Shown here: piece after piece, positions 1 through 64,000 of the stretch
Numbering within the stretch: position 1 is the first letter of the stretch
How the letters are laid out: the number at the start of each line of letters is the position of its first letter
Assembly: GCA_034189655.1 (NCBI GenBank)
Contig: JAXHUE010000002.1
Span: 32,207 to 96,206 of the forward strand
DNA length: 64,000 nt
Reading direction: 5' to 3'
From: Chloroflexota bacterium
GTDB taxonomy: Bacteria; Chloroflexota; Dehalococcoidia; E44-bin15
Made by a program: the position numbers and the translations under genes
Notes under the pieces: generated by a model
Database searches by the model: none
What the model was told of the DNA's origin: nothing
What the model saw: only the letters and a program-made list of their open reading frames with translations

Positions 1-471
<471 letters not shown>

Positions 472-492
472 GCTATGCCCCCGGACTCCGCT

Positions 493-1029
493 CTAGTAAT
501 CGATACCCCTCCGCGCCTCGATGCCTCTCTGGAAGGGGTGTTTTACGTCTGTCATCGCTGTCACCAGGTCGGCCCTGTCGATGAGCCTGGGGTCGGCGTG
601 GCGGCCAGTGAGGATGAGCTCAACGTTCTGTGGCCTGTCCTCGATGAGCTGGATGACTGCCTCGATGTCGACTAGCCCCCACGAGGCGGCCAGGTTTATC
701 TCGTCGAGGACCACCACGTCGAAGTCGCCGCTATGGATGGCACGCCGGGCCGCCTCCAGTGCCTTTCTCGCCTCCTCCCGCTCCTCTGCCTTTATGTCCT
801 GCGGGTCGACGAAGTGCTCGTGGCCGTAGCTTTCGAAGCTGGCGTTGGGGAGCTGGGCGAGCGTCGTGCGCTCGCCGTACGGGTAGTCGCCCTTCATGAA
901 GTAGATGATGTGGGCCTTGAGCCCCTGTCCCAGTGCACGCAGCACCACTCCCAGTGCCGCCGAGGTCTTGCCCTTGCCGTTACCGGTGAATACCTCTACC
1001 AGTCCCCGGGCTAGCGGTTCTCTGTCCAT
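493..1029 (-). CDS. cobO: Cob(I)yrinic acid a,c-diamide / cob(I)alamin adenosyltransferase, CobA/CobO/BtuR type
   Basis: 178 aa with P-loop GNGKGKTSAA. Size and overall similarity fit the CobA/BtuR family. Lies immediately upstream of the mutase fragment. Confidence 0.85.
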   Translation of the reverse strand: MDREPLARGLVEVFTGNGKGKTSAALGVVLRALGQGLKAHIIYFMKGDYPYGERTTLAQLPNASFESYGHEHFVDPQDIKAEEREEARKALEAARRAIHSGDFDVVVLDEINLAASWGLVDIEAVIQLIEDRPQNVELILTGRHADPRLIDRADLVTAMTDVKHPFQRGIEARRGIDY

Positions 1030-1255
1030 GCCGATAGAGTAAAAAGCCGTCCTCTATTATCGATCACGAAAAAAGCTCATAGGGACGACAGGCCATCCTC
1101 ACTATTCACTGCACCTCAAGTCTAGCAATAGCGTGTGGGGTTGTCAATAATACTTTCGCATACATTGCGGCGGCTGAATGTACCTCGAACAGCTATCGTC
1201 GTAGTGGGGGGAATTTTTCTGCTCGCAGTGATATAATAGCCTCCGAGGAGGGAGC

Positions 1256-1777
1256 ATGAAGACCTTCAACAAGAGGGGAGACGGTGGGGAGACCAGCCTG
1301 CTCTACGGCGGCCGGGTGTCCAAGAGCGACCAGCGCTGTGAGGCCTACGGGACCATCGACGAGGCGGTCTCTGCGCTGGGGCTGGCGCGGGCGCTGGCGG
1401 GGAAGGAGCGGGTCCGGGATATCTGCCGTGGCGTGCAGGAGGAGCTCTTCGTGGTCGGTGCTGAGCTGGCCACCGCGGAAGACCAGTACCAGAAGCTGGT
1501 GTCACGCAAGGGCGTGGTCACCGATGAGATGGTGCAGCGGCTGGAGGCCGCCATAGATGGGCTGGAGGGCGAGATGGAGATGCCCAGGGTGTTCGTCATA
1601 CCGGGCGCATCGGCGGGGGGGGCGGCGCTGGACCTGGCACGCACCATAATAAGGAGGGTGGAGAGGAGGGTGGTGGAGCTTAGGGACGATGGCAAGGTGC
1701 CGAACGAGAGGGTTCTCCAGTACTTGAACAGGCTGGCCGACCTGGTATTCACACTGGCCCGCTACGAAGAGATGTAA
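1256..1777 (+). CDS. ATP:cob(I)alamin adenosyltransferase, PduO/MMAB type
   Basis: 173 aa. N-terminal motif KRGDGGETSLLYGGRVSK matches the PduO-type family signature. Upstream TATAAT-like box at about 1233 and RBS GGAGGG. Confidence 0.8.
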   Translation: MKTFNKRGDGGETSLLYGGRVSKSDQRCEAYGTIDEAVSALGLARALAGKERVRDICRGVQEELFVVGAELATAEDQYQKLVSRKGVVTDEMVQRLEAAIDGLEGEMEMPRVFVIPGASAGGAALDLARTIIRRVERRVVELRDDGKVPNERVLQYLNRLADLVFTLARYEEM

Positions 1778-1788
1778 GGAGGGACGGT

Positions 1789-2991
1789 TTGCTCGATTTC
1801 AGGTTCACCGAGGGGCAGGAGCTGCTGCGCAACAACGTGAGGAGGTTCGGGCGAGACAGGGTGGCCCCCATCCTCGACCAGATGGAGGAGGAGCGGGAGA
1901 TACCCGATGGTATCGTAAAAGGCCTCGCCGACATGGGGCTGGCCGCCATGTCGATTTCGGAGGCCTGGGGCGGCGGCGGCCTCGATGCCGTGGCCGCTGG
2001 CATCGCCGCCGAGGAGCTGGCCTATGCCGACAGCAGCTGCGCCATACCGGCCTTCTTTCTCATCCAGAACGCCTGGGGCTACGTGCTCGACAAGTACGGC
2101 ACGGCGCAGGCAAAGGGGGAGGTGTTTCCTGCGCTAAAGAGGGGGGACGCCTTCCTCGGCATCGCCACGACGGAGCCCGACATCGGCTCTGACCTCGCAG
2201 GGATGAAGACCACCATCGCCAGGGAGGGCGATGGCTATGTGATAAATGGCGAGAAGAGCTACATCAGCGGGGTGAGGGAGGTGCAGCGCTACGGCGGCGG
2301 CTACGTGGTGCTGGCCCGCATGGCCCCGGAGCTGGGCACCAGGGGGATGACACTGTTCTACCTGCCCGTGGACGGCACTCCTGGGATCGAGATACACTAC
2401 CTGGAGGAGCTGGGACGGGAGGGGGTGTCCTGGGGCGGCTTCTACATAGACGGCGTGCACATCCCGGGGCACTACCTGATCGGCGAGGAGAACCGCGGCT
2501 TCTACATCGTGCACGAGGGCTACGAGTTCGCCCGGGGGATGATAGCGCTGGTGTGCATCGGCGCCGCCACCAGGTCGCTGGAGAACGCCATGGGCTACAT
2601 GAGGGAGCGCCGCGCCTTCGGCCGCGCCATCGCCCACTACGAGGGGCTGCAGTTCGCCCTGGCCGAGGACTACAGCAGGGTCGAGGCGGCACGTCTCCTG
2701 GCCTACCGTGCCCTGTGGCTCTACGATAGGGAGCAGAAGGGGGAGGCCGTGTCCCGCTTCGAGGTGTCCAAGGCGGTGGCCATGGCCAAGATGCTGGCGC
2801 CGGTCTGGGCATTTGCCGCCATCAACGATGCCATGCAGTGGCAGGGGGCCTTCGGCTACTCCAGGAGGTGCCAGGAGCAGCGGGCGCTCAGGGGGGTGAG
2901 GTCGTTCACCCTCGCCGAGGGCTCTACGGAGGTGATGAAGCTCATCGTGGCCAGGGAGCTCTTGGGAAGGGAGTTTCTGGCGTACCGGTAG
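1789..2991 (+). CDS. Acyl-CoA dehydrogenase family protein
   Basis: 400 aa with typical ACAD N-terminal helical, middle beta and C-terminal helical regions (e.g. GIATTEPDIGSD). TTG start 12 nt after the previous stop, with a GGAGGG RBS. Confidence 0.8.
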   Translation: MLDFRFTEGQELLRNNVRRFGRDRVAPILDQMEEEREIPDGIVKGLADMGLAAMSISEAWGGGGLDAVAAGIAAEELAYADSSCAIPAFFLIQNAWGYVLDKYGTAQAKGEVFPALKRGDAFLGIATTEPDIGSDLAGMKTTIAREGDGYVINGEKSYISGVREVQRYGGGYVVLARMAPELGTRGMTLFYLPVDGTPGIEIHYLEELGREGVSWGGFYIDGVHIPGHYLIGEENRGFYIVHEGYEFARGMIALVCIGAATRSLENAMGYMRERRAFGRAIAHYEGLQFALAEDYSRVEAARLLAYRALWLYDREQKGEAVSRFEVSKAVAMAKMLAPVWAFAAINDAMQWQGAFGYSRRCQEQRALRGVRSFTLAEGSTEVMKLIVARELLGREFLAYR

Positions 2992-3600
2992 ATGATAGCG
3001 ATAATCGACTACGGCGCTGGCAACCTGCGCAGCGTGGCCAAGGCCATCGCCAGGCTGGGCTATGAGGCGAGGGTCACCAGCGACCCCGCCGACGTGCTCT
3101 CCGCCGACGTGGTCTTCCTGCCCGGCGTCGGCGCCGCCGGCGATACCATGGACAGCCTGGTCTCACTGGGCATGGTGGGGCCTTTGAGGAGCGTCATCGC
3201 GGCCGACCGCCCCTTCTTCGGCATATGCCTGGGGCTCCAGGTGCTGCTCACCTTCTCCGAGGAGGGCGGCGGCCAGGGGTGTCTCGACGTCATCCCGGGC
3301 CGGGTGAGGGGGCTCCCCCCGCGGGTGAGGGTGCCCCATATCGGGTGGAACCAGGTGGTGCAGCGGGTGTCCCATCCCCTGTTTGCCGGGATACCCGACG
3401 GGGCCAACTTCTACTTCCTCCACAGCTACTACGCCGATGTCGAGGACGGGGCGCTCGTCGCCGCCGAGACCGAGTACGGGATACGCTTTACCAGCGTGGT
3501 TGTCAGGGGAAACCTGGTGGCCACACAGTTTCACCCGGAGAAGAGCGGCACGGTGGGCCTTCGCCTGTTCGACAACTTCTTGAGGCACTATTTGGGATAG
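2992..3600 (+). CDS. hisH: Imidazole glycerol phosphate synthase, glutamine amidotransferase subunit HisH
   Basis: 202 aa. MIAIIDYGAGNLRSV...GICLGLQ...FHPEKS class I GATase motifs. Start ATG overlaps the upstream stop (TAGATG). Confidence 0.9.
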   Translation: MIAIIDYGAGNLRSVAKAIARLGYEARVTSDPADVLSADVVFLPGVGAAGDTMDSLVSLGMVGPLRSVIAADRPFFGICLGLQVLLTFSEEGGGQGCLDVIPGRVRGLPPRVRVPHIGWNQVVQRVSHPLFAGIPDGANFYFLHSYYADVEDGALVAAETEYGIRFTSVVVRGNLVATQFHPEKSGTVGLRLFDNFLRHYLG

Positions 3601-3605
3601 GGGAC

Positions 3606-4319
3606 ATGGAGGTCATTCCGGCAATAGACTTGAAGGGGGGGAGGTGTGTCCGCCTCTACCAGGGCGACTACAGCCAGGAGACGGTGTTCTCTGATGAGCC
3701 GGTGGAGGTGGCCCGGCGCTGGCAGGGCTTAGGTGCCCGCAGGCTCCACGTCGTCGACTTAGACGGCGCAGCCCGCGGCGAGGTGTGCCATGCCGCCATC
3801 GTCGCCGAGATAGCGCGGGCGGTCGATATCCCCCTCCAGCTCGGTGGCGGGCTGCGCCGCATCGAGGCCGTGGAGCAGGTGCTGGCGCTGGGGGTGGAGC
3901 GCGCCATCCTGGGCACGGCGGCCATCTGGGACCGTGACCTCGTCGCCGAGGCCTGCCGCCGCTTCGGGGGACGCATAGTGGTCAGCATCGATGCCCGCGA
4001 CGGCTATGTCTCTACCCACGGCTGGCAGGAGCGCTCCGAGGTAGAGGCCAGCGCCCTCGTGGAGCAGATGGTCGCCCTGGGCGTGGGGCGCCTGGTGTAC
4101 ACCGATATCTCGCGCGACGGCACCCTCACCGAGCCCAACTTCGGCGCTATCGCCGAGCTGGCGGCGCGGGCAGCGGTGCCCGTCATCGCCTCCGGGGGCA
4201 TCTCGTCGCTCGAGCACATACGCAGGCTGTCCCGGCTCGGCGTGGAGGGGGCTATAGTGGGCCGTGCCCTCTACAGCGGCGACCTCGACCTGGCGCAGGC
4301 CCTGGCCGCGGCTGCGTAG
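3606..4319 (+). CDS. hisA: ProFAR isomerase HisA
   Basis: MEVIPAIDLKGGRCVRL...VVDLDGA...ASGGISS. True start is the internal ATG at 3606; the ORF-track start at 3225 is a frame extension overlapping hisH. Confidence 0.9.
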   Translation: MEVIPAIDLKGGRCVRLYQGDYSQETVFSDEPVEVARRWQGLGARRLHVVDLDGAARGEVCHAAIVAEIARAVDIPLQLGGGLRRIEAVEQVLALGVERAILGTAAIWDRDLVAEACRRFGGRIVVSIDARDGYVSTHGWQERSEVEASALVEQMVALGVGRLVYTDISRDGTLTEPNFGAIAELAARAAVPVIASGGISSLEHIRRLSRLGVEGAIVGRALYSGDLDLAQALAAAA

Positions 4320-4387
4320 CGGGGCCGGTGCCTCGCGTGGGCGCTACATGAGCGACGGCACTTTCGGATTGAAGGAGTGAGTGGCCG

Positions 4388-5032
4388 ATGCACCCAGCCC
4401 TGGTCGCCGTTTTAAGCGTAGTAGGGGCGTGGCTCTTCTGTTTCCTGGTGGTGATGCGTATCGTGCGCAAGGCCCGCCCCGTGCCCATGGCCGCCTTTGC
4501 CGTCCCCGTGCTGGACAACCCTCTGCGCCGCCTCGTGCAGCGCCCGTCACGGACGCTTGAGCGCATGGGGATAGGCCGGGGGATGAGGGTGCTGGAGCTG
4601 GGGCCGGGCGCCGGCTTCTTCTCCGTGGAGGCGGCGCGCCGCGTGGGCGGCACGGGCATTCTGTGCAGCGTGGACATCGCACCCTCGCTCGTCGCCAGGC
4701 TCAAGGGCAAGGTGGCCAGGGAGGGCACGGGCAACTGGGCCGCCGTGGTGGGTGACGGCCAGCGCCTCCCGTTTGCCGACGCCAGCTTCGACCACGCCTT
4801 CCTGGTGACCGTCCTCGGCGAGATACCGGACAAGGAGGCGGCGCTGGGGGAGCTGCACCGGGTGCTCGCGCCGGGAGGGGTGCTCTCCGTGTGTGAGATG
4901 CTCCCCGACCCCGACTACTGCCTGGCCAGCACCACTATCGGCCTGTGCCGCGGGGCCGGGTTCGAGGTCGCCCGGAGGTGGGGCAACTTCTTCGTCTATA
5001 CCATAAACTTCAGGCGGGACGGGCAATGCTGA
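4388..5032 (+). CDS. Class I SAM-dependent methyltransferase with N-terminal transmembrane helix
   Basis: 214 aa. N-terminal hydrophobic helix, then [12 protein letters not shown] (motif I) and a D/E acidic motif typical of UbiE/COQ5-like methyltransferases. Inserted between hisA and hisF; overlaps the hisF start by 7 nt. Confidence 0.7.
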
Positions 5033-5829
5033 CCAAGCGCATAGTACCATGCCTGGATGTCACTGGGGGCAGGGTGGTGAAGGGGACGGGCTTCGTGCAC
5101 TTGAGAGATGCCGGCGACCCGGTGGAGCTCGCCGCCTTCTACGACAGCGAGGGCGCCGACGAGCTGGTATTCCTCGACATAACGGCGTCCTCGGACGCAC
5201 GCGAGATCATGGTGGACGTCGTGGAGCGGGTCTCGGACCAGGTGTTCATACCGCTCACCGTGGGCGGCGGGCTCAGGAGCGTTGAGGATATGCGCTCCAT
5301 ACTGGAGGCCGGGGCCGACAAGGTGTCGATAAACACCGCTGCCGTCTTGAACCCGGCGCTCATCGGGGAGGGGGCCGCCAGGTTCGGCCAGCAGTGCATG
5401 GTGGTGGCCATCGATACCGCGCGGGTGGAGGGGGTGGTGGAGGCGCAGTGCGCGGGGCCCCTCGCCGTCGGCCCGGGGACGGGGTGGCAGGTCTACACCC
5501 ACGGTGGCAGGAGACCCACGGGCATAGACGCCGTGGCGTGGGCACGCTACGCCGTGGAGATGGGGGCGGGCGAGCTCCTGGTGACAAGCATGGACGCCGA
5601 CGGCCACGAGGCGGGGTACGACCTGGGGCTGATACGCGCCGTGGTGGAGGCGGTAAACGTGCCGGTGATAGCGAGTGGCGGTGCCGGCACACTGGAGCAC
5701 CTCCACCAGGCCATCTGCGTCGGTGGGGCCGATGCCGTGCTCGCCGCGAGCATATTCCACTACGGCACCTATACCATTCGCCAGGCCAAGGAATACCTGG
5801 CCGGGCAGGGCATTGCAGTGAGACTATAG
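5026..5829 (+). CDS. hisF: Imidazole glycerol phosphate synthase cyclase subunit HisF
   Basis: [12 protein letters not shown]...[10 protein letters not shown]...GGGLRS...IASGGAG. True start ATG at 5026 (the ORF track extends to 4945). About 20-aa insertion relative to typical HisF. Confidence 0.9.
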
Positions 5830-5844
5830 GAGGACTGGCAGACC

Positions 5845-6162
5845 ATGCTCAAATTCGATGACAAGGGGCTCATCGCCGCCATCATCCAGGACGCTGAGAG
5901 CGGAGAGGTGCTCATGCTGGGGTACATGAACGAGGAGTCCCTCAAGAGGACGCGAGAGAGCGGCCAGGCCTGGTTCTACAGCCGCAGCCGCCAGGAGCTG
6001 TGGCACAAGGGTGCGACGTCGGGGAACTACCTAGACGTCTGCGCCATCTGGAAGGACTGCGACGCGGACGCACTGCTGGTGAAGGTGAGGCCCCACGGGC
6101 CTGTCTGCCATACCGGGAACAGGAGCTGCTTCTACCGCGAGCTGGACGGCCCCGAGGAGTAG
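5845..6162 (+). CDS. hisI: Phosphoribosyl-AMP cyclohydrolase HisI
   Basis: 105 aa. LIAAIIQD...CHTG...SCFY motifs. RBS GGAGGA upstream. Confidence 0.9.
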
Positions 6163-6206
6163 CCGAAGGCCGCGCCCGCTCGTGGCACCGTGCCGGTTCA
6201 TAGAGA

Positions 6207-6233
6207 GAAGGGCCGCCTCTGGGCGGCCCCTTC
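6207..6233. terminator. Bidirectional intrinsic terminator between hisI (+) and rpmE (-)
   Basis: GAAGGGCCGCC-tct-GGCGGCCCCTTC perfect GC-rich hairpin at the convergent junction, flanked by A/T on both sides. Confidence 0.6.
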
Positions 6234-6448
6234 TATGTCGCTGGCCCCTGTCTCTTCTCGTAGCGCCTCTTGAAGCGCTCCACCCTGCCCGCGGTGTCTA
6301 CGATGCGCCGCTCCCCGGTGAAGAAGGGGTGGCACTTGCTGCATATCTCGACCTTGAGCAACGGCTTGGTGGAGCGAGTGGTGAAGGTGTTGCCGCAGGC
6401 GCAGGTCACCTGCGCCTCGTCGTAGTGGGGGTGAATCTTTTCCTTCAT
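6233..6448 (-). CDS. rpmE: 50S ribosomal protein L31
   Basis: 71 aa. MKEKIHPHY...CACGN...[10 protein letters not shown] is the canonical zinc-ribbon-type L31. Confidence 0.95.
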
Positions 6449-6454
6449 ATCGCC

Positions 6455-6709
6455 TTATGCGCCGTAGACGCTTACCTTCTTTCTCTCTTTGGTTGCCGGC
6501 TCGAACCTGACCACGCCGTCGGTCAAGGCATAGAGTGTGTGGTCGCGCCCCACACCGACGTTGACCCCGGGGCGGATGCGGGTGCCCCGCTGCCGCACGA
6601 TGATGGTGCCGGCGTTCACGTGCTGCCCGTCGGAGCGTTTCACTCCCAGCCGCTTCGACTGGCTGTCTCTCCCCAGCTTGGTGCTTCCGCCACCCTTTTT
6701 ATGTGCCAT
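6455..6709 (-). CDS. rpmA: 50S ribosomal protein L27
   Basis: [62 protein letters not shown] is nearly identical to the L27 consensus. Real start is the ATG at 6709; the 184-aa track ORF is an upstream frame extension. Confidence 0.95.
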
Positions 6710-6759
6710 CTCCCTGTCCTGCCTCTTGTCCTGGAGTTGTGTGTGCCCCGGCCCGGGGC

Positions 6760-7092
6760 CTACATGTACATGTTCGCTATCAGCATGGGGACGAAGATCG
6801 TCACCGCGCTCACAGTGAGCCCCAGTATCACCAGGCAGCCCACTACGGCTGCGGCCGTGGCCAGGCCCCGGCTGGTGCCCCCCTCGGCGACGGTGTGGCG
6901 CCTGACCATGCCGCCGAATATGGAGAATATGGCGAAGGCGCCCGCTATGCCCCACAGTGCGAACGAGGCCACGCTGTGAGGCCACCAGAAGTGGAACATG
7001 AAGGTCCATATCGCGATGACGCTCGATGCGTATATGACGATATCGCCTGTGGTGTAGGCCCTCTCCCTGGTGTCTCCCGTCTCTGCGCTCAT
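6760..7092 (-). CDS. Small integral membrane protein (about 3 TM helices) encoded between rplU and rpmA
   Basis: 110 aa, strongly hydrophobic segments with aromatic-rich stretch FMFHFWWPH. No recognised family. Sits where Firmicutes carry the Prp (ysxB) protease. Confidence 0.5.
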
Positions 7093-7093
7093 G

Positions 7094-7405
7094 CTAGCTC
7101 ACGATCTCCTTGATGGCCAGCCTGGTGTAGGGCTGGCGGTGTCCCTTGCGGCGGCGGTAGCGCACCTTGGGCTTGTACTTGTACACCACCACCTTGGCCC
7201 CCTTGCCCGCGGCGACGACCTCGGCGATGACCTTGGCCCCGGCAACGGTGGGAGAGCCTACGGACACATTGTCCCCGTCGGCCACGAGCAGCACCTGGTC
7301 GAGCTCAACGGTGCTCCCTTCCTCTGCGGGGAGACGCTCGACGAAGACGGTATCTCCCGGAGATACCCGGTACTGCTTCCCTCCGGTTCGAACTATGGCG
7401 TAGAT
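7094..7405 (-). CDS. rplU: 50S ribosomal protein L21; start codon appears to be AUC
   Basis: Translation (I)YAIVRTGGKQYRVSPGDTVFVERL...KPKVRYRRRKGHRQPYTRLAIKEIVS aligns residue-for-residue with L21 (MYAIIKTGGKQ...). There is an in-frame TAG 4 codons upstream, no ATG/GTG/TTG at the aligned position, and AGGAGG 6 nt before ATC. Confidence 0.8.
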   Translation of the reverse strand: MYAIVRTGGKQYRVSPGDTVFVERLPAEEGSTVELDQVLLVADGDNVSVGSPTVAGAKVIAEVVAAGKGAKVVVYKYKPKVRYRRRKGHRQPYTRLAIKEIVS

Positions 7406-7436
7406 GCCCTTCCTCCTCTAGGTATTCCAAATAGCT

Positions 7437-7465
7437 ATTGTAGCAGCTACGCCCTGGGCTGTCAA
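7437..7465 (-). promoter_or_regulatory. Sigma-70-type promoter for the rplU operon (TTGACA-17-TACAAT on minus strand)
   Basis: rc of 7460-7465 is TTGACA and rc of 7437-7442 is TACAAT, with a 17-nt spacer. About 30 nt upstream of the rplU RBS. Confidence 0.6.
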
Positions 7466-7473
7466 CGTCGGGG

Positions 7474-8427
7474 CTACTGCTCCTCCTCCTGCAGCGCCTC
7501 GACCAGGGCCTCGATCTCGTCCACGGTGGCCGTGAGCGAGGCGAGGGCACACCGGCCCCCGCTCGATATCTCCACCCTCTCCAGGAGAGGCCCGGCCTCG
7601 GGTGGGAAGTCCTCGCTTAGAGGGATGAAGGTCTTGGCGGTGAGGAGCAGGGCGGCGAACGTGTTGGCCAGGGCAGAGGAGGTGAAGCACACCTTGACCT
7701 CTATGGTGACGTCCGGCCCCACCTTGTTGAGGCTGGCGCCCACCGCCTCCACGCTCTCCATCGTCTCTTCGTCAATGGGGATATCGTCGCCGGACACCTC
7801 GTCGATCGCCTGTGGCGGTATCTCTGCCGCCACCTTGACCCACACGTCGCCGAACGCAGTGTAGGTGTCGGCCACCGGGCCGCTTATCGGGGCCGCGTAG
7901 CCGACGGCGACATCGATGCCGTCGCGCACCGCCTCGTAGGTGCCGGCGATCACCATGGTGCTGCTCAAGAAGCAGAGGGCGCTCTCCCCGGTGGAGTCGG
8001 TGTATATCTGGTACCCCTGGTATTGGCCCGGGATCAGCTCCTCTCCGCTCTCCTGCTCGATGGCGTCGAGGAGTGCCCCCTGGTCGAACTGGCCTTCCAG
8101 GATGAAGGCCACGTAGTCCTCGACCTCACTGTCGGCGAACAGCACCATCTCGGTGAAGTCCCTGGGGTCGATGCCTGTCTCCGCCGTTACCTGTGCCAGC
8201 GCCTCGTCCACCGTCTGCGGCATGCCCGGGTCCTTCTCCGCCTGGTCGTAGGCCTCTATCAGGTCGGGGTCGGTGAGGATATCGTCTATCTGGATGCAGG
8301 CGATGGTGTTGGCCCGCTGCGGCAGGGGGTCGGTCACCGGCTCTGGAGCAGGGGGTGTGCACCCGGCCCCTACCACGGCGATGACCAGGGCGAGCGCGAT
8401 AGTGGCTGATACCGCCCTCTTCATCAT
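7474..8427 (-). CDS. Secreted/lipoprotein-like acidic protein of unknown function
   Basis: Signal peptide MMKRAVSATIALALVIAVVGAGC (lipobox-like GAGC), then a highly acidic soluble domain. Start placed at the ATG preceded by GGAGGTG. Confidence 0.6.
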   Translation of the reverse strand: MMKRAVSATIALALVIAVVGAGCTPPAPEPVTDPLPQRANTIACIQIDDILTDPDLIEAYDQAEKDPGMPQTVDEALAQVTAETGIDPRDFTEMVLFADSEVEDYVAFILEGQFDQGALLDAIEQESGEELIPGQYQGYQIYTDSTGESALCFLSSTMVIAGTYEAVRDGIDVAVGYAAPISGPVADTYTAFGDVWVKVAAEIPPQAIDEVSGDDIPIDEETMESVEAVGASLNKVGPDVTIEVKVCFTSSALANTFAALLLTAKTFIPLSEDFPPEAGPLLERVEISSGGRCALASLTATVDEIEALVEALQEEEQ

Positions 8428-8475
8428 GACGCACCTCCACACTAGTGGAGAATGATACCACCTCTTGCCTCATAA

Positions 8476-8503
8476 TGTCAAAGCGGCACGGCTCTGCTAT
8501 AAT
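8476..8503 (+). promoter_or_regulatory. Promoter for the radical SAM gene (TGTCAA-16-TATAAT)
   Basis: TATAAT at 8498-8503 with a -35-like TGTCAA. Followed by GAGGAGAGG RBS and the ATG at 8522. Confidence 0.5.
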
Positions 8504-8521
8504 GAAGTGCAGAGGAGAGGC

Positions 8522-10372
8522 ATGACAGAACTAGACCGCATACTACCCCGCGTGACCAGACCCGCCCGCTACACCGGCGGCGAGTGGAACAGCATCATCA
8601 AAGACTGGGAGACCACGGAGGTGAAGGTGGCCCTGTGCTACCCCGACGTGTACGAGATAGGCATGTCCAACCTGGGGCTGTCCGTGCTGTACGACCTGGT
8701 GAACAGGGAGCCCCATGCCCTCGCCGAGCGCGTGTTCGCCCCCTGGGTGGACATGGAGGCCGAGCTGCGGCAGGCCTCTGTGCCCCTGTTCAGCCTGGAG
8801 TCGCGACGCCCCATAGCCGACTTCGATATCATCGGCTTCTCCCTGGGCTATGAGCTCACCTATACCAACGTGCTCACGGTGCTCGATCTCTCCGGGATAC
8901 CGCTGTTCGCCGCCGAGCGGGACCGCTCTCATCCCCTGGTCATCGCCGGGGGGAGCTGTGCCCTAAACCCCGAGCCCATGGCGGAGTTCGTGGACATCTT
9001 CTGCCTCGGCGATGGCGAGGAGGTGCTCCTTGAGCTCATCGATGCCTACAGGCGGTGGCGCTCGGCGGGTGCGGGGCAGCGCGATGAGCTGCTGCGGGGG
9101 CTTGCCGCCATCCGCGGCGTCTATGTGCCCAGCCTCTACCGCACAGACCACGGCGGCGATGACACGCCCTGTACCGTCAGGCCGGCGGCGGACTGGGTGC
9201 CCGCGGTGGTGGAGCGGCGCATCGTGGAGGAGCTCACCCCCACCGTGACCAGGCCCATCGTCCCCTTCGTTGAGACGGTGCACGACCGTGCCGCCATCGA
9301 GATACAGAGGGGCTGCACCCGGGGCTGCCGCTTCTGCCAGGCGGGCACCATCTACCGTCCCCTGCGCGAGCGCCCCCTCGAAGAGGTGATGCAGGCCGCG
9401 GACGAGCTCCTGCACAGTAGCGGCTACAACGAGCTCTCCCTCGTCTCCTTAAGCACCAGCGACTACAGCGAGATCGATACCCTGGTGGGCAGGCTCACCG
9501 AGCGCTACCGGGATGACTGCGTGAAGCTCTCTCTGCCCAGCCTGCACCTGGGCAGCTTCTCGACGAGGCTGATGGACTCCTTCGCCGATGGCAAGAAAGG
9601 GGGCCTCACCTTTGCCCCGGAGGCGGGGAGTGAGAGGCTGCGCTGTGCCGTAAACAAGGTCGTGCCGGAGGAGGAGCTTCTAAAGACCCTCGACATGGCC
9701 CAGGAGCGCGGCTGGGGCAGTGTCAAGCTGTACTTCATGCTGGGCCTCCCCACGGAGACCGAGGGCGACGTGGAGGACATAGTGCGGCTGGTGCGCACCA
9801 TCCACCGCTCGCGGCGGAGGCAGGGGGGCAGGCCGCTGCGGGTGAAGGTGAGCGCCTCTCCCTTCGTGCCCAAGGCGCACACCCCCTTCCAGTGGGTGGC
9901 CCAGGATACGGAGGAGGTGCTCGGGGCAAAGGTCGCCGTCGTGAAGGCCGGGCTGAGGGGGGTGGGGGTGCACCTGTCGTGGCAGGACGCGAGGATGAGC
10001 CTGCTGGAGGGCGTGCTGGCGCGGGGCGACCGACGTCTCTCGCAGGTCATCTACCGGGCGTGGCAGATGGGCTCCCGCTTCGAGGCGTGGAGCGAGCACT
10101 TCGACTACGACCGGTGGCTCCGTGCCTTCGCCGAGTGCGGCCTGGATCCCTCATTCTACGCCCACCGCGAGCGGCCGCTCGACGAGGCGTTGCCCTGGGG
10201 CCACATCGACGTCGGCGTGAGCACGAGTCACTTGAAGAGGGAGTTCTTGAACACAAAAAACGGTGCAGTGACCGAGGACTGCCGCTACGGCCACTGCACC
10301 GCGTGTGGTCTTCAGCGCTGGCACGGAGGGTGCCAGCGGCTCTATCAGAACTCTTCCTCCTCCTCGTCGTAG
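8522..10372 (+). CDS. B12-binding-domain radical SAM protein (TIGR03960-like)
   Basis: N-terminal [23 protein letters not shown], radical SAM cysteine motif CTRGCRFC, about 616 aa. C-terminal tail NSSSSSS arises from a convergent overlap with the next gene. Confidence 0.8.
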
Positions 10373-12816
10373 TACTCAGCCGGCTGCTGCGGCTGTCGCG
10401 GCCCTGCCGGGCGGGTGAGGAGCACGATGAGCAGGATGAGGAGGGCGGCCCCCACTACCCCGATGATAACCCAGTACCACCACACCCACTCGAAGCCACC
10501 GGCTGCCTCTGACGCGAACACCGCCCAGCTACTGAGCTGATTGGTGGTGGCGCACACCGTCCCCGCCGAGGTGCTGACCGTCGAGGGCACTATCTCCCAC
10601 GACGAGGTGCTGGTGTTGTACCTTGCCAGCGTGAGCTTGGTGGCATCGCCGCCGGCGGCATTGACGTCGGCGGAGGTGTACCTCACGCAGATGGTGACAT
10701 CAGCACCCAGCGTCCCTGTGGCCGGCGAGGTGGTGATGGAGAAGTAGCTGTTGCCCACCTTGTAGCCCGTAGGGGCCACCGGTGTCGACGTTGAAGAGAT
10801 GGTCACCGTGGTGCTCTGGGTGAAGGCACCCGAGGGTATGGTCAAGGTGACCCTGCTGTCGCTGGTGGTCACTGTTCCGCCCGTCGTCCCCACGGTACCT
10901 GAGCCCTGGAAGGGCGGCGTCGTGGGCGTCGCTGTCGGCGAAGGGGTAGGCGACGGTGTCGGCGAAGGGGTAGGCGACGGTGTCGGCGATGCCGTCGGCG
11001 TTGGCGAAGGAGTGGTCGTCGGCGTCGGCGTCGGCGTGGGCGTCGCTACCGGTGTCACCGTGGGCGTCACCGTCGGGGTCACTGTCGGCACCGTGGTAGG
11101 TGTCGGTGTCGGTGTCGGCGTCAGCGGGAGCGTGAGGTTCACCTTGAACTCGAAGTCCTTCTCCGCGGTGGCCTCCTCGTTGCTCCCCTTGTCGAAGGAG
11201 GAAACGGTGATGCCGTAGAACTGGCCGTTTATAAACGAGGGCAGTGCCGGCGTGGTGGAGGTGGTCACCTTCCAGTCTTCTGAGAGCTCGTTGAAGGTGC
11301 CGTCGGTGGCGGTGGCGAAGATCCAGTCCCACCACGCTGTGCCAATGTTCCCCCACTCGTCAGTGCCCCAGCCGGCGCCGTTCCACACCGGGTCGACCCC
11401 GGTATCGAAGCCATCTGCGCCCAGGTCGTGCCATATGCGCACGATGACGGCGTCTATCTCACCGGAGGCGTCCCCGGCCACGCCCTGTATGCTGGTCAGG
11501 CTGTTGTACACTATGCTGGGGATGGCGTTTATGCTGGTGTCGGGCACCGTGTCATCGTAGGTGAAGGACTCGGTGTTGGAGAGCTCAGGCGTGTTCACGC
11601 CGTCGTCGGACCTCACCTGCACCTGGTAGGTATCGCCGTCCACCCAGGTGGGAAAGCCGTCTTTCATGTCACCGGGGTCACAGGTCCAGTCCTGCTGGTC
11701 GTCTCCCCACAAAGTACCAAGGGTGCAGATGGGGGCGTTGGCCCAGTCCAGGTCGCCCTCCCAGTTGTTGAGGTCAAGGTCCCAGTCATCGCCGTCCCAG
11801 TACATGTCGTTGGTCTGGTCGTATATCCTGATGCTGACGGTTGCCACCAGCTCACCGGTGCCTGGCCTGGAGGTGCCGCTGAACTGGTTTATGTAGGCGT
11901 AGTTGGGGCCGATGTACTCGGGGAGGGGGTCTACGTAGGCATCGGCCGTGGTGAGCTGCTTCCTGTAGGTGAAGGTCTTAACCTCATCGACGAAGTCCCT
12001 GTTGTCCGCCCCATCGGCGGTCTGGGCGTCAATGGAGTACATGTAGCCGTTGTACCAGTCGGGCAGGGGCGGGGTGGTGTTGGTGGCTATGCGCCACGAC
12101 GTGGTGCCCGCCGTCTTGATCCACACCTCGTCGGCCTGCCAGAAGCTCCCGTTCCAGCACAGGTCGTCACCGGCATCAAAGATGCCATCGGTTCCTCCAG
12201 CAGGTGAGTCCCACCATATCATGGTCCGCACCTGGTTGATGGTGCCTGGGGAGTTGTCGGCAGCGGTACCCTCGACCTCGGTGAGGGAGTAGATGGTGTC
12301 GGCGAAGGTGGTGGTGAAGCTCACGTCCGGCAGCTCATCGTCTAAGGTGAAGGTGCCGGAGGACGGGCTGTTGTCCACGTAGCCGTCATCGTCCACCGCC
12401 CTGGCGTACACCGTGTAGCCCTTGCCGTTGGTCAGGTCTGTCTGCAGCATCCCTGCACCGGTGGTGAAGTCCCAGTCCCACTGGTTGTCTCCCCAGTTGG
12501 GGCCGGGGGCTATATCGTTCCACAGGTCGGGGTCATTCACCCAGGCGGTGCCGCCATCGTCCCAGCGGTAGCCGTCGTGGTTGCGCACGATCTGTACCTG
12601 GACAAAGTCGATGGTGCGCGGCGCCTCGCAGATGGACGTGCCCGAGATCATGGGAACGTCGTTGGTGAAGGCGGGCAGTGGGTCCATGTAGGTGTTCGGC
12701 GGTGTCACCGCCTCTGCCGGCCCGGAGCGGGCCAATGGCAGCGCCACGGCCACCAGTGCGAATAGCATGACTACTGCAATCGTGACGCGCCACCAGGAAC
12801 CAGACATACTGTTCAT
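10345..12816 (-). CDS. Cell-surface protein: signal peptide, 4 W/D-rich ~130-aa repeats, Pro/Thr linker, C-terminal beta domain, TM anchor and acidic cytoplasmic tail ([10 protein letters not shown])
   Basis: 823 aa. N-terminal hydrophobic signal ([19 protein letters not shown]). Four repeats sharing [IV]R[IM][WY].D..W..G..W motifs. About 75-aa (PT/PS)n linker. C-terminal hydrophobic helix [24 protein letters not shown], then a charged tail. RBS AAAGGAGAGGAAAG before the ATG. Confidence 0.8.
10905..11135. repeat. Low-complexity tandem DNA repeats encoding the Pro/Thr/Ser linker of the surface protein
   Basis: 24-nt unit GTCGGCGAAGGGGTAGGCGACGGT repeated in tandem, plus (GTCGGC)n and (GGTGTC)n runs on the plus strand. 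Codes (SPTP)n/(TPTV)n on the minus strand. Confidence 0.7.
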
Positions 12817-13085
12817 CTTTCCTCTCCTTTCAGCCGTTTGAAGCCCTTCTGCTCACAAAGAGGGCCGAATGTCCGGTGCGCGAGATGGGCACGTCGACAC
12901 TCAGCTCCAGAATTGCTCCTCCAGCTTTGAGAGATTGGAGCCAATATAGGGGGCTTCATAGACCCAAATTCCATATTCTATCCTTTTACCACATACAAAG
13001 CTAAATGTCAACACCTTTGGGGAGGGAATCGCCCCATATTTTGTTCTATTTTGCGCAATTTTATCCGTGAGGCCGCCGCGCACTC

Positions 13086-13772
13086 CTACAGTTGGGCGAC
13101 GAAGGCAGCGATGGCCTGGTTCACCTCGTCGGGCTGCTCGGCGAACACCATGTGGGTCCCCCCCTCGATGACCACCGCCCTGGCCCCCGGTATGTGCTCG
13201 GCGAGGTAGTGGGTGTACTTGGGCGGCGTCATCACGTCCTCGGAGCCGCACAGGGCCAGGGTGGGCACCGTGAGCTCTCCCACCCGCTCCATGATGTCGA
13301 ACTTGTTGCAGCAGCGCATGTCGTTCAAGAAGGCCGCCGCGCCGTTCTCGTAGGCCCTCCTCTTGAGCACCTCGGTGAGCTCTGGGTCGAGGGTGGCGTA
13401 GCTCTGGGCGAAGAACTCCTCCAGGATGGAGGCGTCCTGTGTGGCCTGCTCCAGCATCTCCAGGTACATGGGGTGCACCCGCAGCCGGGCGCCGCCGCCG
13501 ACCAAGACCAGGCCCTTGACTGCCTGGGGATAGGCCAGGGCGTAGGTCTGGGCCACGGCGGTGCCCAGCGAGTGGCCCACCAGGCAGATTGCGCCGTAGC
13601 CCCTCTGGTCGACGTAGCCTTTGAGCCACTCCGCGTAGCCCTCGACGCTGTCGCGGAGCTCGCCCTCCGGGTGGCCGGGGAGGTCTATGGCGTCGCCGTC
13701 GGGGAAGCGCTGCACCTGGTAGCGCCAGGACTCGCGGCACCCGCCGGAGCCGTGGATGAAGATGAGCTTCAT
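13086..13772 (-). CDS. Alpha/beta-fold hydrolase
   Basis: 228 aa. MKLIFIHGSGG and nucleophile elbow GHSLG. The overlapping 279-aa ORF 12901-13740 is an alternate-frame artefact. Confidence 0.8.
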   Translation of the reverse strand: MKLIFIHGSGGCRESWRYQVQRFPDGDAIDLPGHPEGELRDSVEGYAEWLKGYVDQRGYGAICLVGHSLGTAVAQTYALAYPQAVKGLVLVGGGARLRVHPMYLEMLEQATQDASILEEFFAQSYATLDPELTEVLKRRAYENGAAAFLNDMRCCNKFDIMERVGELTVPTLALCGSEDVMTPPKYTHYLAEHIPGARAVVIEGGTHMVFAEQPDEVNQAIAAFVAQL

Positions 13773-13796
13773 ATCTGGTCTCCTCTCCTTGCTGCG

Positions 13797-14558
13797 CTAG
13801 GCCAGGGAGCCGCCATCGACGTATATGGTCTGGCCGGTGATGTAGCTTGAGGCGTCGGAGGCTAGGAACAGGGCCACCGCCATGATCTCCTCAGGCTCGG
13901 CGAGGCGGCCCAGCGGTATCCCCGACTCGATGGCCTTGCGCATATCGGGGTTGCTCCACATGGGCTCGCTGAACCCGGTCTTCACCATGCCCGGCCCGAT
14001 GGCGTTTACCCTGATGTTGTGGCGGGCCAGGTCAAGGGCCAGTATCTGGGTGAGCATGGCCACGCCGGACTTGGCAACGCCGTAGGCCCCCAGCATGGGG
14101 GCGGCCTTGACCACGGCGGCGGTGGTGATGTTGATGATGGTGCCGCGGTTCTTCTCCATCATCACCTTGCCCGCCGCCTGGGAGCAGAGGAAGTAGCCCT
14201 TCAAGTCTACGTTCAGCACCTTGTCCCAGCCGTCCTCCCTCAAGTCCATGAGGGGGCGCATGATGTTCATGGCGGCGTCGTTGACCAGGATATCGATGGT
14301 GCCGAAGCGCTCCACGGTGCGCGCCACCAGGTTGTCCACCTCGGCCTTTATGGCGATGTTGGTCTCCACCGCGAGGGCGCGGCGGCCCAGGGCCTCCACC
14401 TCTTTGACCACGCCCTCCAGTTCGGAGAGGGTGCGGCTGGCCACCACCACGTCGGCGCCGGCCTCGGCGAAGCCCAGTGCGATGGCCCTGCCGATGCCGC
14501 GGCTCCCTCCGGTTACGATGGCTACCTTTCCTTCCAGTGAGAGACTGGGAATGGCCAT
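13797..14558 (-). CDS. SDR-family oxidoreductase (FabG-like 3-oxoacyl reductase)
   Basis: 253 aa. TGGSRGIGRA Rossmann motif and YGVAKSG catalytic motif. RBS AAGGAGG. Confidence 0.85.
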   Translation of the reverse strand: MAIPSLSLEGKVAIVTGGSRGIGRAIALGFAEAGADVVVASRTLSELEGVVKEVEALGRRALAVETNIAIKAEVDNLVARTVERFGTIDILVNDAAMNIMRPLMDLREDGWDKVLNVDLKGYFLCSQAAGKVMMEKNRGTIINITTAAVVKAAPMLGAYGVAKSGVAMLTQILALDLARHNIRVNAIGPGMVKTGFSEPMWSNPDMRKAIESGIPLGRLAEPEEIMAVALFLASDASSYITGQTIYVDGGSLA

Positions 14559-14681
14559 GCTGACCTCCTTTTAAGATAAATTCGATATCAGATAACCTGG
14601 CCCCCGTTGGGGCTTATGACTCCTCCCACCATGAGGTACAAAGACTCTAATGGCGGTGCCTTTCCCGGCGGGAGGGCGCTG

Positions 14682-17096
14682 TCACGGTGCCGCGGTGGTC
14701 TCGTCGGCGAAGACGACGTCGAGCACCTCGTCGATCCTCTCGACGAAGACGAACTCGAGCTCGTCCTTCACCTGCTGGGGCACCTCCTCCAGGTCCTTCT
14801 CGTTGTCCCTGGGGAGGACCACCTTCTTGATGCCGGCGCGGTGGGCGGCGAGCACCTTGTCCCTGATGCCGCCCACGGGGAGCACCTTCCCGCGGAGGGT
14901 GATCTCTCCGGTCATGCCCACGTCCTTCCTCACCTGCCTCCCCGTGACCGCCGATACCAGGGCCACGGCCATGGTGACCCCTGCCGAGGGGCCGTCCTTG
15001 GGTATTGCCCCGGCGGGGACGTGGATGTGGACGTCGCTGGCCTGGTAGAAGCCCTTCGCCGGGCCCTTCGCCTCGGCGGCATCCTCCTTGGGGCGGCGCT
15101 TCTTGCCCAGGACGCGGCCCTCGTAGAAGCGGGCGTAGGTGAGGGCGGCCTTCGCCGACTCCTGCATCACGTCCCCCAGCTTGCCGGTGAGGATGAGGTT
15201 GCCCTTGCCCGGCACCAGCGTGGCCTCAATGAAGAGGACGTCGCCACCGGTGGGGGTCCAGGCCAGGCCTGTGGCCACCCCTATCTCGTCACCCTCCTCG
15301 GCGACCTCGTAGCGGAACCGCTTGGGGCCCAGGTAGCCGTGCAGGTCATCGGGGGATACCTGGGTGGTCTCGGCTGCCCCCTGGGCCACCTTCCTCGCCA
15401 CCTTGCGACACACGGAGCCGATCTCCCGCTCCAGGTTCCGGACGCCGGCCTCCCTGGTGTAGTCCCTGATGATGCCGAGGACGGTGTCGTCGCTGAACTG
15501 CACGTTCTGCGCCGCGAGGCCGTTCTCGTGGAGCTGCCGCGGGATCAAGTACTTCTGGGCGATGTGGAGCTTCTCCAGCTCGGTGTAGCCGGGGAGCTCG
15601 ATTATCTCCATCCTGTCCTTGAGCGCCGGCGGGATGGGGTCTACGATGTTGGCCGTGGTGATGAACATCACGTGGGACAGGTCGAAGGGGACGTCGAGGT
15701 AGTGGTCGGAGAAGGCGTGGTTCTGCTCCGGGTCCAGCACCTCGAGGAGGGCCGCTGCCGGGTCCCCGCGGAAGTCGGCACCGATCTTGTCCACCTCGTC
15801 GAGCATGAAGACCGGGTTGTTGGACTCGGCGCGGCGTATGCTCTGGATGATGCGGCCGGGCAGCGCCCCCACGTAGGTCCTGCGGTGGCCGCGGATCTCG
15901 GCCTCGTCCCTGATCCCGCCCAGGGAGAGGCGGACGAACTTGCGCCCCAGGGCGCGGGCGATGGAGTGCCCCACCGAGGTCTTGCCCGTCCCCGGTGGGC
16001 CGACGAAGCAGAGGATGGGCCCCTTCATCTCCGGGTTGAGCTTGCGCACGGCGAGGTACTCCAGTATGCGCTCCTTGACCTTGTCCAGGTCGTAGTGGTC
16101 TGTATCGAGCACCTCCTGCGCCTTGTCGATGTCGAGGCAGTCCTCGGTGCTCACCGCCCAGGGCAGGTTGATGAGCCAGTCGAGGTAGGTGCGCGATACG
16201 GTGTACTCGGCGGCGGCGGCGGGCATCTTGGCCAGGCGGTCGAGCTCGCGCTCTGCCTCCTTCTGCGCCTCGGGCGGAAGCTGGGCCTTGGCCAGGCCCT
16301 CCTTGAGCTCGTTGAGCTCCACGGTGCGCTCGTCGACCTCTCCCAGCTCCCTCTGGATGGCCTTGAGCTGCTCCCTCAAGTAGAACTCACGCTGGCTCTT
16401 GTCGATGTCCTCTTTCATCTGGGACTGTATCTTGCTGCCCAGCTCCAGTATGTCCAGCTCCCTGTTTATCAGGGTGGTGAGCCTCTTCACCCGCGCCAGG
16501 ACGTCCAGTTGCTCCAGTATCTCCTGGCGCTCCTCCAGCCCCATGTTGATGTGGGCGGCGACGAAGTCGGCGAGGGCGCCGGGGTCGGTCATGTTGACGG
16601 CGGCGATGCCCAGCTCCGAGGGCAGGTTGGGGGCAAGAGAGACCACCTTCTGGAAGAGGGCACTCACGTTCCGGGCGAGGGCCTCGAGCTCGGTGCTCTG
16701 CTCGGTTATGCTTTTCAGCACCTCCACCTTTCCCTTGAGGTAGGGCTCGCTCTGGGTGACCTCCTTGATGCGGACCCGCTCCAGCCCCTGCAGCAGGGCG
16801 CGCATGGAGCCATCGGGCATCTTGAACATCTTGGAGATGACGGCCGCGGTGCCCACGGTGTAGAGGTTCTCTGGGGTGGGCTCTTTCTCGTCGGCGGCGC
16901 GCTGGGCCAGTATGGCCACCATCTTGTCGCTGGCCATCGCGTCGTCGATGAGCTTGACCATCCGCTCGTTCTCCGTGGCGATGGGGACCATCATCGAGGG
17001 GTAGACCACGGCATCGCCGCTGGGCATTATGGGCAGCTCCTCGGGGATGGCGGCCCCCTCCGGGGGTATGGCGTCTTTCTCATTCACCGATACCAT
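14682..17096 (-). CDS. lon: ATP-dependent Lon protease
   Basis: 804 aa. LON N-domain, AAA+ Walker A GPPGTGKTS, and proteolytic domain with PKDGPSAG. The 844-aa plus-strand ORF opposite is antisense noise. Confidence 0.95.
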   Translation of the reverse strand: MVSVNEKDAIPPEGAAIPEELPIMPSGDAVVYPSMMVPIATENERMVKLIDDAMASDKMVAILAQRAADEKEPTPENLYTVGTAAVISKMFKMPDGSMRALLQGLERVRIKEVTQSEPYLKGKVEVLKSITEQSTELEALARNVSALFQKVVSLAPNLPSELGIAAVNMTDPGALADFVAAHINMGLEERQEILEQLDVLARVKRLTTLINRELDILELGSKIQSQMKEDIDKSQREFYLREQLKAIQRELGEVDERTVELNELKEGLAKAQLPPEAQKEAERELDRLAKMPAAAAEYTVSRTYLDWLINLPWAVSTEDCLDIDKAQEVLDTDHYDLDKVKERILEYLAVRKLNPEMKGPILCFVGPPGTGKTSVGHSIARALGRKFVRLSLGGIRDEAEIRGHRRTYVGALPGRIIQSIRRAESNNPVFMLDEVDKIGADFRGDPAAALLEVLDPEQNHAFSDHYLDVPFDLSHVMFITTANIVDPIPPALKDRMEIIELPGYTELEKLHIAQKYLIPRQLHENGLAAQNVQFSDDTVLGIIRDYTREAGVRNLEREIGSVCRKVARKVAQGAAETTQVSPDDLHGYLGPKRFRYEVAEEGDEIGVATGLAWTPTGGDVLFIEATLVPGKGNLILTGKLGDVMQESAKAALTYARFYEGRVLGKKRRPKEDAAEAKGPAKGFYQASDVHIHVPAGAIPKDGPSAGVTMAVALVSAVTGRQVRKDVGMTGEITLRGKVLPVGGIRDKVLAAHRAGIKKVVLPRDNEKDLEEVPQQVKDELEFVFVERIDEVLDVVFADETTAAP

Positions 17097-17103
17097 GGCT
17101 GTA

Positions 17104-17562
17104 TCACCTCTCGGCCTCGCTGTTGGGGGCCGTCGCCTTGATGGTCCGCCTCTGGACGGTCTTGGGGAGGCGGACCTGCAGGAGGCCCTCCCGGTACGAT
17201 GCCCTGGCCTCGTCCGCGGCCACCGCGGTGGGCAGCAGGAAGGCGCGCTCGAAGGCCCCCTTGTCGATCTCCATCTGGAGGTATGTCCTCTTGGGGTCCG
17301 CGGTGGGCTCTCTCCTCATCCCCTTGATGGCCAGCATGTTGCCCTCTACGGTGATGGTGATGTCCTCTTCGGCCACGCCGGCGATCTCGGCGATGAGCAC
17401 CACCTCGTCCGCGGTCTCGTAGATATCGATGTTGGGCTCCCACGCCCGCGGTGAGAAGCGCACCAGCGGCGGCTTGCGGGCTGACATGTTGTCCAGGAGC
17501 TGCTCCATCTCCCGGTACATGCTGTCGATGTGGACGTACCAGTCGCGGCGAAGCTGCATCAT
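17104..17562 (-). CDS. Hsp20/alpha-crystallin family small heat-shock protein
   Basis: Alpha-crystallin domain (WEPNIDIYETADEVVLIAEIAGV...LQVRLPK). Start chosen at the ATG preceded by GGGAGGA; the track ORF begins 12 codons earlier. 7-nt gap to lon. Confidence 0.8.
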   Translation of the reverse strand: MMQLRRDWYVHIDSMYREMEQLLDNMSARKPPLVRFSPRAWEPNIDIYETADEVVLIAEIAGVAEEDITITVEGNMLAIKGMRREPTADPKRTYLQMEIDKGAFERAFLLPTAVAADEARASYREGLLQVRLPKTVQRRTIKATAPNSEAER

Positions 17563-17614
17563 AGCTATCCTCCCGTCTGTGCTGCGTACCTGTGGCATCC
17601 TGGCCGTGGGGGCG

Positions 17615-18223
17615 TCATCCCACTCCCAGGGCCTCCATCATGCCCACTACCCCCTCGCGCACCATCTTTATGGCGATGGCGGCGAGCAGGAGGCTCATTA
17701 TCTTGGACAGGGCGTCCATACCCGACGCCCCGAGGAATCTCGCTATCCTGTTGGCCTGGGCGAAGATGAGCCAGGCGATGGCCATGTTGACGATGAAGGC
17801 ACCGAGGACGATGAGCGCGCTGTACTCCCCGCTTAAGAGCAGGAGGGTAGTGAGGACCGCAGGTCCGACGATGAGGGGGGTGCCCAGTGGCACCACGCCC
17901 ACCGTCTCGCGCGCGGCCGCGGTATCCACGTCCACCATCCTCCCCCGGATCAGCAGGCTTATCGAGAGGGCGAGCAGGATGAGACCGCCGGCGACCAGGA
18001 AGTCGGAGGCGCTTATCCCCAGGAGCCAGAAGACGGCCTTGCCGACGGCGATGAACCCCAGCCCCAGGGCCAGGGCGGTGAGCAGGGCGTAGCGCACGGT
18101 CTTGGCCCGCTGCGGGGCGCTCATGTGCCCGGTCATCGAGAGAAGGAAGGGCAGTGTCCCGATGGCGTCCATGGCCACGAACAGCGGGATGAAGCTCAGC
18201 AACAGGCCCTGGAGGATATCCAT
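17615..18223 (-). CDS. MarC-family (UPF0056) integral membrane protein
   Basis: 202 aa with about 6 TM helices and MarC-like sequence features. Confidence 0.7.
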   Translation of the reverse strand: MDILQGLLLSFIPLFVAMDAIGTLPFLLSMTGHMSAPQRAKTVRYALLTALALGLGFIAVGKAVFWLLGISASDFLVAGGLILLALSISLLIRGRMVDVDTAAARETVGVVPLGTPLIVGPAVLTTLLLLSGEYSALIVLGAFIVNMAIAWLIFAQANRIARFLGASGMDALSKIMSLLLAAIAIKMVREGVVGMMEALGVG

Positions 18224-18249
18224 GTCTCCCTATCCCCGGAGAGGGCCCC

Positions 18250-20682
18250 CTACTTGCCGGGCTTGCCCTCGATTAAGGCCATGGCCGCTACGGTATCGCC
18301 CTGGTCTGGTCGCATGAGGCATGCCCCCCTCCTGATCCTCCCCTGTATAGGGACGCTGTCCATCCCGATGCGGATGATGATCCCATTGGCCGAGAGCATG
18401 AGCAGGTCTCCGCCGATCTCGACGGAGCGGGCGGCCACCACCTCCCCGGTCTGGGTGTTGGTGACGAAGCTCTTGATCCCGGTGCCGCCGCGGGACTGGA
18501 GCTTGTAGTTGGCCAGCGCGGTGCATTTGCCGTAGCCGTTCGAGGTGATCAACAGGAGGTATGTGCCGGCGGAGACCACGTCCATGGCCACCACGTGGTC
18601 CTCTGGGGGGATCTGGATGGCCCTCACCCCACCGCTGGCCCGCGACGCGCTGCGCAGCGGGGTGTTGCTGAACCGTATGGCGTGGCCCTTTGCCGTCGCC
18701 ACGATGATGTGGTCGTCCGATCTCGTCACCTTTGCCGCCACCAGCTCGTCGTCCCGCTCCAGGTCCATGGCGATGAGCCCGCTGGACCTCACCGAGGCGA
18801 ACTCCTTTAGGGGGGTCTTCTTGACCTCGCCGCGGCGCGTGGCCATGACCATGTAGTCGCCGTGTGAGAAGTCGGGCACCGGGGTGACCACGGTCACCTG
18901 CTCCTTCTCGTCCAGCGGCAGCAGCTTGACCAGCGGCGTCCCCTTGGCGGTCCGGGACTGCTCGGGCGGCAGGCGGTAGCACTTGAGCGACAGCACCTTG
19001 CCCCGGCTGGTGAAGAAGAGGATGGTATCGTGGGTATCGGCGGTCACGATTAAGCGGGCCGCGCCCGTCTCCTGGGTGACCACGGTGGTGACGCCCCGGC
19101 CTCCCCGCTGCTGGAGGCGGTAGCTCTCGATGGGCATCCTCTTGATGTAGCCCCTGTCGGTGAGGGTGAGCACCACCCTCTGGTGGTGGATGAGGTCCTC
19201 GGCATCGAACTCCTTGGCCTCCTCCTCCACGATCTGCGTCCGCCGCGGGTCGCTGTAGCGCTCTTTGAGCCCCTCGGTCTCCTCCTTGATGATGTAGAGT
19301 ATCTTGCGCGGGTTGGCCAGGAGATCCTCGAGGTAGGCTATGGTCTTTAGGAGCTCGGCATACTCCTCGTTTATCTTCTTGCGCTCCAGGGCGGCGAGGC
19401 GCCTGAGCTGCATATCGAGGATGGCCTGGGCCTGGGCCTGGCTCAATCCGAAGCCCTGCATCAGGGCATCACGCGCTGCCTCGGCACTCTCTGAGCTGCG
19501 GATGGTGGCGATTATGCGGTCTAGGTCGTCCAGGGCGACCTTGAGCCCCTCCAGGATGTGGGCCCGCTGCGCGGCGCGTTTCAGCTCGAACCGGGAGCGC
19601 CGAACGATGACGTCGCGGCGGAACTCGATGAACTGCTGGAGGGCTGTCTTCAGGCTTATCACCCGGGGCTGGCCATCGATCAAGGCCAGCATGTTGACGA
19701 AGAAGGAGGACTGCATCGCGGTGTGCTTGTACAGGTTGTTCAGCACCTGCTCCGGCTGGGCCTCCTTCTTCAGGTCGATGACGATGCGCATCCCCTCGCG
19801 GTCGGACTCGTCGCGCAGCTCGGCGATGCCCTCGATGCGGCGCTCCTTGACCAGGCTGGCTATCCTCTCTACCAGCGCCGCCTTGTTTGTCTGGTAGGGG
19901 ACCTCGGTGACCACTATCTGCTGGCGGCCCTTGGCCGTGTCCACTATATCGGCCTTGCCTCGCACTACGATCTTGCCCCGGCCCGTGGTGTAGGCGCTCT
20001 TGATACCCTCTGTGCCGCAGATGATGCCTGCGGTGGGGAAGTCGGGGCCGTGCACCAGCTCTATGAGCTCGTCTATGGTGGCATCGGGGGTATCGATCAG
20101 GTGGATGATGGCATCGCAGAGCTCGCCCAGGTTGTGCGGTGGTATGTTGGTGGCCATGCCCACGGCGATACCTGAGGCGCCGTTTAGCAGGAGGTCTGGT
20201 ATCCTCGCCGGGAGGACGGTGGGCTCCTGGAGGGTGCCGTCGAAGTTGGGGGAGAAGTCCACCGTGTCCTTGTCGATATCGACCAGCATCTCGGCGGCGA
20301 TCGCGGAGAGGCGGGCCTCGGTGTAGCGCATCGCCGCCGGGGGGTCGTTGTCCACGCTGCCGAAGTTACCCTGCCCGTCGATGAGCGCATATCGCATGGA
20401 GAAGTCCTGGGCCATGCGTACCATGGCCTCGTAGACCGGGTCGTCGCCGTGGGGGTGGAACTTGCCCAGCACCTCGCCCACGATGCGGGCGCTCTTCTTG
20501 TGGGGGCTCTGGTGCCGGAGCCCCAGCTCCTCCATGACGTACAGTATCCGCCGCTGCACCGGTTTCAACCCGTCGCGGACATCGGGCAGGGCGCGAGATA
20601 CGATGACGCTCATGGCGTAGTCGAGGTATGAGCTCTTCATCTCCTCTTCTATGTCGACGGGTCTCACCGTTCCGATATTCAT
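18250..20682 (-). CDS. gyrA: DNA gyrase subunit A
   Basis: N-terminal [27 protein letters not shown] with active-site Tyr region and C-terminal beta-pinwheel repeats. Start at MNIGTV preceded by GGAGG; the track ORF starts 20 codons earlier. Confidence 0.95.
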
Positions 20683-20917
20683 CCCTCTTGAACCTCCGTG
20701 GTGTCTGGGCCTATAAAGGTGCTGGTGGCAAAAGGATATCACGCTTTCGCGTGCCCGTCAAAGGGTCTGCCGGGGGTTTTACGGGGCACCGGGCCTTCCA
20801 AGAGCGCCCCTCGTGGCACGGGCGTGAGCGGGGCATGGCATGGCACTGCTGCCACTGGGGTGACATAGGTCGGGGGGGTGCACACACGAGCGGGGGCGCG
20901 GCATCCGCGGCCTTCGC

Positions 20918-21814
20918 TCAGTCTACGTGGTCGGCGTCTTCGCTGTCCGAGTCCTCTTCGTGCTCAAGTATGGCGATGTCCTGGGTGACATGCCCCAGGT
21001 CTTCCTCCTCCCACTCCAGGGTGTAGTCCCTCTCCTCCTCTTCCTCCAGCTCGTACTTCAGTATGCTCTCTCGTACATAGGGGCGGAATCCGTCCGGGCC
21101 CTTGACCGGAAAAGAGGGGCGACCTGCCTGGCTGGGGTGCTGGAAGATCTCCTTGATGATTATCTTCACCTCGCTGTCCGCAGAGCTGATGACCGCTGCG
21201 GTATACCTGTTGCCGCCCCGTATCAGGTTGGAGAGGCGTACGCCGACGCGGGGCTCCACCTTTCCCAGGTACTCGCCGTGCTTGTTCTCCACGATGATGG
21301 ACTGGCCATCGATCTGGAGATACACCGGGTCGCCGGCGGCGATCTGTGCGCGCACGTGCCTGGGTGCCAGGTGGTAGAGGCTGGCCACACCTGCCTTGCC
21401 CATCTCCTCGATGAAGAGGTGGGGGCTGACCCGGTGGCGGCCTCCACGGGGCGAGGGCTGCGCCTCGTTCAGCAGGGAGAGCCGGCGCAGGTTCTTCTTG
21501 GCGATGCTGTTGCCGGGGTCGATGCCGAGGGCCTTGCTGTAGGCCTCATGGGCCTCGGCGTAGCGACCCAGCTCGGTGAGCGCCTTTCCCAGGCGGTTAT
21601 AGGCATCGATATCCTTGGGGAAGAACTCGATGATGCTCTGGTTGGCGGCGACAGCATCCTCCCAGCGGCCCTGCATCGCCATGTCGATGGCCTCCTTGGT
21701 GCGCTGTCGTCTCAGTCTGGCCTCGCCTGTCTGGTACTGCATCGGAGTGGCGGTGTCCTCTCGCATTAACTTGTCGTCGTCGCACCATTTTAACGGGATT
21801 TCCACAGTTGTCAA
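20918..21814 (-). CDS. TPR-repeat protein with uncharacterised C-terminal domain and acidic tail
   Basis: TPR-like AYNRLGKALTELGRYAEAHEAYSKALGIDPGN. C-terminal about 40 residues are roughly 50% D/E. Start uncertain; an internal ATG at MREDTAT has a TTGACA-17-TAAAAT promoter just upstream. Confidence 0.55.
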   Translation of the reverse strand: MTTVEIPLKWCDDDKLMREDTATPMQYQTGEARLRRQRTKEAIDMAMQGRWEDAVAANQSIIEFFPKDIDAYNRLGKALTELGRYAEAHEAYSKALGIDPGNSIAKKNLRRLSLLNEAQPSPRGGRHRVSPHLFIEEMGKAGVASLYHLAPRHVRAQIAAGDPVYLQIDGQSIIVENKHGEYLGKVEPRVGVRLSNLIRGGNRYTAAVISSADSEVKIIIKEIFQHPSQAGRPSFPVKGPDGFRPYVRESILKYELEEEEERDYTLEWEEEDLGHVTQDIAILEHEEDSDSEDADHVD

Positions 21815-21890
21815 GAGGTAAAAGTACCAACTTGCTATAGCGGAGTCGCCTCATGTCGGCGGGGCGCCATACGGTATGAATACGCCGATG

Positions 21891-23171
21891 TTACTGCTTG
21901 GTGAAGAGGAGTATCATCTCTGAGCGGAGTATGTAGCGGCAGTCCTGGAGCACAAGCCCTCGCCTCTCCAGGAGCTCTATCAGGCTGCGCCTGGTGTACC
22001 TGGTTATGTGCTCCTCGGCGTAGCCGCCGGGGGCGAAGAACCCGTAGAGGCGCTCGATGGTCGGCCACCAGATGCCGCCGTAGTCCGGCGTCCCGATGAC
22101 GAGCTGGCCACCCTGTGCCAGCACCCGGGAGAGCTCGTCGAAAGGCTCATCGCCCGGAGGCAGGTGCTCGATGACCTCGGAGCAGACCACGCAGTCGAAG
22201 GCGGCGTCGCGGAAGGGCAGGGCAAATATCGAGGCGTTCACCAGCGGCCGGCCCAGCTTTCTCACGTAGCGGAGCTTGGCGGCCTGTACGTCCACGCCGA
22301 TGCCGCTCTCCAGGCCACCCAGTATCCTGCTTGAGCCACAGCCCACGTCGAGGGTGGCGTGAGCGCCCCTGGCCATCTCGGTGACTATGCGGTAGCGACG
22401 GCGCTGCCAGTACCGCTGCAGGGGGATGATGCTATCGAAGGCGCGGTCGTCGTAGTCTGCCGAGAGCGTGGAGTTGCGCAGCCGCCACATGCGCATGAAG
22501 GTGCTCAAGTACGATATGCCGAAGCGGAGCAGGCTCACGTGGGAGGTCCCGCGCGTTCGCGGCAGGTAGTGGAAGGGGACCTCCTTGATGTGCCACCCCT
22601 GGGAGTGGCACTTTATCACCACCTCCTGGAGGATATCGAAGTCCGAGCTGGACAGCTCCAGGTCGCGCAGGGTGGCGGCGTGGTACAGTCGAAAGCCGCT
22701 TGAGAGGTCTTTCAAGGGGAGCGAGAGCCCGGAGGCGAAGAACATGTTGAGCGCCCTGCTCAAAAACCTCCTGGTGATGGGCATCCTGGCCGAGCCCTCC
22801 GTCACGTAGCGCGAGGCCACCACTATCTCGGCCTCCGCGCGTTCCCGCCACAGGTCGGGGATGAAGGAGGGGTCGTGCGAGAGGTCGCCGTCCAGGGTGA
22901 GGATGTAGTCGCCCTGGGCGATGCAGAAGCCCTCCTTGAGCGCCCCGCCGTAGCCCTTCTCCTTCTGCATGGTCACCTTGGCCTCGAGCGCCCTCGCTGT
23001 GGCTGCGGTGTCGTCTGTAGACCCACCGTCGACGACGATTATCTCGTACTCAGGCGATATCGGCGATATCACCTTGCGGAGCTTGGGGATGAGCTCGGCA
23101 ACGTTTCTCTCCTCGTTCAAGGCAGGTATGATGATGCTTAAGTTCACCACCGCCTCCACGGCAAGGATCAT
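21891..23171 (-). CDS. Fusion protein: family-2 glycosyltransferase (Dpm1-like) N-terminal domain plus class I SAM methyltransferase C-terminal domain
   Basis: N-terminus IIIPALNEE...IIVVDGGSTDDT...DGDLSHDP (GT2 DxD region). C-terminus LDVGCGSSR...CSEVIEHL (SAM motifs I and post-I). Confidence 0.75.
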   Translation of the reverse strand: MILAVEAVVNLSIIIPALNEERNVAELIPKLRKVISPISPEYEIIVVDGGSTDDTAATARALEAKVTMQKEKGYGGALKEGFCIAQGDYILTLDGDLSHDPSFIPDLWRERAEAEIVVASRYVTEGSARMPITRRFLSRALNMFFASGLSLPLKDLSSGFRLYHAATLRDLELSSSDFDILQEVVIKCHSQGWHIKEVPFHYLPRTRGTSHVSLLRFGISYLSTFMRMWRLRNSTLSADYDDRAFDSIIPLQRYWQRRRYRIVTEMARGAHATLDVGCGSSRILGGLESGIGVDVQAAKLRYVRKLGRPLVNASIFALPFRDAAFDCVVCSEVIEHLPPGDEPFDELSRVLAQGGQLVIGTPDYGGIWWPTIERLYGFFAPGGYAEEHITRYTRRSLIELLERRGLVLQDCRYILRSEMILLFTKQ

Positions 23172-23329
23172 GTGCCCGGCTACAGGGCCATCGCAGGGTT
23201 ATGATATTATAGCGCACACCCCTCTTCTGGTCTACCCCGAACCGGCGATGAGACTTTTGTCCTTTGACAGCCCCCCCTCCGTATGATAGAGTGTATGGCA
23301 GTGGAGCTACAACGACGTGGAGGAGAACG

Positions 23330-23548
23330 ATGAGAGACGAGGTAGAGGCCGTCCTGGCTGAGATAAGACCCAGCCTGGCCGCCGACGGCGGCGGGGTGGA
23401 GCTGGTGGAGGTGAACGACGGGGTGGTCTCGGTGCGGCTCACTGGAGCGTGTAGCGGGTGCCCTATGAGGCAGATGACTCTCTCTGGGGGCATCGAGCGC
23501 ATACTGAAGGAGAGGCTGCCTGAGGTCACGGAAGTGGTTGCCGTGTAG
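23330..23548 (+). CDS. NifU-like (Nfu) Fe-S cluster assembly domain protein
   Basis: GGGVELVEV...VRLTGACSGCPM CxxC motif of the Nfu/NifU C-terminal domain. Start at MRDEVEAV after RBS GGAGGAGAA. Confidence 0.75.
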   Translation: MRDEVEAVLAEIRPSLAADGGGVELVEVNDGVVSVRLTGACSGCPMRQMTLSGGIERILKERLPEVTEVVAV

Positions 23549-23634
23549 CCCTGTCCCGGCAGCGGCGGTGCGGTCATTCTCCAGGTCTCTATAGTGAGAG
23601 GGGCGCCGTCGTTGCCAAGTGGTGGCGATGTAGC

Positions 23635-23668
23635 AAGGGGGACTCATGTGAGTGCCCCCTTTCTCTAT
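23635..23668 (+). terminator. Intrinsic terminator after the nifU-like gene
   Basis: AAGGGGGACTCATGTGAGTGCCCCCT hairpin followed by TTCTCT. Confidence 0.5.
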
Positions 23669-23700
23669 GTGGCGAGGGTGTGCTCCACAGCGCAAGTGGC

Positions 23701-24924
23701 CTACGCGGCCTCTCTGTCCAGCTCGAAGGCGCGGTGGAGGGCCTGCACCGCGTCGGGCACCTGGCCCTCGTTGATGATGCAGGTGACCCTGATCTCCGAC
23801 GTGGTGATGAGCTCGATGTTGATGCCGGCATCGTACAGGGCGCGGAACATCCGCGCCGCGTAGCCGGGGGTGTTCTGCATCCCCGTGCCCACGATGCTCA
23901 CCTTTCCCAGCGCGGCGTCGGCAACGCAGCCGGCGGCCCCGATGGAGCTGGCCACGGGCTCGACCACGCGCATCGCCTTCTCGATGTCTCTCCTCGATAC
24001 CGTGAAGGTGAGGTCGGTGACGCGCTCCGCGCTCGCGTTCTGGACGATGGTGTCCACGCTGATGCTCTCCTGGGCCAGCGGCTCGAATATGGCGGAGGCG
24101 ATCCCCGGTTGGTCGGGGACGCCGCGTATGGTGATCTTGGCCACATCGAGGTCGTGGGCTATCCCTCGCACCTTGTTCCGCACTTCCATATATACGCCTC
24201 CATGGATAGTGGTCCCTGGGCTCTCGCTGAAGCTGGATGCCACCAGGATGGGGATGTGGTACAGCTCCCCCAGCTCCACGGAGCGGGGGTGGAGCACCTT
24301 GGCCCCGTAGGTGGCGAGCTCCAGCATCTCCTCGTAGCCGATGTCCTTGAGCTTGCGCGCCTGGGGCACGATGTGCGGGTCTGCGGTGTAGACCCCTTCC
24401 ACGTCGGTGTATATCTGGCACACCTCTGCCCCCATCCTCGCTGCCAGTGCCACCGCCGTGGTGTCGGAGCCGCCGCGGCCCAGGGTGGTGATGTCCATCT
24501 CTCTGGTGATGCCCTGGAAGCCGGCGACGATGACGATCTTGCCGCTGTCCAGCTCCCTGTGGATGCGCTTGGCATCGATGGCGAGGATGCGCGCCTTGCT
24601 GTAGACCGAGTCGGTCTGGATGCCGGCCTGGGCGCCGCTCAAGCTGATGGCGCGGTGGCCCAGGCCTTTGAGCGCCATGGCGAGCAGGGTGCTCGACACG
24701 ATCTCTCCGGTGGACATGAGGACGTCGAGCTCCCGCTCGTCGGGCTGGTCGCTTATCTGGTTGGCGAGACGGATGAGCTCGTCGGTGGTCTTTCCCATGG
24801 CGGAGACCACCACCACTACCTGGCTGCCCTGCTCCCTGGTCGCCGCGATGCGCCGGGCAATGCTCTTGATCCTCTCGGCGTCGGCCACTGAGCTCCCGCC
24901 GTACTTCTGCACTACTATTGCCAT
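23701..24924 (-). CDS. Aspartate kinase with C-terminal ACT domains
   Basis: MAIVVQKYGGSSV...VVVSAMG kinase N-terminus and two ACT domains. Start at 24924; the track ORF has a 75-codon spurious extension. Confidence 0.9.
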   Translation of the reverse strand: MAIVVQKYGGSSVADAERIKSIARRIAATREQGSQVVVVVSAMGKTTDELIRLANQISDQPDERELDVLMSTGEIVSSTLLAMALKGLGHRAISLSGAQAGIQTDSVYSKARILAIDAKRIHRELDSGKIVIVAGFQGITREMDITTLGRGGSDTTAVALAARMGAEVCQIYTDVEGVYTADPHIVPQARKLKDIGYEEMLELATYGAKVLHPRSVELGELYHIPILVASSFSESPGTTIHGGVYMEVRNKVRGIAHDLDVAKITIRGVPDQPGIASAIFEPLAQESISVDTIVQNASAERVTDLTFTVSRRDIEKAMRVVEPVASSIGAAGCVADAALGKVSIVGTGMQNTPGYAARMFRALYDAGINIELITTSEIRVTCIINEGQVPDAVQALHRAFELDREAA

Positions 24925-24932
24925 GGCGGTGT

Positions 24933-26123
24933 CTAAAACCCTCCTATCAGCCTGCCCATCACGGTGTGCCCTTCCTCTATGAAGACAGCGGTGCCCCCCG
25001 CCTCGCTCTCGTCGAAGCCTGTTGCCCCGCTGGCGGCGACGCCGGGCCCCCAGAGCACGAAGGGGACCGGGTCGGCGCTGTGGGCCTTGGTGGCGATGGG
25101 CGTGGGGTGGTCGGGGAGGGCCACGACACGCAGGGCCCGTCCCCTCCACGGCAGGAGCCTGGCCACCATCTCGCGGTCGACGCTCTCGATGGCCGCCACC
25201 TTGTCCTCGATGGAGCCGGCGTGCCCCGCCTCGTCGGTGGCCTCCACGTGAACCACCACCAGGTCGTACTCCTCGAGGGCACCGAGGGCACCCTCCATCT
25301 GCGCCGCGTAGTCGTTGTCGAGGCTGTCGGTGACACCGGCGATGTCCAGCATGTCCATCCCGGAGAGCCGGGCCAGGCCCCCCAGGAGGTCGACCCCTGA
25401 TGTCATGGCGGCCTTCACCCCGAACCTCTCCCTGAAGGAGGGGACGGCGGCTGTCTTGCTGCTGCCCCAGAAGAGCCAGATCATGGCGGCCGGCACCTGG
25501 CCGCGGGACTGCCGCGCCGCGTTCAGCGGGTGCCCCTCCAGCACCTCCTGGGAGCGCAGCATGAGGTGGCGCAGGAGCTCGCTGCCCTCGCCCCGGGGCA
25601 GGTGCTCAGCGATGGGCTCGCCGGCGATGTCGTGGGGGGGGCTGCACGTCGCCCGCAGGGTCTCGGGGTGCCCGCGTATCTTGCAGATACTTCTGAAGCT
25701 CACACCGGGATAGAACTGCACCTCTTCGCTGGCAAGCCCCTCTTGTATGGCCTCCATCAGCACGTGGGCGTCCTCGCTCTCGATGTGGCCGGTGCTGTAG
25801 TCCCACATCCTGCCGTCGCGGACGGCGACCAGGTTGCAGCGGAATAGCGCATCGCCGTCCTCTACGGGGATGCCCATGCTCAGCGCCTCGATGGCGCTGC
25901 GGCCCTGGTAGTAGACCCTGGGGTCGTAGCCCATGATGGACATGCAGGCGCAGGCGCTCGACGGCTCCATGCCCTGGGGCACGGTGCGCACCAGGCCCAC
26001 CATGCCCTCCCTGGCCAGGCAGTCCAGGTGAGGGGTATGGGCCAACTGGAGGCAGGTCTTGCCGCCCCGCTCCGGGATGGGCCAGCCCGCGGCCCCATCG
26101 ATGATGAGCACGCAGTACTTCAT
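24933..26123 (-). CDS. Cofactor-independent phosphoglycerate mutase, archaeal ApgM-type family (candidate non-orthologous homoserine kinase)
   Basis: MKYCVLIIDGAAGWPIPE...TPHLD, alkaline-phosphatase-superfamily metal site. 8-nt gap to aspartate kinase downstream. Confidence 0.75.
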   Translation of the reverse strand: MKYCVLIIDGAAGWPIPERGGKTCLQLAHTPHLDCLAREGMVGLVRTVPQGMEPSSACACMSIMGYDPRVYYQGRSAIEALSMGIPVEDGDALFRCNLVAVRDGRMWDYSTGHIESEDAHVLMEAIQEGLASEEVQFYPGVSFRSICKIRGHPETLRATCSPPHDIAGEPIAEHLPRGEGSELLRHLMLRSQEVLEGHPLNAARQSRGQVPAAMIWLFWGSSKTAAVPSFRERFGVKAAMTSGVDLLGGLARLSGMDMLDIAGVTDSLDNDYAAQMEGALGALEEYDLVVVHVEATDEAGHAGSIEDKVAAIESVDREMVARLLPWRGRALRVVALPDHPTPIATKAHSADPVPFVLWGPGVAASGATGFDESEAGGTAVFIEEGHTVMGRLIGGF

Positions 26124-26171
26124 GATTAGACAAGTATAGCAAGTGGCGAGGGGACAATTCAAGGAGGCTCC

Positions 26172-26200
26172 TTGCTAATGGCGGCGATGGGGGCTATAAT
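26172..26200 (+). promoter_or_regulatory. Near-consensus sigma-70 promoter for tRNA-Pro (TTGCTA-17-TATAAT)
   Basis: TTGCTA 26172-26177, spacer 17, TATAAT 26195-26200, 9 nt before the mature tRNA 5' end. Confidence 0.65.
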
Positions 26201-26209
26201 AGTGGACTG

Positions 26210-26284
26210 CGGGGCGTGGCGCAGTCCGGTTAGCGCGCAGCGTTCGGGACGCTGAGGTCGGTGGTTCAAATCCACTCGCCCCGA
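26210..26284 (+). tRNA. tRNA-Pro (anticodon CGG)
   Basis: Cloverleaf by hand: acceptor CGGGGCG/CGCCCCG, D-arm GCGC-AGUCCGGUUA-GCGC, anticodon arm CAGCG-UUCGGGA-CGCUG, T-arm GGUGG-UUCAAAU-CCACU, discriminator A, no encoded CCA. Confidence 0.85.
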
Positions 26285-26353
26285 TTCCCCTCTCACCCCT
26301 TGTGCCCGCACGGCAGAAAGCCCCCGCCGGTGGCCCATCGCGGCCGGAGGCCG

Positions 26354-27112
26354 CTACTCGTCCAGCTCCCGCTTGGCCTGCTCCCACAGCTCGTCCATCT
26401 GGGAAAGGGAGAGGTCGGCGAGCTGGATGCCGCGACGGGTGCATGCCTCCTCCATGTGGGAGAAGCGGCTGCGGAAGCGCTCGTTCGAGCCGCGGAGGGC
26501 CGTCTCCAGGTCGATATCGAGCTTTAGGGCGATGTTGGCCAGGGTGAAGAGCAGGTCGCCGAACTCGTGTGCCCGCTGCTGGTGGTCGCAGGCCCCTTTG
26601 AGCTCGGCCACCTCCTCGGCCAGCTTGTCGATGACCCCCTCGATGTCATCCCAGTCGAAGCCGACGCGGGCGACGCGGCGCTGAATCGCCTGGGCATAGG
26701 CCAGGGACGGCATATCCCTGGGTATCCCGCTCAACAGTGAGCCCTTGCCCTCCGCCCGCTTGGTGGCCTCCCAGCTCGCGATGACCTCCTGGGCATCGCG
26801 GGCGTGGGCATCGCCGAAGACGTGGGGGTGGCGGCGGATGAGCTTCTCGTTGACCCCGGCTATCACGTCGCCGATGGCGAACTCCCCCTCGTCGCTCGCC
26901 ATCTGGGCGTGGAGCACCACCTGCATGAGCAGGTCTCCCAGCTCCTCGCAGAGCATGGCCCCGCCCCCACGGTCGATTGCCTCGACGACCTCGTAGGCCT
27001 CCTCCAGGGTGTTGCCCTTTATCGTCTGGTGCGTCTGCTCCTGGTCCCAGGGGCAGCCGCCGGGGCCGCGCAGCCGGGCCATGATATCGACCAGGGTAGT
27101 GAAGCTGTCCAT
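26354..27112 (-). CDS. mazG: Nucleoside triphosphate pyrophosphohydrolase MazG
   Basis: Tandem MazG domains with EEAYEVVEAI and EE.GDLLF motifs. Real start is the ATG at 27112; the track ORF carries a 213-codon artefactual extension. Confidence 0.85.
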   Translation of the reverse strand: MDSFTTLVDIMARLRGPGGCPWDQEQTHQTIKGNTLEEAYEVVEAIDRGGGAMLCEELGDLLMQVVLHAQMASDEGEFAIGDVIAGVNEKLIRRHPHVFGDAHARDAQEVIASWEATKRAEGKGSLLSGIPRDMPSLAYAQAIQRRVARVGFDWDDIEGVIDKLAEEVAELKGACDHQQRAHEFGDLLFTLANIALKLDIDLETALRGSNERFRSRFSHMEEACTRRGIQLADLSLSQMDELWEQAKRELDE

Positions 27113-27184
27113 GCGCTCTCGGAATTCCACGTCGGCACCCCTCTCTGTTCTCACCCCTGGGATTATACCGGCCGGGCCCCTCGA

Positions 27185-27214
27185 TTGACAAGCCAGAGCC
27201 GCCACCGCTAGTAT
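27185..27214 (+). promoter_or_regulatory. Promoter TTGACA-18-TAGTAT positioned for a leaderless transcript of the following gene
   Basis: -10 box ends 6 nt before the ATG at 27221. No SD sequence is possible. Confidence 0.5.
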
Positions 27215-27220
27215 GGTGCC

Positions 27221-27931
27221 ATGCCAGGGAGGAGAGGGCTGCTCCGGGCCGTCGTCGCCGTCGCTGCCGCGGCCTTCGTGCTGTGCCTGCCCCTGTACCT
27301 GGTCACCGCCACCATCAGCGGGGCGGTGAACGAGGTGCGGCTCTACCAGTACGGCTTCGACAGGTATGGCGTGAGCGAGGACACCGGCATCGGTGACGAG
27401 GAGCTCCTGCGCGCGGCGCGGGAGCTCATAGCCTACTTCAACTCCGGCCAGGCAGCGGTGCAGGTCACGGTAGAGAACGCACACGGCGAGGAGGTCGAGC
27501 TCTTCGGGGAGCGCGAGGTGGCCCACCTGAAGGACGTGAAGGCCCTCATCAGGTTGAGCTACCGCATCGCCATAGGCACCCTGGCGTACATGGCGGTCGT
27601 CGTGGTCGCCGGCCTGCTGTTGTACCGCGAGAGGTTCTGGCCGCAGCTCGCCAGGCTGGGCCTGTGGGGGGGTGCGCTCACCATCGCCCTCTTGTGCGCC
27701 GTCGGCATCGCCGCCGCCGTGGACTTCCAGTGGCTCTTCATAGGCTTCCACCGGCTGTTCTTCAGCGGGGATACCTGGATACTGGCCCCCTCAGACTACC
27801 TGATACGGATGTTCCCCCCGCCCTTCTTCAACGATGCTGCCCTCTTCGTGGTGGGGGCCGTCGTCGTGGAGGCGTTGCTCGTCGGTGGTTTGGGTGGCCT
27901 CTTCTGGTTCAGGCGGAGGAAGGCGGGCTAG
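27221..27931 (+). CDS. Integral membrane protein, TIGR01906/DUF1461-like topology
   Basis: 236 aa. N-terminal TM, about 100-aa soluble region, then three C-terminal TM helices. Family assignment from memory of topology and size only. Confidence 0.5.
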   Translation: MPGRRGLLRAVVAVAAAAFVLCLPLYLVTATISGAVNEVRLYQYGFDRYGVSEDTGIGDEELLRAARELIAYFNSGQAAVQVTVENAHGEEVELFGEREVAHLKDVKALIRLSYRIAIGTLAYMAVVVVAGLLLYRERFWPQLARLGLWGGALTIALLCAVGIAAAVDFQWLFIGFHRLFFSGDTWILAPSDYLIRMFPPPFFNDAALFVVGAVVVEALLVGGLGGLFWFRRRKAG

Positions 27932-28170
27932 CTCGCCATGCCGCAGGAGGAGCAGCTCGAAGAGGTGCAGGAGCCGCAGGCACTCCCCGCACCGGCAATG
28001 GAGGAGGGCTCGCCCGATGAGCCTTTGGAGAAGGCGGAGAACAGGGAGAGGAGCTTGCGCGCCGGGGCCTGGCAGCGGGGGCAGCACGCCTCTTCGCCCG
28101 ATTCACTGAAGGGGCGGCGCAGCTCAAACGTGAGGTCGCAGGCAGGGCAGCTATACTCGTAGACCGGCAT
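27928..28170 (-). CDS. FmdB-family zinc-ribbon protein with Cys/Ser-rich C-terminal tail
   Basis: MPVYEYSCPACDLTFE...CPRC matches the FmdB signature. Start at the ATG at 28170 (the track begins 13 codons upstream). Confidence 0.7.
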   Translation of the reverse strand: MPVYEYSCPACDLTFELRRPFSESGEEACCPRCQAPARKLLSLFSAFSKGSSGEPSSIAGAGSACGSCTSSSCSSCGMAS

Positions 28171-28228
28171 CTTAACCCCTCGATTACCATTGTAGCCCGC
28201 ACCGGCCATGGCGTCAATATCGTCGGGG

Positions 28229-29761
28229 CTAGGCGCGCCACGCGACGCTGCCGCCGCAGATGGTCATCTCAACCCTGATGTCGGTGAGGGCCTCGCTGGG
28301 CACGGCCGTGGGGTCGGCGCTGAGCAGGGCCAGGTCGGCGAGGAGGCCCTCCCTGATGGTGCCCCGGCCCCCTTCCTCGAACAGGGCGTAGGCGGCGCTC
28401 TGGGTGTGCATGCGCAGCGCCTCCAGCGGGGAGATGCGCTCGTGGGGCAGCACCTCGTCGCCCGACGCCGCCCTCCTGGTAGTCGCCGCGTAGATGCCCT
28501 TCAGCGGGTCGACCGGCGCCACGGGACAGTCTGAGCCCGCGGCGGGCACCAGGCCGCTCCTGAGAAAGGAGCCGATGCGGTAGAGCCAGGGGAGCTGCTC
28601 TGGGGGCACTGTCTTCAAGTAGCGCTCTCCACTGAAATAGATGAAGGAGGGGTTGGTGACCACCACGGCGTGGATGCGCTTCAATCGCTCGAGGAGCGGC
28701 GGCGGGCACACCGAGCAGTGCTCCACGCGGTGGCGATGGCCGGCACGGGGGGCCTGTGCCAGTGCCCCCTCCAGTGCAGTGCCCGCCGCCGCGACGGCGC
28801 GCTCTTCCACGGCGTGAATGGCGAGCTGGTAGCCCGCCCGGTGCGCCGCCAGCACCAGGGCACAGAGCTCCTCCTGTCCGGGGAAGAGCGCGCCCGTGGT
28901 CTCATCGAGGACGACCTTGAGCGCGCCCAGGCGTATGTCGTCATCGCCGCGGCGGGGATGGAAGCCCTGCCGACGAAGCTCGTCCAGGGCGCGGGCGTCC
29001 ATCATCATCGATATGCGGGGCGCGAGAAGCCCCCTGGCCTTCAGGCCCTGCACCCCCTCCCACTCGCCGGGCCCACTGTGCACCGTGGCGTCCTGGAGGG
29101 AGGTCACCCCCACGGAGACCAGCCTCTCGTTGGCCTGGCGGATGCCCCCCTCGAGCTCGTCGCTAGAAAGGGGCGGAACCAGGCCATCGATGTAGTGGTT
29201 CATCTCGTAGAGGATGCCGTTGGGCTCCCCGGACTCGAGGTCTCGCTCTATCATGCCCCCAGGCGGCTCGGCTGACTCCATGGAGATGCCGACCAGGGAG
29301 AGCGCCATGCTGTTTAACACCGAGGCATGCCCTGAGCGGTGGGCCAGCCGCACCGGGTTGTGGGGGGCCGCCTCATCGAGGTCCCAGCGGGTGGGGTGAC
29401 GCCCCTCGGCGAGGTAGAACTCGTTGTAGCCTGTGGCCCGTATCCAGGTGCCGGGGGCCGCAGCGCGCGCCTGCGCCGCGATGGTGCGGACTATGTCGGC
29501 TATGGAGCCCACCGCCTGCGGCGAGCAGTCTACGCTGAGCAGGCTCGAGGCGAGGGCGAAGAGGTGGCAGTGGGCGTCGATGAAGCCGGGGACGAGGGCC
29601 TTGCCCTCGCAGTCGATCTGGGGCGCGGAGTACTCACTCCGCTCCTCGTTGGCGCCGACACGGATGATCCGCCCGCCTGCGACGGCGACGAGCTGGGCCC
29701 TCGGCCGGCGCCGGTCGAGGGTGAGGACATCGGCATTGTACAGGCAGAGGTCTGCCTTCAT
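28229..29761 (-). CDS. Amidohydrolase-family metal-dependent hydrolase
   Basis: [11 protein letters not shown] metal-binding motif and overall amidohydrolase-3 architecture. Start at MKADLCLY (ATG 29761), overlapping the mnmG stop in an ATGA. Confidence 0.8.
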
Positions 29762-31629
29762 GACGGGCACCGTGCCCTCTCCAGGTGCACCATGAGGATG
29801 GCGCAATCGGCGGGGGTGACCCCGTCGATGCGGGAGGCCTGGCCCAGTGTCTGCGGGCGCAGGGCGTTGAGCTTCTGCCGTGCCTCGTAGCGCAGGCTTG
29901 GTATGGCGTCGTAGTCGAAGCTGGGCGGGATGCGGCGCTCTTCGAGCCGGGCCATGCGCGCAAGCTGTGCCCTCTGCTTGCGGATGTAGCCTTCGTACTT
30001 GCACTCGATCTCTACCTGCTCTGCGGTCTCGGCGTCGATGCCGTCGCGGCCCAGCCCGCAGTCGACCAGGTCTCGGTAGCTAATGTCCTGGCGGCGCAGG
30101 TACTCGAGGGCGTTTACGCTGTGGCCTACCTCTGGCGGCTGGATGTAGCTCCCCGCCAGCCGCTCGAGCTCGGCGGCGATGGCGCATCGCATCGACTCCA
30201 CTCTGCGCTGGCGCTCCCCGTCGATTAAGCCCACCTCGTGACCGATGGCGCTCAGCCTCAGGTGGGCGTTGTCCTGGCGCAGGAGCAGGCGGTACTCGGC
30301 CCGCGACGTGAGCAGCCGGTAGGGCTCGGTGAGCTCACGGGTCACCAGGTCGTCGATCATCACCCCGATGTACCCCTGGTCGCGCCGTATCACTATGGGC
30401 GGCCTGCCCTGCGCCTTGAGCGCGGCGTTTATGCCGGCGATGAGCCCCTGCCCCGCCGCCTCCTCGTAGCCGGTGGTGCCGTTTACCTGCCCGGCGAGGA
30501 AGAGGCCGGGCACGGCCCTGCTCTCCAGTGTGGCCGATACCTGGCTGGGGGGCACGTAGTCGTACTCTATGGCGTAGCCCACCCGCACCATCTCCACCCG
30601 CTCCAGTGCCGGGATGGAGCGCAGCATCTGGAGCTGCACGTCCTCGGGGAGGCTGGTGTTGGCCCCCTGGACGTAGACCTCAGTGGTCTGCCATCCTTCT
30701 GGCTCCAGGAAGAGGGGGTGGTGCTCCTTGTGGGCGAACCTGACCACCTTGTCTTCAATCGAGGGACAGTAGCGCGGGCCCACCCCCTTGATGAGCCCGG
30801 TGAAGAGGGGGGCCCGGTCCAGGTTGTCCCGGATGACCTGGTGCGTCCGCTCGTTGGTGTATACCAGGTAGCACGGGAGCTGGGGCCGCCACGGCGACGG
30901 GGCCAGCGGGTAGACCGGGTTGGGCGGTGGGAGCTCCGGGTCGGCCTGCCGCTCCCCCCACGTGCTGAAGTACAAAGGGACCTCGCTCCCCGGCTGCACC
31001 ACTGTCTTTGAGAAGTCGATGGTGCGGGCATCGATGCGGGGCGGGGTCCCCGTCTTCAAGCGCCCCAGGACAAGGCCCAGCGAGCGCAGGCTCGCCGAGA
31101 GCCCCTCGGCGGGGAACTCCCCGGCGCGGCCCGCGGCATAGCACCTGTCCCCCACGATGACCCGCCCGCCAAGTGAGGTGCCGGTGGTGAGCACCACGCA
31201 CCTGCCCTCGTAGGTGTTGCCCAGCGAGGTCCTCACCTGGAGCGCCCCCCTCCCTGTGCCCACCTCGTCGACGAGGGCCTGCTTGATGTCGAGGGAGGCC
31301 TCGCGCTCCAGGGCGAGCCTCATGGCCAGGCCGTATCGTCTCTTGTCGGCCTGGGCGCGCAGCGCCTGGACGGCAGGCCCCTTGCCGGTATTGAGCATCC
31401 TTATCTGGATGAAGCTCTGGTCGATGTTCCGGGCCATCTCGCCGCCCAGGGCGTCGATCTCGCGCACCAGGTGGCCCTTGGCCGGGCCGCCGATAGATGG
31501 GTTGCAGGGCATGAGGGCCACGTTGTCCAGGTTCATGGTGAAGATGAGCGTCCGTGCCCCCATCCTCGCCGCGGCGAGCGCCGCCTCGCAGCCGGCATGG
31601 CCTGCGCCTATCACGATGACATCGTACAT
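29758..31629 (-). CDS. mnmG: tRNA uridine 5-carboxymethylaminomethyl modification enzyme MnmG (GidA)
   Basis: 623 aa. [20 protein letters not shown] motif and full-length conservation. Confidence 0.95.
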
Positions 31630-31792
31630 ACTGCCCGACCTCTCCCAGTTGTGGGCCCTGTATGCCTATTGTATCACCGCCGGTGGTCGCGGTCGATTGG
31701 GGGCGGCATATCGCTCTGTACCAGTGGGCTACATTTGAGTCGGGGGGTGGTGTGAGAGGTGGGCCCGTCATCGGGCTCGCGGCGAAGGGGGG

Positions 31793-33010
31793 CTAGCCCT
31801 GGCGGATGTACCTCCATACCTCCCTGGGGCTGGGGCTCTTGCCGTACATGAGCAGGAAGGTGCGGAACATCCTCGCGGCGAGCCACATGGCACCCAGTAT
31901 GGAGGCCACCAGGATGGCCAGGCTGAGCGCCAGCTCCCAGGCGGGGAACGAGGATATGCTGAGCTTCATTATCGCCGTCACCGGGGCGGTGATGGGGAAC
32001 AGGGCCAGCACGGTGAACACCACGTGGCCCGGGTTCTCGATGAAGAGGGGGATGACCATGATGGGTATGACCGCGGGCAGGGTGATGACCACGGTCCACT
32101 GGTTGCTCTCCCTGGCGTTTGAGCCCAGGGAGCCGATGGCGGCCATGAGGATGGCGAAGAGCAGGTAGCCCAGGACGAAGTAGACTATGCCCAGCACGAT
32201 GAGTCCAATGGGGATGGAGATGCCACTCAGCGGCGGCACAAAGGCCGAGGCCACCGCGGCGGTGACCACCGCCGCTGCCAGCCAGATGACTATCTGCATG
32301 AGCCCTGCCGAGCCCAGGCCCAGCACCTTCCCGGTTAAGAGCTGCCGCGTCGAGACCGAGGAGAGCAGTATCTCGATCAGGCGGTTCTCCTTCTCCTCGG
32401 CGACCCCCTGCAGCAGGTAGCCGGAGGTGGTGAACAGCGATATCATGAAGAGGATGCCGAAGATGTAGGGCATGCCAAAGGCGCTGAAGTAGTCTTCAGG
32501 GGGTATGGTCTCCCCGGTCTCCGGGTCCAGGCGGAAAGAGCTGTAGAGGATGGGCGTCTGCGCCCGCGCCAGGACGTCCTCGCTCACCTCGCCGGAGAGG
32601 AGGTTGGCCACCATGAAGTCCTCCATCGCCTCGATGGTGGCCCACGGCGGCTCCAGCTCCCGCGCCGTGGTGTACCTGGTGACCAGGCCGGTGGCCACGT
32701 AGTCTTCGGGGATGACGAAGAACTCGCGTATGTGCTCCTGCAACAGCGCCTGCCTGGCCTCCTGCGCGGTATCGTAGGGCACGAAGACGATGCCGTCCCG
32801 GTGGGTGTAGTCGTCGAAGATGCCGGTGCCGTCGACGTAGCCTATGTTCAGCTCCTCCGGCGGGGGGGTGACCACCCAGCTCGTCACCCCTATGTAGATG
32901 AGTATCCCCAGGAGTGCCAGCACGGGAAATGCCGCGGTGAGCAGTATGTAGGAGACCCTCCGTATGGTGGAGGTGAACTCGCTGCGCGCGATGATCCAGG
33001 TCTTCTTCAT
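31793..33010 (-). CDS. ABC-2 type transporter permease
   Basis: 405 aa. N-terminal TM, large extracytoplasmic loop, 5 C-terminal TM helices typical of ABC-2 exporters. 4-nt overlap with the upstream ATPase gene. Confidence 0.8.
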   Translation of the reverse strand: MKKTWIIARSEFTSTIRRVSYILLTAAFPVLALLGILIYIGVTSWVVTPPPEELNIGYVDGTGIFDDYTHRDGIVFVPYDTAQEARQALLQEHIREFFVIPEDYVATGLVTRYTTARELEPPWATIEAMEDFMVANLLSGEVSEDVLARAQTPILYSSFRLDPETGETIPPEDYFSAFGMPYIFGILFMISLFTTSGYLLQGVAEEKENRLIEILLSSVSTRQLLTGKVLGLGSAGLMQIVIWLAAAVVTAAVASAFVPPLSGISIPIGLIVLGIVYFVLGYLLFAILMAAIGSLGSNARESNQWTVVITLPAVIPIMVIPLFIENPGHVVFTVLALFPITAPVTAIMKLSISSFPAWELALSLAILVASILGAMWLAARMFRTFLLMYGKSPSPREVWRYIRQG

Positions 33011-34155
33011 CGCCCCTGCTCCACCACCTGGAGGAATATCTCGTTTAACGACGGGGTGGAGACCTGGAACCGGCTCACCCGGATGCCCCGCCCCATGAGC
33101 TGCTCAAGTATGGCCTGTGGCTCGGTATCGCCGTCGAGGAACAGCTCCACTGCCGCTCCCCGCTCCTTCCTCCCCACTATGCCCTCGATGTCGCCGATGG
33201 TGCCGTCGGCCTCCACCAGCACGGAGTTGTTGCGGTAGTGCCACTTGATCTCGGCCAGGTTGCCGTAGAGCACGACGCGGCCCCGGTCAATCATCAGGAT
33301 GCGGTCGCACATCTCCTCCACCTCGCTCATCATGTGGGTGCTCAAGATGATGGACTTGCCCTGCGCCTTCAAGTCGATGATGGTCTCCTTGATGAGCTGC
33401 CTGTTCACCGGGTCGAGGCCGGCGAAGGGCTCGTCGAGGACGATGAGGTCGGGGTCGTGCGCGATGGTCGCCAGGAACTGGATGAGCTGCCCCATGCCGC
33501 GGCTGAGCTCCTTTATCTTCTTGTCCCTGTGGGGGAGCATATCCACGTGCCCCAGGAGCTCCTCGGCCCGCTCCCTGGCGACGCGGGCATCTACGCTCTT
33601 TAAGCCGGCGAGGAACACCAGGGAGTCGGAGACCTTCATCTTCTGGTACAGCCCTCTCTCCTCCGGGAGGTAGCCGATCCTGTCCTTGGCCTCCGCGTCC
33701 AGGGGCCTGCCGAAGAGGCTGATCTCGCCCTGGTCCGGCCTGATGATGTCCATCAGCATCCTGATGGTGGTGGTCTTGCCCGCCCCGTTGGGCCCCACGA
33801 GGCCGAAGACCTCCCCGGCCATGAGGCGGAAGGAGACGTCGCTCACCACCTCCCTGCCGCCGAAGGACTTGTGGACGTCCGATACCACCACGGTCTCGCC
33901 CTTCTCGCCCTGGGGCTCACTCTGTGCCGGCGTGACGCTCACTCTGGGCACGGCAGGGCTGGGACGCGGGGCCTCTTGCTGGGGCTGGGCGTCTCCCTGT
34001 GCTGTCGTGCCGCCTGTCCCTTGCGCCGTCTCGTCGAGGTGCCGGCGCTCCTCATCCCGCTGCCTCGTGCCCCGCTGGCGATGTCTCAGCGCGATGCGGA
34101 CGATGATGACGGCAACGATGGCTACGGTGAGTACGATAAAGGTCGTGGTGTCCAT
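33007..34155 (-). CDS. ABC transporter ATP-binding protein with unusual N-terminal TM helix plus disordered linker
   Basis: Walker A GPNGAGKTT, signature LSRGMGQ, Walker B LIVLDEP. Preceded by MDTTTFIVLTVAIVAVIIVRIAL and about 60 residues of low complexity. True start could be downstream. Confidence 0.75.
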   Translation of the reverse strand: MDTTTFIVLTVAIVAVIIVRIALRHRQRGTRQRDEERRHLDETAQGTGGTTAQGDAQPQQEAPRPSPAVPRVSVTPAQSEPQGEKGETVVVSDVHKSFGGREVVSDVSFRLMAGEVFGLVGPNGAGKTTTIRMLMDIIRPDQGEISLFGRPLDAEAKDRIGYLPEERGLYQKMKVSDSLVFLAGLKSVDARVARERAEELLGHVDMLPHRDKKIKELSRGMGQLIQFLATIAHDPDLIVLDEPFAGLDPVNRQLIKETIIDLKAQGKSIILSTHMMSEVEEMCDRILMIDRGRVVLYGNLAEIKWHYRNNSVLVEADGTIGDIEGIVGRKERGAAVELFLDGDTEPQAILEQLMGRGIRVSRFQVSTPSLNEIFLQVVEQGR

Positions 34156-34219
34156 GTACCTAGCCCTTTGACGTTTAGGCCATTGTCACAGTATACTTCA
34201 GTGAGACGAGGGGGTCAAC

Positions 34220-34948
34220 GTGGACGTTGAAGAGCGAGCAGAGAGACTGGTTGCCTGGATACGTGAGCAGGTGGGCGGCGCCGGGCGCAGTGGGGTGGTC
34301 TTCGGCCTAAGCGGAGGCGTGGACTCCTCGGTGGTGGCGGTGCTGTGCACGCGTGCCTTCCCCAAGAGTACCCTCGCCGTCATCATACCCTGCTACAGCA
34401 GCGAGACCGATGTGGAGCACGCCCGCGCCGTGGCACAGCAGTTCGCCATCCCCCAGCGCACCATCGTCCTCGATGGGGCCTTCGATTGTCTCATGGCGGC
34501 CCTGCCCATGGCGGAGTACGACCCGGCCACCGGGCGTGCGGCCCAGTCCAACGTAAAGCCCAGGCTCCGGATGCTCACCCTGTACTACCTGGCGAACAGG
34601 CTGGGGTACCTGGTGGTGGGTACCGGCAACCGGAGCGAGCTCGCCGTCGGCTACTTCACCAAGTACGGCGATGGCGGCGTCGATATCCTGCCACTGGGGA
34701 ACATGGTGAAGGCCGAGGTGCGGGAGATGGCCCGCCACCTGGGCGTCCCGCGGGAGATCATCGAGAAGCCGCCGTCGGCCGGCCTGTGGGAGGGGCAGAC
34801 CGATGAAGAGGAAATGGGCGTTACCTACGAGGAGCTCGACCGCTACCTCGTGAGCGGGGAGGCCCGTCCCGAGGTCAGGCAGAGGATAGATGCCATGGCG
34901 GCGGGGTGTGCCCACAAGAAGGCCTTGCCCGCCCTCCCCCCCTTCTGA
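34220..34948 (+). CDS. nadE: NH3-dependent NAD+ synthetase
   Basis: GLSGGVDSS PP-loop motif, 242 aa. GTG start. Confidence 0.9.
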   Translation: MDVEERAERLVAWIREQVGGAGRSGVVFGLSGGVDSSVVAVLCTRAFPKSTLAVIIPCYSSETDVEHARAVAQQFAIPQRTIVLDGAFDCLMAALPMAEYDPATGRAAQSNVKPRLRMLTLYYLANRLGYLVVGTGNRSELAVGYFTKYGDGGVDILPLGNMVKAEVREMARHLGVPREIIEKPPSAGLWEGQTDEEEMGVTYEELDRYLVSGEARPEVRQRIDAMAAGCAHKKALPALPPF

Positions 34949-34967
34949 CGAATTGGCACAAATGTGT

Positions 34968-35006
34968 CACAAAGGCCTTGTGTTTCATAGGGCGGTGTGA
35001 TATGAT
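34968..35006 (+). promoter_or_regulatory. recA promoter (TTGTGT-17-TATGAT) overlapped by imperfect inverted repeat CACAAAGGCCTTGTG (possible operator)
   Basis: -35 at 34978-34983, -10 at 35001-35006. Inverted repeat 34968-34982 spans the -35 box. Confidence 0.4.
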
Positions 35007-35045
35007 TACCTGGCGATACTGATGTCTTGATACCCAGGGGGGGCG

Positions 35046-36077
35046 ATGTCCACAGAGCGGGAGAAGGCCCTGGAGCTGGCGATAGGGCAGATAGAGAAGC
35101 AGTTCGGCAAGGGCGCCATCATGAAGCTGGGAGAGGTGTCTGACAGGATGGCGGTGGACTGCATCCCCACCGGGGCCCTCGCACTCGACTTCGCCCTGGG
35201 GGTGGGCGGCATACCGCGGGGCAGGATCACCGAGGTCTTCGGGCCAGAGATGGCAGGGAAGTCCACCCTCGCGCTCCATATCATCGCTGAGGTCCAGGGC
35301 CGCGGTGGCACGGCGGCCTACATCGACGTGGAGCATGCCCTGGACCCGTCCTATGCCGCCAACTGTGGTGTCAAGGTAGATCAGCTCTTAATTTCCCAGC
35401 CTGATACCGGGGAGCAGGCACTGGAGATCGCTGAGGCCCTGGTGAGGAGCGGCGCCGTGGACGTGGTGGTCATAGATAGTGTTGCCGCCCTCGTTCCCAG
35501 GGCAGAGCTCGAGGGGGACATGGGGGATGCCCATGTCGGCCTCCAGGCGCGGCTCATGTCCCAGGCGCTGAGAAAGCTCACCGCTGCCATTCATCGGTCG
35601 CGCACCTCGGTGGTGTTCATCAACCAGCTGCGAGAGAAGGTCGGGGTCTTCTTCGGCAACCCCGAGGTCACCCCTGGTGGGAGGGCGCTCAAGTTCTACA
35701 GCTCGGTGCGCATAGACTTAAGGAGGGTGGAAGCCATCAAGGTGGGCTCGGAGACGGTGGGCAGCCGGGTGAGGGCCAGGGTGGTCAAGAACAAGGTGGC
35801 CCCTCCGTTCAAGAGCGCCGAGTTCGATATCATGTTCGACCGGGGGATCAGCAAGGAGGGCAATATCCTCGACCTGGGGGTGGAGTCCGGGGTGGTGAAG
35901 AAGAACGGTGCCTTCTACTCCTACGGTGAGACTCGCCTGGGACAGGGGCGAGAGAGCGCAAAGCACTTCCTCAGGGAGAATAGAGATATCGCAGAGGGGA
36001 TCGAGAGGGACATCCGGGCCACCGCGCTCGGCTACCAGGGCCCTGTCGATACCGCGGTGGAAGAGCTCGCGGAGTAG
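35046..36077 (+). CDS. recA: Recombinase RecA
   Basis: 343 aa. [12 protein letters not shown] Walker A and the full conserved RecA core. Confidence 0.97.
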
Positions 36078-36153
36078 AGAGCGGGCCCTCTGCGCCCTGG
36101 GCATAGACAAAGGCTGGGAGAATGGCATCCTGGCCTTTTTGTGTGTGGGTAAC

Positions 36154-36774
36154 ATGAGGGCAATAACGGGCATAGAGGTGCAGCGAGGGGGAGGTCGCCG
36201 GGCCCACGTCTTCCTGGATGGGGAGCCTGCCTTCAGCCTCGACGTGGCAGTGGCCACGGAGCAGGGCCTTGCCCTGGGGCAGGCGCTCTCCGACTCCCGC
36301 GTGGAGGAGATACTGCGGGCCGAGCGACACCACCGCTGCCGCCAGGCGGCGCTGCGACTCCTCGGCTATCGCCCCCGCAGCGAGAAGGAGATAAGGGACA
36401 GGCTGGTCCGCCGCTTCGATGGCGAGACCGTCGACGCCGTCGTGCGCGAGTTGGCGGGGCGGCAGGCCATAGACGATGAGGCCTTCGCCAGGTTCTGGCG
36501 GGACAACCGCGAATCGTTCGGCCCCCGCGGGCGCGGGCTGCTAAGGGCAGAGCTCCGGGCGAAGGGCGTTGCCGCCGATGTGGTGGACGAGGTCGTGCAG
36601 GCGGTGGACGAGGAGGAGGGGGCATACCGGGCGGCGCAGCGGAAGGCACGCACCCTGGAGCCGGACTATGAGGTGTTCAGGCGCAGGCTGGGGGACTTCC
36701 TCCGCCGCCGTGGCTACGGCTATGGTGTGGCCAGCCGTACAGTAGAGCGGCTGTGGCGGGAGCTGGGCCACTGA
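36154..36774 (+). CDS. recX: Recombination regulator RecX
   Basis: Three-helix-repeat RecX-like sequence. Start at the ATG at 36154 (the track ORF extends 82 codons upstream into recA). Confidence 0.8.
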   Translation: MRAITGIEVQRGGGRRAHVFLDGEPAFSLDVAVATEQGLALGQALSDSRVEEILRAERHHRCRQAALRLLGYRPRSEKEIRDRLVRRFDGETVDAVVRELAGRQAIDDEAFARFWRDNRESFGPRGRGLLRAELRAKGVAADVVDEVVQAVDEEEGAYRAAQRKARTLEPDYEVFRRRLGDFLRRRGYGYGVASRTVERLWRELGH

Positions 36775-36785
36775 AAATGCCTCGC

Positions 36786-36814
36786 TTGACATCGGGGTGG
36801 GGAAGGGGTAATAT
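36786..36814 (+). promoter_or_regulatory. Sigma-70 promoter for rny (TTGACA-17-TAATAT)
   Basis: Exact -35 hexamer, 17-nt spacer, TAATAT -10. 70 nt upstream of the GTG start with GGAGGTG RBS. Confidence 0.6.
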
Positions 36815-36883
36815 GGGACACTCTATGGAGGCCACACTATATGCGCTTTCAGTGCGCTTTAAATAAGTGGAGGTGAACAGGCT

Positions 36884-38410
36884 GTGGTATGGGAATGGAT
36901 AGTAGGCGTGGTGGTGGGACTGGTATTCGGGGGGTTGGTTACCTACCTGGCGCAGCGTATACTGACCACCCGTCGCATTAGGACTGCGCGCAAGGAGGCC
37001 GAGAACCTCCTTACAGAGGCCAGGACCAAGCACAAAGAGGTGCTGCTCGAGGCGAAGGAAGAGGCGATACGCATAAAGTCTCAGGCGGAGTCGGAGAACA
37101 GGGACCGTCGCGCCGAGCTCAATCGCATGGAGCGGCGCATATCCCAGCGGGAGGAGTCCCTCGACAAGAAGGGGGAGACGCTGGAGCGCCGTGAGCAGAA
37201 CCTGGTCAACAGAGAGAAGGAGGCGGACAACCTCCGTGGCCACCTCCAGGACTTGAAGCGAAAGCAGATACAGCAGCTCGAGCTCATCTCCGGCATGTCC
37301 AGCGCGGAGGCCAAGGAGTTCCTGATCAAGGAGATGGAGGATGAGGTGCGCGAGGACGCCTGTCGCCGCCTCCGGGAGATAGAGGCCCAGCTCAAGCAGG
37401 AGGCCGACGAGCGGGCCAGGGATATCCTGTCCCTTTCCATCCAGCGCTGTGCCACCGATGTGGTGTCGGAGACCACGGTGTCCGTGGTACCCCTTCCCAG
37501 CGACGAGATGAAGGGGCGCTTGATCGGCAGAGAGGGGCGAAATATCAGGGCGCTGGAGAGCGCCACCGGCGTTGACCTCATCATCGACGATACGCCGGAG
37601 GCGGTCACCGTCTCCGGCTTCGACCCGGTTCGCCGCGAGGTGGCGCGCCTGGCGCTGCAGAAGCTCATCCTCGACGGCAGGATACATCCCGCCCGCATCG
37701 AGGAGATGGTGGAGAAGGCCAGGAACGAGGTGGAGGCCACCATCCAGACCGAGGGGGAGCAGGCAGTGAACCAGGTGGGGGTGCCGGGCGTCCACCCCGA
37801 GCTGGTGAAGCTCCTGGGGCGTCTCAAGTACCGCGGGAGCTACGGGCAGAACGTGCTGCTCCACAGCATCGAGGTGGCCCACCTGGCAGGGCTTATCGCC
37901 TCGGAGCTGGGGGCGAGGGTCGACCTGGCCAAGAAGGCGGGACTACTCCACGACATCGGAAAGGCAGTGGACTTCCAGGTGGAGGGGCCTCATGCCCAGA
38001 TCGGTGCCAACATCGTGAGGGAGCTGGAGAAGTCCACCGAGGTGGTGAACGCCGTGGCCGAGCACCACGGGGAGACCGGCACCATGAGCACCCTTGGGTT
38101 CATAGTGGCCGCCGCCGATGCCATAAGCGCCTCCAGGCCTGGGGCGCGGCGGGAGTCCCTGGAGCAGTACTTAAAGCGCCTGGAGTCACTGGAGAGCCTG
38201 GCCAACAGCTTCCAGGGCGTCGAGAAGTCGTATGCCATACAGGCAGGCCGCGAGATACGCATCATGGTCAAGCCCCAGGAGATAGACGACCTCGATGCCA
38301 TGAGGCTTGCCCGTGATATCGTGAAGAAGATCGAGGAGACACTGGAGTACCCAGGACAGATAAAGGTGACCGTGATCAGGGAGACCAGGGTGGTAGACCA
38401 CGCCAGGTAG
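36884..38410 (+). CDS. rny: Ribonuclease Y
   Basis: N-terminal TM helix, coiled coil, KH domain ([11 protein letters not shown]), HD domain (LLHDIGK). 508 aa. Confidence 0.95.
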
Positions 38411-38425
38411 GTGCTGGGCAGAGCG

Positions 38426-39193
38426 GTGAGAATACTCATGCTGGGCGACGTGATCGGCAGGCCGGGGCGGAGGGCAGTGGCGGCCATGGTCCCGGTGTTG
38501 CGACGTGAATACCGGCTCGACATGGTCCTCGCCAACGGCGAGAACGCGGCCGGGGGCCTGGGCCTCACCATGGAGACGGCGGAGGAGTTCTTCGGCTGCG
38601 GCGTCGACGTCATCACCTCGGGAAACCACATATGGGACCGCAGGGAGATAGTCCCTTTCCTCGATGGCGATGTGGCCATCCTGCGCCCCTTGAACTACCC
38701 ACCGGGTGTGCCCGGACGGGGCTTCCTGGTCAGGGACGGGGTCATGGTGGTCAACCTGGTGGGGCGCACCTTCATGGGCAACTACGACTGCCCGTTCCGC
38801 GCCATGGACTCGCTTCTCGGCGAGCAGGAGGATATACCCCCGGTGATAATCGTCGACTTCCACGCCGAGGCCACGTCGGAGAAGGTGGCCATGGGGCGTT
38901 ATCTGGATGGCCGGGTCAGTGCCGTGCTGGGCACACATACCCATGTCGGCACCATCGATGCCAGGGTGCTCCCCGGCGGCACCGCCTTCGTGTCTGACGT
39001 CGGGATGACCGGCCCCATCGATTCGGTGATCGGTGACGATAGCGATGCCGTGCTGCGCCGCTTTCTGACGCAGCTTCCCCATCGCCTGTCGGTGGGAAAG
39101 GGGGCCCTGGCCTTAAATGCCGTCATGGTGGACGTAGACGAGGCGACGGGCAGGGCGAGGGGCATAACCAGAGTAGACCGGGAGATGGAGTGA
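38426..39193 (+). CDS. ymdB: TIGR00282-family metallophosphoesterase YmdB
   Basis: RILMLGDVIG...GNH...metallophosphoesterase motifs. Conserved rny-ymdB gene pair. GTG start. Confidence 0.85.
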   Translation: MRILMLGDVIGRPGRRAVAAMVPVLRREYRLDMVLANGENAAGGLGLTMETAEEFFGCGVDVITSGNHIWDRREIVPFLDGDVAILRPLNYPPGVPGRGFLVRDGVMVVNLVGRTFMGNYDCPFRAMDSLLGEQEDIPPVIIVDFHAEATSEKVAMGRYLDGRVSAVLGTHTHVGTIDARVLPGGTAFVSDVGMTGPIDSVIGDDSDAVLRRFLTQLPHRLSVGKGALALNAVMVDVDEATGRARGITRVDREME

Positions 39194-39199
39194 GGCCCT

Positions 39200-40045
39200 A
39201 TGGAAGTTGACCTCCACATGCACAGCACGGCCTCGGATGGCGCCTTGAGGCCGGCAGAACTGGTGGGCCTGGCGGCACAGCGGGGGCTCAAGATCATTGC
39301 CATCACCGACCACGACTCCGTGGACGGCATAGAGGAGGCCCTGGAGGCCGCGAAGCGCTACCCCTCTCTCACCGTGATACCTGGGGTAGAGATAAACACC
39401 GATATACCACACGGCGAGGTACACATACTGGGCTATTTCGTGGACTACCAGGACCAGGGACTGAGAGAGGCCCTGGTGCGCCTGCGCTCGGCGCGTGAGC
39501 TGAGGGCGCACAAGATGATAGACAAGCTGAACGACATGGGGCTGGGCGTGGACTGGGGCCGGGTCGAGGAGTTTGCCAGCGGCGGCTCTGTGGGCCGGCC
39601 GCACATAGCGCAGGCCATGCTGGAGCGGGGCCACATATCCTCGATGCAGGAGGCCTTCGAGAAGTACATCGGGCGCGAGGGGCCCGCCTATGCCGAGAGA
39701 GAGAAGCTCACCCCCGCGGAGGCCGTGGAGCTGGTGGTGAGGGCGAGGGGACTCCCTGTGCTGGCCCACCCCGCGGACATCGACGGCCTGGAGGGGCTGG
39801 TGCGACAACTCAAGGAGGTGGGGCTGGTGGGGATGGAGGTATACTACGATGGGTACAAGAGCGAGACCATCAGGGGGTTGCTGAGGATGGCGGACAGGCA
39901 TGGCCTCATTCCCAGTGGCGGCTCCGACTATCACGGGCTGCGCGATGACCGTGAGACACTGCCCGGCGGCGTGGACGTGCCCCTGTCCAGTGCCCAGCGG
40001 CTGATGGCACTGGCGAGACAGCGCTCATTGGAGGTAACGCCGTGA
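39200..40045 (+). CDS. PHP-domain metal-dependent phosphoesterase
   Basis: MEVDLHMHSTASDG...ITDHD PHP motifs. Confidence 0.85.
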   Translation: MEVDLHMHSTASDGALRPAELVGLAAQRGLKIIAITDHDSVDGIEEALEAAKRYPSLTVIPGVEINTDIPHGEVHILGYFVDYQDQGLREALVRLRSARELRAHKMIDKLNDMGLGVDWGRVEEFASGGSVGRPHIAQAMLERGHISSMQEAFEKYIGREGPAYAEREKLTPAEAVELVVRARGLPVLAHPADIDGLEGLVRQLKEVGLVGMEVYYDGYKSETIRGLLRMADRHGLIPSGGSDYHGLRDDRETLPGGVDVPLSSAQRLMALARQRSLEVTP

Positions 40046-40941
40046 TTGCGTGGCGCAGGCAGTCGGTGTTCTTCGTCGCCGGCGAGACAAGGCTGCATGG
40101 CGAGCTCCTTCTGCCCAAGGGCAAAGGGCCGTTCCCCGGCGTCGTCCTCTGTCACGGGCTGGGGACCGACCACCGTGCCATGAGGCCCACGGCGCAGCGG
40201 CTGGTGCGAGAGGGCATCGCCACGCTGGCCATCGACTTTCACGGCCATGGCTTGAGCGAGGGGGTGTTCGAAGGGGAGGGGGCACGCGACGTGAACGCTG
40301 CCCTCGATTATATGAGCAGCCACTCCATGGTGGACCCCGCGCACGTCGCGCTGGTGGGGCACAGCATGGGCTCGACGGCGGCGATCCAGGCCGCCACCGG
40401 CAGAGAGGACATCTGCGCCCTGGTCTCACTCTCCAGCCCGTCCGACATGGTCGAGCACTACGATAATGTTGACCAGATAGTGTCCAGGCTGTTGCACAGT
40501 GCCGAGCGAAGGAAGGACGGAATCATCGAGCTGCCTCGTGCCGGTCCCATGCCTGGGATGAGTGGTCTCCAGGGTGTCATATCGGTGCTCTGGATGTGGG
40601 TGCGCGGCTACCGGCTGCGCATCCACATGGTGAATGCGTTCACGCGCATGATGAGGCTCAAGCCGTCCAGGTCGCTTGAGAGGATGGGCGCCTTTCCCAA
40701 GCTGTTCGTTCACTGCGAGGGTGATAAGCTCGCCCCTTACCAGGGTGCCCTGAGCCTCTTCGAGAGGGCCAGGCCGCCCAAGGATATCCTGCTGCTGAAG
40801 GGGGGCACCCATGCCTCTCCGCTCATGCCGGGAAGGCTCAGGAAGAGATGGATAGGCTGGCTCGTCTCCGTCTTGAAGCGGGAAAGCGCTACGGGGGAGG
40901 TGAAACCAGTATCGGGGGATAGCCTATGTGGTGGCAGGTAG
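40042..40941 (+). CDS. Alpha/beta hydrolase (dienelactone-hydrolase-like)
   Basis: GHSMGS nucleophile elbow. GTG start overlapping the previous stop. Confidence 0.75.
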   Translation: MIAWRRQSVFFVAGETRLHGELLLPKGKGPFPGVVLCHGLGTDHRAMRPTAQRLVREGIATLAIDFHGHGLSEGVFEGEGARDVNAALDYMSSHSMVDPAHVALVGHSMGSTAAIQAATGREDICALVSLSSPSDMVEHYDNVDQIVSRLLHSAERRKDGIIELPRAGPMPGMSGLQGVISVLWMWVRGYRLRIHMVNAFTRMMRLKPSRSLERMGAFPKLFVHCEGDKLAPYQGALSLFERARPPKDILLLKGGTHASPLMPGRLRKRWIGWLVSVLKRESATGEVKPVSGDSLCGGR

Positions 40942-41618
40942 TTCTGCTGATCGTGGGTGCCTACGTCATCGGCTCGATACCTTCGGCATACATCGCCGGC
41001 CGCATACTGAGGGGCATAGATATACGCAAGCACGGCAGCGGGACCGTGAGCGGCACCAACGTGTGGCACTCGGTGTCCCGCTGGGCGATGTTCCCGGTGG
41101 GGATATTCGATATCTTAAAGGGCATGGCGCCGGTGGGCATCGCCTACCTGACGGGGATGACCCTGCTGGGAGACCCGATACTGGCGCAGGGGCTGGTGGG
41201 CCTGGCCGCCATCGCTGGCCACTCGTGGTCGGTCTTCATAGGCTTCAGTGGCGGGCGGGGCATCGCCACCATGATGGGCGTCCTCTTCGTCATCGCCCCG
41301 TGGGAGCTGCTGGTATTCATTGTGCTGTGGGTGCTCTGCATACTCCTCTTCAGGAACTCGCCGCTTGGCGCCATCATCGCCATCGCGTCTCTCCCTGTCG
41401 CCAGTTGGGCCATCGGGGAGCCCGTTGTGCTCACCTACATCCTCATTGCGGTGCTGTTCCTCATGATGGCGAAGAGGATAATGGCCAACCCCGGGGACCT
41501 CGTCACCGACTGGAAGCGGGTGGTGGTATACCGCCTGCTCCTCGACAGGGACATCCCCGATCGCACTGCCTGGATATATCGCGACCACGCCGACAACGAT
41601 AAGAACGCAGAGAAATGA
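40926..41618 (+). CDS. plsY: Glycerol-3-phosphate acyltransferase PlsY
   Basis: IGSIPSAYIAGR...GSGTVSGTNV...ILKG motifs and 5-6 TM helices. Confidence 0.85.
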   Translation: MWWQVVLLIVGAYVIGSIPSAYIAGRILRGIDIRKHGSGTVSGTNVWHSVSRWAMFPVGIFDILKGMAPVGIAYLTGMTLLGDPILAQGLVGLAAIAGHSWSVFIGFSGGRGIATMMGVLFVIAPWELLVFIVLWVLCILLFRNSPLGAIIAIASLPVASWAIGEPVVLTYILIAVLFLMMAKRIMANPGDLVTDWKRVVVYRLLLDRDIPDRTAWIYRDHADNDKNAEK

Positions 41619-42079
41619 GGTGCCCTGACCACCCCGGCGTCGAGACCAACCTCGCGTGTGGGCGGTGCGGTCGGCCCATATGTCCCCAGTGCATGGTGGA
41701 GACGCCAGTGGGGATGCGCTGCCCCACCTGTGCCCGGAAGAGGCGTCTGCCCACGTACGATGTCTCTCCCCGGCACTACCTGATAGCGTCGGGGGTGGGA
41801 CTGGTGGTTGCCGCGGCCTGCGGCATCATATGGGCCTTCATCCCCCTGGGTGGGTTCTTCTCGATACTCATCGCCCTGGCCGTCGGTCTGGCCATAGGAG
41901 AGGCCGTAAGCCGCTCGATAAACCGCAAGCGGGGCATCGGCCTCCAGGTAATCGGCGGCGCCGCCATGGTGGCGAGCTACGCCATCAGCAACCTGTACCA
42001 CATGGCGTACGCCGCCAGCCTCTACGGGCTTCTCGCCCTCGCCGCGGGCATCGTCGTCGTCGTCTTGAGGCTCCGCTAG
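41615..42079 (+). CDS. Membrane protein with N-terminal B-box-type zinc ribbon
   Basis: CPDHPGVETNLACGRCGRPICPQC...CPTC, followed by 3 TM helices. Confidence 0.6.
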   Translation: MRCPDHPGVETNLACGRCGRPICPQCMVETPVGMRCPTCARKRRLPTYDVSPRHYLIASGVGLVVAAACGIIWAFIPLGGFFSILIALAVGLAIGEAVSRSINRKRGIGLQVIGGAAMVASYAISNLYHMAYAASLYGLLALAAGIVVVVLRLR

Positions 42080-42130
42080 GGCGCGCCGCGACGGCAGTGC
42101 CCGGCCTCTCTTGCCGTGAGATGAGCGGCG

Positions 42131-42904
42131 CTACCTGCCCTTGAACTCCGGCTTTCGCTTCTCTATGAAGGCCCGCATCCCCTCCATGCGGTCCTCGCTG
42201 CTCAACAGGGTGGCGGCAGACTTGGACTCGTATTCCAGTGCCTCGAGGAGGCTCATCTGCATGCCCACGTTGACGCAGTACTTGAGCGCGCGCAGGGAGA
42301 GCGGCGGCCTCTCGGCGAGCTCGGCGGCCCATTTCTTGGCCTCTGCAATGAGCTCCTCCGGGGCCACCACCTTGTTCACCAGCCCGATGGTGTAGGCCTC
42401 CTCGGCGCCGATGCGGTTGCCGAAGTACAGGAACTCCTTGGCCCTGCCCGGCCCGATGAGGCGGGGCAGCCTCGCCGTGCCACCGCCGGCGGGGATGACG
42501 CCCAGCTTCACCTCGCCCAGCCCGAAGGTGGCGGCGGTGGACGCGATGCGGAAGTCGCAGCACAGTGCGAGCTCCAGGCCGCCGCCGTTGCAGGCCCCGT
42601 TTATGGCGGCTATCACCGGCTTTGACACGTCCTCCAGCTTGTTGAAGAAGGTATAGCGTCGGCCGATGGGGAGCGGCTTGGCCGTGGGGTCGGTGAGCTC
42701 CTTGATGTCGGCCCCGGCGCAGAAGCCCCTCCCGGCGCCGGTTAAGACCAGCACCCGCACCTCAGGATCGTCGAAGGCCTCGTCTACCAGCGCCTCCAGG
42801 TCGACGGCGAGCTGGTAGTTGATGGCGTTCAGGCGGTCCTCCCGGTTGAGGGTGACCATGCCGATGCCTTCTTCCTTCTGGTAGATCAGGGTTTGGTATG
42901 CCAT
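42131..42904 (-). CDS. Enoyl-CoA hydratase/isomerase (crotonase) family protein
   Basis: 257 aa. GAGRGFCAGADIKE oxyanion-hole motif. RBS AAGGAGG. Confidence 0.9.
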   Translation of the reverse strand: MAYQTLIYQKEEGIGMVTLNREDRLNAINYQLAVDLEALVDEAFDDPEVRVLVLTGAGRGFCAGADIKELTDPTAKPLPIGRRYTFFNKLEDVSKPVIAAINGACNGGGLELALCCDFRIASTAATFGLGEVKLGVIPAGGGTARLPRLIGPGRAKEFLYFGNRIGAEEAYTIGLVNKVVAPEELIAEAKKWAAELAERPPLSLRALKYCVNVGMQMSLLEALEYESKSAATLLSSEDRMEGMRAFIEKRKPEFKGR

Positions 42905-43207
42905 GCTCTAACCTCCTTTTATATCCAGGGTCTATCCCCTCTCCCCTCGCCTTCTGCCCCCGCGCCGGCGTGCCGGCGGCTGTAAATCTACAGGATTTCA
43001 CTGCCGAAGTCAATATAGCCACTCCCGCGGCCACCGGCCACCCGCCCGGATGCAGCCGCCCCGCTTGACAGACCACCGGCCTGGGATTAATCTAGTCCAT
43101 GTCCGAGATGGGGGGCAGGTCATGTGTGTGATTTAGAGAGGAGGTGCGCGCAACTGGTTACCACAACGTACTACGGAGACGTGCATATTCCAAGAAAGGA
43201 GAAGTAA

Positions 43208-44422
43208 GTGGCAGAACAGGTGCTATCAGATGTCAAAGTGCTGGACGTCACCCAGCACATCGCTGGCCCCTACTGCACCAAGCTGCTCGCTGACTATGGG
43301 GCGGAGGTGATCAAGGTGGAGAGGCCCGGTCAGGGAGACCCGGCGCGCCGGCTGGGCCCTTTCTACGGCGATGAGCCTCACCCTGAGAAGAGCGGGCTGT
43401 TCGCCTATCTCAACACCAACAAGAAGGGCATAACACTGAACTTGGAGAGCGAGTGGGGCAAGAGGCAGTTCAAAGAGTTGGTAAAAGATGTCGATATCCT
43501 GGTAGAGAATTTCCCTCCCCGCGTGATGCCGGGTCTGGGCCTGGACTACAGCGTCCTGGAGCAGATAAATCCCAGGCTGGTCATGACCTCTATCAGCGAC
43601 TTCGGCCAGAGCGGTCCCTACCGGGACTACAAGGCATCGGAGATAATCATATACGGCATGGGCGGTGCCATGTTCTGCAACGGCCTGCCCGAGGAGGCGC
43701 CGCTCAAGAAAGGGCTCACGGTCACCCTGTTCCAGGGTGGGGTCATGGCGGTGGTGGCCACTATGATGGCGTTCCTCCTCGCCAGGGAGAGTGGCAGCGG
43801 CCAGCACGTCGATGTCTCCCTCTACGAGACCCAGATGGGCACCATAGACCGCCGCATGAGCCAGCTCATCGTGTACCAGTACAACAAGGCGGTGACCTAT
43901 CGTGCTGACCCATCGGTGAGGAGGATGTTCCCCTTCGGCATATACCCCTGCGACGACGGCCACTTCGAGCTGGCGGCGGTGGGCAACCTGTGGCCCGCCG
44001 TGGGCAGGATGATGGACATGCCGGAGCTCATCGAGGACCCGCGGTTCTCCAACATCATAGCCCAGATGACGCCGGGGCACCGCGATCAGTTCGACGAGAT
44101 ATGGTACCCCTGGATAATAGAGCGCACCAAGAAGGAGATCGTCACCAAGGGTCAGGAGGGCGGAGCCCTCTGCGGCCCGCTGGCCACCATGGAGGAGGTG
44201 GTGAACGACCCTCACTTCAACGCCCGTAACTACTTCCGCGAGATAGAGCACCCCGTGATCGGGAAGGTCACCTACCCCGGCCCACCCATTAACAGCGGCT
44301 CGCTGCCCTGGGAGATCAGGAGCGCCGCCCCACTCCTAGGCCAGTACAACGAAGAGGTCTATGGCCGGCTGGGCTACTCCAGGGAGGACCTGGTCGCCTT
44401 AAAGGGCCAGGGGCTCATCTAG
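43208..44422 (+). CDS. Family III CoA-transferase (CaiB/BaiF), subunit 1 of a tandem pair
   Basis: 404 aa. N-terminal VLDVTQHIAGPYCTKLLADYGAEVIKVE and conserved Asp region typical of CoA_transf_3. Confidence 0.9.
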   Translation: MAEQVLSDVKVLDVTQHIAGPYCTKLLADYGAEVIKVERPGQGDPARRLGPFYGDEPHPEKSGLFAYLNTNKKGITLNLESEWGKRQFKELVKDVDILVENFPPRVMPGLGLDYSVLEQINPRLVMTSISDFGQSGPYRDYKASEIIIYGMGGAMFCNGLPEEAPLKKGLTVTLFQGGVMAVVATMMAFLLARESGSGQHVDVSLYETQMGTIDRRMSQLIVYQYNKAVTYRADPSVRRMFPFGIYPCDDGHFELAAVGNLWPAVGRMMDMPELIEDPRFSNIIAQMTPGHRDQFDEIWYPWIIERTKKEIVTKGQEGGALCGPLATMEEVVNDPHFNARNYFREIEHPVIGKVTYPGPPINSGSLPWEIRSAAPLLGQYNEEVYGRLGYSREDLVALKGQGLI

Positions 44423-44437
44423 GTAAGGAGGAAGGAA

Positions 44438-45742
44438 ATGGCTAAACTACCGCTGGAAGGCGTGAGGGTAGTGGAGGTCTGCCCCATATGGGCGGGCCCG
44501 TTCGCCTGCATGCTTTTAGCCGACTGGGGGGCCGAGGTCATCCGCGTGGAGTCCAGGTACCACTTCCCGGTGTATACCCGCGGCGTGCTCGCCCGTCCCC
44601 CGATACAGCTCGCAGAGCAGACACCGTCCGGCTATGCCGCCTACTGCCTCGAGGGGTACGACCCTCAAAAGGCGTTGAACCAGTTCGTGCTCTTCAATGC
44701 CCACGCCCGCAACAAGCTGGGGATGACCGTTGACTTGAGGCGGCCCGAGGGCAAGGACATATTCAAGAGGCTGGTCAAGGTGAGTGACATAGTCATAGAG
44801 AGCCAGTCCCCGCGGGTGATGGAGGAGCTGGAGCTCACCTACGACGCGCTCAAGGAGGTGAACCCCAGTCTCATCATGGTCTCGCTGCCCGCCTTCGGGC
44901 AGACCGGGCCCTACAAGTACTACCGGGCGCTGGGGGCCCACCAGGAGGGGTTCGTGGGCCATACCTACCTGCGGGGGTATGCCGACCGCGACCTCAGCAA
45001 CAACGTCACCCTGTACCAGACCGACGAGACCGGCGGGGCCACCTGCGCCTTCGCCGCCCTCATGGCCCTGCACAAGAGGCGGCGCACCGGCGAGGGCATG
45101 TACGTGGACATGAGCCAGTCCGAGGCCACCATCTCCATCCTGGCACAGGCGGTGATGGACTACACCATGAACGGCCGCGTCACGGAGCGGATGGGCAACC
45201 GCGACTACCACGGGGCCATCCAGGGCTGCTACCGCTGCTGGGGCCGGGACGACTGGGTCTGCATCACCATAAACAGCGAAGAGGAGTGGGATGGCTTCGT
45301 GCGCGCCCTGGGCGAGCCCCAGTGGGCCGCGGACGATAAGTTCTCCGACCACGTGCTGCGCCTGAAGAACCACGACGAGCTCGACCGCCACATCGAGGCG
45401 TGGACCCGCCAGCACGAAAAGTACGAGGTGATGCACCTGCTCCAGGCGGAGGGTGTGCCCGCGGGACCGGTGCTGGACGAGCGGGATGCCTACACCGACC
45501 CCCACATGAGGGAGCGGGGTTTCTTCCAGGAGCTCACCCAGGCCGACTGCGGCACCCACCTCTACCCGGGGCTGCCCTGGCGCATGAACAAGACCCCCAA
45601 CGAGGTCAAGAGGCCCCCGGTGCGCTTCGGGGAGCACAACGAGTACGTGTACAAGCAGGTCATCGGGGTGTCTGACGAAGAGTACCAGTTCCTGGAGAAG
45701 GAGGGCCACATCGGCACACACTACATCCCGGAGATGTTCTAG
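44438..45742 (+). CDS. Family III CoA-transferase (CaiB/BaiF), subunit 2 of a tandem pair
   Basis: 434 aa. VVEVCPIWAGPFACMLLADWGAEVIRVE. 15-nt spacer with RBS AAGGAGGAAGG after the previous gene. Confidence 0.9.
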   Translation: MAKLPLEGVRVVEVCPIWAGPFACMLLADWGAEVIRVESRYHFPVYTRGVLARPPIQLAEQTPSGYAAYCLEGYDPQKALNQFVLFNAHARNKLGMTVDLRRPEGKDIFKRLVKVSDIVIESQSPRVMEELELTYDALKEVNPSLIMVSLPAFGQTGPYKYYRALGAHQEGFVGHTYLRGYADRDLSNNVTLYQTDETGGATCAFAALMALHKRRRTGEGMYVDMSQSEATISILAQAVMDYTMNGRVTERMGNRDYHGAIQGCYRCWGRDDWVCITINSEEEWDGFVRALGEPQWAADDKFSDHVLRLKNHDELDRHIEAWTRQHEKYEVMHLLQAEGVPAGPVLDERDAYTDPHMRERGFFQELTQADCGTHLYPGLPWRMNKTPNEVKRPPVRFGEHNEYVYKQVIGVSDEEYQFLEKEGHIGTHYIPEMF

Positions 45743-45769
45743 CACCTCTCCAGGGACGGGTTGATAGCG

Positions 45770-45810
45770 AGGCCGCCATCGGTGCACAGGCTACCTGCCG
45801 ATGGCGGCCT
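45770..45810. terminator. Bidirectional terminator hairpin (13-bp perfect stem) between the CoA-transferase pair and the nitroreductase
   Basis: AGGCCGCCATCGG-15 nt loop-CCGATGGCGGCCT, followed by TTCC. Confidence 0.6.
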
Positions 45811-45841
45811 TTCCATGCCTGCCTGGGGCTTTAAGCCCTCT

Positions 45842-46510
45842 CTAGTCGAAGCCGTACCAGGTGGTGAACGCCTTCACGGGCTCGCGCGCGCTCACCAGCT
45901 TGTTCGCCGGGAAGTCCCAGTCGGGATAGCCGATGGCGATGGAGATGGTGAGCAGCTTGGAGCGGGGTATGCCGGTGTGCCTTCGCACCACGTCGGGGTA
46001 CATGACGCCCTGGGCGGCGATGCAGGTGCCCAGGCCGTAGCTCATCGCGACCAGGCATATGGTCTGGGTGAAACAGCCGATATCGAACTGGGTGCGCGCC
46101 ATGCCCACCGAGCTATCGGCGGAGATGATGAGCGCCGCCGGGGCATCGAAGAAGCGGAAGCCGCGCTGCGTCCACTCCGCACGCTTCTCTTTGTCCTCGC
46201 GGGAGATCCCCATGAGCCCGAAGAGCTGGATGGCCAGGTCTACCTGGCGCTGGCGGTAGACCCCTTCTAAAGGGGGAAGGGGGACGTCGGTATCGGGCAT
46301 GGTGCCCTGGGCTATCGCGGCCACGTTGTCCCGCTTGATGGCCTCCAGCACCTCGCCGGCGATGACCGCCACCTCCCAGGGCTGCGAGTTGAGCGCCGAG
46401 GGGGAGCGCGTGGAGATGTCCAGTATCTCCTGTAGCACCTCTCTGGGCACCGGGTCCGGCTTGAAGGCCCTCACGCTTATTCGCCCCTTTATCGCCTCTA
46501 TGACGTCCAT
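45842..46510 (-). CDS. Nitroreductase-family flavoprotein
   Basis: 222 aa. RISVRAF...SALNSQPW nitroreductase signature. Confidence 0.85.
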   Translation of the reverse strand: MDVIEAIKGRISVRAFKPDPVPREVLQEILDISTRSPSALNSQPWEVAVIAGEVLEAIKRDNVAAIAQGTMPDTDVPLPPLEGVYRQRQVDLAIQLFGLMGISREDKEKRAEWTQRGFRFFDAPAALIISADSSVGMARTQFDIGCFTQTICLVAMSYGLGTCIAAQGVMYPDVVRRHTGIPRSKLLTISIAIGYPDWDFPANKLVSAREPVKAFTTWYGFD

Positions 46511-46671
46511 GGCAGCACCTTTCCGAGCCCTTCATCGTCGGGCAAAAGATGTGCCCATGGTATCATCTCCGGGGAGGGCACGTCAACGCGGTGGTGGGGC
46601 GTGGGGGGGTGCTGGACAGTGCCCGGCCCGTGGCCTTATAGTGTCATCGATGCCAGACAAGGAGGGAGAGG

Positions 46672-47505
46672 ATGATCAGTGTTGCTGATGGGGTGTACGT
46701 GGAGACCTCGTTCCCCGGCGCCAACGTGGGCTGTGTAGTCACCGAGCAGGGGGTGGTAGTCATCGATACCCCCATGCTCCCTGAAGAGGCCGACACACTG
46801 CGCCGTGAGCTTGGGCGGCTGACCCAGAGGGAGGTCGCATACGTGGTCTACACCCACCAGCACTTCGACCACGTCATGGGCGCAGCCTACCTCACGCGGC
46901 GCGCCATCGCCTGCAGTGCCGCGGTGAGCGGCATTGCCCGCCTCAGGACCGGCCTTGAGAGCGAGCTCTCGCTCTTCTCGCCAGACCTCTATCGCGAGAG
47001 GAAGGAGATGTTCGATGGCCTGGACATCGTTCTCCCCCAGATAACATTCGACACCGAGCTGGGCATGCACATGGGCGATGCCGACCTCGCGCTGTCCTTC
47101 GTCGGCGGTCACTCCTCGGCCTCCATCATCATCCACGTGCCCCAGGCGCGGGTGCTGTTCGCCGGCGACAACGTGGTGACCGGGCAGCTCCCGGTTACCG
47201 CCAACGGCAGGTTCGGCCCGTGGATAGCGCTGCTTGAGCGCATCGAGGGGATGGAGCTGGACGTCATCGTCCCGGGACATGGTGAGGTGTGTGGAAAAGA
47301 CGGGGTGAGTGCCATACGCCGCTACTTCGAGGCGATGCGCGACCGGGTGCGGGAGATGGCTGGCGCCGGGGCGAGCAGGGAAGACGTGGCGCAGGGGATA
47401 GACCTGCGCGATTGCCTGCCTGTCCCCGTGAGCGAGGAGGCGACTGCGCAGGCCGCCTTCGACGCCGCTCGCATGTACGACCAGATGGCCAAGGGACTGC
47501 TGTAG
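46672..47505 (+). CDS. MBL-fold metallo-hydrolase
   Basis: YTHQHFDH (HxHxDH) motif. RBS AAGGAGGGAGAGG. Confidence 0.85.
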   Translation: MISVADGVYVETSFPGANVGCVVTEQGVVVIDTPMLPEEADTLRRELGRLTQREVAYVVYTHQHFDHVMGAAYLTRRAIACSAAVSGIARLRTGLESELSLFSPDLYRERKEMFDGLDIVLPQITFDTELGMHMGDADLALSFVGGHSSASIIIHVPQARVLFAGDNVVTGQLPVTANGRFGPWIALLERIEGMELDVIVPGHGEVCGKDGVSAIRRYFEAMRDRVREMAGAGASREDVAQGIDLRDCLPVPVSEEATAQAAFDAARMYDQMAKGLL

Positions 47506-47621
47506 GGTGCCCCCTGCTCTTCGTCCAGCCTGCGGCGGGTATTGACGTGGGTGGTGGCAGGGGATAAGATTAGCTACAGTATGCTCGAACGTTGCCCGCA
47601 GCAATTACGTACGTGCCCGCG

Positions 47622-50600
47622 ATGAGGTACTATCTTGGCATTGACGTCGGCTCGGTCGGCGCCAAGCTGGCCCTGGTCGACGAGGGATACTCCATAGTGA
47701 GGCTCGACGGCGAGAGGATAACCTCCAGCCCCACCGCTGCCGTCGCCTCGCTTATCTCCAGGCTGGGCCGCGATGTCGACCTCGGTGCAGTCGAGGCCGC
47801 CGGCTGCTCCGGCTCCGGGAGGGGAGTGATACCCGCGGACATGGGCTGGGCGGGGTACAGCAGCTCGCTCGCCGTCGCCTCCGGCCTCCTCCACCTCCAT
47901 CCCCAGGCCAGGACCGTCATCCAGATAGGCGGGCAGAGCTCCCTGGTGATAACGCTGGAGGACGGGCTCAAGAAGCCGTGGAAGGTGGCCTCGAACCCCC
48001 TCTGTGCCGCCGGCACCGGCAGGTTCCTGGAGCAGCAGGCCTATCGCCTGGACATCAGCATGGAGGACTTCTCCCGCCTGGCACAGGAGTACAAGGGCCA
48101 GGCGCCGCGGATAGCGGCCCGCTGCAGCGTGTTCGCCAAGACCGACCTCATCCATCTCCAGCAGAAGGGTGTGCCACTGGGGGCCATGCTCTGTGGCCTG
48201 TGCGACAGCATCGCCCGCGGCGTGGCCTCCTTGACCAGGGGCCCCCTGGAGGAGCCGATATATTTCGTAGGTGGGGTCGCCGCCAACGGCGCCATCGTGC
48301 AGGCCCTGGAGGAGGTGCTCTCGGCGAGGGGCGGCCACCGGGTGCAGGTGACCGTTCCCCGGGACTGCCGCCACGTAGAGGCCCTGGGCGCCGCCCTGCT
48401 GGCGCGGGGCTCGGGGAGGCGCTCCACCGTGGCCGCACTGCCCAGGTTGAGCGCCGGGCAGCGCTACTGGGAGCTGCCCCCGCTTGAGAGGCAGGACGGC
48501 CGGGAGGAGTGGCACCGGCCCGATCTATCGCCGCCGTTGGAGGGGTACCTGGGCGTCGATGTCGGCTCCACCAGCACTAAGGCCGTGGTCCTGGACCGCT
48601 CTGGGGGCGAGGTGCTGGCCAAGTGCTACCTCATGACGCAGGGGCGGCCCGTCGATGTCGTCAAGGAGGTGTGCCGCAACCTGCTCCGCGATGTGGGTGA
48701 GGGGGCACACATACTGGGGGTGGGCGTCACCGGCTCGGGCAGGTACCTGGTGGGCAGCTTCATCGGCGCCGACGTCATCAGGAACGAGATCACGGCACAG
48801 ACCAGGGCCGCCGCAGAGATCGACCCCGATGCCGATATCATCGAGATCGGCGGCCAGGACTCCAAGCTGGTCATCAAGAGGAACGGCGTCGTCGTCGACT
48901 ACCAGATGAACAAGGCGTGTGCCGCCGGCACCGGCAGCTTCATCGACGAGCTCGCCGAGCAGCTCGGCGTGTCGGTGAAGAACGGCGACTTCGCCCGGCT
49001 GGCCTTCGATGCCCCCTACACCATAGACCTGGGGTCGCGGTGCGCCGCCTTCATGGGACAGGCCGTGGCCGCGGCGCGGCAGGAGGGGGTCTCTATAGAG
49101 GTGATAGCGGCCAGCCTGGCCAACTCCATCGCCTCGAACTACCTCTCCAAGGTGGTGGGGATGAGGAGGCTGGGGGAGAGGGTGATACTCACCGGGGCGG
49201 TGTTCTATAACGACGCCGTGGTTTCCGCATTCACCCACGCGCTCGAGGGCAGGGAGACCGTCGTGCCCCGGCACAAGGAGGTGAGCGGTGCCATCGGTGC
49301 CGCCCTCCTCGCCAGGGAGGAGATGGTGGGGGGCGGCTCCCGGTTCAAGGGGTTCCGCGAGATAGTCGAGAGCGACTATACGCTGAAGACGTTTACCTGC
49401 AAGCGGTGCGAGAACAACTGCACCATAAGCCGGATGCAGATGCCCAACGAGCCGGCGACATACTACGGGAGCAGGTGCGACCGCTACGACGCCCGCTTCG
49501 ACCAGAAGAAGGTGGAGACCGCCTTTGACGAGCGGGAGAGGCTGCTCTTCGCCGGCGTGAGGGAGGCGACGGGCACCGGGCCCACCGTGGGCATCCCCAG
49601 GGCGCTCATCATATATGACTACGCCCCGCTCCTCATCGGCTTCTTGAGCGAGCTGGGGGCCAGGCCCGTCCTCTCGGGGCGGACCAACAAGCAGGTCATG
49701 GAGCAGGCCGTCGAGCTCAGCTACCCCGATAGCTGCTTCCCCGTGAAGCTGCTGCACGGGCACGTGGCCACCCTCGAAGAGGTCGACTACATCATGCACC
49801 CCTGCGCCATCAGGCTGGGCAGGAAGGAGGGGGATGAGAACCAGAAGTACTCCTGCCCGCTGGTGCAGGCGGCCCCCTTCATCGTGCGCCAGGCATTTGA
49901 CCTGGGGAAGAGGCTGCTGGTGCCTATCATCGACCTGAGCCGCGGCGACGACGATACCATAGAGAGCCTGGCCGACTGTGCCGTCGAGATGGGGTACCGC
50001 CGCCGAGAGGGCCGCCGGGCGGCCATCGCCGCCATGAGGCGACAGCGGGAGTTCGAGGCCAGCCTGGAAGAGCGGGGCAAGGCCCTCCTGGAGGAGCTCC
50101 ACCGCGGCGACAGGCTGGGCGTGGTGTTCCTGGCCCGCTCCTACATGTCGCAGGACTCAGGGGCCAACCTGGGCATCGCCGAGAAGCTGGCCCAGCTCGG
50201 CGTGGTGCCGATACCGCTCGACTTCCTCCCCCTGGCCCAGGTGGATGTCGGCGAGTACTCCGACCGCCCCTACTGGTACTACGAGGGCAAACACATCGCC
50301 GGTGCCGCCCTGGTCGCCCAGGACCCCCAGCTCTACGGGCTGGTGCTCACCAACTTCGGCTGCGGCCCCAACTCCTTCGTGCTCAACATCGTCGAGGACA
50401 TCATGGGGGGCAAGCCCCTGGGCCAGCTCGAGATAGACGAGGACGCCGCGGAGGCCGGCATCGTCACCCGCCTCGAGGCCTTCGTCGATACCATAAAGGG
50501 ATTTGCCTCCTCGGGCAGGTCGGAGCACGTCAGGGCGTGGGACCAGGGTGCCTATCGCTCGGCGCCCACGCTGGTGAACGCGAAGAAGCTGCTCTTGATA

Positions 50601-51770
50601 CCGCGGATGGCCCCCCACGCCGAGGTGCTGGGCGCGGCCATGGAGGCGTTCGGGGTGAGGGCCATGGTCATGCCCGAGTCCAGCGAGCAGTCCCTGCTCT
50701 ACAGCAACAAGGTCACCTCGGGGAGGGAGTGCCTGCCCTACCGCGTCACCCTGGGCGACTTCATCAGGTTCTTCAACGAGAATGGCGCAGACGGCATAGA
50801 CAGGGATGAGGTCGAGGGCTTCATGGCCAGCGCCTTCGGGCCGTGCCGCTTCGGCAAGTACGCCGTGGAGCAGAGGAGGGCCCTCGCCGAGATGGGGTAC
50901 AGCCTGCCCATGCGCACCACGGTATCCAACAATGCCTATCGGGACCTGGGCCTGGGCCCCGCCTTCGAGCGGCTGGCGTGGCGGGGGATCGTCGCCGTAG
51001 ACTACCTGGAGCGGCTCCTGTGGGGCACACGCCCCTACGAGCGGGTGCCGGGCCGTGCCGACGAGCTCTTCGGCGGCTACATGGCCAGGGTCGTTGGGTG
51101 TGTGCGCCGGCGGGAGGACATGGGCCCTGTCCTTAAGGAGGCCGCCAGGGAGTTCTGCGCGCTCAAGGACCCTGCGCTGCCCAGGAGGCCGCTGGTGGGA
51201 ATAAACGGCGAGATATTCCTGCGCGCCAACAAGTTCAGCAATAACGACCTGGTGGGGGAGTGCGAGCGTGCCGGCCTGGAGGTGGTGGTCTCCTCCATGG
51301 GGGAGTGGCTGCGCTACATCCAGCACCGCAACCTGGAGGACGGCTTACAAGACCACAAGGTGAAGAAGGTGGTCACAAGCTACATCAGGAACCTGATACT
51401 GGAGCGCGACGAGCGCTCTGTAGCCGTACACGTCGCGGGCTCCGTGGACGGCGAGGAGCCGTCCATCCACGAGATACTGTCACAGTGCAGCCGCTACCTC
51501 TCCCCGCGGTGCGGCAGCGAGGCAGTGCTCAGCATAGGGGTCGGCGTCGAGTGGATGGAGAGAGCGGACTTCGCCGGCGTCATATCGGTGATGCCGCACG
51601 GGTGCATGCCTGGCGGCATCGTAGCCGCCATGTCCGAGCGCCTGAGCGCCGCCTACCGCAAGCCGTGGATCACCCTCACCTACGACGGGTTCATGGAGAG
51701 CACCAACCCGGAGAGGGTCCACAACTTCGCTGAGGTGATACGGTTCTGCAGGGACGGGGCCTCTCTCTAG
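47622..51770 (+). CDS. Giant fused protein: two BadF/BadG/BcrA/BcrD (HgdC-like activase) ATPase domains plus C-terminal DUF2229/dehydratase-component-like domain
   Basis: About 1382 aa. Domain 1 YYLGIDVGSVGAKLALV...CAAGTGRF. Domain 2 YLGVDVGSTSTKAVVLD...CAAGTGSF (actin-fold ATPase motifs, duplicated). Cys cluster CKRCENNC...C, then an approximately 780-aa Cys-containing C-terminal region. Promoter TTGACG-17-TAAGAT at about 47538. Confidence 0.85.
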   Translation: MRYYLGIDVGSVGAKLALVDEGYSIVRLDGERITSSPTAAVASLISRLGRDVDLGAVEAAGCSGSGRGVIPADMGWAGYSSSLAVASGLLHLHPQARTVIQIGGQSSLVITLEDGLKKPWKVASNPLCAAGTGRFLEQQAYRLDISMEDFSRLAQEYKGQAPRIAARCSVFAKTDLIHLQQKGVPLGAMLCGLCDSIARGVASLTRGPLEEPIYFVGGVAANGAIVQALEEVLSARGGHRVQVTVPRDCRHVEALGAALLARGSGRRSTVAALPRLSAGQRYWELPPLERQDGREEWHRPDLSPPLEGYLGVDVGSTSTKAVVLDRSGGEVLAKCYLMTQGRPVDVVKEVCRNLLRDVGEGAHILGVGVTGSGRYLVGSFIGADVIRNEITAQTRAAAEIDPDADIIEIGGQDSKLVIKRNGVVVDYQMNKACAAGTGSFIDELAEQLGVSVKNGDFARLAFDAPYTIDLGSRCAAFMGQAVAAARQEGVSIEVIAASLANSIASNYLSKVVGMRRLGERVILTGAVFYNDAVVSAFTHALEGRETVVPRHKEVSGAIGAALLAREEMVGGGSRFKGFREIVESDYTLKTFTCKRCENNCTISRMQMPNEPATYYGSRCDRYDARFDQKKVETAFDERERLLFAGVREATGTGPTVGIPRALIIYDYAPLLIGFLSELGARPVLSGRTNKQVMEQAVELSYPDSCFPVKLLHGHVATLEEVDYIMHPCAIRLGRKEGDENQKYSCPLVQAAPFIVRQAFDLGKRLLVPIIDLSRGDDDTIESLADCAVEMGYRRREGRRAAIAAMRRQREFEASLEERGKALLEELHRGDRLGVVFLARSYMSQDSGANLGIAEKLAQLGVVPIPLDFLPLAQVDVGEYSDRPYWYYEGKHIAGAALVAQDPQLYGLVLTNFGCGPNSFVLNIVEDIMGGKPLGQLEIDEDAAEAGIVTRLEAFVDTIKGFASSGRSEHVRAWDQGAYRSAPTLVNAKKLLLIPRMAPHAEVLGAAMEAFGVRAMVMPESSEQSLLYSNKVTSGRECLPYRVTLGDFIRFFNENGADGIDRDEVEGFMASAFGPCRFGKYAVEQRRALAEMGYSLPMRTTVSNNAYRDLGLGPAFERLAWRGIVAVDYLERLLWGTRPYERVPGRADELFGGYMARVVGCVRRREDMGPVLKEAAREFCALKDPALPRRPLVGINGEIFLRANKFSNNDLVGECERAGLEVVVSSMGEWLRYIQHRNLEDGLQDHKVKKVVTSYIRNLILERDERSVAVHVAGSVDGEEPSIHEILSQCSRYLSPRCGSEAVLSIGVGVEWMERADFAGVISVMPHGCMPGGIVAAMSERLSAAYRKPWITLTYDGFMESTNPERVHNFAEVIRFCRDGASL

Positions 51771-51780
51771 CGCCGCGCGC

Positions 51781-53220
51781 CTACGTGTCCACGCGAACGC
51801 AGTTCCGGCCCTCCTCCTTGGCCCGGTAGAGGGCCTCGTCGGCGGTCTTGATGAGCTCGGTCTCGTTTCCGGTGTCCTCTCTGAGCGTGGACACGCCCAG
51901 GCTCACGGTGACCTGTACGGTGTTGCCTTCGCAGGGGAACGGGTGGCCCTCCACGATCTCGCGCAGCCTCTCGGCGATGTTGACTGCCTCGTCTGAGTCG
52001 GTGCCGGGCAGGAGTATGGCGAACTCCTCGCCGCCGTACCTGGCCACCGTGTCCTCTCTGCGCACGTAGTCCATCAGGACCTTCGACAGCTCCGCGAGCA
52101 CGGCATCTCCTTGAAGGTGACCGTAGGTATCGTTTATCCTCTTGAAGCGGTCGATGTCCACCATGATGCAGGAGAGGGGGCTGCTGTGTCGCCGGGCCCG
52201 CGAGAACTCTTCCTCGATGCGGGCATAGAAGTAGCGGTGGTTGAAGGCCCCGGTGAGCCCGTCGGTGATGGCCGACCTCCGTTCCAGTGCGTAGAGACGG
52301 GCATTGTCCAGGATGGAAGGAGTCCTGCTGACGAAGATCTCAAGCGTACCCTGGTCGTCGCTGCCCAGGGGGCTGCCACCGCCCTTGTCGATGGCGATGA
52401 TGCCGAGCATCCTGCCCTTGGTCTCCAGGGGCACTATCTCCAGGTGGCCATGCTCACCGCCCTGGACATCGGGGTGGAAGGTCTCGTCGAGCCCGATGAC
52501 CCTCACCGACAGGTTATCGGTGTCGACATCGATGTTGCGCCGGCGCAGCTCCTGGAGCAGGCTGGAGACGAAGGCAGAGGCCGCCACCTTTTCGGTGGAG
52601 CCGTGGAGCGTCAGGGTATCGGTGTGGATGACGAGGAGGCCTGCCATCTCGAAATCGAGGACGCGGCCCATGAGGCTGAGTATGGCCTCGGCGAGGGCGT
52701 TGTCGTCCTCGATACGTGCCACCTCGTCGAGGTCGTTGCGTATCGTCGCCTCCTTCAGCTTCTTGTCGAGGAGGGCACTCACCTTGGTCACCACCGCGGT
52801 GTCGTCGCCCCCGGCCTTCACGTCGACGTAGCGGGACTGCGGTGTTCCCGCGTTTCTGTCCAGGAGGGCCCTTATCTTGTCCATCAGCTCGCGGTGGTCG
52901 AAGGGCTTGGTGAGGTAATCGTCGGCGCCGGTCTTGGCCCCCCAGTACTGGTCGCCCTTGCCGGCGAGCGCGGTGAGCATAAGTATCGGTATGTGGGCCG
53001 TGCGCTCGTCGTTCTTTATCAGCCGGCATGCCTGGTAGCCGTCGAGGCCGGGCATTATCACATCCATGATGATGAGGTCTGGCACATGGTCAAAGGTCTG
53101 GTGTACTGCCTGGATGCCGTCGAAGGCGGTGATGACGTCGTAGCCGCTGGCCTCCAGCCTGCGCTGGATCAGCCTCACGTTCACCTCGCTGTCGTCGACG
53201 ACCAGTATCTTATCTGGCAT
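51781..53220 (-). CDS. Response regulator: REC domain, middle (GAF-like) domain and GGDEF diguanylate cyclase domain
   Basis: ILVVDDSEVN...DVIMPGLDG phospho-acceptor region, RYGGEEF active-site motif. 479 aa. Confidence 0.9.
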   Translation of the reverse strand: MPDKILVVDDSEVNVRLIQRRLEASGYDVITAFDGIQAVHQTFDHVPDLIIMDVIMPGLDGYQACRLIKNDERTAHIPILMLTALAGKGDQYWGAKTGADDYLTKPFDHRELMDKIRALLDRNAGTPQSRYVDVKAGGDDTAVVTKVSALLDKKLKEATIRNDLDEVARIEDDNALAEAILSLMGRVLDFEMAGLLVIHTDTLTLHGSTEKVAASAFVSSLLQELRRRNIDVDTDNLSVRVIGLDETFHPDVQGGEHGHLEIVPLETKGRMLGIIAIDKGGGSPLGSDDQGTLEIFVSRTPSILDNARLYALERRSAITDGLTGAFNHRYFYARIEEEFSRARRHSSPLSCIMVDIDRFKRINDTYGHLQGDAVLAELSKVLMDYVRREDTVARYGGEEFAILLPGTDSDEAVNIAERLREIVEGHPFPCEGNTVQVTVSLGVSTLREDTGNETELIKTADEALYRAKEEGRNCVRVDT

Positions 53221-53340
53221 ATGCTCTCCCCCTCGTCACTCTTGACCTGATGGGTCCATTTTACTTGACAGAACGATGACAATATTATACCATGCCGCTG
53301 TAGAATAATAACACAGGCGTCGTAAAAACCCCAAGAGACA

Positions 53341-53430
53341 CGAAAAAGGCAAACCCTGGGAAATCAGGGGACGCAAAGCTGCGAGTCTACGGCGAAAAAG
53401 GTGCTATGACGGTCGGGCTGCCGAAACTAA
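53341..53430 (+). promoter_or_regulatory. Candidate c-di-GMP-I (GEMM) riboswitch aptamer in the 5' leader of the hybrid kinase gene
   Basis: AAGGCAAACC-CUGG-GAAA-UCAG-GGGACGCAAAGCU matches the Vc2 aptamer core GGGCAAACC-AUUC-GAAA-GAGU-GGGACGCAAAGCC with identical spacing (complementary 4-bp stems around a GAAA tetraloop). The 3' half is a CGGCG...UGCCG-closed helix containing CUAUGA (tetraloop-receptor-like). I could not fold P1 by eye. Confidence 0.6.
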
Positions 53431-53437
53431 AACAGGT

Positions 53438-53480
53438 GAGCCCTCTCAGGGTAGTACTGGGGAGGGCTTCTCGCATTTTA
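53438..53480 (+). terminator. Intrinsic terminator-like hairpin (putative riboswitch expression platform) before the kinase start codon
   Basis: GAGCCCUC...GAGGGCUUC 7-bp stem followed by UCGCAUUUUA. 20 nt upstream of the ATG at 53501. Confidence 0.5.
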
Positions 53481-53500
53481 CTGCAGGGGGGTCGGTAATA

Positions 53501-56500
53501 ATGAAGAGAGGGGATGTGAGCAAGCAGGACCAGGGAGTTGAGGGCAGGAAGAGGGAGGCAAAGCGGGAGGAGGAGGTCCCGGAAGAGGGGCTTCTGGAGC
53601 GGGTTGAGAGCAGTGCCGAGGAGCTCGAGCGCTCGGAAGAGCGATACCGGGAACTTGTAGAGAACATAAACGACGGCTATCTGGTGGTGAGGGGGCGAAA
53701 GGTCGTTTTCGCCAACAGGCGGTGCGCCGACCTCCTGGGATACCCGGTGAGGCAGATCGTAGGGAAGAACTTCGCAGACCTCGTAGCCGAGGAGTCGCGT
53801 GAGGGGGCGGCAGAACTCTACAAGAGGAGCATGAGCGGGGAGCGACTGTCAGAGCGCCGTGAGGCCTTATTACGGCGAAAAGACGGTACAAAAGTACCGG
53901 TCGAAATGACCCTAAAGGACATCACCTATGATGGCAGGCCCGCTGTCTCTGCCATGTTCTGTGATATCACGGAGAGAAAGGGAGTGGAGCGTGAGCTGTG
54001 GCGGAGGACGTTTGAGCTCGGCGAGCGAGTCAAGGAGCTGAACTGCCTCTACAGCCTCTCCAATCTGGTGCAGCGGCGGGATATAGCGCTCGCTGAAGTA
54101 TTTCAGGGCGCGGTCGAGCTCGTCCCCCCGACATTGCAGTACCCTGATGTGGCGTGTGCCCGGCTGCTCATCGAGGGCCAGGAGTACAGGACGGGCAACT
54201 TCGTCGATACCGAATGGAGGATAAGCTGCGATGTCACTGTGCATGGCGAAGTCATAGGGAAACTGGACGTCTGTTACGCAGAAGAGGTACAGAAGAGCTA
54301 CGGGGGCGTATTCCTTCCAGAGGAGAGGGCACTGCTCCATGCCGTCTGCGGGCGGCTGGGTGAGACCATAGAGAGACGGCGGGCGGAGGGGGAGATTAGG
54401 GCCTCGAAGGAGAAGTACCGCCACCTGCTCGAGGAGATACACGATGGCTACCTGGTGGTACAGGGGGGAAGGGTGGTCTTCGCCAACACGCGCCTGGGGG
54501 AGATACTGGGCTACGGCCCTGAGGCGCTGGGGCGTCCCGTCAATGAGTTCATGCCAGAGTATCTACTGGGCCGGGCGACCGAGCTACGGGAGAGGGTGGT
54601 AAGCGGCGAGGACATATCAGAGCCCATGGAGACCACGGTGCTCACCAAGGACGGCGCCGAGCTGCCCATAGAGGTCAGTATTAAGACGACAGAGTACGAG
54701 GGGAAGCTGGCCATCGCTGTGCTGGTGAGGGACATCTCCGAGCGCAGGCGCGCCGAGGAGATGCGCAGGCGCGAGGAGGAGAAGTACCGCTACCTGTACG
54801 AGTATCAGCCTGCGGTGAACTTCATTATTGGCAATGATGGGACACTGGTGGACATCAATCAGGCGGGCCTGTCCACGTTTGGCTATACGAAGGATGAGCT
54901 CGTGGGCAGGGGTGTCCTCGACCATGTCGTCCCCGAGGAAAGGGAGCGCGTGGCACAGCAGATGGCCAGGGCATTCCAGGGTGAACACACGCCGGGGCTG
55001 GACGTGGATATCTACGCCAGTGACGGCTCGGTCCACACCATGTGGTTCTCACCGGGCCACGTGATCCCGGCGGATGGGGCGCAGCAGGCCATCATGCTCG
55101 CCACCGGTGTCGACGTCACCGAGCGTAAAATGGCGGAGGAGGAGCGCAGGCGCGCGGAGGAGAGGTACCGCCAGCTCCTGGAGGACATAGACGACGGCTA
55201 CTTCGTGGTCCAGGACGGAAAGATAGTCTTTGCCAACACCAGGTGCACCGAGATCCTGGGCTACGGGCCGGAGGCCATTGGGGAGTCTGTGGCCACCTTC
55301 GTGCCGCCGGGACAGGAGCATCACATAGCCGCCTTCGGGGAGGCCTTCTCCGGAGAGGGTGAGGTGGCGCTGCACGACGAGATGTCGGTGCTCACCAAGG
55401 ATGGCAGCGAGGTCCCGGTGGAGATACACGCCAGGAGGGCGCTGTACATGGGTCGGCCCGCCCTCACCGTCGTCATCAGGGACATCTCGGAGCGCGCGCG
55501 CGCGGAGCGGGAGCTCAAGGCATCGGAGCAGAGGTACAAGGCGCTCCTGGAGGACATAAACGACGGTTACTTCGTGGTCCAGGACGGCGTGATAGTGTTC
55601 GGCAACGGGCGGCTGGCCGAGATGTTCGGATATTCGCTCGATGAGGTGCTGGGCAGCCGGCTCGTCGACATTGCGCTGGACAGCGCAAAGGATATGGTGG
55701 CGCTCATGATGTTCGCCTTCGAGCAGGGAGGGGCCGTCCCGGAGCGCGTGGAGATTACCGGGACCGATCCCAGGGGGGGCGGCGATATCACCATAGAGAT
55801 AAGGATGAGCGTCATCGACTACCTGGGACGGCCGGCCATAAACGGCATCATCAGGGACATTACCGACCGCAAGCGCGTTGAGATGGCGCTTCAGGCGGAG
55901 AAGGCCTACTCCCAGTCGCTGGTGCACAGCCTGCCCGATATGCTGCTCACCATAGACCCTGAGGGCAAGATAAGCTATGCCAACGATGTGATGGTGGTCT
56001 TCACTGGCGTAGAGCTGGAGCAGCTCGTGGGGAGGCCCCTGGGGCAGGTACTGCAGGAGATAAATATCCTGGACGCCCGGACGGCCACCCTCGTTACCAG
56101 GCGCATGAAGAAACGGTTGAAGACAGGCCTGCCGGCGCGGGGCGTAGAGCTGGAGATGAGAAATGCCAGGGGTGAGTGGGTGAAAGGCCTGTACTCGACC
56201 TCTGTGATAAAGTCCCCCAGCGGCGAGATCCTGGGGCAGGTGGTGGTCATCAGTGACATCACCGACCGCGTGAAGGCAGAAGAGGAGCTCAAGCGGTCGG
56301 AGGAGAAGTACCGCAGGCTGGTGGAGGACATAAACGACGGCTACTTCGTGCTCCGCGATACCACCATCCTCTTTGCCAACGAGAGGATGGCGGAGATGAT
56401 GGGCTACGGCCTCGATGAGATCGTCGGGGAGGAGTTCCTCAGGTTCCTCGCACCAGAGGCGATAGAAGTGCCCACGCAGGTACACCAGAGGAGCATGGCC

Positions 56501-59443
56501 GGCGATGCCGTAGCCGGGCGCTACGAGACCGTGGTCGTCCGCAAGGACGGGTCCAGGATGGAGATAGACTTCAGCTTGAAAGACATTACCTTTGAAGGCA
56601 GGCCGGCGGTCTCCATCGTGGCCCGGGACATCACAGAGCGCAAGCGTGCGGAGAAGGAGCTCAAGGCATCCGAGGAGAAGTATAGGGAGCTAGTAGAGAA
56701 CATCAACGATGCCTATGCCGTGGTGCGGCGCGAGAACCTGGTGTACGTGAACAAGCGCTGTGAGGACATATTCGGCTATACGGCTGGCGAGATGGTGGGC
56801 CGGAGCTTCTTCGAGATGCTGGCGCCAGAGGTGGTAGAGCAGAACCTAAAGATACTGGCGGCGAGCCTCGACGGTGGCGACCTGCCCGACCACTACGAGA
56901 CCACTGCCATAACGAAGAGCGGCCAGAGGGTAGAGATAGACGTGAGCATACACCCTATCACGTACGAGGGGAGGCCTGCCTTCTCGGTGATGGCCCGGGA
57001 TGTGAGCGACCGCAAGCGGGCCGAGGATGAGCTCAAGCAGTCGGAGGACAAGTTCCGGCACCTGGTGAACGATATGCTCGACGGCTATGTCGTGTTGCAG
57101 GATGGCACCATCAGGTTCGTCAATGCGGCGCTGGCACAGATGAGTGGCTACTCGAGCGAGGAGCTGGTGGGCCGGAGATACGACGACCTGCTTGCCGTCG
57201 ATACCTCCCCGCTGGCCAAGGACATACGCCGCAGGGTTGCCGAGGGTGTGGAGGTCATGGAGCGGTTCCGGGGCGAGATCATAAGGGAGGACGGCACCGT
57301 GCTCCCCGTGGAGGCCGGTATCAAGGGCGTAGAGTATGAAGGACGTACCGCGGTGTCGGTCGTGGTGAGGGACATCACGGAGCGCAAGCGGGCAGAGGCC
57401 GAGATAGAGCGCCGCAACCGGGAGCTGGCCGTCTTGAACGAGGTGGCCCAGGTGGTGAGCCAGTCACTGGACATAGAGAAGATACTGAGCGACACCATGG
57501 ACCTGGTGATGGACTTCATGGAGACGGAGGCGGGCTGGATAGCGCTGGTGGACAGGGACAGCAACCGCTTTCTGCCGCTGGTGAAGAGGGGGGTGCCGCC
57601 GGAGATCCTCGCCATCATGCCAGACATCACCCCCGATATGGGGCTGGCCAGCCACGCCATCAGGACGGGCCAGCCGGTGGCACTCAACGACATTCGCCAG
57701 AATAGCATAGATGAGCTCGCTAAGCCGGCGCGTCCTCTCATGGGAAAGGTAGAGTTCAAGGCGCTGGCGCACGTGCCCATAGACTCAAAGGGAGATATAA
57801 TTGCCGTCATGACACTGGGCAGCCGCACCAAGCCGTCGTTCAGTGAAGGGGAGCTGGGCCTGCTCGGCTCCATCTGCCATGAGATCGGCGTCGCCATAGA
57901 GAATGCCCGCCTCTATGACGAGATAAGGGCGAAGGCCCAGGAGCTGGAGAAGGCCAACCGGCACAAGTCTGAGTTCATGGCCAGCATGTCCCACGAGCTG
58001 CGCACGCCGTTGAACTCCATCATCGGCTTCTCCGAGCTCATGCTCGATGGCATAACCGGAGACATAAACGATGAGCAGCAGCAGTGCCTGGAGGACATCT
58101 TGACCAGCGGTAAACAGCTCCTCATCCTCATCAACGGTGTCCTCGATATCTCGAAGATAGAGGCCGGCAAGCTGGAGGTCATGCCGGAGGTCTTCGACAT
58201 CGGGGAAGTGTTCGATGAAGCGCGGAGGACGATGTCGCCACTGGTGGAGGAGAAGGTGCAGACCCTCACCATGCACATCGAAGAGGGCATGCCCCCGATG
58301 TACGCCGATAAGGGGAAGATAAAGCAGGTGCTTTTGAACCTGCTCAGCAACGCCGTCCGCTACACCAATGACGGAGGCTCCATCGCGGCCGAGGCCAGGA
58401 GGGAGGGTGACCTCTGCCGCATATCGGTCGCCGATACCGGGATAGGCATCAGGGAAAAGGACCTGGAGAACGTCTTCCAGGCCTTCACGCAAGTAGGGGA
58501 ATCGCCGCTGAAGAAGGAGGGAGGTACCGGGCTGGGGCTTGCCATCGCCAAGCAGTTCGTAGAGATAAACGGCGGCATGATATGGGTCGAGAGCGAGTAC
58601 GGCAAGGGGAGCACCTTCATCTTTACCGTGCCCATCTATCGGGCGGATATGAAGCACAGTGAAGCGAAGAGGGAGGAGATGGTGCCCACCGCTGCCGAGG
58701 GTGGCGAGAGGTGCATCATGGTGGTGGACGACGACCGCGGGGCCAGGTCGCTCATGAGGCGCTGGCTGGAGGCAGAGGGGTATAGCGTGTGCGAGGTGTC
58801 GCAGGGCGCGGAAGCTGTGGAGACGGCCAAGAGAATTCGGCCCGCGGTGGTCACGCTGGATATAATGATGCCCGGCGAGGATGGGTGGACTGTGCTGCGA
58901 AGCCTAAAGACCACCAATGAGACGCAGGATATACCGGTAGTCATCGCATCCATGGTGGAGAACAGGGAGCTGGGCTTCGCGCTGGGGGCGGTGGACTATT
59001 TCGTGAAACCGGTGGAGAAGGAGCGCTTCCTTAAGAGGCTGACTGAGCTGGGCATAGGGAAGAGAGAGCGCGTGCTGGTGGTCGATGACGAGCCCAGAGA
59101 CGTACGCCTGACATCTGCCATCCTGGAATCGGAGGGGATGGAGGTGCTCAAGGCCTACGGGGGAAAGGATGGCCTGAAGCTTGCCAGGGAGAGACAGCCC
59201 AGCCTGATAGTGCTGGACCTCCTCATGCCCGACATGGACGGCTTCGAGGTGGTGCGGCACTTGCGGGAGGACGAGAGCACACAGGACATCCCCATAGCCA
59301 TCGTGACCATGAAGGAGCTCTCCGCCGAGGAAGAGGCAGAGCTTGCGAGCCAGGTGCAGTCCGTGATGCAAAAGGCTTCCTTCGATAGGAATGCCTTCAT
59401 CGCTGAGATAAGACGTATCGAGGGGCCACCGAGAGGGGGATAG
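53501..59443 (+). CDS. Hybrid sensor histidine kinase: about 10 tandem PAS domains, GAF, HisKA, HATPase_c and two C-terminal receiver domains
   Basis: 1980 aa. Repeated PAS linker motif ERKRAEEELKxSEEKYRxLVExINDGY. HisKA H-box SHELRTPLNSIIGFSEL. G-box GTGLGLAI. Two REC domains (VVDDD...D...K). Confidence 0.9.
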   Translation: MKRGDVSKQDQGVEGRKREAKREEEVPEEGLLERVESSAEELERSEERYRELVENINDGYLVVRGRKVVFANRRCADLLGYPVRQIVGKNFADLVAEESREGAAELYKRSMSGERLSERREALLRRKDGTKVPVEMTLKDITYDGRPAVSAMFCDITERKGVERELWRRTFELGERVKELNCLYSLSNLVQRRDIALAEVFQGAVELVPPTLQYPDVACARLLIEGQEYRTGNFVDTEWRISCDVTVHGEVIGKLDVCYAEEVQKSYGGVFLPEERALLHAVCGRLGETIERRRAEGEIRASKEKYRHLLEEIHDGYLVVQGGRVVFANTRLGEILGYGPEALGRPVNEFMPEYLLGRATELRERVVSGEDISEPMETTVLTKDGAELPIEVSIKTTEYEGKLAIAVLVRDISERRRAEEMRRREEEKYRYLYEYQPAVNFIIGNDGTLVDINQAGLSTFGYTKDELVGRGVLDHVVPEERERVAQQMARAFQGEHTPGLDVDIYASDGSVHTMWFSPGHVIPADGAQQAIMLATGVDVTERKMAEEERRRAEERYRQLLEDIDDGYFVVQDGKIVFANTRCTEILGYGPEAIGESVATFVPPGQEHHIAAFGEAFSGEGEVALHDEMSVLTKDGSEVPVEIHARRALYMGRPALTVVIRDISERARAERELKASEQRYKALLEDINDGYFVVQDGVIVFGNGRLAEMFGYSLDEVLGSRLVDIALDSAKDMVALMMFAFEQGGAVPERVEITGTDPRGGGDITIEIRMSVIDYLGRPAINGIIRDITDRKRVEMALQAEKAYSQSLVHSLPDMLLTIDPEGKISYANDVMVVFTGVELEQLVGRPLGQVLQEINILDARTATLVTRRMKKRLKTGLPARGVELEMRNARGEWVKGLYSTSVIKSPSGEILGQVVVISDITDRVKAEEELKRSEEKYRRLVEDINDGYFVLRDTTILFANERMAEMMGYGLDEIVGEEFLRFLAPEAIEVPTQVHQRSMAGDAVAGRYETVVVRKDGSRMEIDFSLKDITFEGRPAVSIVARDITERKRAEKELKASEEKYRELVENINDAYAVVRRENLVYVNKRCEDIFGYTAGEMVGRSFFEMLAPEVVEQNLKILAASLDGGDLPDHYETTAITKSGQRVEIDVSIHPITYEGRPAFSVMARDVSDRKRAEDELKQSEDKFRHLVNDMLDGYVVLQDGTIRFVNAALAQMSGYSSEELVGRRYDDLLAVDTSPLAKDIRRRVAEGVEVMERFRGEIIREDGTVLPVEAGIKGVEYEGRTAVSVVVRDITERKRAEAEIERRNRELAVLNEVAQVVSQSLDIEKILSDTMDLVMDFMETEAGWIALVDRDSNRFLPLVKRGVPPEILAIMPDITPDMGLASHAIRTGQPVALNDIRQNSIDELAKPARPLMGKVEFKALAHVPIDSKGDIIAVMTLGSRTKPSFSEGELGLLGSICHEIGVAIENARLYDEIRAKAQELEKANRHKSEFMASMSHELRTPLNSIIGFSELMLDGITGDINDEQQQCLEDILTSGKQLLILINGVLDISKIEAGKLEVMPEVFDIGEVFDEARRTMSPLVEEKVQTLTMHIEEGMPPMYADKGKIKQVLLNLLSNAVRYTNDGGSIAAEARREGDLCRISVADTGIGIREKDLENVFQAFTQVGESPLKKEGGTGLGLAIAKQFVEINGGMIWVESEYGKGSTFIFTVPIYRADMKHSEAKREEMVPTAAEGGERCIMVVDDDRGARSLMRRWLEAEGYSVCEVSQGAEAVETAKRIRPAVVTLDIMMPGEDGWTVLRSLKTTNETQDIPVVIASMVENRELGFALGAVDYFVKPVEKERFLKRLTELGIGKRERVLVVDDEPRDVRLTSAILESEGMEVLKAYGGKDGLKLARERQPSLIVLDLLMPDMDGFEVVRHLREDESTQDIPIAIVTMKELSAEEEAELASQVQSVMQKASFDRNAFIAEIRRIEGPPRGG
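53630..57420 (+). repeat. Array of about 9-10 diverged tandem direct repeats (about 375-390 nt each) encoding the PAS modules
   Basis: Recurrent DNA blocks such as GAGGAGAAGTACCGC...CTGGAGGACATAAACGACGGCTACTTCGTG at 55.15, 55.53, 56.29, 56.67 and 57.05 kb. Confidence 0.6.
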
Positions 59444-59448
59444 ACTTT

Positions 59449-59835
59449 GTGGTGGAGGGACACGGTGTGAAGAAGACTATTCTGGTGGTGGAGGATAACC
59501 CCAAGAACATGAGACTTATGAGGATGATCTTGAGTGCAAACGGCTATGACGTGCTGGAGGCAACCGACGGCGAGGAGGGGCTGAAGATGGCCCAGGAGGG
59601 GAGGCCTGATCTCATCGTACTTGATATTCAGCTCCCCAAGATGGAGGGCACCGAGGTCGCAAAGCGGCTCAGGGCCATGCCGGAGTTCGACGGCATTCCC
59701 CTGATAGCGCTCACCGCCTATGCCATGAAAGGCGACCAGGAACGGATACTGGAGGCCGGTTTCGATAGCTACATGTCGAAGCCGATAGACACCCGCGAGT
59801 TACCCTCTCTAGTAGCGCAGATGCTCTCGCGGTAG
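59449..59835 (+). CDS. Single-domain CheY-like response regulator
   Basis: ILVVEDNPKN...DLIVLDIQLP...K receiver motifs. 128 aa. GTG start 6 nt after the kinase stop. Confidence 0.85.
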   Translation: MVEGHGVKKTILVVEDNPKNMRLMRMILSANGYDVLEATDGEEGLKMAQEGRPDLIVLDIQLPKMEGTEVAKRLRAMPEFDGIPLIALTAYAMKGDQERILEAGFDSYMSKPIDTRELPSLVAQMLSR

Positions 59836-59869
59836 GCCAGGCAACCGTTGCCGTCGCGGTGCGGGGCCC

Positions 59870-61099
59870 TCATTCCAGCATATGCTCCAGTATGTAGCGG
59901 TCGATGTCCTCCTCTGGTATCCCCAGCAGGTCTCTCAGTATCTCATCGTTGTGCTCGCCGAGCATGGGTGCAGACTTGTGGGTACTGCCCGGCGTGCGCG
60001 ATAGCTTTATGGTGACGCTGTCGTAGGTGGTGCGGCCGGCCTCAGCGTGGTCGAGGCGGACGTAGTGCTCCCTGGCCTTGATGTGGGGGTCATGGACCAG
60101 CAGGTCTTGGGAGGTCTGCACCACGCCAGCGGCGACACCCCCCATCTGCATCAGCATCATCACCTCCTCTGCCGTCCTCTCCGCGGTCCACTCTGCCACC
60201 AGCCGGTCCAGCTCCTCCTCGTTGGCCTTGCGGCCCAGGTGGGTGGCGAACCGCTCTTCCCTGGTCCAGGATGGGTTGCCGATGACGTTGCAGAAGGCCT
60301 GCCACTCCCCGTCGCTTGCGACGGCGATGGCGCACCAGCGGTCGTCTCCCTTGCAGGGGTAGGTGGAGTGGGGGGCGGCGTGGGGCACGCGGTTGCCCTG
60401 GCGGGTCTGCACCCTCCCGTTTACGGTGTAGTCCAGGACGGCGCTGTCCAGCGTGGCCACGGTGGACTCGTACTGGGACACCTCGATGAGCTGTCCCTTG
60501 CCCGTCTTGCGCCGGTGGCGCAGCGCCGAGACCATGGCCAGTACGGTGTGGTACGGGTTGGGGGCATAGTCCGGGTAGTTCACACCGGTGCCGATGGGGA
60601 TGCGGTCGGGGTAGCCTGAGAGATAGGTGAACCCGGTGAGCGACTGGAGCGCCACCCCGAAGCCCACGTAGTCGCGGTGCGGCCCCCACAGCCCCCACAT
60701 CGGCATCCTGACCATGATGATATCGGGCTTTACCTTCGCCACCTCTTCATAGGAGAGTCCCCAGTCCTCCATCACGTGGGGGACGAAGTTCTCGATGACG
60801 ATGTCGCTCACCTTGATGAGCCGCCTGGCTACCTCCCGCGCCTCGGCGAAGTTCATGTTCAAGGCGATGCCCTTCTTCCCGCTGTTCAAGTTGTTGGCCC
60901 AGCCGCCCACGTTGACCCCGGCCTTATCGGGCACGGTGGGCGCGGCCAGCCGCAGCGCATCGATGTGGGCAACGGACTCTATCTTGATCACCTCGGCGCC
61001 GAACTCGGCGAGGACGCGGGTGGGGATGGTGCCCGCCGCGTACCAGGTGAAGTCACATACCCTGATCCCCTCGAAGGGAAGTCTTGTCTTCCGCTCCAT
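59870..61099 (-). CDS. Family III CoA-transferase (CaiB/BaiF), subunit 2 of second tandem pair
   Basis: IRVCDFTWYAAGTIPTRVLAEFGAEVIKIE. Start at MERKTRL (ATG 61099); the track ORF has a 43-codon extension. Confidence 0.85.
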   Translation of the reverse strand: MERKTRLPFEGIRVCDFTWYAAGTIPTRVLAEFGAEVIKIESVAHIDALRLAAPTVPDKAGVNVGGWANNLNSGKKGIALNMNFAEAREVARRLIKVSDIVIENFVPHVMEDWGLSYEEVAKVKPDIIMVRMPMWGLWGPHRDYVGFGVALQSLTGFTYLSGYPDRIPIGTGVNYPDYAPNPYHTVLAMVSALRHRRKTGKGQLIEVSQYESTVATLDSAVLDYTVNGRVQTRQGNRVPHAAPHSTYPCKGDDRWCAIAVASDGEWQAFCNVIGNPSWTREERFATHLGRKANEEELDRLVAEWTAERTAEEVMMLMQMGGVAAGVVQTSQDLLVHDPHIKAREHYVRLDHAEAGRTTYDSVTIKLSRTPGSTHKSAPMLGEHNDEILRDLLGIPEEDIDRYILEHMLE

Positions 61100-61110
61100 G
61101 ACGACCTCCT

Positions 61111-62397
61111 TTATATGATGCCCCGTGAGGTGAGCAGCTCGAGCTCCTGGCGAGAGAGGCCCAGCTCCTTGTGGTATACGTCCAGGTTGTGCTCGCCCAC
61201 CAGGGGTGGTCTCCCCTTTACCTGCCATGGGGTCTCTGAGAGCCTGTAGGGAGGCCCGGCGTACTTTATGGTCACGCCCAGCTCGGGGTGGTCCACCTCG
61301 ACGAAGTAGTCGCGGTCATTCAGGTGAGGGTCGTTGACCAGGCCCGCCGGGTCGCTCACCGGGGCGCATATGAAGTGCTGGCGCTGCCCCTCCTCGTAGA
61401 GCTCGGCCACGGGGTGTGCCGCCAGGAACCTCTTGAACACCTGGTCCAGGTGTTCCATGCGCATCATCCGCTCCAGGAAGGCGTCGGTGCCGATTAAGCT
61501 CATCATGGCGGTGCGGTCGCCCACAGACTTGATGAAGTCTTGCCACTCCTCGTTCATGAGGTCTTCGGCCATGCCCTTGGAGTCCATCCACTTCACCACG
61601 TTTTCCCAGTCGATGAGGAGCAGCCACAGCATGTAGCCGTCCTTGCACTGGTAGACGTCCCTCCCCGGGACGCGGATGCCCAGTCCCCCTACCGGCGTCC
61701 CGCCGAAGCCCCAGCGCTTCCTGATCTCATTGCGCAGGTCGTAGAACTGCATCGCCGTCTCCATGGCGATGGTGGTGCACTCCTGCCGCGAGATGTCGAT
61801 GGCCTGCCCCTCGCCGCTCACGTCCCGCTCGAAGAGGGCGATGGAGATGCCGGCGGCGCCGTGGAGGGAGCCCATGTAGTGTGACTGGTAGCCGTACGTG
61901 CGGTAGGGTGCCGCATCGGGAAAGCCCCCCAGGTACATGAGACCGCCCATGGCCACGACGACGATGTCCGGGGCCTTGAAGTCGCGGAAGGGGCCGCTCT
62001 GTCCGAAGCCGCTTACGGAGCAGAAGATGAGCCCCTGGTTTATCTCCTTCAAGACGTCGTATCCCAGGCCCATCTTCGCCATGTGCCCCGGGGGGAAGCT
62101 CTCCACCAGGACATCGGCGCCCTCCACCAGCCGCTTCAAGAGCGCGCGGCCGTCTGCGGTATCGAGGTTCAGCGTGATCCCGCGCTTGCTCCGGTTCAAG
62201 GCGAAGAAGTGAAGGCTCCGCTCCGGGCCGGGGATATCGTGCACGAATGGCCCCATGCCCCGTGATAGGTCACCGCCTGGGGGCTCCACCTTGATCACGT
62301 CGGCGCCCAGCTCGGCGAGGAGCTGGCTGGTGTAGGCGCCGACGTCATCGGCGAGGTCGAGCACCCTGATGTCGCCCAGAAGTGTCTCCTGTAGCAC
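61111..62397 (-). CDS. Family III CoA-transferase (CaiB/BaiF), subunit 1 of second tandem pair
   Basis: IRVLDLADDVGAYTSQLLAELGADVIKVE. 428 aa. 11-nt spacer to the downstream paralog. Confidence 0.9.
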   Translation of the reverse strand: MLQETLLGDIRVLDLADDVGAYTSQLLAELGADVIKVEPPGGDLSRGMGPFVHDIPGPERSLHFFALNRSKRGITLNLDTADGRALLKRLVEGADVLVESFPPGHMAKMGLGYDVLKEINQGLIFCSVSGFGQSGPFRDFKAPDIVVVAMGGLMYLGGFPDAAPYRTYGYQSHYMGSLHGAAGISIALFERDVSGEGQAIDISRQECTTIAMETAMQFYDLRNEIRKRWGFGGTPVGGLGIRVPGRDVYQCKDGYMLWLLLIDWENVVKWMDSKGMAEDLMNEEWQDFIKSVGDRTAMMSLIGTDAFLERMMRMEHLDQVFKRFLAAHPVAELYEEGQRQHFICAPVSDPAGLVNDPHLNDRDYFVEVDHPELGVTIKYAGPPYRLSETPWQVKGRPPLVGEHNLDVYHKELGLSRQELELLTSRGII

Positions 62398-62779
62398 TAT
62401 CGCACCTCCGTTATGTTGGAAAGGTTATAGCTGGGGCTACCCCACAGATGAGGCAGCCACTATCGGTGGCACACGGGATATGGAAGCTGATGAGGGTGTT
62501 TCTATACCTCCCTTTCTGTGCGTAGCGTTCTTTAGATGGGCAGCATATTCGGTCGAAGCCTGGCGGCAGGTACAGTGCGGGGAAGGGGAAGAAGGCATGC
62601 GCCGTTAGTATACCACGTATAGAGTGCTTGTCAAGATACCCGGGGGAGGGCCCTCCGGGGGTGCGTGGCTCCACAGGCGTTCGCTTCTGCGGTGGAGGAG
62701 ATGGCGGGGCGTGCTCTGTGGGCCGGTCCAGGGTGTAGGTAGAGCAGCGGTCGAAATACCTCCTTCCGGCTATCACAAC

Positions 62780-62808
62780 TTGACATTTTGCGAATAAAAA
62801 ACTAGACT
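62780..62808 (+). promoter_or_regulatory. Promoter TTGACA-17-TAGACT for the GAF-LuxR regulator
   Basis: Consensus -35, 17-nt spacer, -10-like TAGACT 24 nt before the ATG. Confidence 0.45.
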
Positions 62809-62832
62809 GTAGATGTCGGCTGGAGTGGGAAG

Positions 62833-63900
62833 ATGACAGTATCAGGCAACATTCCCCGCGGCCGGGAGGTCGTACTCCAAGGTGGCGAGAGGTTCGGCCT
62901 GCCACTCCTTGAGGTGGGCAGGGCTCTCGTGTCGCTGGCCGATGTTCAAAGCCTGCTCATGCTCACCATAGCGAAGGCCGTAGAGGGCATAGAATCGGCT
63001 GACGCTGGACTGATCTGCCTCTACGATAACACACAGGGCAAGCTTATGGTGAAGGCCGCCTTCGGCTACGGCCAGGAGGTCTGGAATATATCGGCCAACC
63101 CGGAGAGGGGCGGCGCTCCAGGGATGGTGTATAAGACTCGCCGCAGCAGGATATGGTCGTCGCCCGAAGAGGTCAGCGGGCTGATAGCCAGCCTGGACAC
63201 CTGGGACCAGCAGCACCTCACAAGGGCGCGGAGGAGGCTCCCGCGTCCCACCAGCGTGGTGTGCAGCCCTCTTATGGCCAAGGACAGGTTCATCGGGTGT
63301 ATTCACCTGGAACACTACACCAACCCTGCCCCGTTTTCCATGTGCGACCTCGCACTGCTGCACTCGTTCGCAGAGCAGGTATCACTTGCCGTAGAAAACG
63401 CCATGCTCTTCAAGGAAATGCAGCGCAAAGAGACGACGTGGTCCGAGCTGCTCTACTGGCTGCTCATCGCCCGGGAGTACGAGCGAAGGCGTATCATGTC
63501 GGTGCTGGAGGACGATGTCAACCAGGTGCTGGAGGTCCTGGACGCAGAGCTGGAGGTCCCGGAGAGTGAGCTGAAAGGCCTGGCCGGGCAGCACCAGGGC
63601 ATGAGGGCGATGCGGGACAACCTGTATAAGATAGTGGACGAGATGCATAGCCTGTCACCGAGCACGAGGGTTGTGCCTCTGGGTGGAGAGGAGGAGAGCT
63701 ACGATGGTCTCACCTCAAGGGAGAAGCAGATAATCCGGCTGGTGGCGGAGGGGAGGACCAACAAAGAGATCGCCGACCTTCTGTGCATAAGTATAAGGAC
63801 CGTGCAGTCCCACCGCGCCAACATAATGGAAAAGCTCGAGATGCATGACCGCACTGAACTGGTGCGCTATGCCATTCGTAAGGGCCTTGTCACCCCTTAG
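62833..63900 (+). CDS. GAF-domain plus LuxR-type HTH transcriptional regulator
   Basis: N-terminal GAF-like region. C-terminal LTSREKQIIRLVAEGRTNKEIADLLCISIRTVQSHRANIMEKL is the LuxR/FixJ HTH signature. Confidence 0.85.
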   Translation: MTVSGNIPRGREVVLQGGERFGLPLLEVGRALVSLADVQSLLMLTIAKAVEGIESADAGLICLYDNTQGKLMVKAAFGYGQEVWNISANPERGGAPGMVYKTRRSRIWSSPEEVSGLIASLDTWDQQHLTRARRRLPRPTSVVCSPLMAKDRFIGCIHLEHYTNPAPFSMCDLALLHSFAEQVSLAVENAMLFKEMQRKETTWSELLYWLLIAREYERRRIMSVLEDDVNQVLEVLDAELEVPESELKGLAGQHQGMRAMRDNLYKIVDEMHSLSPSTRVVPLGGEEESYDGLTSREKQIIRLVAEGRTNKEIADLLCISIRTVQSHRANIMEKLEMHDRTELVRYAIRKGLVTP

Positions 63901-64000
63901 TTTACCTCAACATACATAAGACCCCTTCGATACAGGCCGTTCGGCCACGTCTCACGAAAAAATACCGTCTCCGCTGGATAGACTTTCCCTAATTTCTCTG

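Follow-up and report, generated by a model that had tools for sequence, protein, structure and literature searches.

We found that rplU, the gene for ribosomal protein bL21 in a 64,000-nucleotide stretch of Chloroflexota DNA (hereafter the window), has no canonical start codon and most probably begins translation at an AUC codon on the minus strand (7405–7403). We assign a probability of about 0.9 to the reading that the gene is functional and that this AUC supports genuine initiation by initiator tRNA. Comparison with relatives identifies the AUC as an inherited trait of the lineage and not a sequencing error. A sequencing error is very unlikely because 14 independently assembled relatives also have ATT or ATC here.

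The rplU start region

On the minus strand, an in-frame TAG stop codon (7420–7418) closes the frame upstream of rplU. It is followed by AGG AGG AAG GGC, by the ATC (7405–7403; GAT on the plus strand), and by TAC GCC ATA GTT CGA ACC GGA GGG AAG CAG, and the translation behind the stop is RRKG-IYAIVRTGGKQ. The ATC aligns with the start methionine of L21 orthologs, and none of the four codons between the TAG and the ATC is ATG, GTG, or TTG. A Shine–Dalgarno sequence, AGGAGG (7412–7417, minus strand), lies 6 nt before the ATC. Read from this codon, the coding sequence (7094–7405, minus strand) comprises 103 codons followed by a TAG stop (7096–7094). Its 103-aa product scores 128.9 bits against the L21 model TIGR00061 (cutoff, 43.7 bits), with residues 2 to 102 aligned to model positions 1 to 101. 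The first in-frame canonical start is a GTG at codon 38 (7292–7294, minus strand), and ORF finding that accepts only ATG, GTG, and TTG begins rplU at this GTG, yielding a truncated product of 66 aa. A sequence-only reading of the window had proposed that rplU lacks a canonical start and that ATC is the aligned initiator, and both the minus-strand reading and the L21 alignment bear this out. The same holds for its description of the surroundings, with AGGAGG 6 nt upstream, an in-frame TAG four codons upstream, and no ATG, GTG, or TTG before the conserved N terminus.

A sigma-70-type promoter is predicted farther upstream (7437–7465, minus strand), composed of TTGACA (7465–7460), a 17-nt spacer, and TGc-TACAAT, with the −10 element at 7442–7437. 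It matches at 11 of 12 positions, carries the TG extension in addition, and is the sole such site in 6300–7700, where 0.1 would be expected in shuffles. The distance from the end of the −10 element is 19 nt to the AGGAGG and 31 nt to the ATC, and the implied 5′ UTR of rplU is approximately 25 nt. The TTGACA-17-TACAAT promoter noted in the sequence-only reading is thus present, and only its placement 25 nt further upstream was approximate.

Among the 48 genes called in the window by GC3 periodicity, rplU alone has both a distant first canonical start and an AUH codon that is preceded by a Shine–Dalgarno sequence and lies near the upstream stop. The AUH start (AUU, or AUC as here) is apparently not a general property of this genome. 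A possible second case, in the frame 23701–25605, where a 152-codon stretch has no canonical start, was rejected as noncoding or other-frame sequence. Downstream of that stretch, an aspartokinase-like ORF has a normal start at MAIVVQKYGGS.

The aligned start codon in relatives

Loci of rplU were taken from species-representative genomes (n = 80) and from metagenomes (n = 80), and the codon aligned with the window ATC was read in each. Contigs of additional relatives (loci L161–L165 and L173) were obtained via a protein collection. The codon is ATT in 11 relatives (L001, L002, L004, L081, L082, L083, L085, L155, L161, L162, and L163) and ATC in three (L164, from SRR7614767; L165, from ERZ23498360; and L173, from GCA_022564695.1). 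With the window included, the DNA-verified AUH starts (n = 15) comprise 11 ATT, four ATC, and no ATA or ATG. These relatives are independently assembled MAGs and metagenomes from different projects, and the named ones are annotated as Dehalococcoidia or Chloroflexota. L21 identity to the window ranges from 53% to 80% in 13 of the 14 (the 14th has no score against the window): 80% for L081, 75% for L001, 73% for L082, 71% for L002, 69% for L083, 65% for both L004 and L085, and 53% for L155. The remaining loci of the two contig scans have ATG, GTG, or TTG at the position, or a methionine one or two codons upstream. In three of the MAGs (L161, L162, and L173), NCBI annotation already places the start of rplU at the ATT or ATC: the rplU coordinates open exactly on that codon, and the deposited sequences have M as their first residue.

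These data bear on the choice, posed by the sequence-only reading, between a rare AUC initiation and a single-base error in an essential gene. The comparison with rplU of close relatives that it had proposed gave 11 ATT and three ATC at the codon and supports the former. Because ATC is one substitution from ATG, a sequencing or assembly error would need only one wrong base, at 7403, for the true codon to be ATG. The position is nevertheless ATT or ATC in 14 independent assemblies, three of them with ATC, and it is ATG in none of the 14 close relatives that share the architecture. Moreover, no other gene of the window has a damaged start. We consider the chance of such an error negligible.

All 15 loci have T or C as the last base of the start codon, and adjacent third positions are saturated (GCC, GCT, GCA, GCG, and so on). 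ATC is restricted to loci with a G+C content of at least 0.62, where it is found in four of eight, an association that is not significant (p = 0.09); ATT is retained in the 69% G+C loci L004 and L085. Retention of T or C even at 69% G+C favors a constraint on the start codon. In seven of the first nine AUH loci, the frame from the upstream stop to the AUH codon contains no ATG, GTG, or TTG; the exceptions are L002, with a GTG embedded in the Shine–Dalgarno sequence, and L085, with a TTG directly abutting the ATT.

Coding constraint around the AUH codon

Across 14 AUH loci, mean column entropy at codon positions 1, 2, and 3 is 0.50, 0.28, and 1.30 bits over codons 2 to 26, compared with 1.48, 1.60, and 1.69 bits over the eight triplets upstream of the AUH codon. 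This difference between the downstream and upstream patterns indicates that protein-coding constraint begins at the AUH codon and not before it. Compared with five relatives, the window rplU shows 28 to 37 codon differences that are synonymous only and 21 to 26 that change the amino acid, and the synonymous-only differences are in excess once site numbers are considered. The comparison indicates that the window rplU is under purifying selection.

Translation could in principle start elsewhere, either at the downstream GTG to give a 66-aa truncated L21, at another near-cognate codon, or at an upstream start via recoding. Standard gene callers do pick the GTG at 7294, and in-frame TTG, ATG, or GTG codons occur upstream in L161, L164, L165, L002, and L085. 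However, residues 2 to 37 (YAIVRTGGKQY...) are conserved at the amino acid level with synonymous third-position change and are therefore translated, which a start at the GTG would not accommodate. On the upstream side, the window has the in-frame TAG five codons before the ATC, the upstream triplets lack coding periodicity, and the upstream TTG of L164 and L165 lies at or near the predicted 5′ end of the transcript and has no Shine–Dalgarno sequence. At every locus, a GGAGG-type core is instead spaced 6 to 9 nt from the AUH codon. We regard a start elsewhere as very improbable.

The missing canonical start is also the one feature that would fit a decaying pseudogene, with a second functional rplU elsewhere in the genome. 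That account is at odds with the intact 103-codon ORF and its 128.9-bit match to TIGR00061, with the excess of synonymous-only differences, and with the conservation of the operon position beside rpmA and an ORF at the bL31 position, as well as of the promoter and Shine–Dalgarno sequence. We give it as little weight as a base error.

Shine–Dalgarno sequence, promoter, and leader

Each of the 14 loci scored (the window and 13 relatives) has a GGAGG or GAGG core 6 to 9 nt before the AUH codon, and in L173 a Shine–Dalgarno sequence read by eye lies 8 nt upstream. The full GGAGG is found at 12 of 14 AUH loci versus 77 of 137 canonical-start loci (p = 0.04), a weak difference in a comparison that ignores phylogeny. 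Of the 13 to 14 loci scanned, 10 carry a TTGACA-17-TAnAAT promoter ahead of the AUH start. The consensus promoter is not a specific compensation for AUH, because the ATG-starting relatives L172, L029, and L041 carry it too.

Rfam scans detected no RNA element at rplU, either in 6000–8000 (E ≤ 1) or across the whole window (at the gathering threshold), and the covariance model of the L21 leader (RF00559) gave no match upstream of rplU in 6000–8000, even at E ≤ 1. Folding of the predicted leader with the early coding region, for the window and three relatives, revealed no conserved or unusually stable structure; relative to shuffles, the initiation regions of these four sequences have z-scores of +0.3 to +1.4. 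We considered a switch at rplU that sequesters the Shine–Dalgarno sequence, and it is not supported, the leader folding being no more stable than that of shuffles.

Other start states within the clade

Several sublineages have a different rplU start. A true ATG start, checked on DNA, is present in L172 and also in L166 and L167. In L168 and L169, the DNA shows an ATG inserted directly before the ATT, for an N terminus of MIYAVV, and L085 has the start TTG-ATT. L170 (94–462) and L171 (829–1176) encode an L21 with a conserved lysine-rich N-terminal extension that is predicted to be UUG-initiated and has its own Shine–Dalgarno sequence. This extension is 12 to 19 residues long and is also found in proteins P0005, P0008, P0014, P0018, and others. 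In L21 proteins with this extension, the residue at the old start site varies freely among A, T, G, D, N, S, V, and I, as expected if the ATH constraint exists only where the codon is the initiator. The replacement of AUH by canonical starts in some sublineages indicates that it is not indispensable and makes a conserved regulatory role less likely.

At the other end of the protein, long low-complexity C-terminal tails of Ala, Glu, Pro, and Lys occur in L085 (235 aa), L155 (196 aa), L004 (146 aa), L087 (228 aa), and L173 (183 aa); the 103-aa L21 of the window has no tail.

Distribution among L21 proteins and gene-caller errors

A collection of 5.8 billion proteins was searched, and the 120 proteins closest to the window L21 (68–81% identity) were examined. 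Isoleucine occupies the methionine position in 57 of these 120, in most cases behind heterogeneous, nonconserved N-terminal extensions, which in examples such as MEESR-I, MPSMEKGR-I, and MSWYAILGRKK-I correspond to translated leader. A few of the isoleucine proteins carry a genuine lysine-rich extension instead. A second search, with the L004-type L21 (which has Ala/Glu/Pro-rich C-terminal tails), yielded 23 more isoleucine proteins and approximately 14 proteins truncated by the gene caller at V/MEPNQ. By this comparison, the AUH start characterizes at least two L21 lineages of Chloroflexota. A neighbor-joining tree of 286 L21 sequences left deep relationships unresolved and set L004, L085, and L155 apart from the main AUH cluster; this tree of a short protein is compatible with either one origin of the AUH start or several.

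Dozens of L21 entries of the clade (P0001–P0120 and P0121–P0239) are miscalled by gene finders that accept only ATG, GTG, and TTG. The errors are either spurious N-terminal extensions derived from the promoter and leader or truncations at the internal V/MEPNQ or at GTG codon 38. L21 serves widely as a marker gene, and miscalled rplU can distort L21 marker-gene sequences across the clade and should be corrected.

Proposed mechanism and relation to known AUH starts

We propose that a leader of approximately 25 nt is transcribed from the near-consensus extended −10 promoter, that the perfect AGGAGG 6 nt upstream would position the 30S subunit at the AUC, and that initiator tRNA would read this codon, placing an N-terminal methionine on L21. 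The AUH start, AUU or AUC, is inherited across a large clade of uncultured Dehalococcoidia. A likely consequence would be that the output of the L21(-L27-L31) operon is low per mRNA and sensitive to IF3 activity and growth state.

At the sequence level, the window rplU displays all the features that define an AUH start of the infC/pcnB type. Like infC (AUU, AUA, or AUC) and Escherichia coli pcnB (AUU), it combines a lineage-conserved near-cognate start with a good Shine–Dalgarno sequence and predicted use of initiator tRNA (PMC7797042; PMC5499595; PMC2830850). The analogy with the AUU of infC, drawn in the sequence-only reading, is apt as a mechanism of initiation, with a near-cognate AUH codon behind a good Shine–Dalgarno sequence and in the class that IF3 discriminates against; infC is, moreover, likewise a gene of the translation apparatus. 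The two differ in that the rplU product is not the codon-sensing factor, so that any control by IF3 would act in trans and would not be autogenous. They also differ in that the noncanonical start of infC is widespread in bacteria, whereas that of rplU is restricted to a Chloroflexota clade and is known here from sequence.

Other precedents share some of these features. In Deinococcus, N-terminal proteomics has shown that dnaA starts with ATC and rpsL with CTG (PMC2830850). As with rplU, these starts are lineage-specific, conserved, located in essential or ribosomal genes, and missed by automatic annotation; they belong to another phylum and to other genes, and their N termini were determined by mass spectrometry, whereas the evidence for rplU is comparative (PMC2830850). 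The AUU and AUA starts of Staphylococcus aureus cvfC1, ccpN, and citZ resemble rplU in pairing a conserved weak start with a strong, well-spaced Shine–Dalgarno sequence (10.1101/2025.06.19.660503). In contrast to these low-abundance regulators and enzymes, L21 is a stoichiometric component of the ribosome. Finally, in the rplU-ysxB-rpmA operon of Firmicutes, the L21 leader (RF00559) occupies the same operon position as a cis element that may set output. The window, unlike Firmicutes, has no Rfam match there, and its leader is approximately 25 nt long and unstructured; the ysxB slot is filled by a membrane-protein ORF with no family match. In the literature, we found no description of an rplU with an AUU, AUC, or ATT start, or of a non-AUG rplU. 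The gene would extend the short list of conserved AUU and AUC starts (infC, pcnB, Deinococcus dnaA, and a few others) to a ribosomal protein, in a lineage that is widespread and uncultured.

Possible regulatory significance of the AUH start

A ribosomal protein is needed in high, stoichiometric amounts, and this demand sits awkwardly with a codon that gives 1% to 10% of AUG activity in model bacteria. In E. coli reporters, AUA, AUC, and AUU yield 1% to 2% of AUG, with an N-terminal methionine (10.1101/063800), and the conserved AUU and AUA starts of S. aureus, which always occur with an extended Shine–Dalgarno sequence, yield approximately 10% (10.1101/2025.06.19.660503). The AUU of infC still sustains approximately 5500 IF3 molecules per cell (PMC5499595). 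Discrimination by IF3 against AUH codons is the basis of infC autoregulation (PMC7797042; PMC5499595), and nutrient limitation and ppGpp inhibit mRNAs with non-AUG starts more than others, AUU and AUA being the AUH codons tested (PMC5499595). The rplU start raises the question of how a stoichiometric ribosome component is produced from a codon of this strength and whether its synthesis is coupled to IF3 or the stringent response.

By analogy with this literature, a regulatory layer that makes the L21-L27-L31 operon sensitive to IF3 and growth state can be suggested tentatively. A stronger version, in which the weak AUU or AUC is a selected sensor that makes L21, L27, and L31 synthesis responsive to IF3 activity as well as to ppGpp or the nutrient state, seems to us rather doubtful. 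If true, it would amount to a leader-free, start-codon-based control of a ribosomal-protein operon, replacing the RNA-leader autoregulation of other phyla.

We lean slightly toward a simpler account, in which the AUH start is real and has no regulatory meaning. The codon would be a frozen neutral or slightly deleterious state of a slow-growing lineage, compensated by a strong Shine–Dalgarno sequence and a strong promoter and repeatedly repaired in sublineages. This account is compatible with a genuine AUC start, of which it is a sub-alternative. It fits the independent return to a canonical start by several routes within the clade, the presence of a strong Shine–Dalgarno sequence in all AUH loci, and the apparent drift from AUU to AUC only in loci with a G+C content of at least 0.62 (four of eight). 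Harder to reconcile with it are the T or C at the third base in 15 of 15 loci, over L21 divergence down to 53% identity and beside saturated third positions, and the ATT kept at 69% G+C in L004 and L085. A single change from T or C to G would restore AUG and yet is rare. The clade itself offers natural "repair" variants for comparison, namely ATG, ATG-ATT, and the UUG-initiated lysine-rich extension. A tblastn search of the window and all fetched loci, with an E. coli IF3 query, found no infC.

The rplU operon and its neighborhood

The gene order in the window is rplU-(ORF)-rpmA-putative rpmE. A gene for a predicted membrane protein of 110 aa (6760–7092, minus strand) lies between rplU and rpmA, its ATG 1 nt past the rplU stop, and is probably in the same operon as rplU. 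It has no Pfam or NCBIfam match. L163, L164, and L165 each have an ORF in the corresponding place that is 43% to 49% identical to it, and the motif HFWW is invariant; in L170, this place is taken by an ORF of approximately 105 aa. The rpmA gene (bL27; 6455–6712, minus strand) has an ATG start and matches TIGR00062 with 128.1 bits. It is followed by a 71-aa ORF with an ATG start (6233–6448, minus strand), a putative rpmE (bL31) assigned by position only; a Ribosomal_L31 gene is found at the corresponding position in L161, L162, and L164. The order rplU-rpmA is shared with L161, L162, L164, and L173. The internal gene content of the operon varies within the clade; in L162 (MAG GCA_014859165.1), rpmA and rpmE are separated by an inserted caspase-like Peptidase_C14 gene (10743–11681).

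Upstream of rplU, a gene at 7474–8442 (minus strand) encodes a protein of approximately 320 aa with a hydrophobic N terminus followed by a cysteine (VVGAGC), resembling a lipoprotein signal; family searches gave nothing significant for this protein, only subthreshold DUF hits. L161 has a 319-aa gene at the same position, beside a divergent radical-SAM gene as in the window. Elsewhere in the 64-kb window, tRNA-Pro (CGG) at 26210–26284 (plus strand) is the only tRNA, and rRNA is absent; the organism was placed by protein similarity only, which points to Dehalococcoidia/Chloroflexota MAGs. A c-di-GMP-I-GGC riboswitch aptamer (RF03167; 53339–53426, plus strand) scores 69.1 bits against a gathering score of 59 and sits at the 5′ end of an open frame that extends for approximately 2000 codons (53312–59443).

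Follow-up and report, generated by a model that had tools for sequence, protein, structure and literature searches.

The 64-kb stretch of DNA analysed here (hereafter the window) carries on its minus strand a pair of closely spaced genes. The first one, homK, spans 24933..26123 and encodes a protein of 396 aa, which was assigned to the ThrB2/TIGR02535 family and is of the ApgM type, according to Pfam, NCBIfam and residue mapping. Its reading frame runs from an ATG at 26123 to a TAG at 24935..24933. The second gene (23701..24924), read from an ATG at 24924 to a stop at 23701, codes for a monofunctional aspartate kinase of the lysC type (AK, 407 aa), identified by Pfam, NCBIfam and tblastn. The list of open reading frames also contains an alternative form of the homK product with 409 aa and a TTG start at 26162. 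This longer form is unlikely; because the alignments of the homologs begin with the first residue of the ATG-initiated protein, the ATG at 26123 is the probable start.

The homK-AK junction (24925..24944, minus strand) could be read directly from the sequence. The homK stop codon and the AK start codon do not overlap and are separated by an 8 nt spacer, acaccgcc (24932..24925). A Shine-Dalgarno-like GGAGG motif at 24944..24940 is located within the final homK codons, 15 nt from the AK ATG. This agrees with the sequence-only reading, which had placed the end of an apgM-like gene 8 nt before the aspartate kinase start on the same strand, and its outer coordinates, 23701-26123, match exactly. From the close spacing, co-transcription of the two genes appears likely, and translational coupling from homK to AK is plausible.

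Upstream of homK, a promoter-like site of the form TTGAAT-18 nt-TATACT with an upstream TG is found at 26133..26162 on the minus strand, which is a match to the consensus only. Four promoter-like sites were found against 0.5 expected in shuffles. Since the -10 element ends 9 nt ahead of the homK ATG, the leader of a transcript from this putative promoter would be very short or absent. An Rfam scan found no riboswitch, T-box or leader RNA upstream of homK or AK. At the other end, a stable GC-rich hairpin (23635..23661, minus strand) is located 40-66 nt past the stop codon of AK, in the gap that separates AK from a convergent NifU-like gene at 23264-23545. The hairpin lacks a U-tract; over a 91-nt stretch the MFE is -33.6 kcal/mol (z = -3.3), and none of 200 shuffles folds equally well. 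It is a candidate transcription stop. Together with the tRNA-Pro(CGG) gene that lies divergently upstream of homK, on the opposite strand (26210-26284), the convergent NifU-like gene downstream delimits homK and AK as a two-gene unit.

The identity of the second gene is straightforward. In its product, Pfam detects AA_kinase together with two ACT domains (models AA_kinase, ACT_9, ACT_7 and ACT), and the protein passes the NCBIfam models NF005155 (581.2 bits, cut-off 346) and TIGR00656 (428.9 bits, cut-off 402.25). In a six-frame tblastn search, the aspartate kinase domain of E. coli ThrA matches 23713-24912.

Assignment of homK to a family

Pfam finds in the homK product the domain pair PhosphMutase (PF10143) and Metalloenzyme (PF01676). 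Three NCBIfam models score above their cut-offs: NF003242, 'cofactor-independent phosphoglycerate mutase' (497.3 bits, cut-off 426), TIGR02535, "proposed homoserine kinase" (493.8 bits, curated cut-off 446.3), and the subfamily-level model TIGR00306, apgM (457.1 bits, cut-off 320). The alignment to TIGR02535 is end to end, pairing residues 1-393 of the protein with positions 1-396 of the 397 in the model, and its score exceeds that of TIGR00306. NF003242 and TIGR00306 do not separate HomK from mutases. The nearest solved relatives are the archaeal cofactor-independent phosphoglycerate mutases (iPGMs) 3kd8, 3idd and 2zkt; at E ~1e-54 this homology already fixes the predicted fold. All close relatives carry the public name phosphoglycerate mutase. 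Among the named genomes scanned, the best match is 63% identical and comes from Dehalococcoidia MAGs, and a 99% identical copy of homK sits on a 7-kb metagenome scaffold from ENA.

Eight homologs are fusion proteins of approximately 1,000-1,100 aa, in which the C-terminal part appears by eye to comprise a transmembrane helix and, after it, a region rich in beta structure. A Pfam scan of these eight C-terminal parts found no domain, and the fusions were dropped as a Rosetta-stone link to the threonine pathway.

The family itself has been described before. The curators of TIGRFAM suggested that TIGR02535 proteins take the place of ThrB, and mutants of its Bacteroides thetaiotaomicron member BT2402 require threonine (GapMind 2020, PMC7311316). 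Ashniev et al. (2022) named the family ThrB2 and detected it in 300 gut genomes, of which 278 lacked thrB (PMC9026213). In the GapMind 2026 preprint, an E. coli thrB::kan strain was rescued by BT2402 and also by the diverged Dehalococcoides mccartyi protein DET_RS08350 (10.1101/2024.10.14.618325). The same work renamed the family HomK, assigned S56 as nucleophile and recognized E299 as a specificity residue, with Glu typical of HomK and Lys of the mutases. The phosphate donor was argued not to be ATP and probably not phosphoglycerate, with phosphoserine as a speculation (10.1101/2024.10.14.618325). The homK product of the window is an ordinary member of this described and tested HomK/ThrB2 family. 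That such proteins may replace ThrB is thus already known from a curated, experimentally supported family.

Catalytic and specificity residues

Ser56 of the homK product aligns with the nucleophilic Ser of both 2zkt and 3kd8. The metal ligands D9, D297, H301, D338, H339 and H348 are identical in these two structures and conserved in the homologs. Conservation was measured in two sets of sequences derived with phmmer, 120 close homologs and 150 diverse representatives of 50%-identity clusters (270 in total). Ser56 is present in 120/120 of the former and 130/150 of the latter.

A deviation from the mutases concerns the residue in front of the D-x-x-x-H metal motif. Here the window protein reads HVE294ATD297EAGH301, 2zkt reads HFK302PTD305AAGH309 and 3kd8 reads NIKATDVAGH, so that E294 lies opposite K302 of 2zkt and the matching Lys of 3kd8. 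The mutase-type Lys is therefore missing and replaced by Glu. A scan of the full alignment identified position 294 as the sole column that is acidic in the homK product and basic in both solved mutases. Glu294 is invariant among the 120 close homologs and present in 133 of the 150 diverse representatives, only two of which have Lys. For this residue only the phmmer-derived sets are independent, because the pattern used to scan for the genomic loci described below (L006-L085) itself demanded EA[PT]DE; Glu294 in those loci was not counted as evidence.

The window protein shares the numbering of BT2402 at D9, R38 and S56. The distance from E294 to the pair D338-H339 is 44 residues, compared to 47 in BT2402 and 46 in the family consensus. 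From the alignment with 2zkt and this spacing we infer that E294 is the equivalent of E299 in BT2402.

A second peculiarity is restricted to one clade. The nucleophile is embedded in a motif Ser-Ser-Ala-Cys/Val in the homK product and in every homolog of the Dehalococcoidia type (120/120, and loci L006-L021), whereas Gly/Ala-Ser-Asp-Val/Ile/Thr is found in the mutases and in the remaining phyla. The homK product itself has S-S-A-C, with the Asp after the nucleophile replaced by Ala. The nearest locus from the Dehalococcoidaceae, L014, carries a motif of the S-S-A-C type, and therefore the validated enzyme of D. mccartyi probably shares it. We consider it improbable that the S-S-A-C clade has switched its phosphate donor or modified the chemistry of phosphoryl transfer, or that its enzyme doubles as the only mutase of the organism. 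If this were true, the biochemistry of the clade might help to identify the phosphate donor of HomK.

Genomic context across phyla

Conservation of neighbouring genes was assessed for 80 loci with homK homologs from named genomes, covering Dehalococcoidia, Omnitrophota, Planctomycetota, Nitrospirota, Desulfobacterota, Bacillota, Actinomycetota and methanogenic archaea. Every ORF within 4 kb of a homK homolog was clustered without prior assumptions, and identities were confirmed by NCBIfam. The most enriched neighbour families are all located on the homK strand: aspartate kinase (NF005155), directly downstream, at 40 of the 80 loci, homoserine dehydrogenase (hom; NF004976) at 23, citramalate synthase (cimA; TIGR00977) at 21 and threonine synthase (thrC; TIGR00260) at 19. 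A recurring same-strand order, hom-thrC-homK-AK-cimA, is seen in Omnitrophota, Planctomycetota, Nitrospirota, Actinomycetes and Deltaproteobacteria. One or more of the genes AK, hom and thrC occur within 4 kb at 46/80 loci, a number that has to be read as a lower bound because many of the contigs are short.

As AK occurs on the same strand in half of the loci and in many phyla, its adjacency to homK is not a matter of chance. Inside the Dehalococcoidia alone, the adjacency could be inherited synteny, travelling along with the unrelated housekeeping genes MazG, TPR and GyrA: a relative from this class with 65% identity has the same arrangement MazG-homK-AK-(NifU)-TPR-GyrA-MarC. Seen across phyla, the homK-AK pair is the part of a widespread hom-thrC-homK-AK-cimA cluster which the Dehalococcoidia have kept.

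ORFs of 510-548 aa recur just downstream of homK. Judged by eye, they resemble CstA-like polytopic membrane proteins in Omnitrophota and Planctomycetia and an AMP-binding ligase at one locus from Dehalococcoidia. They were considered as a clue to the phosphate donor, but these by-eye identities are uninformative.

Within the 64-kb window, neither thrB, thrC or hom nor a second phosphoglycerate mutase was detected by Pfam on about 50 candidate genes or when E. coli ThrA, ThrB and ThrC were compared with the window by six-frame tblastn. In the tblastn searches, only the aspartate kinase domain has matches; the best hit of ThrB has E = 0.53. Furthermore, Pfam found no GHMP kinase domain in any protein of the window. 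The lack of a visible thrB in this stretch, stated already in the sequence-only reading, is thus borne out.

Proposed function of the homK product

Taken together, we propose, with a probability of about 0.85, that the homK product is a HomK enzyme, co-transcribed with AK, that makes O-phospho-L-homoserine in place of ThrB. This reading combines the gene structure, the family model, the residues and the cross-phylum linkage, all observed here, with the physiological role and the thrB complementation taken from the literature; from these we infer the activity of the window protein, its phospho-enzyme mechanism, the transcription of the pair as an operon and the translational coupling. The earlier suggestion of an iPGM-family protein as candidate homoserine kinase, made from this DNA alone, gains support from the TIGR02535 score, from Glu294, from the clustering with threonine genes and from published genetics and complementation, although the idea is not new.

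HomK would be a metal-dependent phosphotransferase with an archaeal-type iPGM fold, likely working by a ping-pong mechanism. A phosphorylated donor other than ATP would first transfer its phosphoryl group to Ser56 at a two-metal centre (D9, D338 and H339 together with D297, H301 and H348). From Ser56 the group would then pass to the hydroxyl of homoserine, giving O-phospho-L-homoserine, the substrate of threonine synthase. Glu294 may hold the amino group of homoserine, at the position where true mutases have a Lys for their anionic substrate. AK, the other member of the two-gene unit, catalyses the first step of the aspartate pathway.

That the protein is instead a genuine glycolytic iPGM (ApgM) which happens to adjoin AK is very improbable. 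The scores for NF003242 and TIGR00306 given above would fit such an enzyme, as would the fold and the catalytic machinery common to 2zkt and 3kd8, and relatives are publicly named phosphoglycerate mutase. But these names are legacy annotations based on homology, TIGR02535 gives a higher score than TIGR00306, and a Glu replaces the substrate-binding Lys of the mutases. Moreover, the linkage across phyla is to hom, thrC and AK and not to glycolytic genes, and members of the family complement thrB (10.1101/2024.10.14.618325). Even less probable is a bifunctional enzyme, acting as mutase and as homoserine phosphotransferase with 2- or 3-phosphoglycerate as donor. Glu294 would be expected to disfavour anionic substrates, a mutase separate from HomK is encoded in D. 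mccartyi, and a known glycerate kinase is encoded in only 53% of HomK genomes compared to 67% of ThrB genomes, which argues against phosphoglycerate as the donor of HomK (10.1101/2024.10.14.618325). In favour of two functions one may cite the phospho-serine chemistry in common with mutases, the fact that phosphoglycerate is by homology the most obvious candidate for the donor of HomK, and the result that no second mutase is present within the 64-kb window.

The least probable explanation is that another hydroxy-amino acid serves as acceptor, for instance in the formation of L-threonine O-3-phosphate for cobalamin synthesis. Homologs bearing the Glu are indeed found beside cobD, where a threonine-phosphate role was speculated, but those proteins score as TIGR00306, not TIGR02535 (10.1101/2024.10.14.618325), whereas the homK product passes TIGR02535. 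The window does contain corrinoid adenosyltransferase genes, at 496-1774; these are more than 23 kb away, and the gene adjoining homK is AK, not cobD.

The main value of the HomK assignment lies in annotation. Since homK and its close relatives publicly carry the label "cofactor-independent phosphoglycerate mutase", metabolic reconstructions of Dehalococcoidia-like Chloroflexota would wrongly predict threonine auxotrophy and an additional glycolytic enzyme. The label HomK closes the homoserine kinase gap. To the identity of the phosphate donor the homK-AK locus adds no new evidence.

Comparison with known systems

Compared to the HomK reference BT2402, the window protein has the same length, the same pair of domains (PF10143 and PF01676) and a Glu at the specificity site, and it is likewise encoded beside a gene of the threonine pathway. 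In Bacteroides, however, the operon is thrA-homK-thrC, whereas in the window the only such neighbour of homK is a monofunctional AK. The window protein also differs from HomK elsewhere by its motif S-S-A-C in place of G-S-D-V, and its identity to members from outside the Chloroflexota is about 35-45%. With DET_RS08350 of D. mccartyi, from a lineage reported to lack thrB (10.1101/2024.10.14.618325), it has in common that both are ApgM-type proteins from Dehalococcoidia-related Chloroflexota. The two differ in their family model, TIGR02535 for the window protein and, as reported, TIGR00306 and not TIGR02535 for DET_RS08350.

With ApgM (2zkt, 3kd8, 3idd; TIGR00306) the window protein shares the fold, and the Ser nucleophile and the two-metal site are fully conserved. 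It differs in having Glu294 for Lys302 (2zkt numbering) and S-S-A for G-S-D, and its genomic context is amino-acid biosynthesis instead of glycolysis. The step assigned to HomK, the formation of O-phosphohomoserine, is the same as that of ThrB, a GHMP kinase, and of ThrH, a phosphoserine:homoserine phosphotransferase, but HomK has no relationship in sequence or fold to either of them. ThrB uses ATP directly and without a phospho-enzyme intermediate, in contrast to the mechanism proposed for HomK, and ThrH provides a precedent for a donor other than ATP.

Nucleophile motif and annotation of the HomK clade

The Dehalococcoidia-type HomK proteins carry S-S-A-C/V as their nucleophile motif, which is found at residues 55–58 of the window protein (396 aa; 24933–26123, minus strand) and in loci L006–L021 of our set of homK loci from named genomes. 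In the homolog and locus alignments, all other phyla and also the solved mutases have G/A-S-D-V/I/T at the same motif. The Asp following the catalytic Ser is absent in all close homologs of the window protein (120 of 120). Judged by these alignments, S-S-A-C/V is a clade-specific motif of the Dehalococcoidia-type HomK.

All named relatives found in the homolog searches are labelled as cofactor-independent phosphoglycerate mutase, which conflicts with the HomK evidence. Among the NCBIfam models, NF003242 ('cofactor-independent phosphoglycerate mutase', an equivalog model) slightly outscores TIGR02535 on the window protein, and therefore NCBI pipelines label its HomK clade as mutase.

Genomic context and fusion proteins

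A gpsA-hom-thrC-homK-AK-cimA-valS cluster, in which AK is aspartate kinase, recurs across phyla (L022, L027, L029, L036–L038, L041, L047, L048, L079 and others) and links threonine synthesis with citramalate synthase, which opens the threonine-independent route to isoleucine. In five loci from Omnitrophota or Planctomycetia a membrane protein of approximately 530–545 aa is interposed between homK and AK; by eye, its sequence looks CstA-like.

Outside the window, a HomK-like module is N-terminal in eight cluster representatives of approximately 1,000–1,100 aa (P0132, P0145, P0149, P0159, P0161, P0170, P0206 and P0207). It is Glu-type, that is, with Glu at the specificity site where the solved mutases have Lys. 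By eye, the module appears to be followed by an acidic linker, then by a single hydrophobic helix of transmembrane type and a beta-rich stretch of about 500 aa. No Pfam match was found for this stretch in any of the eight, and their C-terminal parts are mutually homologous.

Other elements of the window

Rfam identifies a c-di-GMP-I-GGC riboswitch variant (RF03167) at 53339–53426 on the plus strand, matched over its full length with 69.1 bits (gathering score 59). About 75 nt downstream lies the gene for a hybrid histidine kinase of 1980 aa with nine PAS domains (53501–59440), and divergent from the riboswitch is a REC-GAF-GGDEF diguanylate cyclase gene (51784–53220, minus strand). The intervals 43208–45739, 59873–62397 and 47592–51767 encode four family III CoA-transferase paralogs and a protein of 1392 aa, a 'CoA enzyme activase' with the Pfam domains BcrAD/BadFG-DUF2229. 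Taken with the genes for enoyl-CoA hydratase and acyl-CoA dehydrogenase, this set is suggestive of an island of anaerobic acyl-CoA metabolism. Two sizeable minus-strand ORFs in high-GC3 coding frame, 7477–8442 (322 aa) and 10348–12816 (823 aa), had no Pfam match at E ≤ 0.001.

Comparison with the Bacteroides reference HomK

For BT2402, the reference HomK of Bacteroides thetaiotaomicron, the metal ligands are given as D274, H278, H325 and D346, H347 (preprint 10.1101/2024.10.14.618325, Appendix 3). Compared by published residue numbers, these depart from the ligand order of the window protein, which in the alignments is D297, H301, D338, H339, H348; D346 and H347 match the numbering of 2zkt, a solved archaeal-type cofactor-independent phosphoglycerate mutase.

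Follow-up and report, generated by a model that had tools for sequence, protein, structure and literature searches.

Independent modules side by side in a 22-kb stretch of a Dehalococcoidia chromosome, among them BbsEF-like CoA-transferase pairs and a probable PlsA/Ger-type fusion enzyme

PlsA and Ger convert lipid esters into ethers (PMC13159169, PMC12838417) and are defined by an Act1-Act2-Red1-Red2 (BBD) layout, with homologues reported in Chloroflexi (PMC13159169, PMC12838417, PMC8788747, bioRxiv 10.64898/2026.06.23.733905). They comprise PlsA/PlsR of C. perfringens, the single-gene PlsA of Enterococcus, Listeria, Lactococcus and Bifidobacterium, and Ger (glycerol ester reductase) of T. 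maritima and D. alkenivorans. Active plsA/plsR orthologues have been reported in Listeria (PMC9702350), and enzymes of this layout have been shown to act on lipids, not on CoA esters (PMC13159169). ATP-dependent BcrAD_BadFG activase domains and catalytic modules of the HAD/BCR fold also characterise FldAIBC, HadAIBC and the class I benzoyl-CoA reductases. BbsEF, the succinyl-CoA:(R)-benzylsuccinate CoA-transferase (PDB 9fn0, 9fol and 9fun), consists of two distinct family III subunits with neighbouring genes, and only the B-type subunit carries an Asp at the catalytic column.

Here, I compare with these systems a 22-kb stretch of a 64-kb window (the whole piece of DNA analysed) from an uncultured member of the Dehalococcoidia. 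A sequence-only reading had seen in it a single CoA-thioester island. Every gene which that reading listed is present in its place, with Pfam scores far above gathering throughout; yet, set against about 100 related loci, the stretch is made up of independent modules rather than a single new CoA-ester pathway under regulators of its own. What survives of the island is the likeness of its transferases to BbsEF and the BCR/HAD fold of its giant protein, whereas the integrated pathway, the dedicated signalling and the accessory status fall away.

The window holds four family III CoA-transferases and no others, arranged as two pairs in which an A-type gene precedes a B-type gene: CT1 (43208-44422, +) with CT2 (44438-45742, +), spanning 43208-45742, and CT4 (61111-62397, -) with CT3 (59870 to about 61102, -), spanning 59870-62397. 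CT3 starts near 61102, not 61228, as in the 409-aa product of a 99%-identical assembly. CT1 and CT2 match PF02515 at E 4e-97 and 2e-99, respectively. In a PDB search each subunit of a pair best-matches, reciprocally, a different chain of 9fn0: CT1 (175 bits) and CT4 (217 bits) match 9fn0_A, CT2 (197 bits) and CT3 (313 bits, 41% identity over 400 columns) match 9fn0_B, so that CT4/CT3 is the pair closer to the solved BbsEF, CT1/CT2 being far more divergent. In an alignment with 9fn0, the B-type CT2 and CT3 retain the catalytic Asp, which the A-type CT1 and CT4 lack. Many CT3 homologues at 50-55% identity carry the JGI name 'BbsF subunit', and an A-type partner lies upstream of the CT3 homologue, with the A-to-B order conserved, in six of six loci examined. 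In the relative L085, orthologues of CT4-CT3-CT1-CT2 are contiguous (51-65% identity), those of CT1 and CT2 (64% and 65%) directly behind those of CT4 and CT3; because they form one four-gene cluster there, the two pairs belong together.

Chain matches, gene order and the restriction of the Asp to the B-type thus bear out a suspected resemblance to BbsEF, and by these sequence features both pairs are BbsEF-type heteromeric family III CoA-transferases, with presumptive roles as catalytic B and non-catalytic A subunits. Unlike BbsEF, they have no adjoining bbs context (no BbsG dehydrogenase, BbsCD or BbsAB), and the window is devoid of benzylsuccinate synthase; the acid used probably differs from the BbsEF substrate. 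Most likely, the pairs would transfer CoA from a donor such as succinyl-CoA to substituted dicarboxylic or other organic acids. The enoyl-CoA hydratase gene ECH (42131-42904, -), transcribed divergently from CT1-CT2, matches PF00378 (E 3e-68); all NCBIfam equivalogs are below their cut-offs, and it is therefore regarded as a generic short-chain crotonase-type hydratase. An ECH gene is also found near BbsEF-like pairs in L086, L110 and L112. The enzyme would act on the enoyl-CoA derived from that thioester, after dehydrogenation by an enzyme encoded outside the stretch.

The nitroreductase NTR (45842-46510, -; PF00881) has 3gr3 and NfnB 2wzv as best PDB matches, while the metallo-beta-lactamase-fold hydrolase MBL (46672-47505, +; PF00753) has generic PDB and NCBIfam matches only. 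In 10 of the 21 metagenome loci fetched with the MBL gene, and also in L086, a same-strand NTR orthologue (62-77% identity) directly precedes that of MBL; relative to this arrangement, NTR is inverted in the window. The MBL orthologue (61% identity) adjoins a CT4/CT3-type pair in L086, L094 and L096, which show identical percent identities for every gene and are probably one population, and in L092 a CT4-like fragment follows MBL. NTR is classed as an NfnB-like flavoprotein of the nitroreductase family and partner of the MBL gene, the two making up a conserved, recurrent pair that sometimes travels with BbsEF-type transferases.

The giant, a 1392-aa activase-fusion protein (47592-51770, +; true start probably 7-10 codons downstream of the annotated one), matches two BcrAD_BadFG domains and DUF2229 in Pfam. 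Its modules are Act1 (residues ~12-270), Act2 (~320-575), a CxxCxxxC...C motif (603-629), Red1/DUF2229 (665-878) and Red2 (~1000-1390). The earlier description of a fused, activase-like protein with a (de)hydratase-like domain was correct: two activase ATPase domains, matching the HadI and HgdC activators (E 1e-24 to 1e-25), and two reductase modules share one chain, and in an AF2 model (pLDDT 81.6) the C-terminal half has the BCR/HAD/double-cubane fold, for which Foldseek finds DCCP, BzdNO/MbdON and HadBC. With PlsA and Ger the giant shares a size of about 1400 aa and the order of modules, down to a faint HGD-D match after DUF2229 (PF06050, E 0.2 only), and like them it usually stands alone in the genome. 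Experimentally verified enzymes of this type are T. maritima AGL49404, D. alkenivorans SHJ90043, E. faecalis Q835P9 and C. perfringens Q8XL48/Q8XL47; the comparison was made with the 1475-aa single-gene protein of Listeria alone. This protein is collinear with the giant end to end (E 5e-117) and the putative Fe-S Cys are conserved at aligned positions, although identity is 27%. Red1 and Red2 taken together contain eight invariant Cys. A TetR-type regulator lies upstream of plsA in E. faecalis (PMC9702350), whereas none lies upstream of the giant.

The family sharing the reductase half of the giant numbers 731 cluster representatives at E<=1e-30; among the 150 listed, most are ~1350-1450 aa long, have the fused layout and match at their C-terminal end. 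Relatives of the giant occur in at least 561 GTDB species genomes. Identity is 65-74% with its 120 closest database homologues and 53-73% across 80 genome loci, the protein being vertically conserved across the class, and its close relatives form a highly conserved Dehalococcoidia subfamily. Among the matches listed, identity in the reductase half falls from 58% and 47% for the two nearest full-length fused outgroup representatives to 37% for the third, and is lower for the others; this drop therefore marks a separate subfamily, whose substrate could differ from that of PlsA/Ger.

By analogy, the giant is a probable ether-lipid/plasmalogen synthase of the PlsA/Ger type. It would act as a self-sufficient radical enzyme: a [4Fe-4S] cluster would sit between its paired activase ATPase domains, and ATP hydrolysis would drive a low-potential electron, via a cluster presumably bound by the Cys motif, into the two HAD-like reductase modules. 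As with PlsA/PlsR and Ger, its substrate would be the sn-1 acyl ester of membrane glycerolipids, which under anoxia would become a vinyl or alkyl ether. Neither ether lipids nor other lipid data have, as far as I am aware, been reported for Dehalococcoidia. Giant orthologues have no lipid-synthesis gene as a conserved neighbour; plsY, which lies 6 kb upstream in the window, does not occur close to the giant at any of 84 loci.

The sequence-only reading amounts instead to a model in which the transferases would convert a hydroxy- or aromatic acid into its CoA thioester and the giant would dehydrate or reduce this by ATP-driven ketyl-radical chemistry, as in FldAIBC/HadAIBC, under control of the neighbouring regulators. 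The HadI/HgdC likeness of the N-terminal domains, the HadBC/BzdNO/DCCP fold and the separation of the giant's relatives from other PlsA-like subfamilies speak for such a pathway, and so do the transferases lying 1.8 and 8 kb from the giant. Moreover, in one relative (L001/L002) a same-strand, operon-like CoA-transferase A/B pair precedes the giant by 36 bp, and in another, L004, a thiolase/DUF35 set, likewise operon-like, precedes it by 64 bp. The wider sample argues otherwise. Around giant orthologues at 82 distinct loci from other Dehalococcoidia species (53-73% identity; mean flank 11.7 kb, at most 10 kb a side), a CoA-transferase of any kind is found at five loci, an upstream same-strand pair in one species and an ECH in four, while NTR, MBL, GGDEF, PAS kinase and LuxR genes are found at none. 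This amounts to seven CoA-transferase genes in 0.96 Mb, and a density of 7 per Mb is not visibly above chance for CoA-transferase-rich genomes. The neighbourhood is variable: each neighbour family is confined to at most 12 loci, and the ten commonest, judged by eye alone, look like unrelated housekeeping genes. The transferases, furthermore, are like BbsEF and not of the homodimeric FldA/HadA type, the HGD-D match is faint, and the giant, with all parts fused in one chain, is 11-13% identical to HadBC/BzdNO, lacks a conserved CoA-transferase partner and has nearest full-length relatives that act on lipids. An integrated Fld/Had-like system is hence not upheld and seems unlikely.

There is similarly little likelihood that the giant is a fused DCCP plus DCCP-R system, or another BCR/HAD small-molecule reductase acting on neither lipids nor CoA esters. 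The best Foldseek matches of its C-terminal half are indeed DCCP 6eno and 7yzm (E 3e-6), the DCCP-R activase 7yyl_E matches its ATPase domain, and eight invariant Cys exceed the need of two 3-Cys [4Fe-4S] sites. However, the giant is 13% identical to DCCP with a TM of about 0.45, BCR and HAD subunits score nearly as well, and its full-length, collinear relatives are PlsA-type fusions.

Signalling dedicated to the pathway is not supported: in the relatives examined, the giant and the transferase pairs occur without any of the four regulators, and three of these are tied to a riboswitch of their own. The REC-GAF-GGDEF protein (51781-53220, -), whose translation shows an intact GGEEF active site and an RRED I-site, is a predicted diguanylate cyclase. 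Opposite its gene, a c-di-GMP-I-GGC riboswitch aptamer (53339-53426, +; Rfam RF03167, 69.1 bits against a gathering score of 59, E 3e-14) occupies the leader of a two-gene operon (53501-59835, +), with a promoter-like site ahead (53265-53293) and a 7-bp GC stem and T-rich tail (~53440-53487) that could be its expression platform. The operon encodes a 1980-aa hybrid kinase (53501-59443, +; ~9 PAS, GAF, HisKA, HATPase and two REC domains, H-box SHELRTP) and, after a gap of 5 bp, a CheY-like REC regulator (59449-59835, +). From the position of the riboswitch ahead of the kinase operon and opposite the GGDEF gene it follows that the three genes form a circuit of their own, in which a REC-GGDEF cyclase would be coupled through c-di-GMP to the divergent, riboswitch-controlled kinase/CheY operon. 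The aptamer resembles GGC variants of the c-di-GMP-I (GEMM-I) class in its full-length match above gathering score, its 5' leader position and the adjoining GGDEF gene, and differs in that a PAS-rich hybrid kinase gene lies downstream. No experimental identification of a ligand for the GGC variant is known to me. The GAF-LuxR regulator (GerE HTH; 62833-63900, +), divergent from CT4-CT3, may judging by position only be the local regulator of that pair; no homologue is near the transferase pairs in L085-L087, and neither a GerE nor a GAF domain is listed in L110-L112.

Promoter-like signals and strong hairpin terminators, claimed for each unit, hold in part. Sigma-70-like sites are enriched (11 found, 3.4 +/- 2.0 in shuffles; within 62300-64000, 3 against 0.7) and lie in the upstream intergenic region of seven of nine transcription units. 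The divergent control region between CT4 and GAF-LuxR (62398-62832, 435 bp) contains one for CT4-CT3 (62634 to 62607; 11/12, extended -10, leader of ~210 nt) and one for GAF-LuxR (62780-62808; 10/12). A 164-aa ORF at 62411-62905 (-) was rejected as a gene, since it lacks a Pfam match and has a GC3 of 0.56, whereas the real genes of the stretch have 0.76-0.91. The hairpin at 45770-45810, a 13-bp GC-rich stem between the convergent CT2 and NTR, is real and exceptional: the 99-nt intergenic region has an MFE of -50.3 and -49.2 kcal/mol on the two strands (z -3.2 and -3.6), and none of 200 shuffles was as stable. As no more than two T follow the stem, it is not of the canonical intrinsic kind, but it is a probable bidirectional terminator. 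At the other convergent junctions, 51770/51781 (10 bp only) and 59836-59869, folding does not exceed that of shuffles, so that a strong hairpin is borne out at a single junction.

That the 22 kb are a horizontally acquired accessory island with a catabolic pathway is very improbable. In its favour, relatives do not share this combination of genes, and GC is slightly lower at 52-60 and 62-64 kb (0.59-0.62 versus 0.645). Against it, the metabolic genes have the same GC3 (0.84-0.91) as recA, rny and ymdB (0.83-0.85), CheY, LuxR and kinase being somewhat lower (0.76-0.81), and the flanks are housekeeping genes. Integrase and transposase domains are absent from the ORFs scanned (most, not all, of the window), the single tRNA gene lies at a distance of 16 kb, and the giant is vertically conserved across the class.

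To sum up, the best explanation of the whole, and one somewhat favoured by the evidence, is that these modules lie side by side by chance in the ordinary core chromosome of an uncultured Dehalococcoidia; the stretch is ordinary overall, with a few useful leads.

The stretch from 42131 to 63900, which a sequence-only reading had taken for an accessory-like island of CoA-thioester metabolism with dedicated signalling, is a mosaic of modules of known kinds. The observation behind that reading is confirmed and its interpretation is supported in part. ORF listing and Pfam scans bear out every gene that it had named, namely an enoyl-CoA hydratase (ECH, 42131-42904, minus strand), the family III CoA-transferases CT1 (43208-44422, plus) and CT2 (44438-45742, plus), a nitroreductase (NTR, 45842-46510, minus), an MBL-fold hydrolase (46672-47505, plus), a giant protein with two BcrAD_BadFG ATPase domains and DUF2229 (47592-51770, plus), a REC-GAF-GGDEF protein (51781-53220, minus), a 1980-aa multi-PAS/GAF hybrid histidine kinase (53501-59443, plus) followed 5 bp behind by a CheY-like gene on the same strand, the CoA-transferases CT3 (59870 to about 61102, minus) and CT4 (61111-62397, minus), and a GAF-LuxR regulator (62833-63900, plus). 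For ECH, NTR and the MBL hydrolase, PDB and NCBIfam searches returned generic family matches only. A 164-aa ORF at 62411-62905 was rejected as a gene, as it lacks a Pfam match and has a GC3 of 0.56 versus 0.76-0.91 in real genes. Strong hairpins and promoter-like signals had also been ascribed to each unit; the 13-bp stem at 45770-45810 is real and significant, while the other convergent junctions fold no better than shuffled controls, and sigma-70-like sites are enriched and lie upstream of 7 out of 9 transcription units. The 45770 hairpin was picked up by folding the intergenic regions and was missed by an inverted-repeat scan limited to short distances.

As to the origin of the stretch, the upstream 34 kb carry NAD synthase, recA, recX, RNase Y, ymdB, plsY, gyrA, lon, mnmG, his genes and the like. 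The GC content of the window is 64.5%, and the metabolic genes have the same GC3 as recA and rny. No integrase or transposase domain occurs among the scanned ORFs, which cover most of the window save a few at about 12.9-14.6 and 17.1-18.2 kb, the sole tRNA of the window lies at 26210, and the sequences nearest to the giant come from metagenome-assembled genomes of Dehalococcoidia/Chloroflexota. Atypical composition and bordering mobility genes or tRNAs being absent, nothing marks the stretch as an accessory island. The same region is held by ENA as a 99%-identical contig (ERZ23498357 scaffold_318), which has two scaffold gaps and two indels (15608-21120); there the gene caller broke up the large kinase and called short antisense ORFs instead, and only the window shows the 1980-aa frame intact.

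Elsewhere in the window, a 154-aa ORF (41615-42079, plus) shares 4 bp with the end of plsY; its product combines a Cys-rich zinc-ribbon or B-box-like motif at the N-terminus with a hydrophobic C-terminal half and falls in no confident family, while the GC3 of 0.85 is coding-like. Two different cobalamin adenosyltransferase genes, of the BtuR/CobO and PduO types, flank a 226-bp gap (493-2991) and are followed by an acyl-CoA dehydrogenase, the only other gene of CoA metabolism in the window. Two further ORFs (10345-12816, minus, 823 aa; 23207-24421, minus, 404 aa) are putative genes with no Pfam match at E<=1e-5.

The 1392-aa giant is, as judged from its domains and an AlphaFold2 model, a fused member of the benzoyl-CoA reductase/2-hydroxyacyl-CoA dehydratase (BCR/HAD) superfamily, and the proposed fusion of an activase with a (de)hydratase-like part is thereby borne out. 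PF01869 covers residues 12-270 and 320-574 and PF09989 residues 665-878, i.e. a pair of BcrAD_BadFG activase domains with DUF2229 behind them on a single chain, the 'BBD' arrangement of PlsA/PlsR and Ger. In a PDB sequence search with the whole protein only the activase domains were matched, the N-terminal domains finding the HadI and HgdC activators and the ATPase subunits of BCR. A CxxCxxxC...C motif lies at residues 603-629, and eight further invariant Cys are present in the C-terminal 813 residues. The model of residues 580-1392 (pLDDT 81.6, pTM 0.81) has as its only confident structural matches the double-cubane cluster protein (DCCP), BzdNO/MbdON and HadBC, all at probability 1.0 and 11-13% identity. 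The giant thus also has a second C-terminal reduction/dehydration module of the HAD fold, corresponding to the Red2/PlsR part, with small HGD-D matches.

A likeness to the phenyllactate (FldAIBC) and 2-hydroxyisocaproate (HadAIBC) dehydratase systems is not supported: in place of a separate homodimeric activator and heterodimeric PF06050 subunits there is one fused chain, in which PF06050 (HGD-D) is faint and far below threshold after DUF2229 (E 0.2, 11.6 bits versus 28.4), identity to HadBC is 11-12%, and the conserved clustering with a family III CoA-transferase is lacking, homologues of the latter occurring in the flanks of 5 of 82 distinct loci.

The layout agrees with that of PlsA/PlsR, of their single-gene forms and of Ger, in which about 1400 aa carry a pair of activase domains, DUF2229 and short HGD-D stretches (Act1-Act2-Red1-Red2). 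They are the anaerobic plasmalogen synthase and the glycerol ester reductase, which act on membrane lipids by turning the sn-1 ester into a vinyl or alkyl ether; homologues have already been reported in Chloroflexi (PMC13159169, PMC8788747, PMC12838417, PMC9702350, PMC11868695, bioRxiv 10.64898/2026.06.23.733905). A search with just the reductase half returned 731 cluster representatives at E<=1e-30, and most of the 150 matches listed among them are about 1350-1450 aa long, with the match at the C-terminal end. The one relative from a cultured organism that was compared, WP_014600632.1 of L. monocytogenes (1475 aa), was drawn from Listeria chromosomes mislabelled within a plasmid collection, and I infer from PMC9702350 that it is the active Listeria plsA. 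Its alignment with the giant pairs residues 14-1372 with 3-1387 (E 5e-117, 27% identity); the Pfam layouts agree and the Cys line up. The giant is homologous, collinearly and over its full length, to a PlsA-type protein from a bacterium that makes plasmalogens. At 94-4221 of locus L053, a metagenome-assembled genome labelled Syntrophus aciditrophicus encodes an orthologue of the giant, whose 59% identity falls inside the 53-73% of the Dehalococcoidia loci. Either lateral transfer or a binning error accounts for this.

The genomic neighbours of the giant were compared across 80 species-level genome loci and 4 metagenome loci carrying an orthologue at 53-73% identity, with flanks of up to 10 kb a side, 82 of the loci being distinct. 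Seven transferase genes were counted in 0.96 Mb of flank, a same-strand pair upstream of the giant occurs in L001/L002 only, and ECH is found in 4 loci; NTR, MBL, GGDEF, PAS kinase and GAF-LuxR genes are near the giant in none of the 82. Nor is plsY, and its proximity in the window was rejected as support for a lipid role, with plsY near the giant in 0 of all 84 loci. Upon clustering of all flank ORFs of the 82 loci, the largest neighbour family is present in 12, and the ten commonest, judged by eye and without domain search, look like unrelated housekeeping genes (C45-type peptidase, ABC ATPase, thioredoxin-like protein, CinA, XerC/D, aminotransferase, RibBA, pyridine-nucleotide-disulphide oxidoreductase, 4-hydroxybutyryl-CoA dehydratase-like protein and carboxyltransferase). 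The giant stands by itself in these genomes, which is what a self-sufficient enzyme of the PlsA/Ger type would lead one to expect, and the gene set envisaged for the island is almost never co-localised in relatives.

The exceptions are L001 and L004. At 300-2733 of L001 a CoA-transferase pair, the A-type subunit of which keeps 'DD' at the catalytic column (see below), lies a short distance upstream of the giant orthologue on the same strand; at 3221-9936 of L004 a thiolase, a thiolase-like gene and two DUF35 (zf-ChsH2/OB) genes likewise precede it on the same strand at short distance, the DUF35 and thiolase genes standing beside Hdr-like Fe-S flavoproteins. These two loci leave a small probability that the divergent Dehalococcoidia subfamily is no lipid enzyme and instead uses ATP to drive the radical reduction or dehydration of CoA thioesters supplied by BbsEF-like transferases. 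Such a role would explain the operon-like arrangements in L001 and L004 as well as the proximity in the window, and it draws on the low identity to the Listeria protein and on the distance of the reductase half from other subfamilies, the nearest representatives of which share 58% and 47% and all those beyond at most 37%; it is very improbable.

The CoA-transferases form a module of their own. CT1-CT4 are the only family III members within the window and fall into two subunit types, CT1 resembling CT4 and CT2 resembling CT3 (34% identity each), with the order A-type then B-type in both pairs. In the PDB, the best match of CT4 (217 bits) and CT1 (175 bits) is chain A of the BbsEF structure 9fn0, and that of CT3 (313 bits; 41% identity over 400 columns) and CT2 (197 bits) is chain B, the lead over the next structure being clear for three out of four and small for CT1 (174.8 versus 173 bits). 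Upon anchoring the catalytic column on Asp169 of E. coli YfdW, by joint and pairwise alignments, Asp is found in all B-type subunits and in 9fn0 chain B, and is missing from CT1, CT4, their orthologues and 9fn0 chain A, where the column holds T/L, S/H or A/Y (A/Y in chain A itself). Such a pattern points to a division between a catalytic and an inactive-looking subunit. The resemblance to BbsEF that had been suggested for the pairs is well supported, resting as it does on the adjacency of the two genes, on subunits of two types whose nearest matches are different chains, and on an Asp kept in one type only. The window differs in lacking the context of the bbs operon (BbsG, BbsH, BbsCD, BbsAB), with only a generic ECH adjoining, which argues that the substrate of the pairs is probably an acid other than benzylsuccinate.

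Homologues of CT3 (50-63% identity) have an A-type gene directly upstream in 6 of 6 inspected loci, among which the flanks of the pair vary. In the metagenome contig L085 (2896-8225), orthologues of CT4, CT3, CT1 and CT2 are four consecutive genes on the same strand (51-65% identity), so the two pairs of the window belong together and the intervening 14 kb are unnecessary for their association. In the window the pairs lie on opposite strands with 14 kb between them, which, given their contiguity in L085, suggests that the region was rearranged; inverting a segment that ends at the 45770 hairpin would rejoin them. Literature searches on the BbsEF structure and on BbsEF-like genes in Dehalococcoidia returned nothing usable.

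NTR and MBL are a real two-gene unit, loosely linked to the transferases. In a metagenome search with the MBL gene, an NTR orthologue lies immediately upstream on the same strand in 10 of 21 loci, most of the remainder having too little upstream sequence to judge; L086, found via its CT3 homologue, has the same arrangement. The same-strand pair is thus seen in L086, L088, L091, L093-L098, L100 and L104 (61-77% identity), the NTR match being split in L091, L093 and L097, where residues ~105-169 are missing. In the window NTR is inverted, and the two genes are divergent. NTR-MBL adjoins a CT4/CT3-type pair in L086, L094 and L096, which are probably one population since the percent identities are identical for every gene, so that the link extends to about one further lineage beyond the window. 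In L092 a CT4-like fragment follows MBL, and in longer loci such as L098, L089 and L099 no transferase is near.

That the signalling genes are dedicated to CoA metabolism, as had been supposed, is not supported: in none of the relatives examined do the GGDEF, kinase and CheY genes stand beside the giant or a transferase pair. Between the REC-GGDEF gene and the operon of the kinase (about nine PAS domains) and CheY there is a c-di-GMP-I-GGC riboswitch (RF03167, 53339-53426, plus), which scores 69.1 bits in Rfam against a gathering threshold of 59, matches the model over its full length (positions 1-80 of 80) and sits in the 5' leader, 75 nt upstream of the start codon of the kinase. It is preceded by a promoter-like site (53265-53293) and followed by a 7-bp GC stem with a T-rich tail (~53440-53487), a possible terminator. 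The REC-GGDEF gene is divergent from the kinase operon and has an intact GGEEF motif and an RRED I-site, so that GGDEF, kinase and CheY would together form a self-contained second-messenger circuit. The riboswitch is of interest in itself, since the ligand of the GGC variant could be tested on it in a natural setting; a literature search on that ligand returned nothing usable. GAF-LuxR and CT4-CT3 are transcribed away from each other, and the 435 bp between them (62398-62832) hold strong promoter-like sites on both strands; a site matching at 11 of 12 positions would give CT4-CT3 a leader of ~210 nt, in which no Rfam match was found. By its position, GAF-LuxR could be a local regulator of CT4-CT3.

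None of these modules is a new kind of system, and the leads they offer are the BbsEF-type pairs, the variant c-di-GMP riboswitch before an unusually large sensor kinase, and the conserved PlsA/Ger-like gene. The pairs have thousands of homologues in Dehalococcoidia and Desulfobacterota and represent an uncharacterised acid-activating family outside hydrocarbon degraders. Relatives of the giant are present in at least 561 species-level genomes, with strong conservation in Dehalococcoidia, organisms that are reported to be abundant in the euxinic water of the Black Sea (PMC11868695). By analogy with PlsA and Ger, the gene predicts ether lipids in Dehalococcoidia: if the giant is a working enzyme of this type, it points to the synthesis of plasmalogens or alkyl-ether lipids in this class and, if true, bears on the question of which organisms make those bacterial ether lipids that serve as environmental proxies.

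Follow-up and report, generated by a model that had tools for sequence, protein, structure and literature searches.

Two tandem CaiB/BaiF gene pairs of a Chloroflexota bacterium probably encode heteromeric, BbsEF-type class III CoA-transferases

Four full-length family III CoA-transferase genes, arranged as two tandem pairs, were identified in the 64-kb window, which is the whole stretch of DNA analysed here. Pair 1 (43208-45742, forward strand) consists of P1a (43208..44422; 404 aa; NCBI MDY6906794.1) and P1b (44438..45742; 434 aa), separated by a 15-nt spacer (44423..44437, gtAAGGAGGaaggaa). Pair 2 (59870-62397) lies on the reverse strand and consists of P2a (61111..62397; 428 aa) and P2b (59870..61099; 409 aa; NCBI MDY6906802.1), separated by an 11-nt spacer (61100..61110, AAGGAGGtcgt). 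The start of P2b was placed at the ATG at 61099, which yields the 409-aa protein also held by NCBI; the mechanical open reading frame extends to 61228. All four exact proteins are present in NCBI under the label 'CoA transferase [Chloroflexota bacterium]', and all four genes are coding as judged by codon-position GC. Each protein matches the PF02515 (CoA_transf_3) profile over 364 to 366 of its 366 positions and thus contains a full-length domain (E-values of 3.7e-97 for P1a, 1.6e-99 for P1b, 3.7e-87 for P2a and 2.4e-110 for P2b). The two tandem CaiB/BaiF pairs described in the initial annotation are therefore both present, as are the separations of 11-15 nt with a strong ribosome-binding site, since each spacer contains an AAGGAGG motif. 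Spacers this short, each with its own ribosome-binding site, are consistent with a predicted translational coupling within each pair. The genes of pair 1 are in the same reading frame with a TAG stop and five codons between them, and the genes of pair 2 are out of frame, so that neither pair encodes two CoA_transf_3 domains in one polypeptide.

The two pairs had been described as belonging to one locus, which overstates their proximity. They are separate operons 14 kb apart on opposite strands, and between them lie six unrelated genes, assigned by Pfam as a nitroreductase, an MBL hydrolase, a 1392-aa activase-like protein, a GGDEF response regulator, a 1980-aa PAS kinase and a response regulator. 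Housekeeping and signalling genes make up most of the window. A promoter-like site (62607..62634, reverse strand; TTGACA-16-TATACT, 11/12, TG-extended), likely the promoter of the pair 2 operon, lies about 210 nt upstream of P2a. A gene for a GAF-LuxR (GerE) regulator (62833..63900, forward strand; Pfam) is divergent from pair 2, an arrangement also found in a 98%-identical contig (L002), and by its position this protein is a candidate ligand-sensing regulator of pair 2. Similarly, an enoyl-CoA hydratase gene (ECH_1; 42131..42904, reverse strand; Pfam) is divergent from pair 1 and might conceivably encode a downstream enzyme for the CoA thioester generated by that pair. The pair 2 spacer is identical in L002. 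Pair 2 differs from its counterpart in the 98%-identical strain at too few sites for an informative comparison of synonymous with non-synonymous changes (8 and 3, respectively, in P2a; 6 and 7 in P2b). A look-up of the window's own contig yielded only a 3.9-kb Logan fragment, together with a contig of 42.5 kb belonging to a close strain.

Within each pair the two proteins are only 29-31% identical, and therefore the partners are old paralogs. These values are far from the >90% identity by which the initial annotation would have recognised a recent tandem duplication. When the four proteins were compared with solved structures, the upstream proteins (P1a and P2a) corresponded to chain A of BbsEF (PDB 9fn0) and the downstream proteins (P1b and P2b) to chain B, as reciprocal best matches. 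P2a matched chain A with an E-value of 3.5e-63 (32% identity) and chain B with 3.5e-39, while P2b matched chain B with 2.3e-92 (41% identity) and chain A with 2e-27. The best match of P1b was chain B (3.4e-57; chain A, 4.3e-32), and P1a matched chain A at 2.1e-50 and chain B at 1.2e-34, with human SUGCT (9br6) in a near tie at 7.2e-50. Across the four proteins, E-values for the opposite chain were 16 to 65 orders of magnitude higher. We refer to P1a and P2a as alpha (BbsE-like) subunits and to P1b and P2b as beta (BbsF-like) catalytic subunits. Since chain A barely exceeds SUGCT in the case of P1a, the assignment of this protein as an alpha subunit is drawn mainly from the tree, synteny and natural fusions.

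Neighbour joining recovered two pure clades, one holding 92 of the 99 alpha-scored sequences and the other 93 of the 97 beta-scored ones. The HMMs used for scoring had the window proteins among their seeds and are to some extent circular, an effect mitigated by the independent tree and by the catalytic aspartate column. The outliers were all unpaired and Asp-bearing. P1a and P2a were placed in the alpha clade and P1b and P2b in the beta clade. Furthermore, the nearest relatives of P1a and P1b are members of the same partner pairs, and likewise for P2a and P2b. The alignment and tree check that had been suggested, with the BbsEF chains, Frc and CaiB as references, thus separates the partners of each pair onto different BbsEF chains and into two clades.

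The catalytic column was defined as D169 of Frc/CaiB, with Frc, CaiB and YfdE of E. coli as anchors. An aspartate occupies this column in P1b (D196; codon 45023-45025, forward strand), in P2b (D177; codon 60569-60571, reverse strand) and in chain B of BbsEF (9fn0_B, D178), and the NYPD of P2b aligns to the NYTD of that chain (Asp178). The corresponding residue is a leucine in P1a (Leu174; codon 43727-43729, forward strand), a histidine in P2a (His173; codon 61879-61881, reverse strand) and a tyrosine in 9fn0_A, and no acidic residue is found within three positions on either side of P1a Leu174 or P2a His173. The D169 column coincides exactly with D178 of chain B, the residue named in the title of PDB entry 9fol ('BbsEF, D178-CoA adduct'). 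A catalytic aspartate in the 'GPYRDY...' region, a placement by which the beta subunits would be Asp-less, was also considered and was ruled out by the Frc/CaiB D169 anchoring together with the 9fol D178-CoA adduct. Among alpha homologs the D169 column is highly variable, with Tyr, Phe, Gln, Leu, His, Glu, Gly and others. The alpha subunits thus retain the CoA-transferase fold without the nucleophile and cannot form an active homodimer by the canonical mechanism. The beta subunits keep every catalytic feature checked, and homodimeric activity could in principle be possible for them.

The tandem arrangement is conserved in other species. We identified 91 beta-type genes in 79 loci; 60 of these genes have an alpha gene directly upstream and 17 are fused to alpha in one ORF. 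The alpha-then-beta order is therefore found in 77 of 91 cases (~85%), across phyla, and is never reversed; because it recurs at this rate in related loci of other species, the arrangement is not a product of chance. In those 77 cases, alpha lacks the Asp in 73 and beta carries it in 76. Additionally, alpha-alpha and beta-beta identities correlate with r = 0.78, while the maximum reached in 500 partner permutations was 0.19. Mean identity is 36% between alpha subunits and 40% between beta subunits, indicating that alpha is not decaying.

A search with concatenated P1a+P1b returned, among the 120 matches listed, more than 110 natural alpha-beta fusions of 830-880 aa, which are 42-48% identical to the query over 99-100% of its length. 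Among these matches, pair 1 has mostly single-chain proteins as its nearest relatives beyond its own species. In 71 aligned fusions the D169 column is never Asp in the alpha half (Gln in 57, Leu in 8) and is Asp in the beta half of all 71, and the two halves are joined by linkers of approximately seven residues. Readthrough of the pair 1 stop codon, or a recent fission of a fusion, was considered in view of the shared frame but gains no support from 63 split pairs, among which in-frame arrangements are not enriched (19:22:22).

It could be argued that the four genes encode independent homodimeric CoA-transferases, co-transcribed as tandem paralogs with different substrates. Homodimers are the most commonly characterised class III enzymes (PMC5592240), dozens of CaiB/BaiF paralogs occur in Chloroflexota and SAR202 genomes (PMC5395668), and the beta subunits, which have the Asp, could be active alone. 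However, an alpha subunit without a nucleophile does not make a canonical homodimeric transferase. The conserved alpha-then-beta order, the natural fusions and the co-evolution of partners also count against independent enzymes, as does the observation that CoA-transferases without a partner in the surveyed loci retain the Asp and belong to neither clade. Together, these results make independent homodimers very unlikely and favor two subunits of one enzyme.

Structure prediction, which the initial annotation had proposed for the heterodimer interface, was run on the concatenated pair and agrees with two subunits of one enzyme. AlphaFold2 predicted concatenated pair 1 as one compact unit with a mean pLDDT of 92.9 and a pTM of 0.94, scores that were obtained on an artificial single chain guided by the natural-fusion alignment and that do not describe interlocked topology or active-site geometry. 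Low confidence was confined to the junction (residues 390-408). The best structural matches to this model are the BbsEF chains, with TM-scores of 0.85-0.92 per half.

Another explanation is that alpha is a separate enzyme of the same fold, for instance a CoA-ester racemase, an intramolecular transferase or a lyase, that acts before or after beta. Non-transferase chemistry on the CoA-transferase III fold is seen in alpha-methylacyl-CoA racemase. The fold likewise supports mesaconyl-CoA C1-C4 transferase (PDB 8apq) and the lyase activity of DddD (PMC6006322), and alpha is conserved as much as beta. Yet the active-site column of alpha is highly variable, which is not expected of a conserved alternative catalyst, and the solved homolog BbsE is found in one complex with BbsF (9fn0 chains A-D). 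The short linkers of the fusions and the high pTM argue for one assembly. We consider a separate enzymatic role for alpha unlikely, and the partnership of alpha with beta in one CoA-transferase remains the preferred reading.

The neighbours of alpha-beta pairs were surveyed in 80 loci. Those that recur are beta-oxidation-like, including short-chain dehydrogenase (12), crotonase (12), thiolase (10) and acyl-CoA dehydrogenase (7), and a DUF35-like protein accompanies thiolase in 7 of the loci. Calls made by eye added a possible MaoC-like hydratase (7) and an MmgE/PrpD-like protein (6). No type was found in more than 15% of the 80 loci, and a consistent functional neighbour was absent from these loci and from the window alike. 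Fused homologs sit in housekeeping contexts.

The similarity to BbsEF raises the question of whether the pairs act in an anaerobic hydrocarbon pathway, as genuine succinyl-CoA:(R)-benzylsuccinate CoA-transferases or their arylalkylsuccinate analogues. The BbsEF chains are the best solved matches, P2b reaches 41% identity to chain B, and many P2b homologs carry the JGI name 'BbsF subunit'. Against this assignment, benzylsuccinate synthase is absent from the 64-kb window, and no bbs-operon functions (thiolase, dehydrogenases) adjoin either pair; all acyl-CoA dehydrogenase and short-chain dehydrogenase genes of the window are surrounded by housekeeping genes at a distance of 29-41 kb from pair 1. 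Identities to BbsE/BbsF are just 29-41%, and all four proteins score far below the curated cutoffs of the NCBIfam equivalogs (Frc, succinyl-CoA:mesaconate, succinate-glutarate, CaiB and others). Thousands of homologs occur in varied contexts, many of them housekeeping. A role in benzylsuccinate metabolism is therefore highly improbable, and the substrate of the window pairs is almost certainly different from that of BbsEF.

Based on our results, we conclude that each pair is likely a bicistronic operon for one heteromeric BbsEF-type class III (CaiB/BaiF) CoA-transferase. The initial annotation had proposed heteromeric alpha-beta enzymes on the BbsEF model, and every sequence-based test that was run agrees with this proposal. 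Gene structure, family, subunit type, Asp asymmetry, conserved pairing, fusions and co-evolution together indicate that each enzyme very probably has two subunits. A physical alpha-beta complex is suggested by the fusions, by co-evolution and by the AlphaFold2 model of the concatenated chain.

The catalytic Asp of class III enzymes forms acyl-aspartyl anhydride and aspartyl-CoA thioester intermediates. In the mechanism that we propose, the beta subunits (P1b and P2b) would supply this nucleophilic Asp. Together with alpha they would build the interlocked dimer that characterises the class, perhaps in an alpha2beta2 arrangement like that of BbsEF. Each dimer would then contain one competent active site, presumably formed by the large domain of beta with its Asp and the small domain of alpha, and alpha would act as a scaffold and a co-determinant of substrate binding. 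The enzyme would need no ATP to pass CoA from a thioester donor to a free carboxylic acid; by analogy the donor is probably succinyl-CoA, and the product may feed beta-oxidation-type enzymes. The acceptor acids probably differ between pair 1 and pair 2.

The chances are evenly balanced that the alpha subunits are true pseudoenzymes, serving as Asp-less scaffold and specificity partners. If so, much of the large CaiB/BaiF expansion in Chloroflexota (Dehalococcoidia, SAR202), some Deltaproteobacteria and Binatia would represent, rather than ordinary homodimers, obligate alpha-beta enzymes that have one active site and occur in split or fused form. In that event substrate range would diversify through the variable alpha partner, and the 'dozens of CoA-transferases' in degraders of recalcitrant carbon would be counted and interpreted differently. 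For the window itself, four genes annotated just as 'CoA transferase' would become two alpha-beta enzymes, halving the number of predicted activities, and the catalytic subunit is identified, with P1b D196 and P2b D177 as targets for mutagenesis. More broadly, by the present survey the BbsEF design of an Asp-less partner and a catalytic subunit, split or fused, is widespread in Chloroflexota outside hydrocarbon pathways. This bears on CoA-transferase expansions proposed for the ATP-free activation of recalcitrant organic acids (PMC5395668), and KEGG 'BbsE/BbsF' matches should be treated with caution as evidence for anaerobic toluene degradation.

The BbsEF design is already known from BbsEF, SmtAB, PhtSaSb and fused DddD-like forms and is common in the phylum; the present case is an ordinary one and its mechanism is not new. 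Heteromeric class III enzymes are thus less rare than the initial annotation implied, given that SmtAB, PhtSaSb and the fused DddD/PtmU4 types have been described as well. BbsEF is an alpha2beta2 enzyme (PMC5592240) and, as in the window, its tandem paralogous subunits differ in type, each window gene mapping to one chain. The Asp nucleophile is present in the F-type chain only, and the E-type chain has Tyr (BbsE), Leu or His (window). In contrast to the Chloroflexota MAG studied here, the host of BbsEF is a toluene-degrading proteobacterium, and the bbs/bss context is absent from the window.

By description, the pairs also resemble SmtAB, a heteromeric class III CoA-transferase of two different subunits from the same phylum (PMC5592240), although no other genes of the 3-hydroxypropionate bi-cycle adjoin the window pairs. 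PhtSa/PhtSb is likewise described as a two-subunit, BbsEF-like class III enzyme (bioRxiv 10.1101/2022.07.29.502009), but UbiD/UbiX-type phthaloyl-CoA decarboxylase genes were not found in the window. The two-domain fused type III proteins DddD and PtmU4 (PMC6006322) recall the single-chain relatives of pair 1, whose C-terminal (beta) half holds the sole catalytic Asp; this comparison is one of domain layout and not of DddD/PtmU4 sequences. The window halves differ in being separate polypeptides, and the lyase activity of DddD has no sign of a counterpart in the window pairs. Finally, Frc/YfdW, YfdE, CaiB and SUGCT belong to the same Pfam family as the window beta subunits and have the same fold and catalytic Asp position. 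Unlike the window pairs, each of these enzymes is a homodimer encoded by one gene and has two equivalent active sites; they fall outside the alpha and beta clades and score equally on both profiles.

Four CaiB/BaiF CoA-transferases are encoded in two tandem pairs in the window, which derives from a Chloroflexota metagenome-assembled genome with a G+C content of ~65%. Pair 1 consists of P1a (43208-44422, + strand) and P1b (44438-45742, + strand) and pair 2 of P2a (62397-61111, - strand) and P2b (61099-59870, - strand), with the upstream gene named first. The four ORFs of the initial annotation are present and coding, as judged by codon-position GC. All four proteins display a full-length PF02515 CoA_transf_3 domain, and none of them reached the curated cutoff of an NCBIfam equivalog. 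Exact-sequence matches were identified at NCBI for nine of the ten window proteins looked up, including the four CoA-transferases (MDY6906794, MDY6906795, MDY6906803 and MDY6906802), which are named there only "CoA transferase". For P2b, the mechanical ORF reaches 61228, and the ATG at 61099 gives a protein of 409 aa, identical to the NCBI call. The spacers are 15 nt in pair 1 and 11 nt in pair 2, each with an AAGGAGG, as had been described for tandem pairs 11-15 nt apart with a ribosome-binding site. The same description placed both pairs in one locus; they are instead separate bicistronic units on opposite strands, 14 kb apart.

The members of a pair are not recent duplicates of >90% identity, a finding that would have spoken against a heteromeric enzyme, since within-pair identity is 29-31% for both pairs. 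Across the pairs, identity is 37% between the two upstream proteins (P1a and P2a) and 35% between the two downstream ones (P1b and P2b). Among all PDB sequences, the best match was chain A for the upstream genes and chain B for the downstream genes of the BbsEF structure 9fn0 ("subunit of benzylsuccinate CoA-transferase"), with 29-41% identity to the matching chains. E-values for chains A and B, respectively, were 2.1e-50 and 1.2e-34 for P1a, 3.5e-63 and 3.5e-39 for P2a, 4.3e-32 and 3.4e-57 for P1b, and 2e-27 and 2.3e-92 for P2b; for P1a, human SUGCT was a near tie with chain A (7.2e-50). Many P2b homologs carry the JGI label "BbsF subunit". We refer to the upstream, BbsE-like type as alpha and to the downstream, BbsF-like type as beta.

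The four window CoA-transferases were aligned with 190 related domains, both BbsEF chains and the E. coli enzymes Frc, YfdE and CaiB. The column corresponding to D169 of both Frc and CaiB, the conserved nucleophile of class III enzymes (PMC5592240; PMC6006322), holds Asp in P1b (D196), P2b (D177) and 9fn0 chain B, and Leu174 in P1a, His173 in P2a and Tyr in chain A. Counted in the printed alignment, the aspartate of chain B is at position 178, and the title of PDB entry 9fol is "BbsEF, D178-CoA adduct". Therefore, the nucleophile trapped experimentally in BbsEF is the beta residue aligned with P2b D177.

A beta-type protein profile recovered 80 loci from one-genome-per-species contigs, mostly of Dehalococcoidia and other Chloroflexota, with some from Deltaproteobacteria, Binatia, Actinomycetota and Firmicutes. 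An alpha-type gene lies directly upstream on the same strand for 60 of the 91 beta-type domains (79 of the 80 loci), 17 of the 91 belong to fused alpha-beta single ORFs of ~800 aa, and 6 further domains have an alpha gene upstream at >400 nt; only a handful are unpaired, some at contig edges. In the coupled cases (60 adjacent and 17 fused) the order is invariably alpha then beta, the aspartate is absent from alpha in 73/77, where Tyr is commonest, and present in beta in 76/77. A neighbour-joining tree resolved two pure clades, one with 92 of the 99 sequences scored as alpha and the other with 93 of the 97 scored as beta; the outliers are all unpaired, Asp-bearing, ordinary CoA-transferases, and the E. 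coli homodimers score equally on the two profiles. Furthermore, the nearest relatives of P1a and P1b are the same partner pairs (L003 5607-8225, L053 and L059), as are those of P2a and P2b (L003 2896-5459 and L004). Alpha-alpha and beta-beta identities of 83 pairs correlate with r = 0.78, a measure that still contains shared species phylogeny; when partners were permuted 500 times, the correlation never exceeded 0.19.

Most relatives of pair 1 are true fusions, whereas the genes are split in the window. When the P1a and P1b sequences were concatenated into one query, nearly all of the 120 matches listed were proteins of 830-880 aa from Dehalococcoidia, SAR202 and other Chloroflexota, with 42-48% identity over 99-100% of the query. 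Among 71 aligned fusions, which have a linker of ~7 residues, the alpha half never has Asp at the catalytic column (Gln in 57, Leu in 8, others in 6) and the beta half always does (71/71). The fused homologs occur singly, among housekeeping genes. Some SAR202 CaiB/BaiF paralogs best match DddD, as reported by Landry et al. (PMC5395668). P1a and P1b share one reading frame, separated by a single TAG and five codons (VRRKE), and their L003 orthologs (5607-6821 and 6852-8225) are likewise in frame. The shared frame is probably a coincidence, since this layout is not enriched among split alpha-beta pairs (19:22:22; 19/63 in frame).

An artificial concatenation of pair 1 (843 residues), guided by the alignment of fusions, was modeled with AlphaFold2, giving a mean pLDDT of 92.9 and a pTM of 0.94, with low confidence limited to the junction (residues 390-408). 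Such a pTM over 843 residues indicates that the two halves are confidently placed relative to each other in the predicted structure. Foldseek with this model ranked the BbsEF chains first (TM-scores 0.85-0.92, target-length normalised). Together, the chain-specific matches, the restriction of the aspartate to beta, the conserved pairing, the fusions and the co-evolution of partners support the proposal of the initial annotation that both pairs are heteromeric alpha-beta enzymes on the BbsEF model.

We infer that each operon encodes one heteromeric class III CoA-transferase, in which the beta aspartate would form the anhydride and thioester intermediates and alpha, with the same fold and no nucleophile, would complete the interlocked dimer. 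Class III active sites are formed where the large domain of one subunit meets its partner's small domain, as in the Frc and CaiB structures, so the alpha small domain would contribute to a single competent active site. The enzyme would pass CoA from a thioester, probably succinyl-CoA if BbsEF, SmtAB and PhtSaSb are a guide, to a free acid independently of ATP.

Local hints to the substrates come only from an enoyl-CoA hydratase gene divergent from pair 1 (42131-42904, - strand) and a GAF-LuxR regulator gene divergent from pair 2 (62833-63900, + strand). Pair 2 is also flanked by a response regulator, and its intergenic region with the GAF-LuxR gene has good promoter-like hexamers in both directions. 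Pair 2 has the same gene arrangement in a 98%-identical contig from another sample. Just upstream of P2a, an ORF of 164 aa (62411-62905, - strand) overlaps both the promoter region and the beginning of the LuxR-type gene; it lacks a Pfam match and a GC3 pattern of the coding type, and is unlikely to be a gene. The closest orthologs of the two pairs are direct neighbours on a 9-kb metagenome contig (L003 2896-8225), where those of pair 2 and then pair 1 follow an SBP_bac_5 solute-binding protein as an uninterrupted run of CoA_transf_3 genes (alpha-beta-alpha-beta); the window has these pairs 14 kb apart on opposite strands.

The 3' side of pair 1 carries a convergent nitroreductase, an MBL hydrolase and, 1.8 kb downstream of the pair, a 1392-aa protein with two BcrAD_BadFG ATPase domains and DUF2229 ("CoA enzyme activase"; 47592-51770, + strand), also found in the 98%-identical contig. 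Activators of the BcrAD_BadFG type work together with class III CoA-transferases in the pathways of 2-hydroxyacyl-CoA dehydratases (FldA/HadA systems). The 1392-aa protein has no dehydratase genes beside it, and an activase-like gene does not recur near alpha-beta pairs in other loci.

The remainder of the window is housekeeping (gyrA, lon, recA-recX-rny-ymdB, mnmG, nadE, plsY, hisF and cobalamin adenosyltransferases), with a single tRNA gene (26210-26284, + strand; RF00005, 63.7 bits). Additionally, a c-di-GMP-I-GGC riboswitch (53339-53426, + strand; RF03167, 69 bits, E=3e-14) precedes, by 75 nt, the gene for a hybrid histidine kinase of 1980 aa (53501-59443, + strand) with ~9 PAS domains, one GAF, HisKA/HATPase and two receiver domains. 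Divergent from the kinase gene is a response-regulator diguanylate cyclase (GGDEF; 51781-53220, - strand), and the three look like a c-di-GMP feedback circuit acting on the giant sensor kinase. In the 98%-identical contig, two ORFs of 1699 and 288 aa take the place of the single kinase ORF. Two ORFs of 823 aa (10345-12816, - strand) and 322 aa (7474-8442, - strand) have high third-position GC and no Pfam match; in the former, GC at codon positions 1 and 2 is unusually flat (0.53 and 0.54).

Elsewhere, recurrent neighbours of alpha-beta pairs are beta-oxidation-like (short-chain dehydrogenase, crotonase, thiolase with a DUF35-like partner and acyl-CoA dehydrogenase), joined by MaoC-like and MmgE/PrpD-like proteins judged by eye from sequence, with each family in <=15% of loci. 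These beta-oxidation-like neighbours echo the logic of the Bbs pathway. Both pairs resemble BbsEF in their two subunit types, tandem genes and an aspartate in the F-type subunit only, but differ in pathway context: no benzylsuccinate synthase is encoded within the 64-kb window, and no other bbs-operon functions beside either pair. On the evidence of sequence, we conclude that both are very probably BbsEF-type heteromers and not benzylsuccinate CoA-transferases, and toluene metabolism should not be deduced from KEGG-style "BbsE/BbsF" labels on genes of this kind. The share of the Chloroflexota CaiB/BaiF expansion that consists of this module of an Asp-less alpha and a catalytic beta may be under-appreciated. 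The heteromeric class III design itself is already known from BbsEF, from SmtAB of Chloroflexus (PMC5592240) and from PhtSa/PhtSb (bioRxiv 10.1101/2022.07.29.502009), with the DddD/PtmU4 class as fused relatives (PMC6006322).
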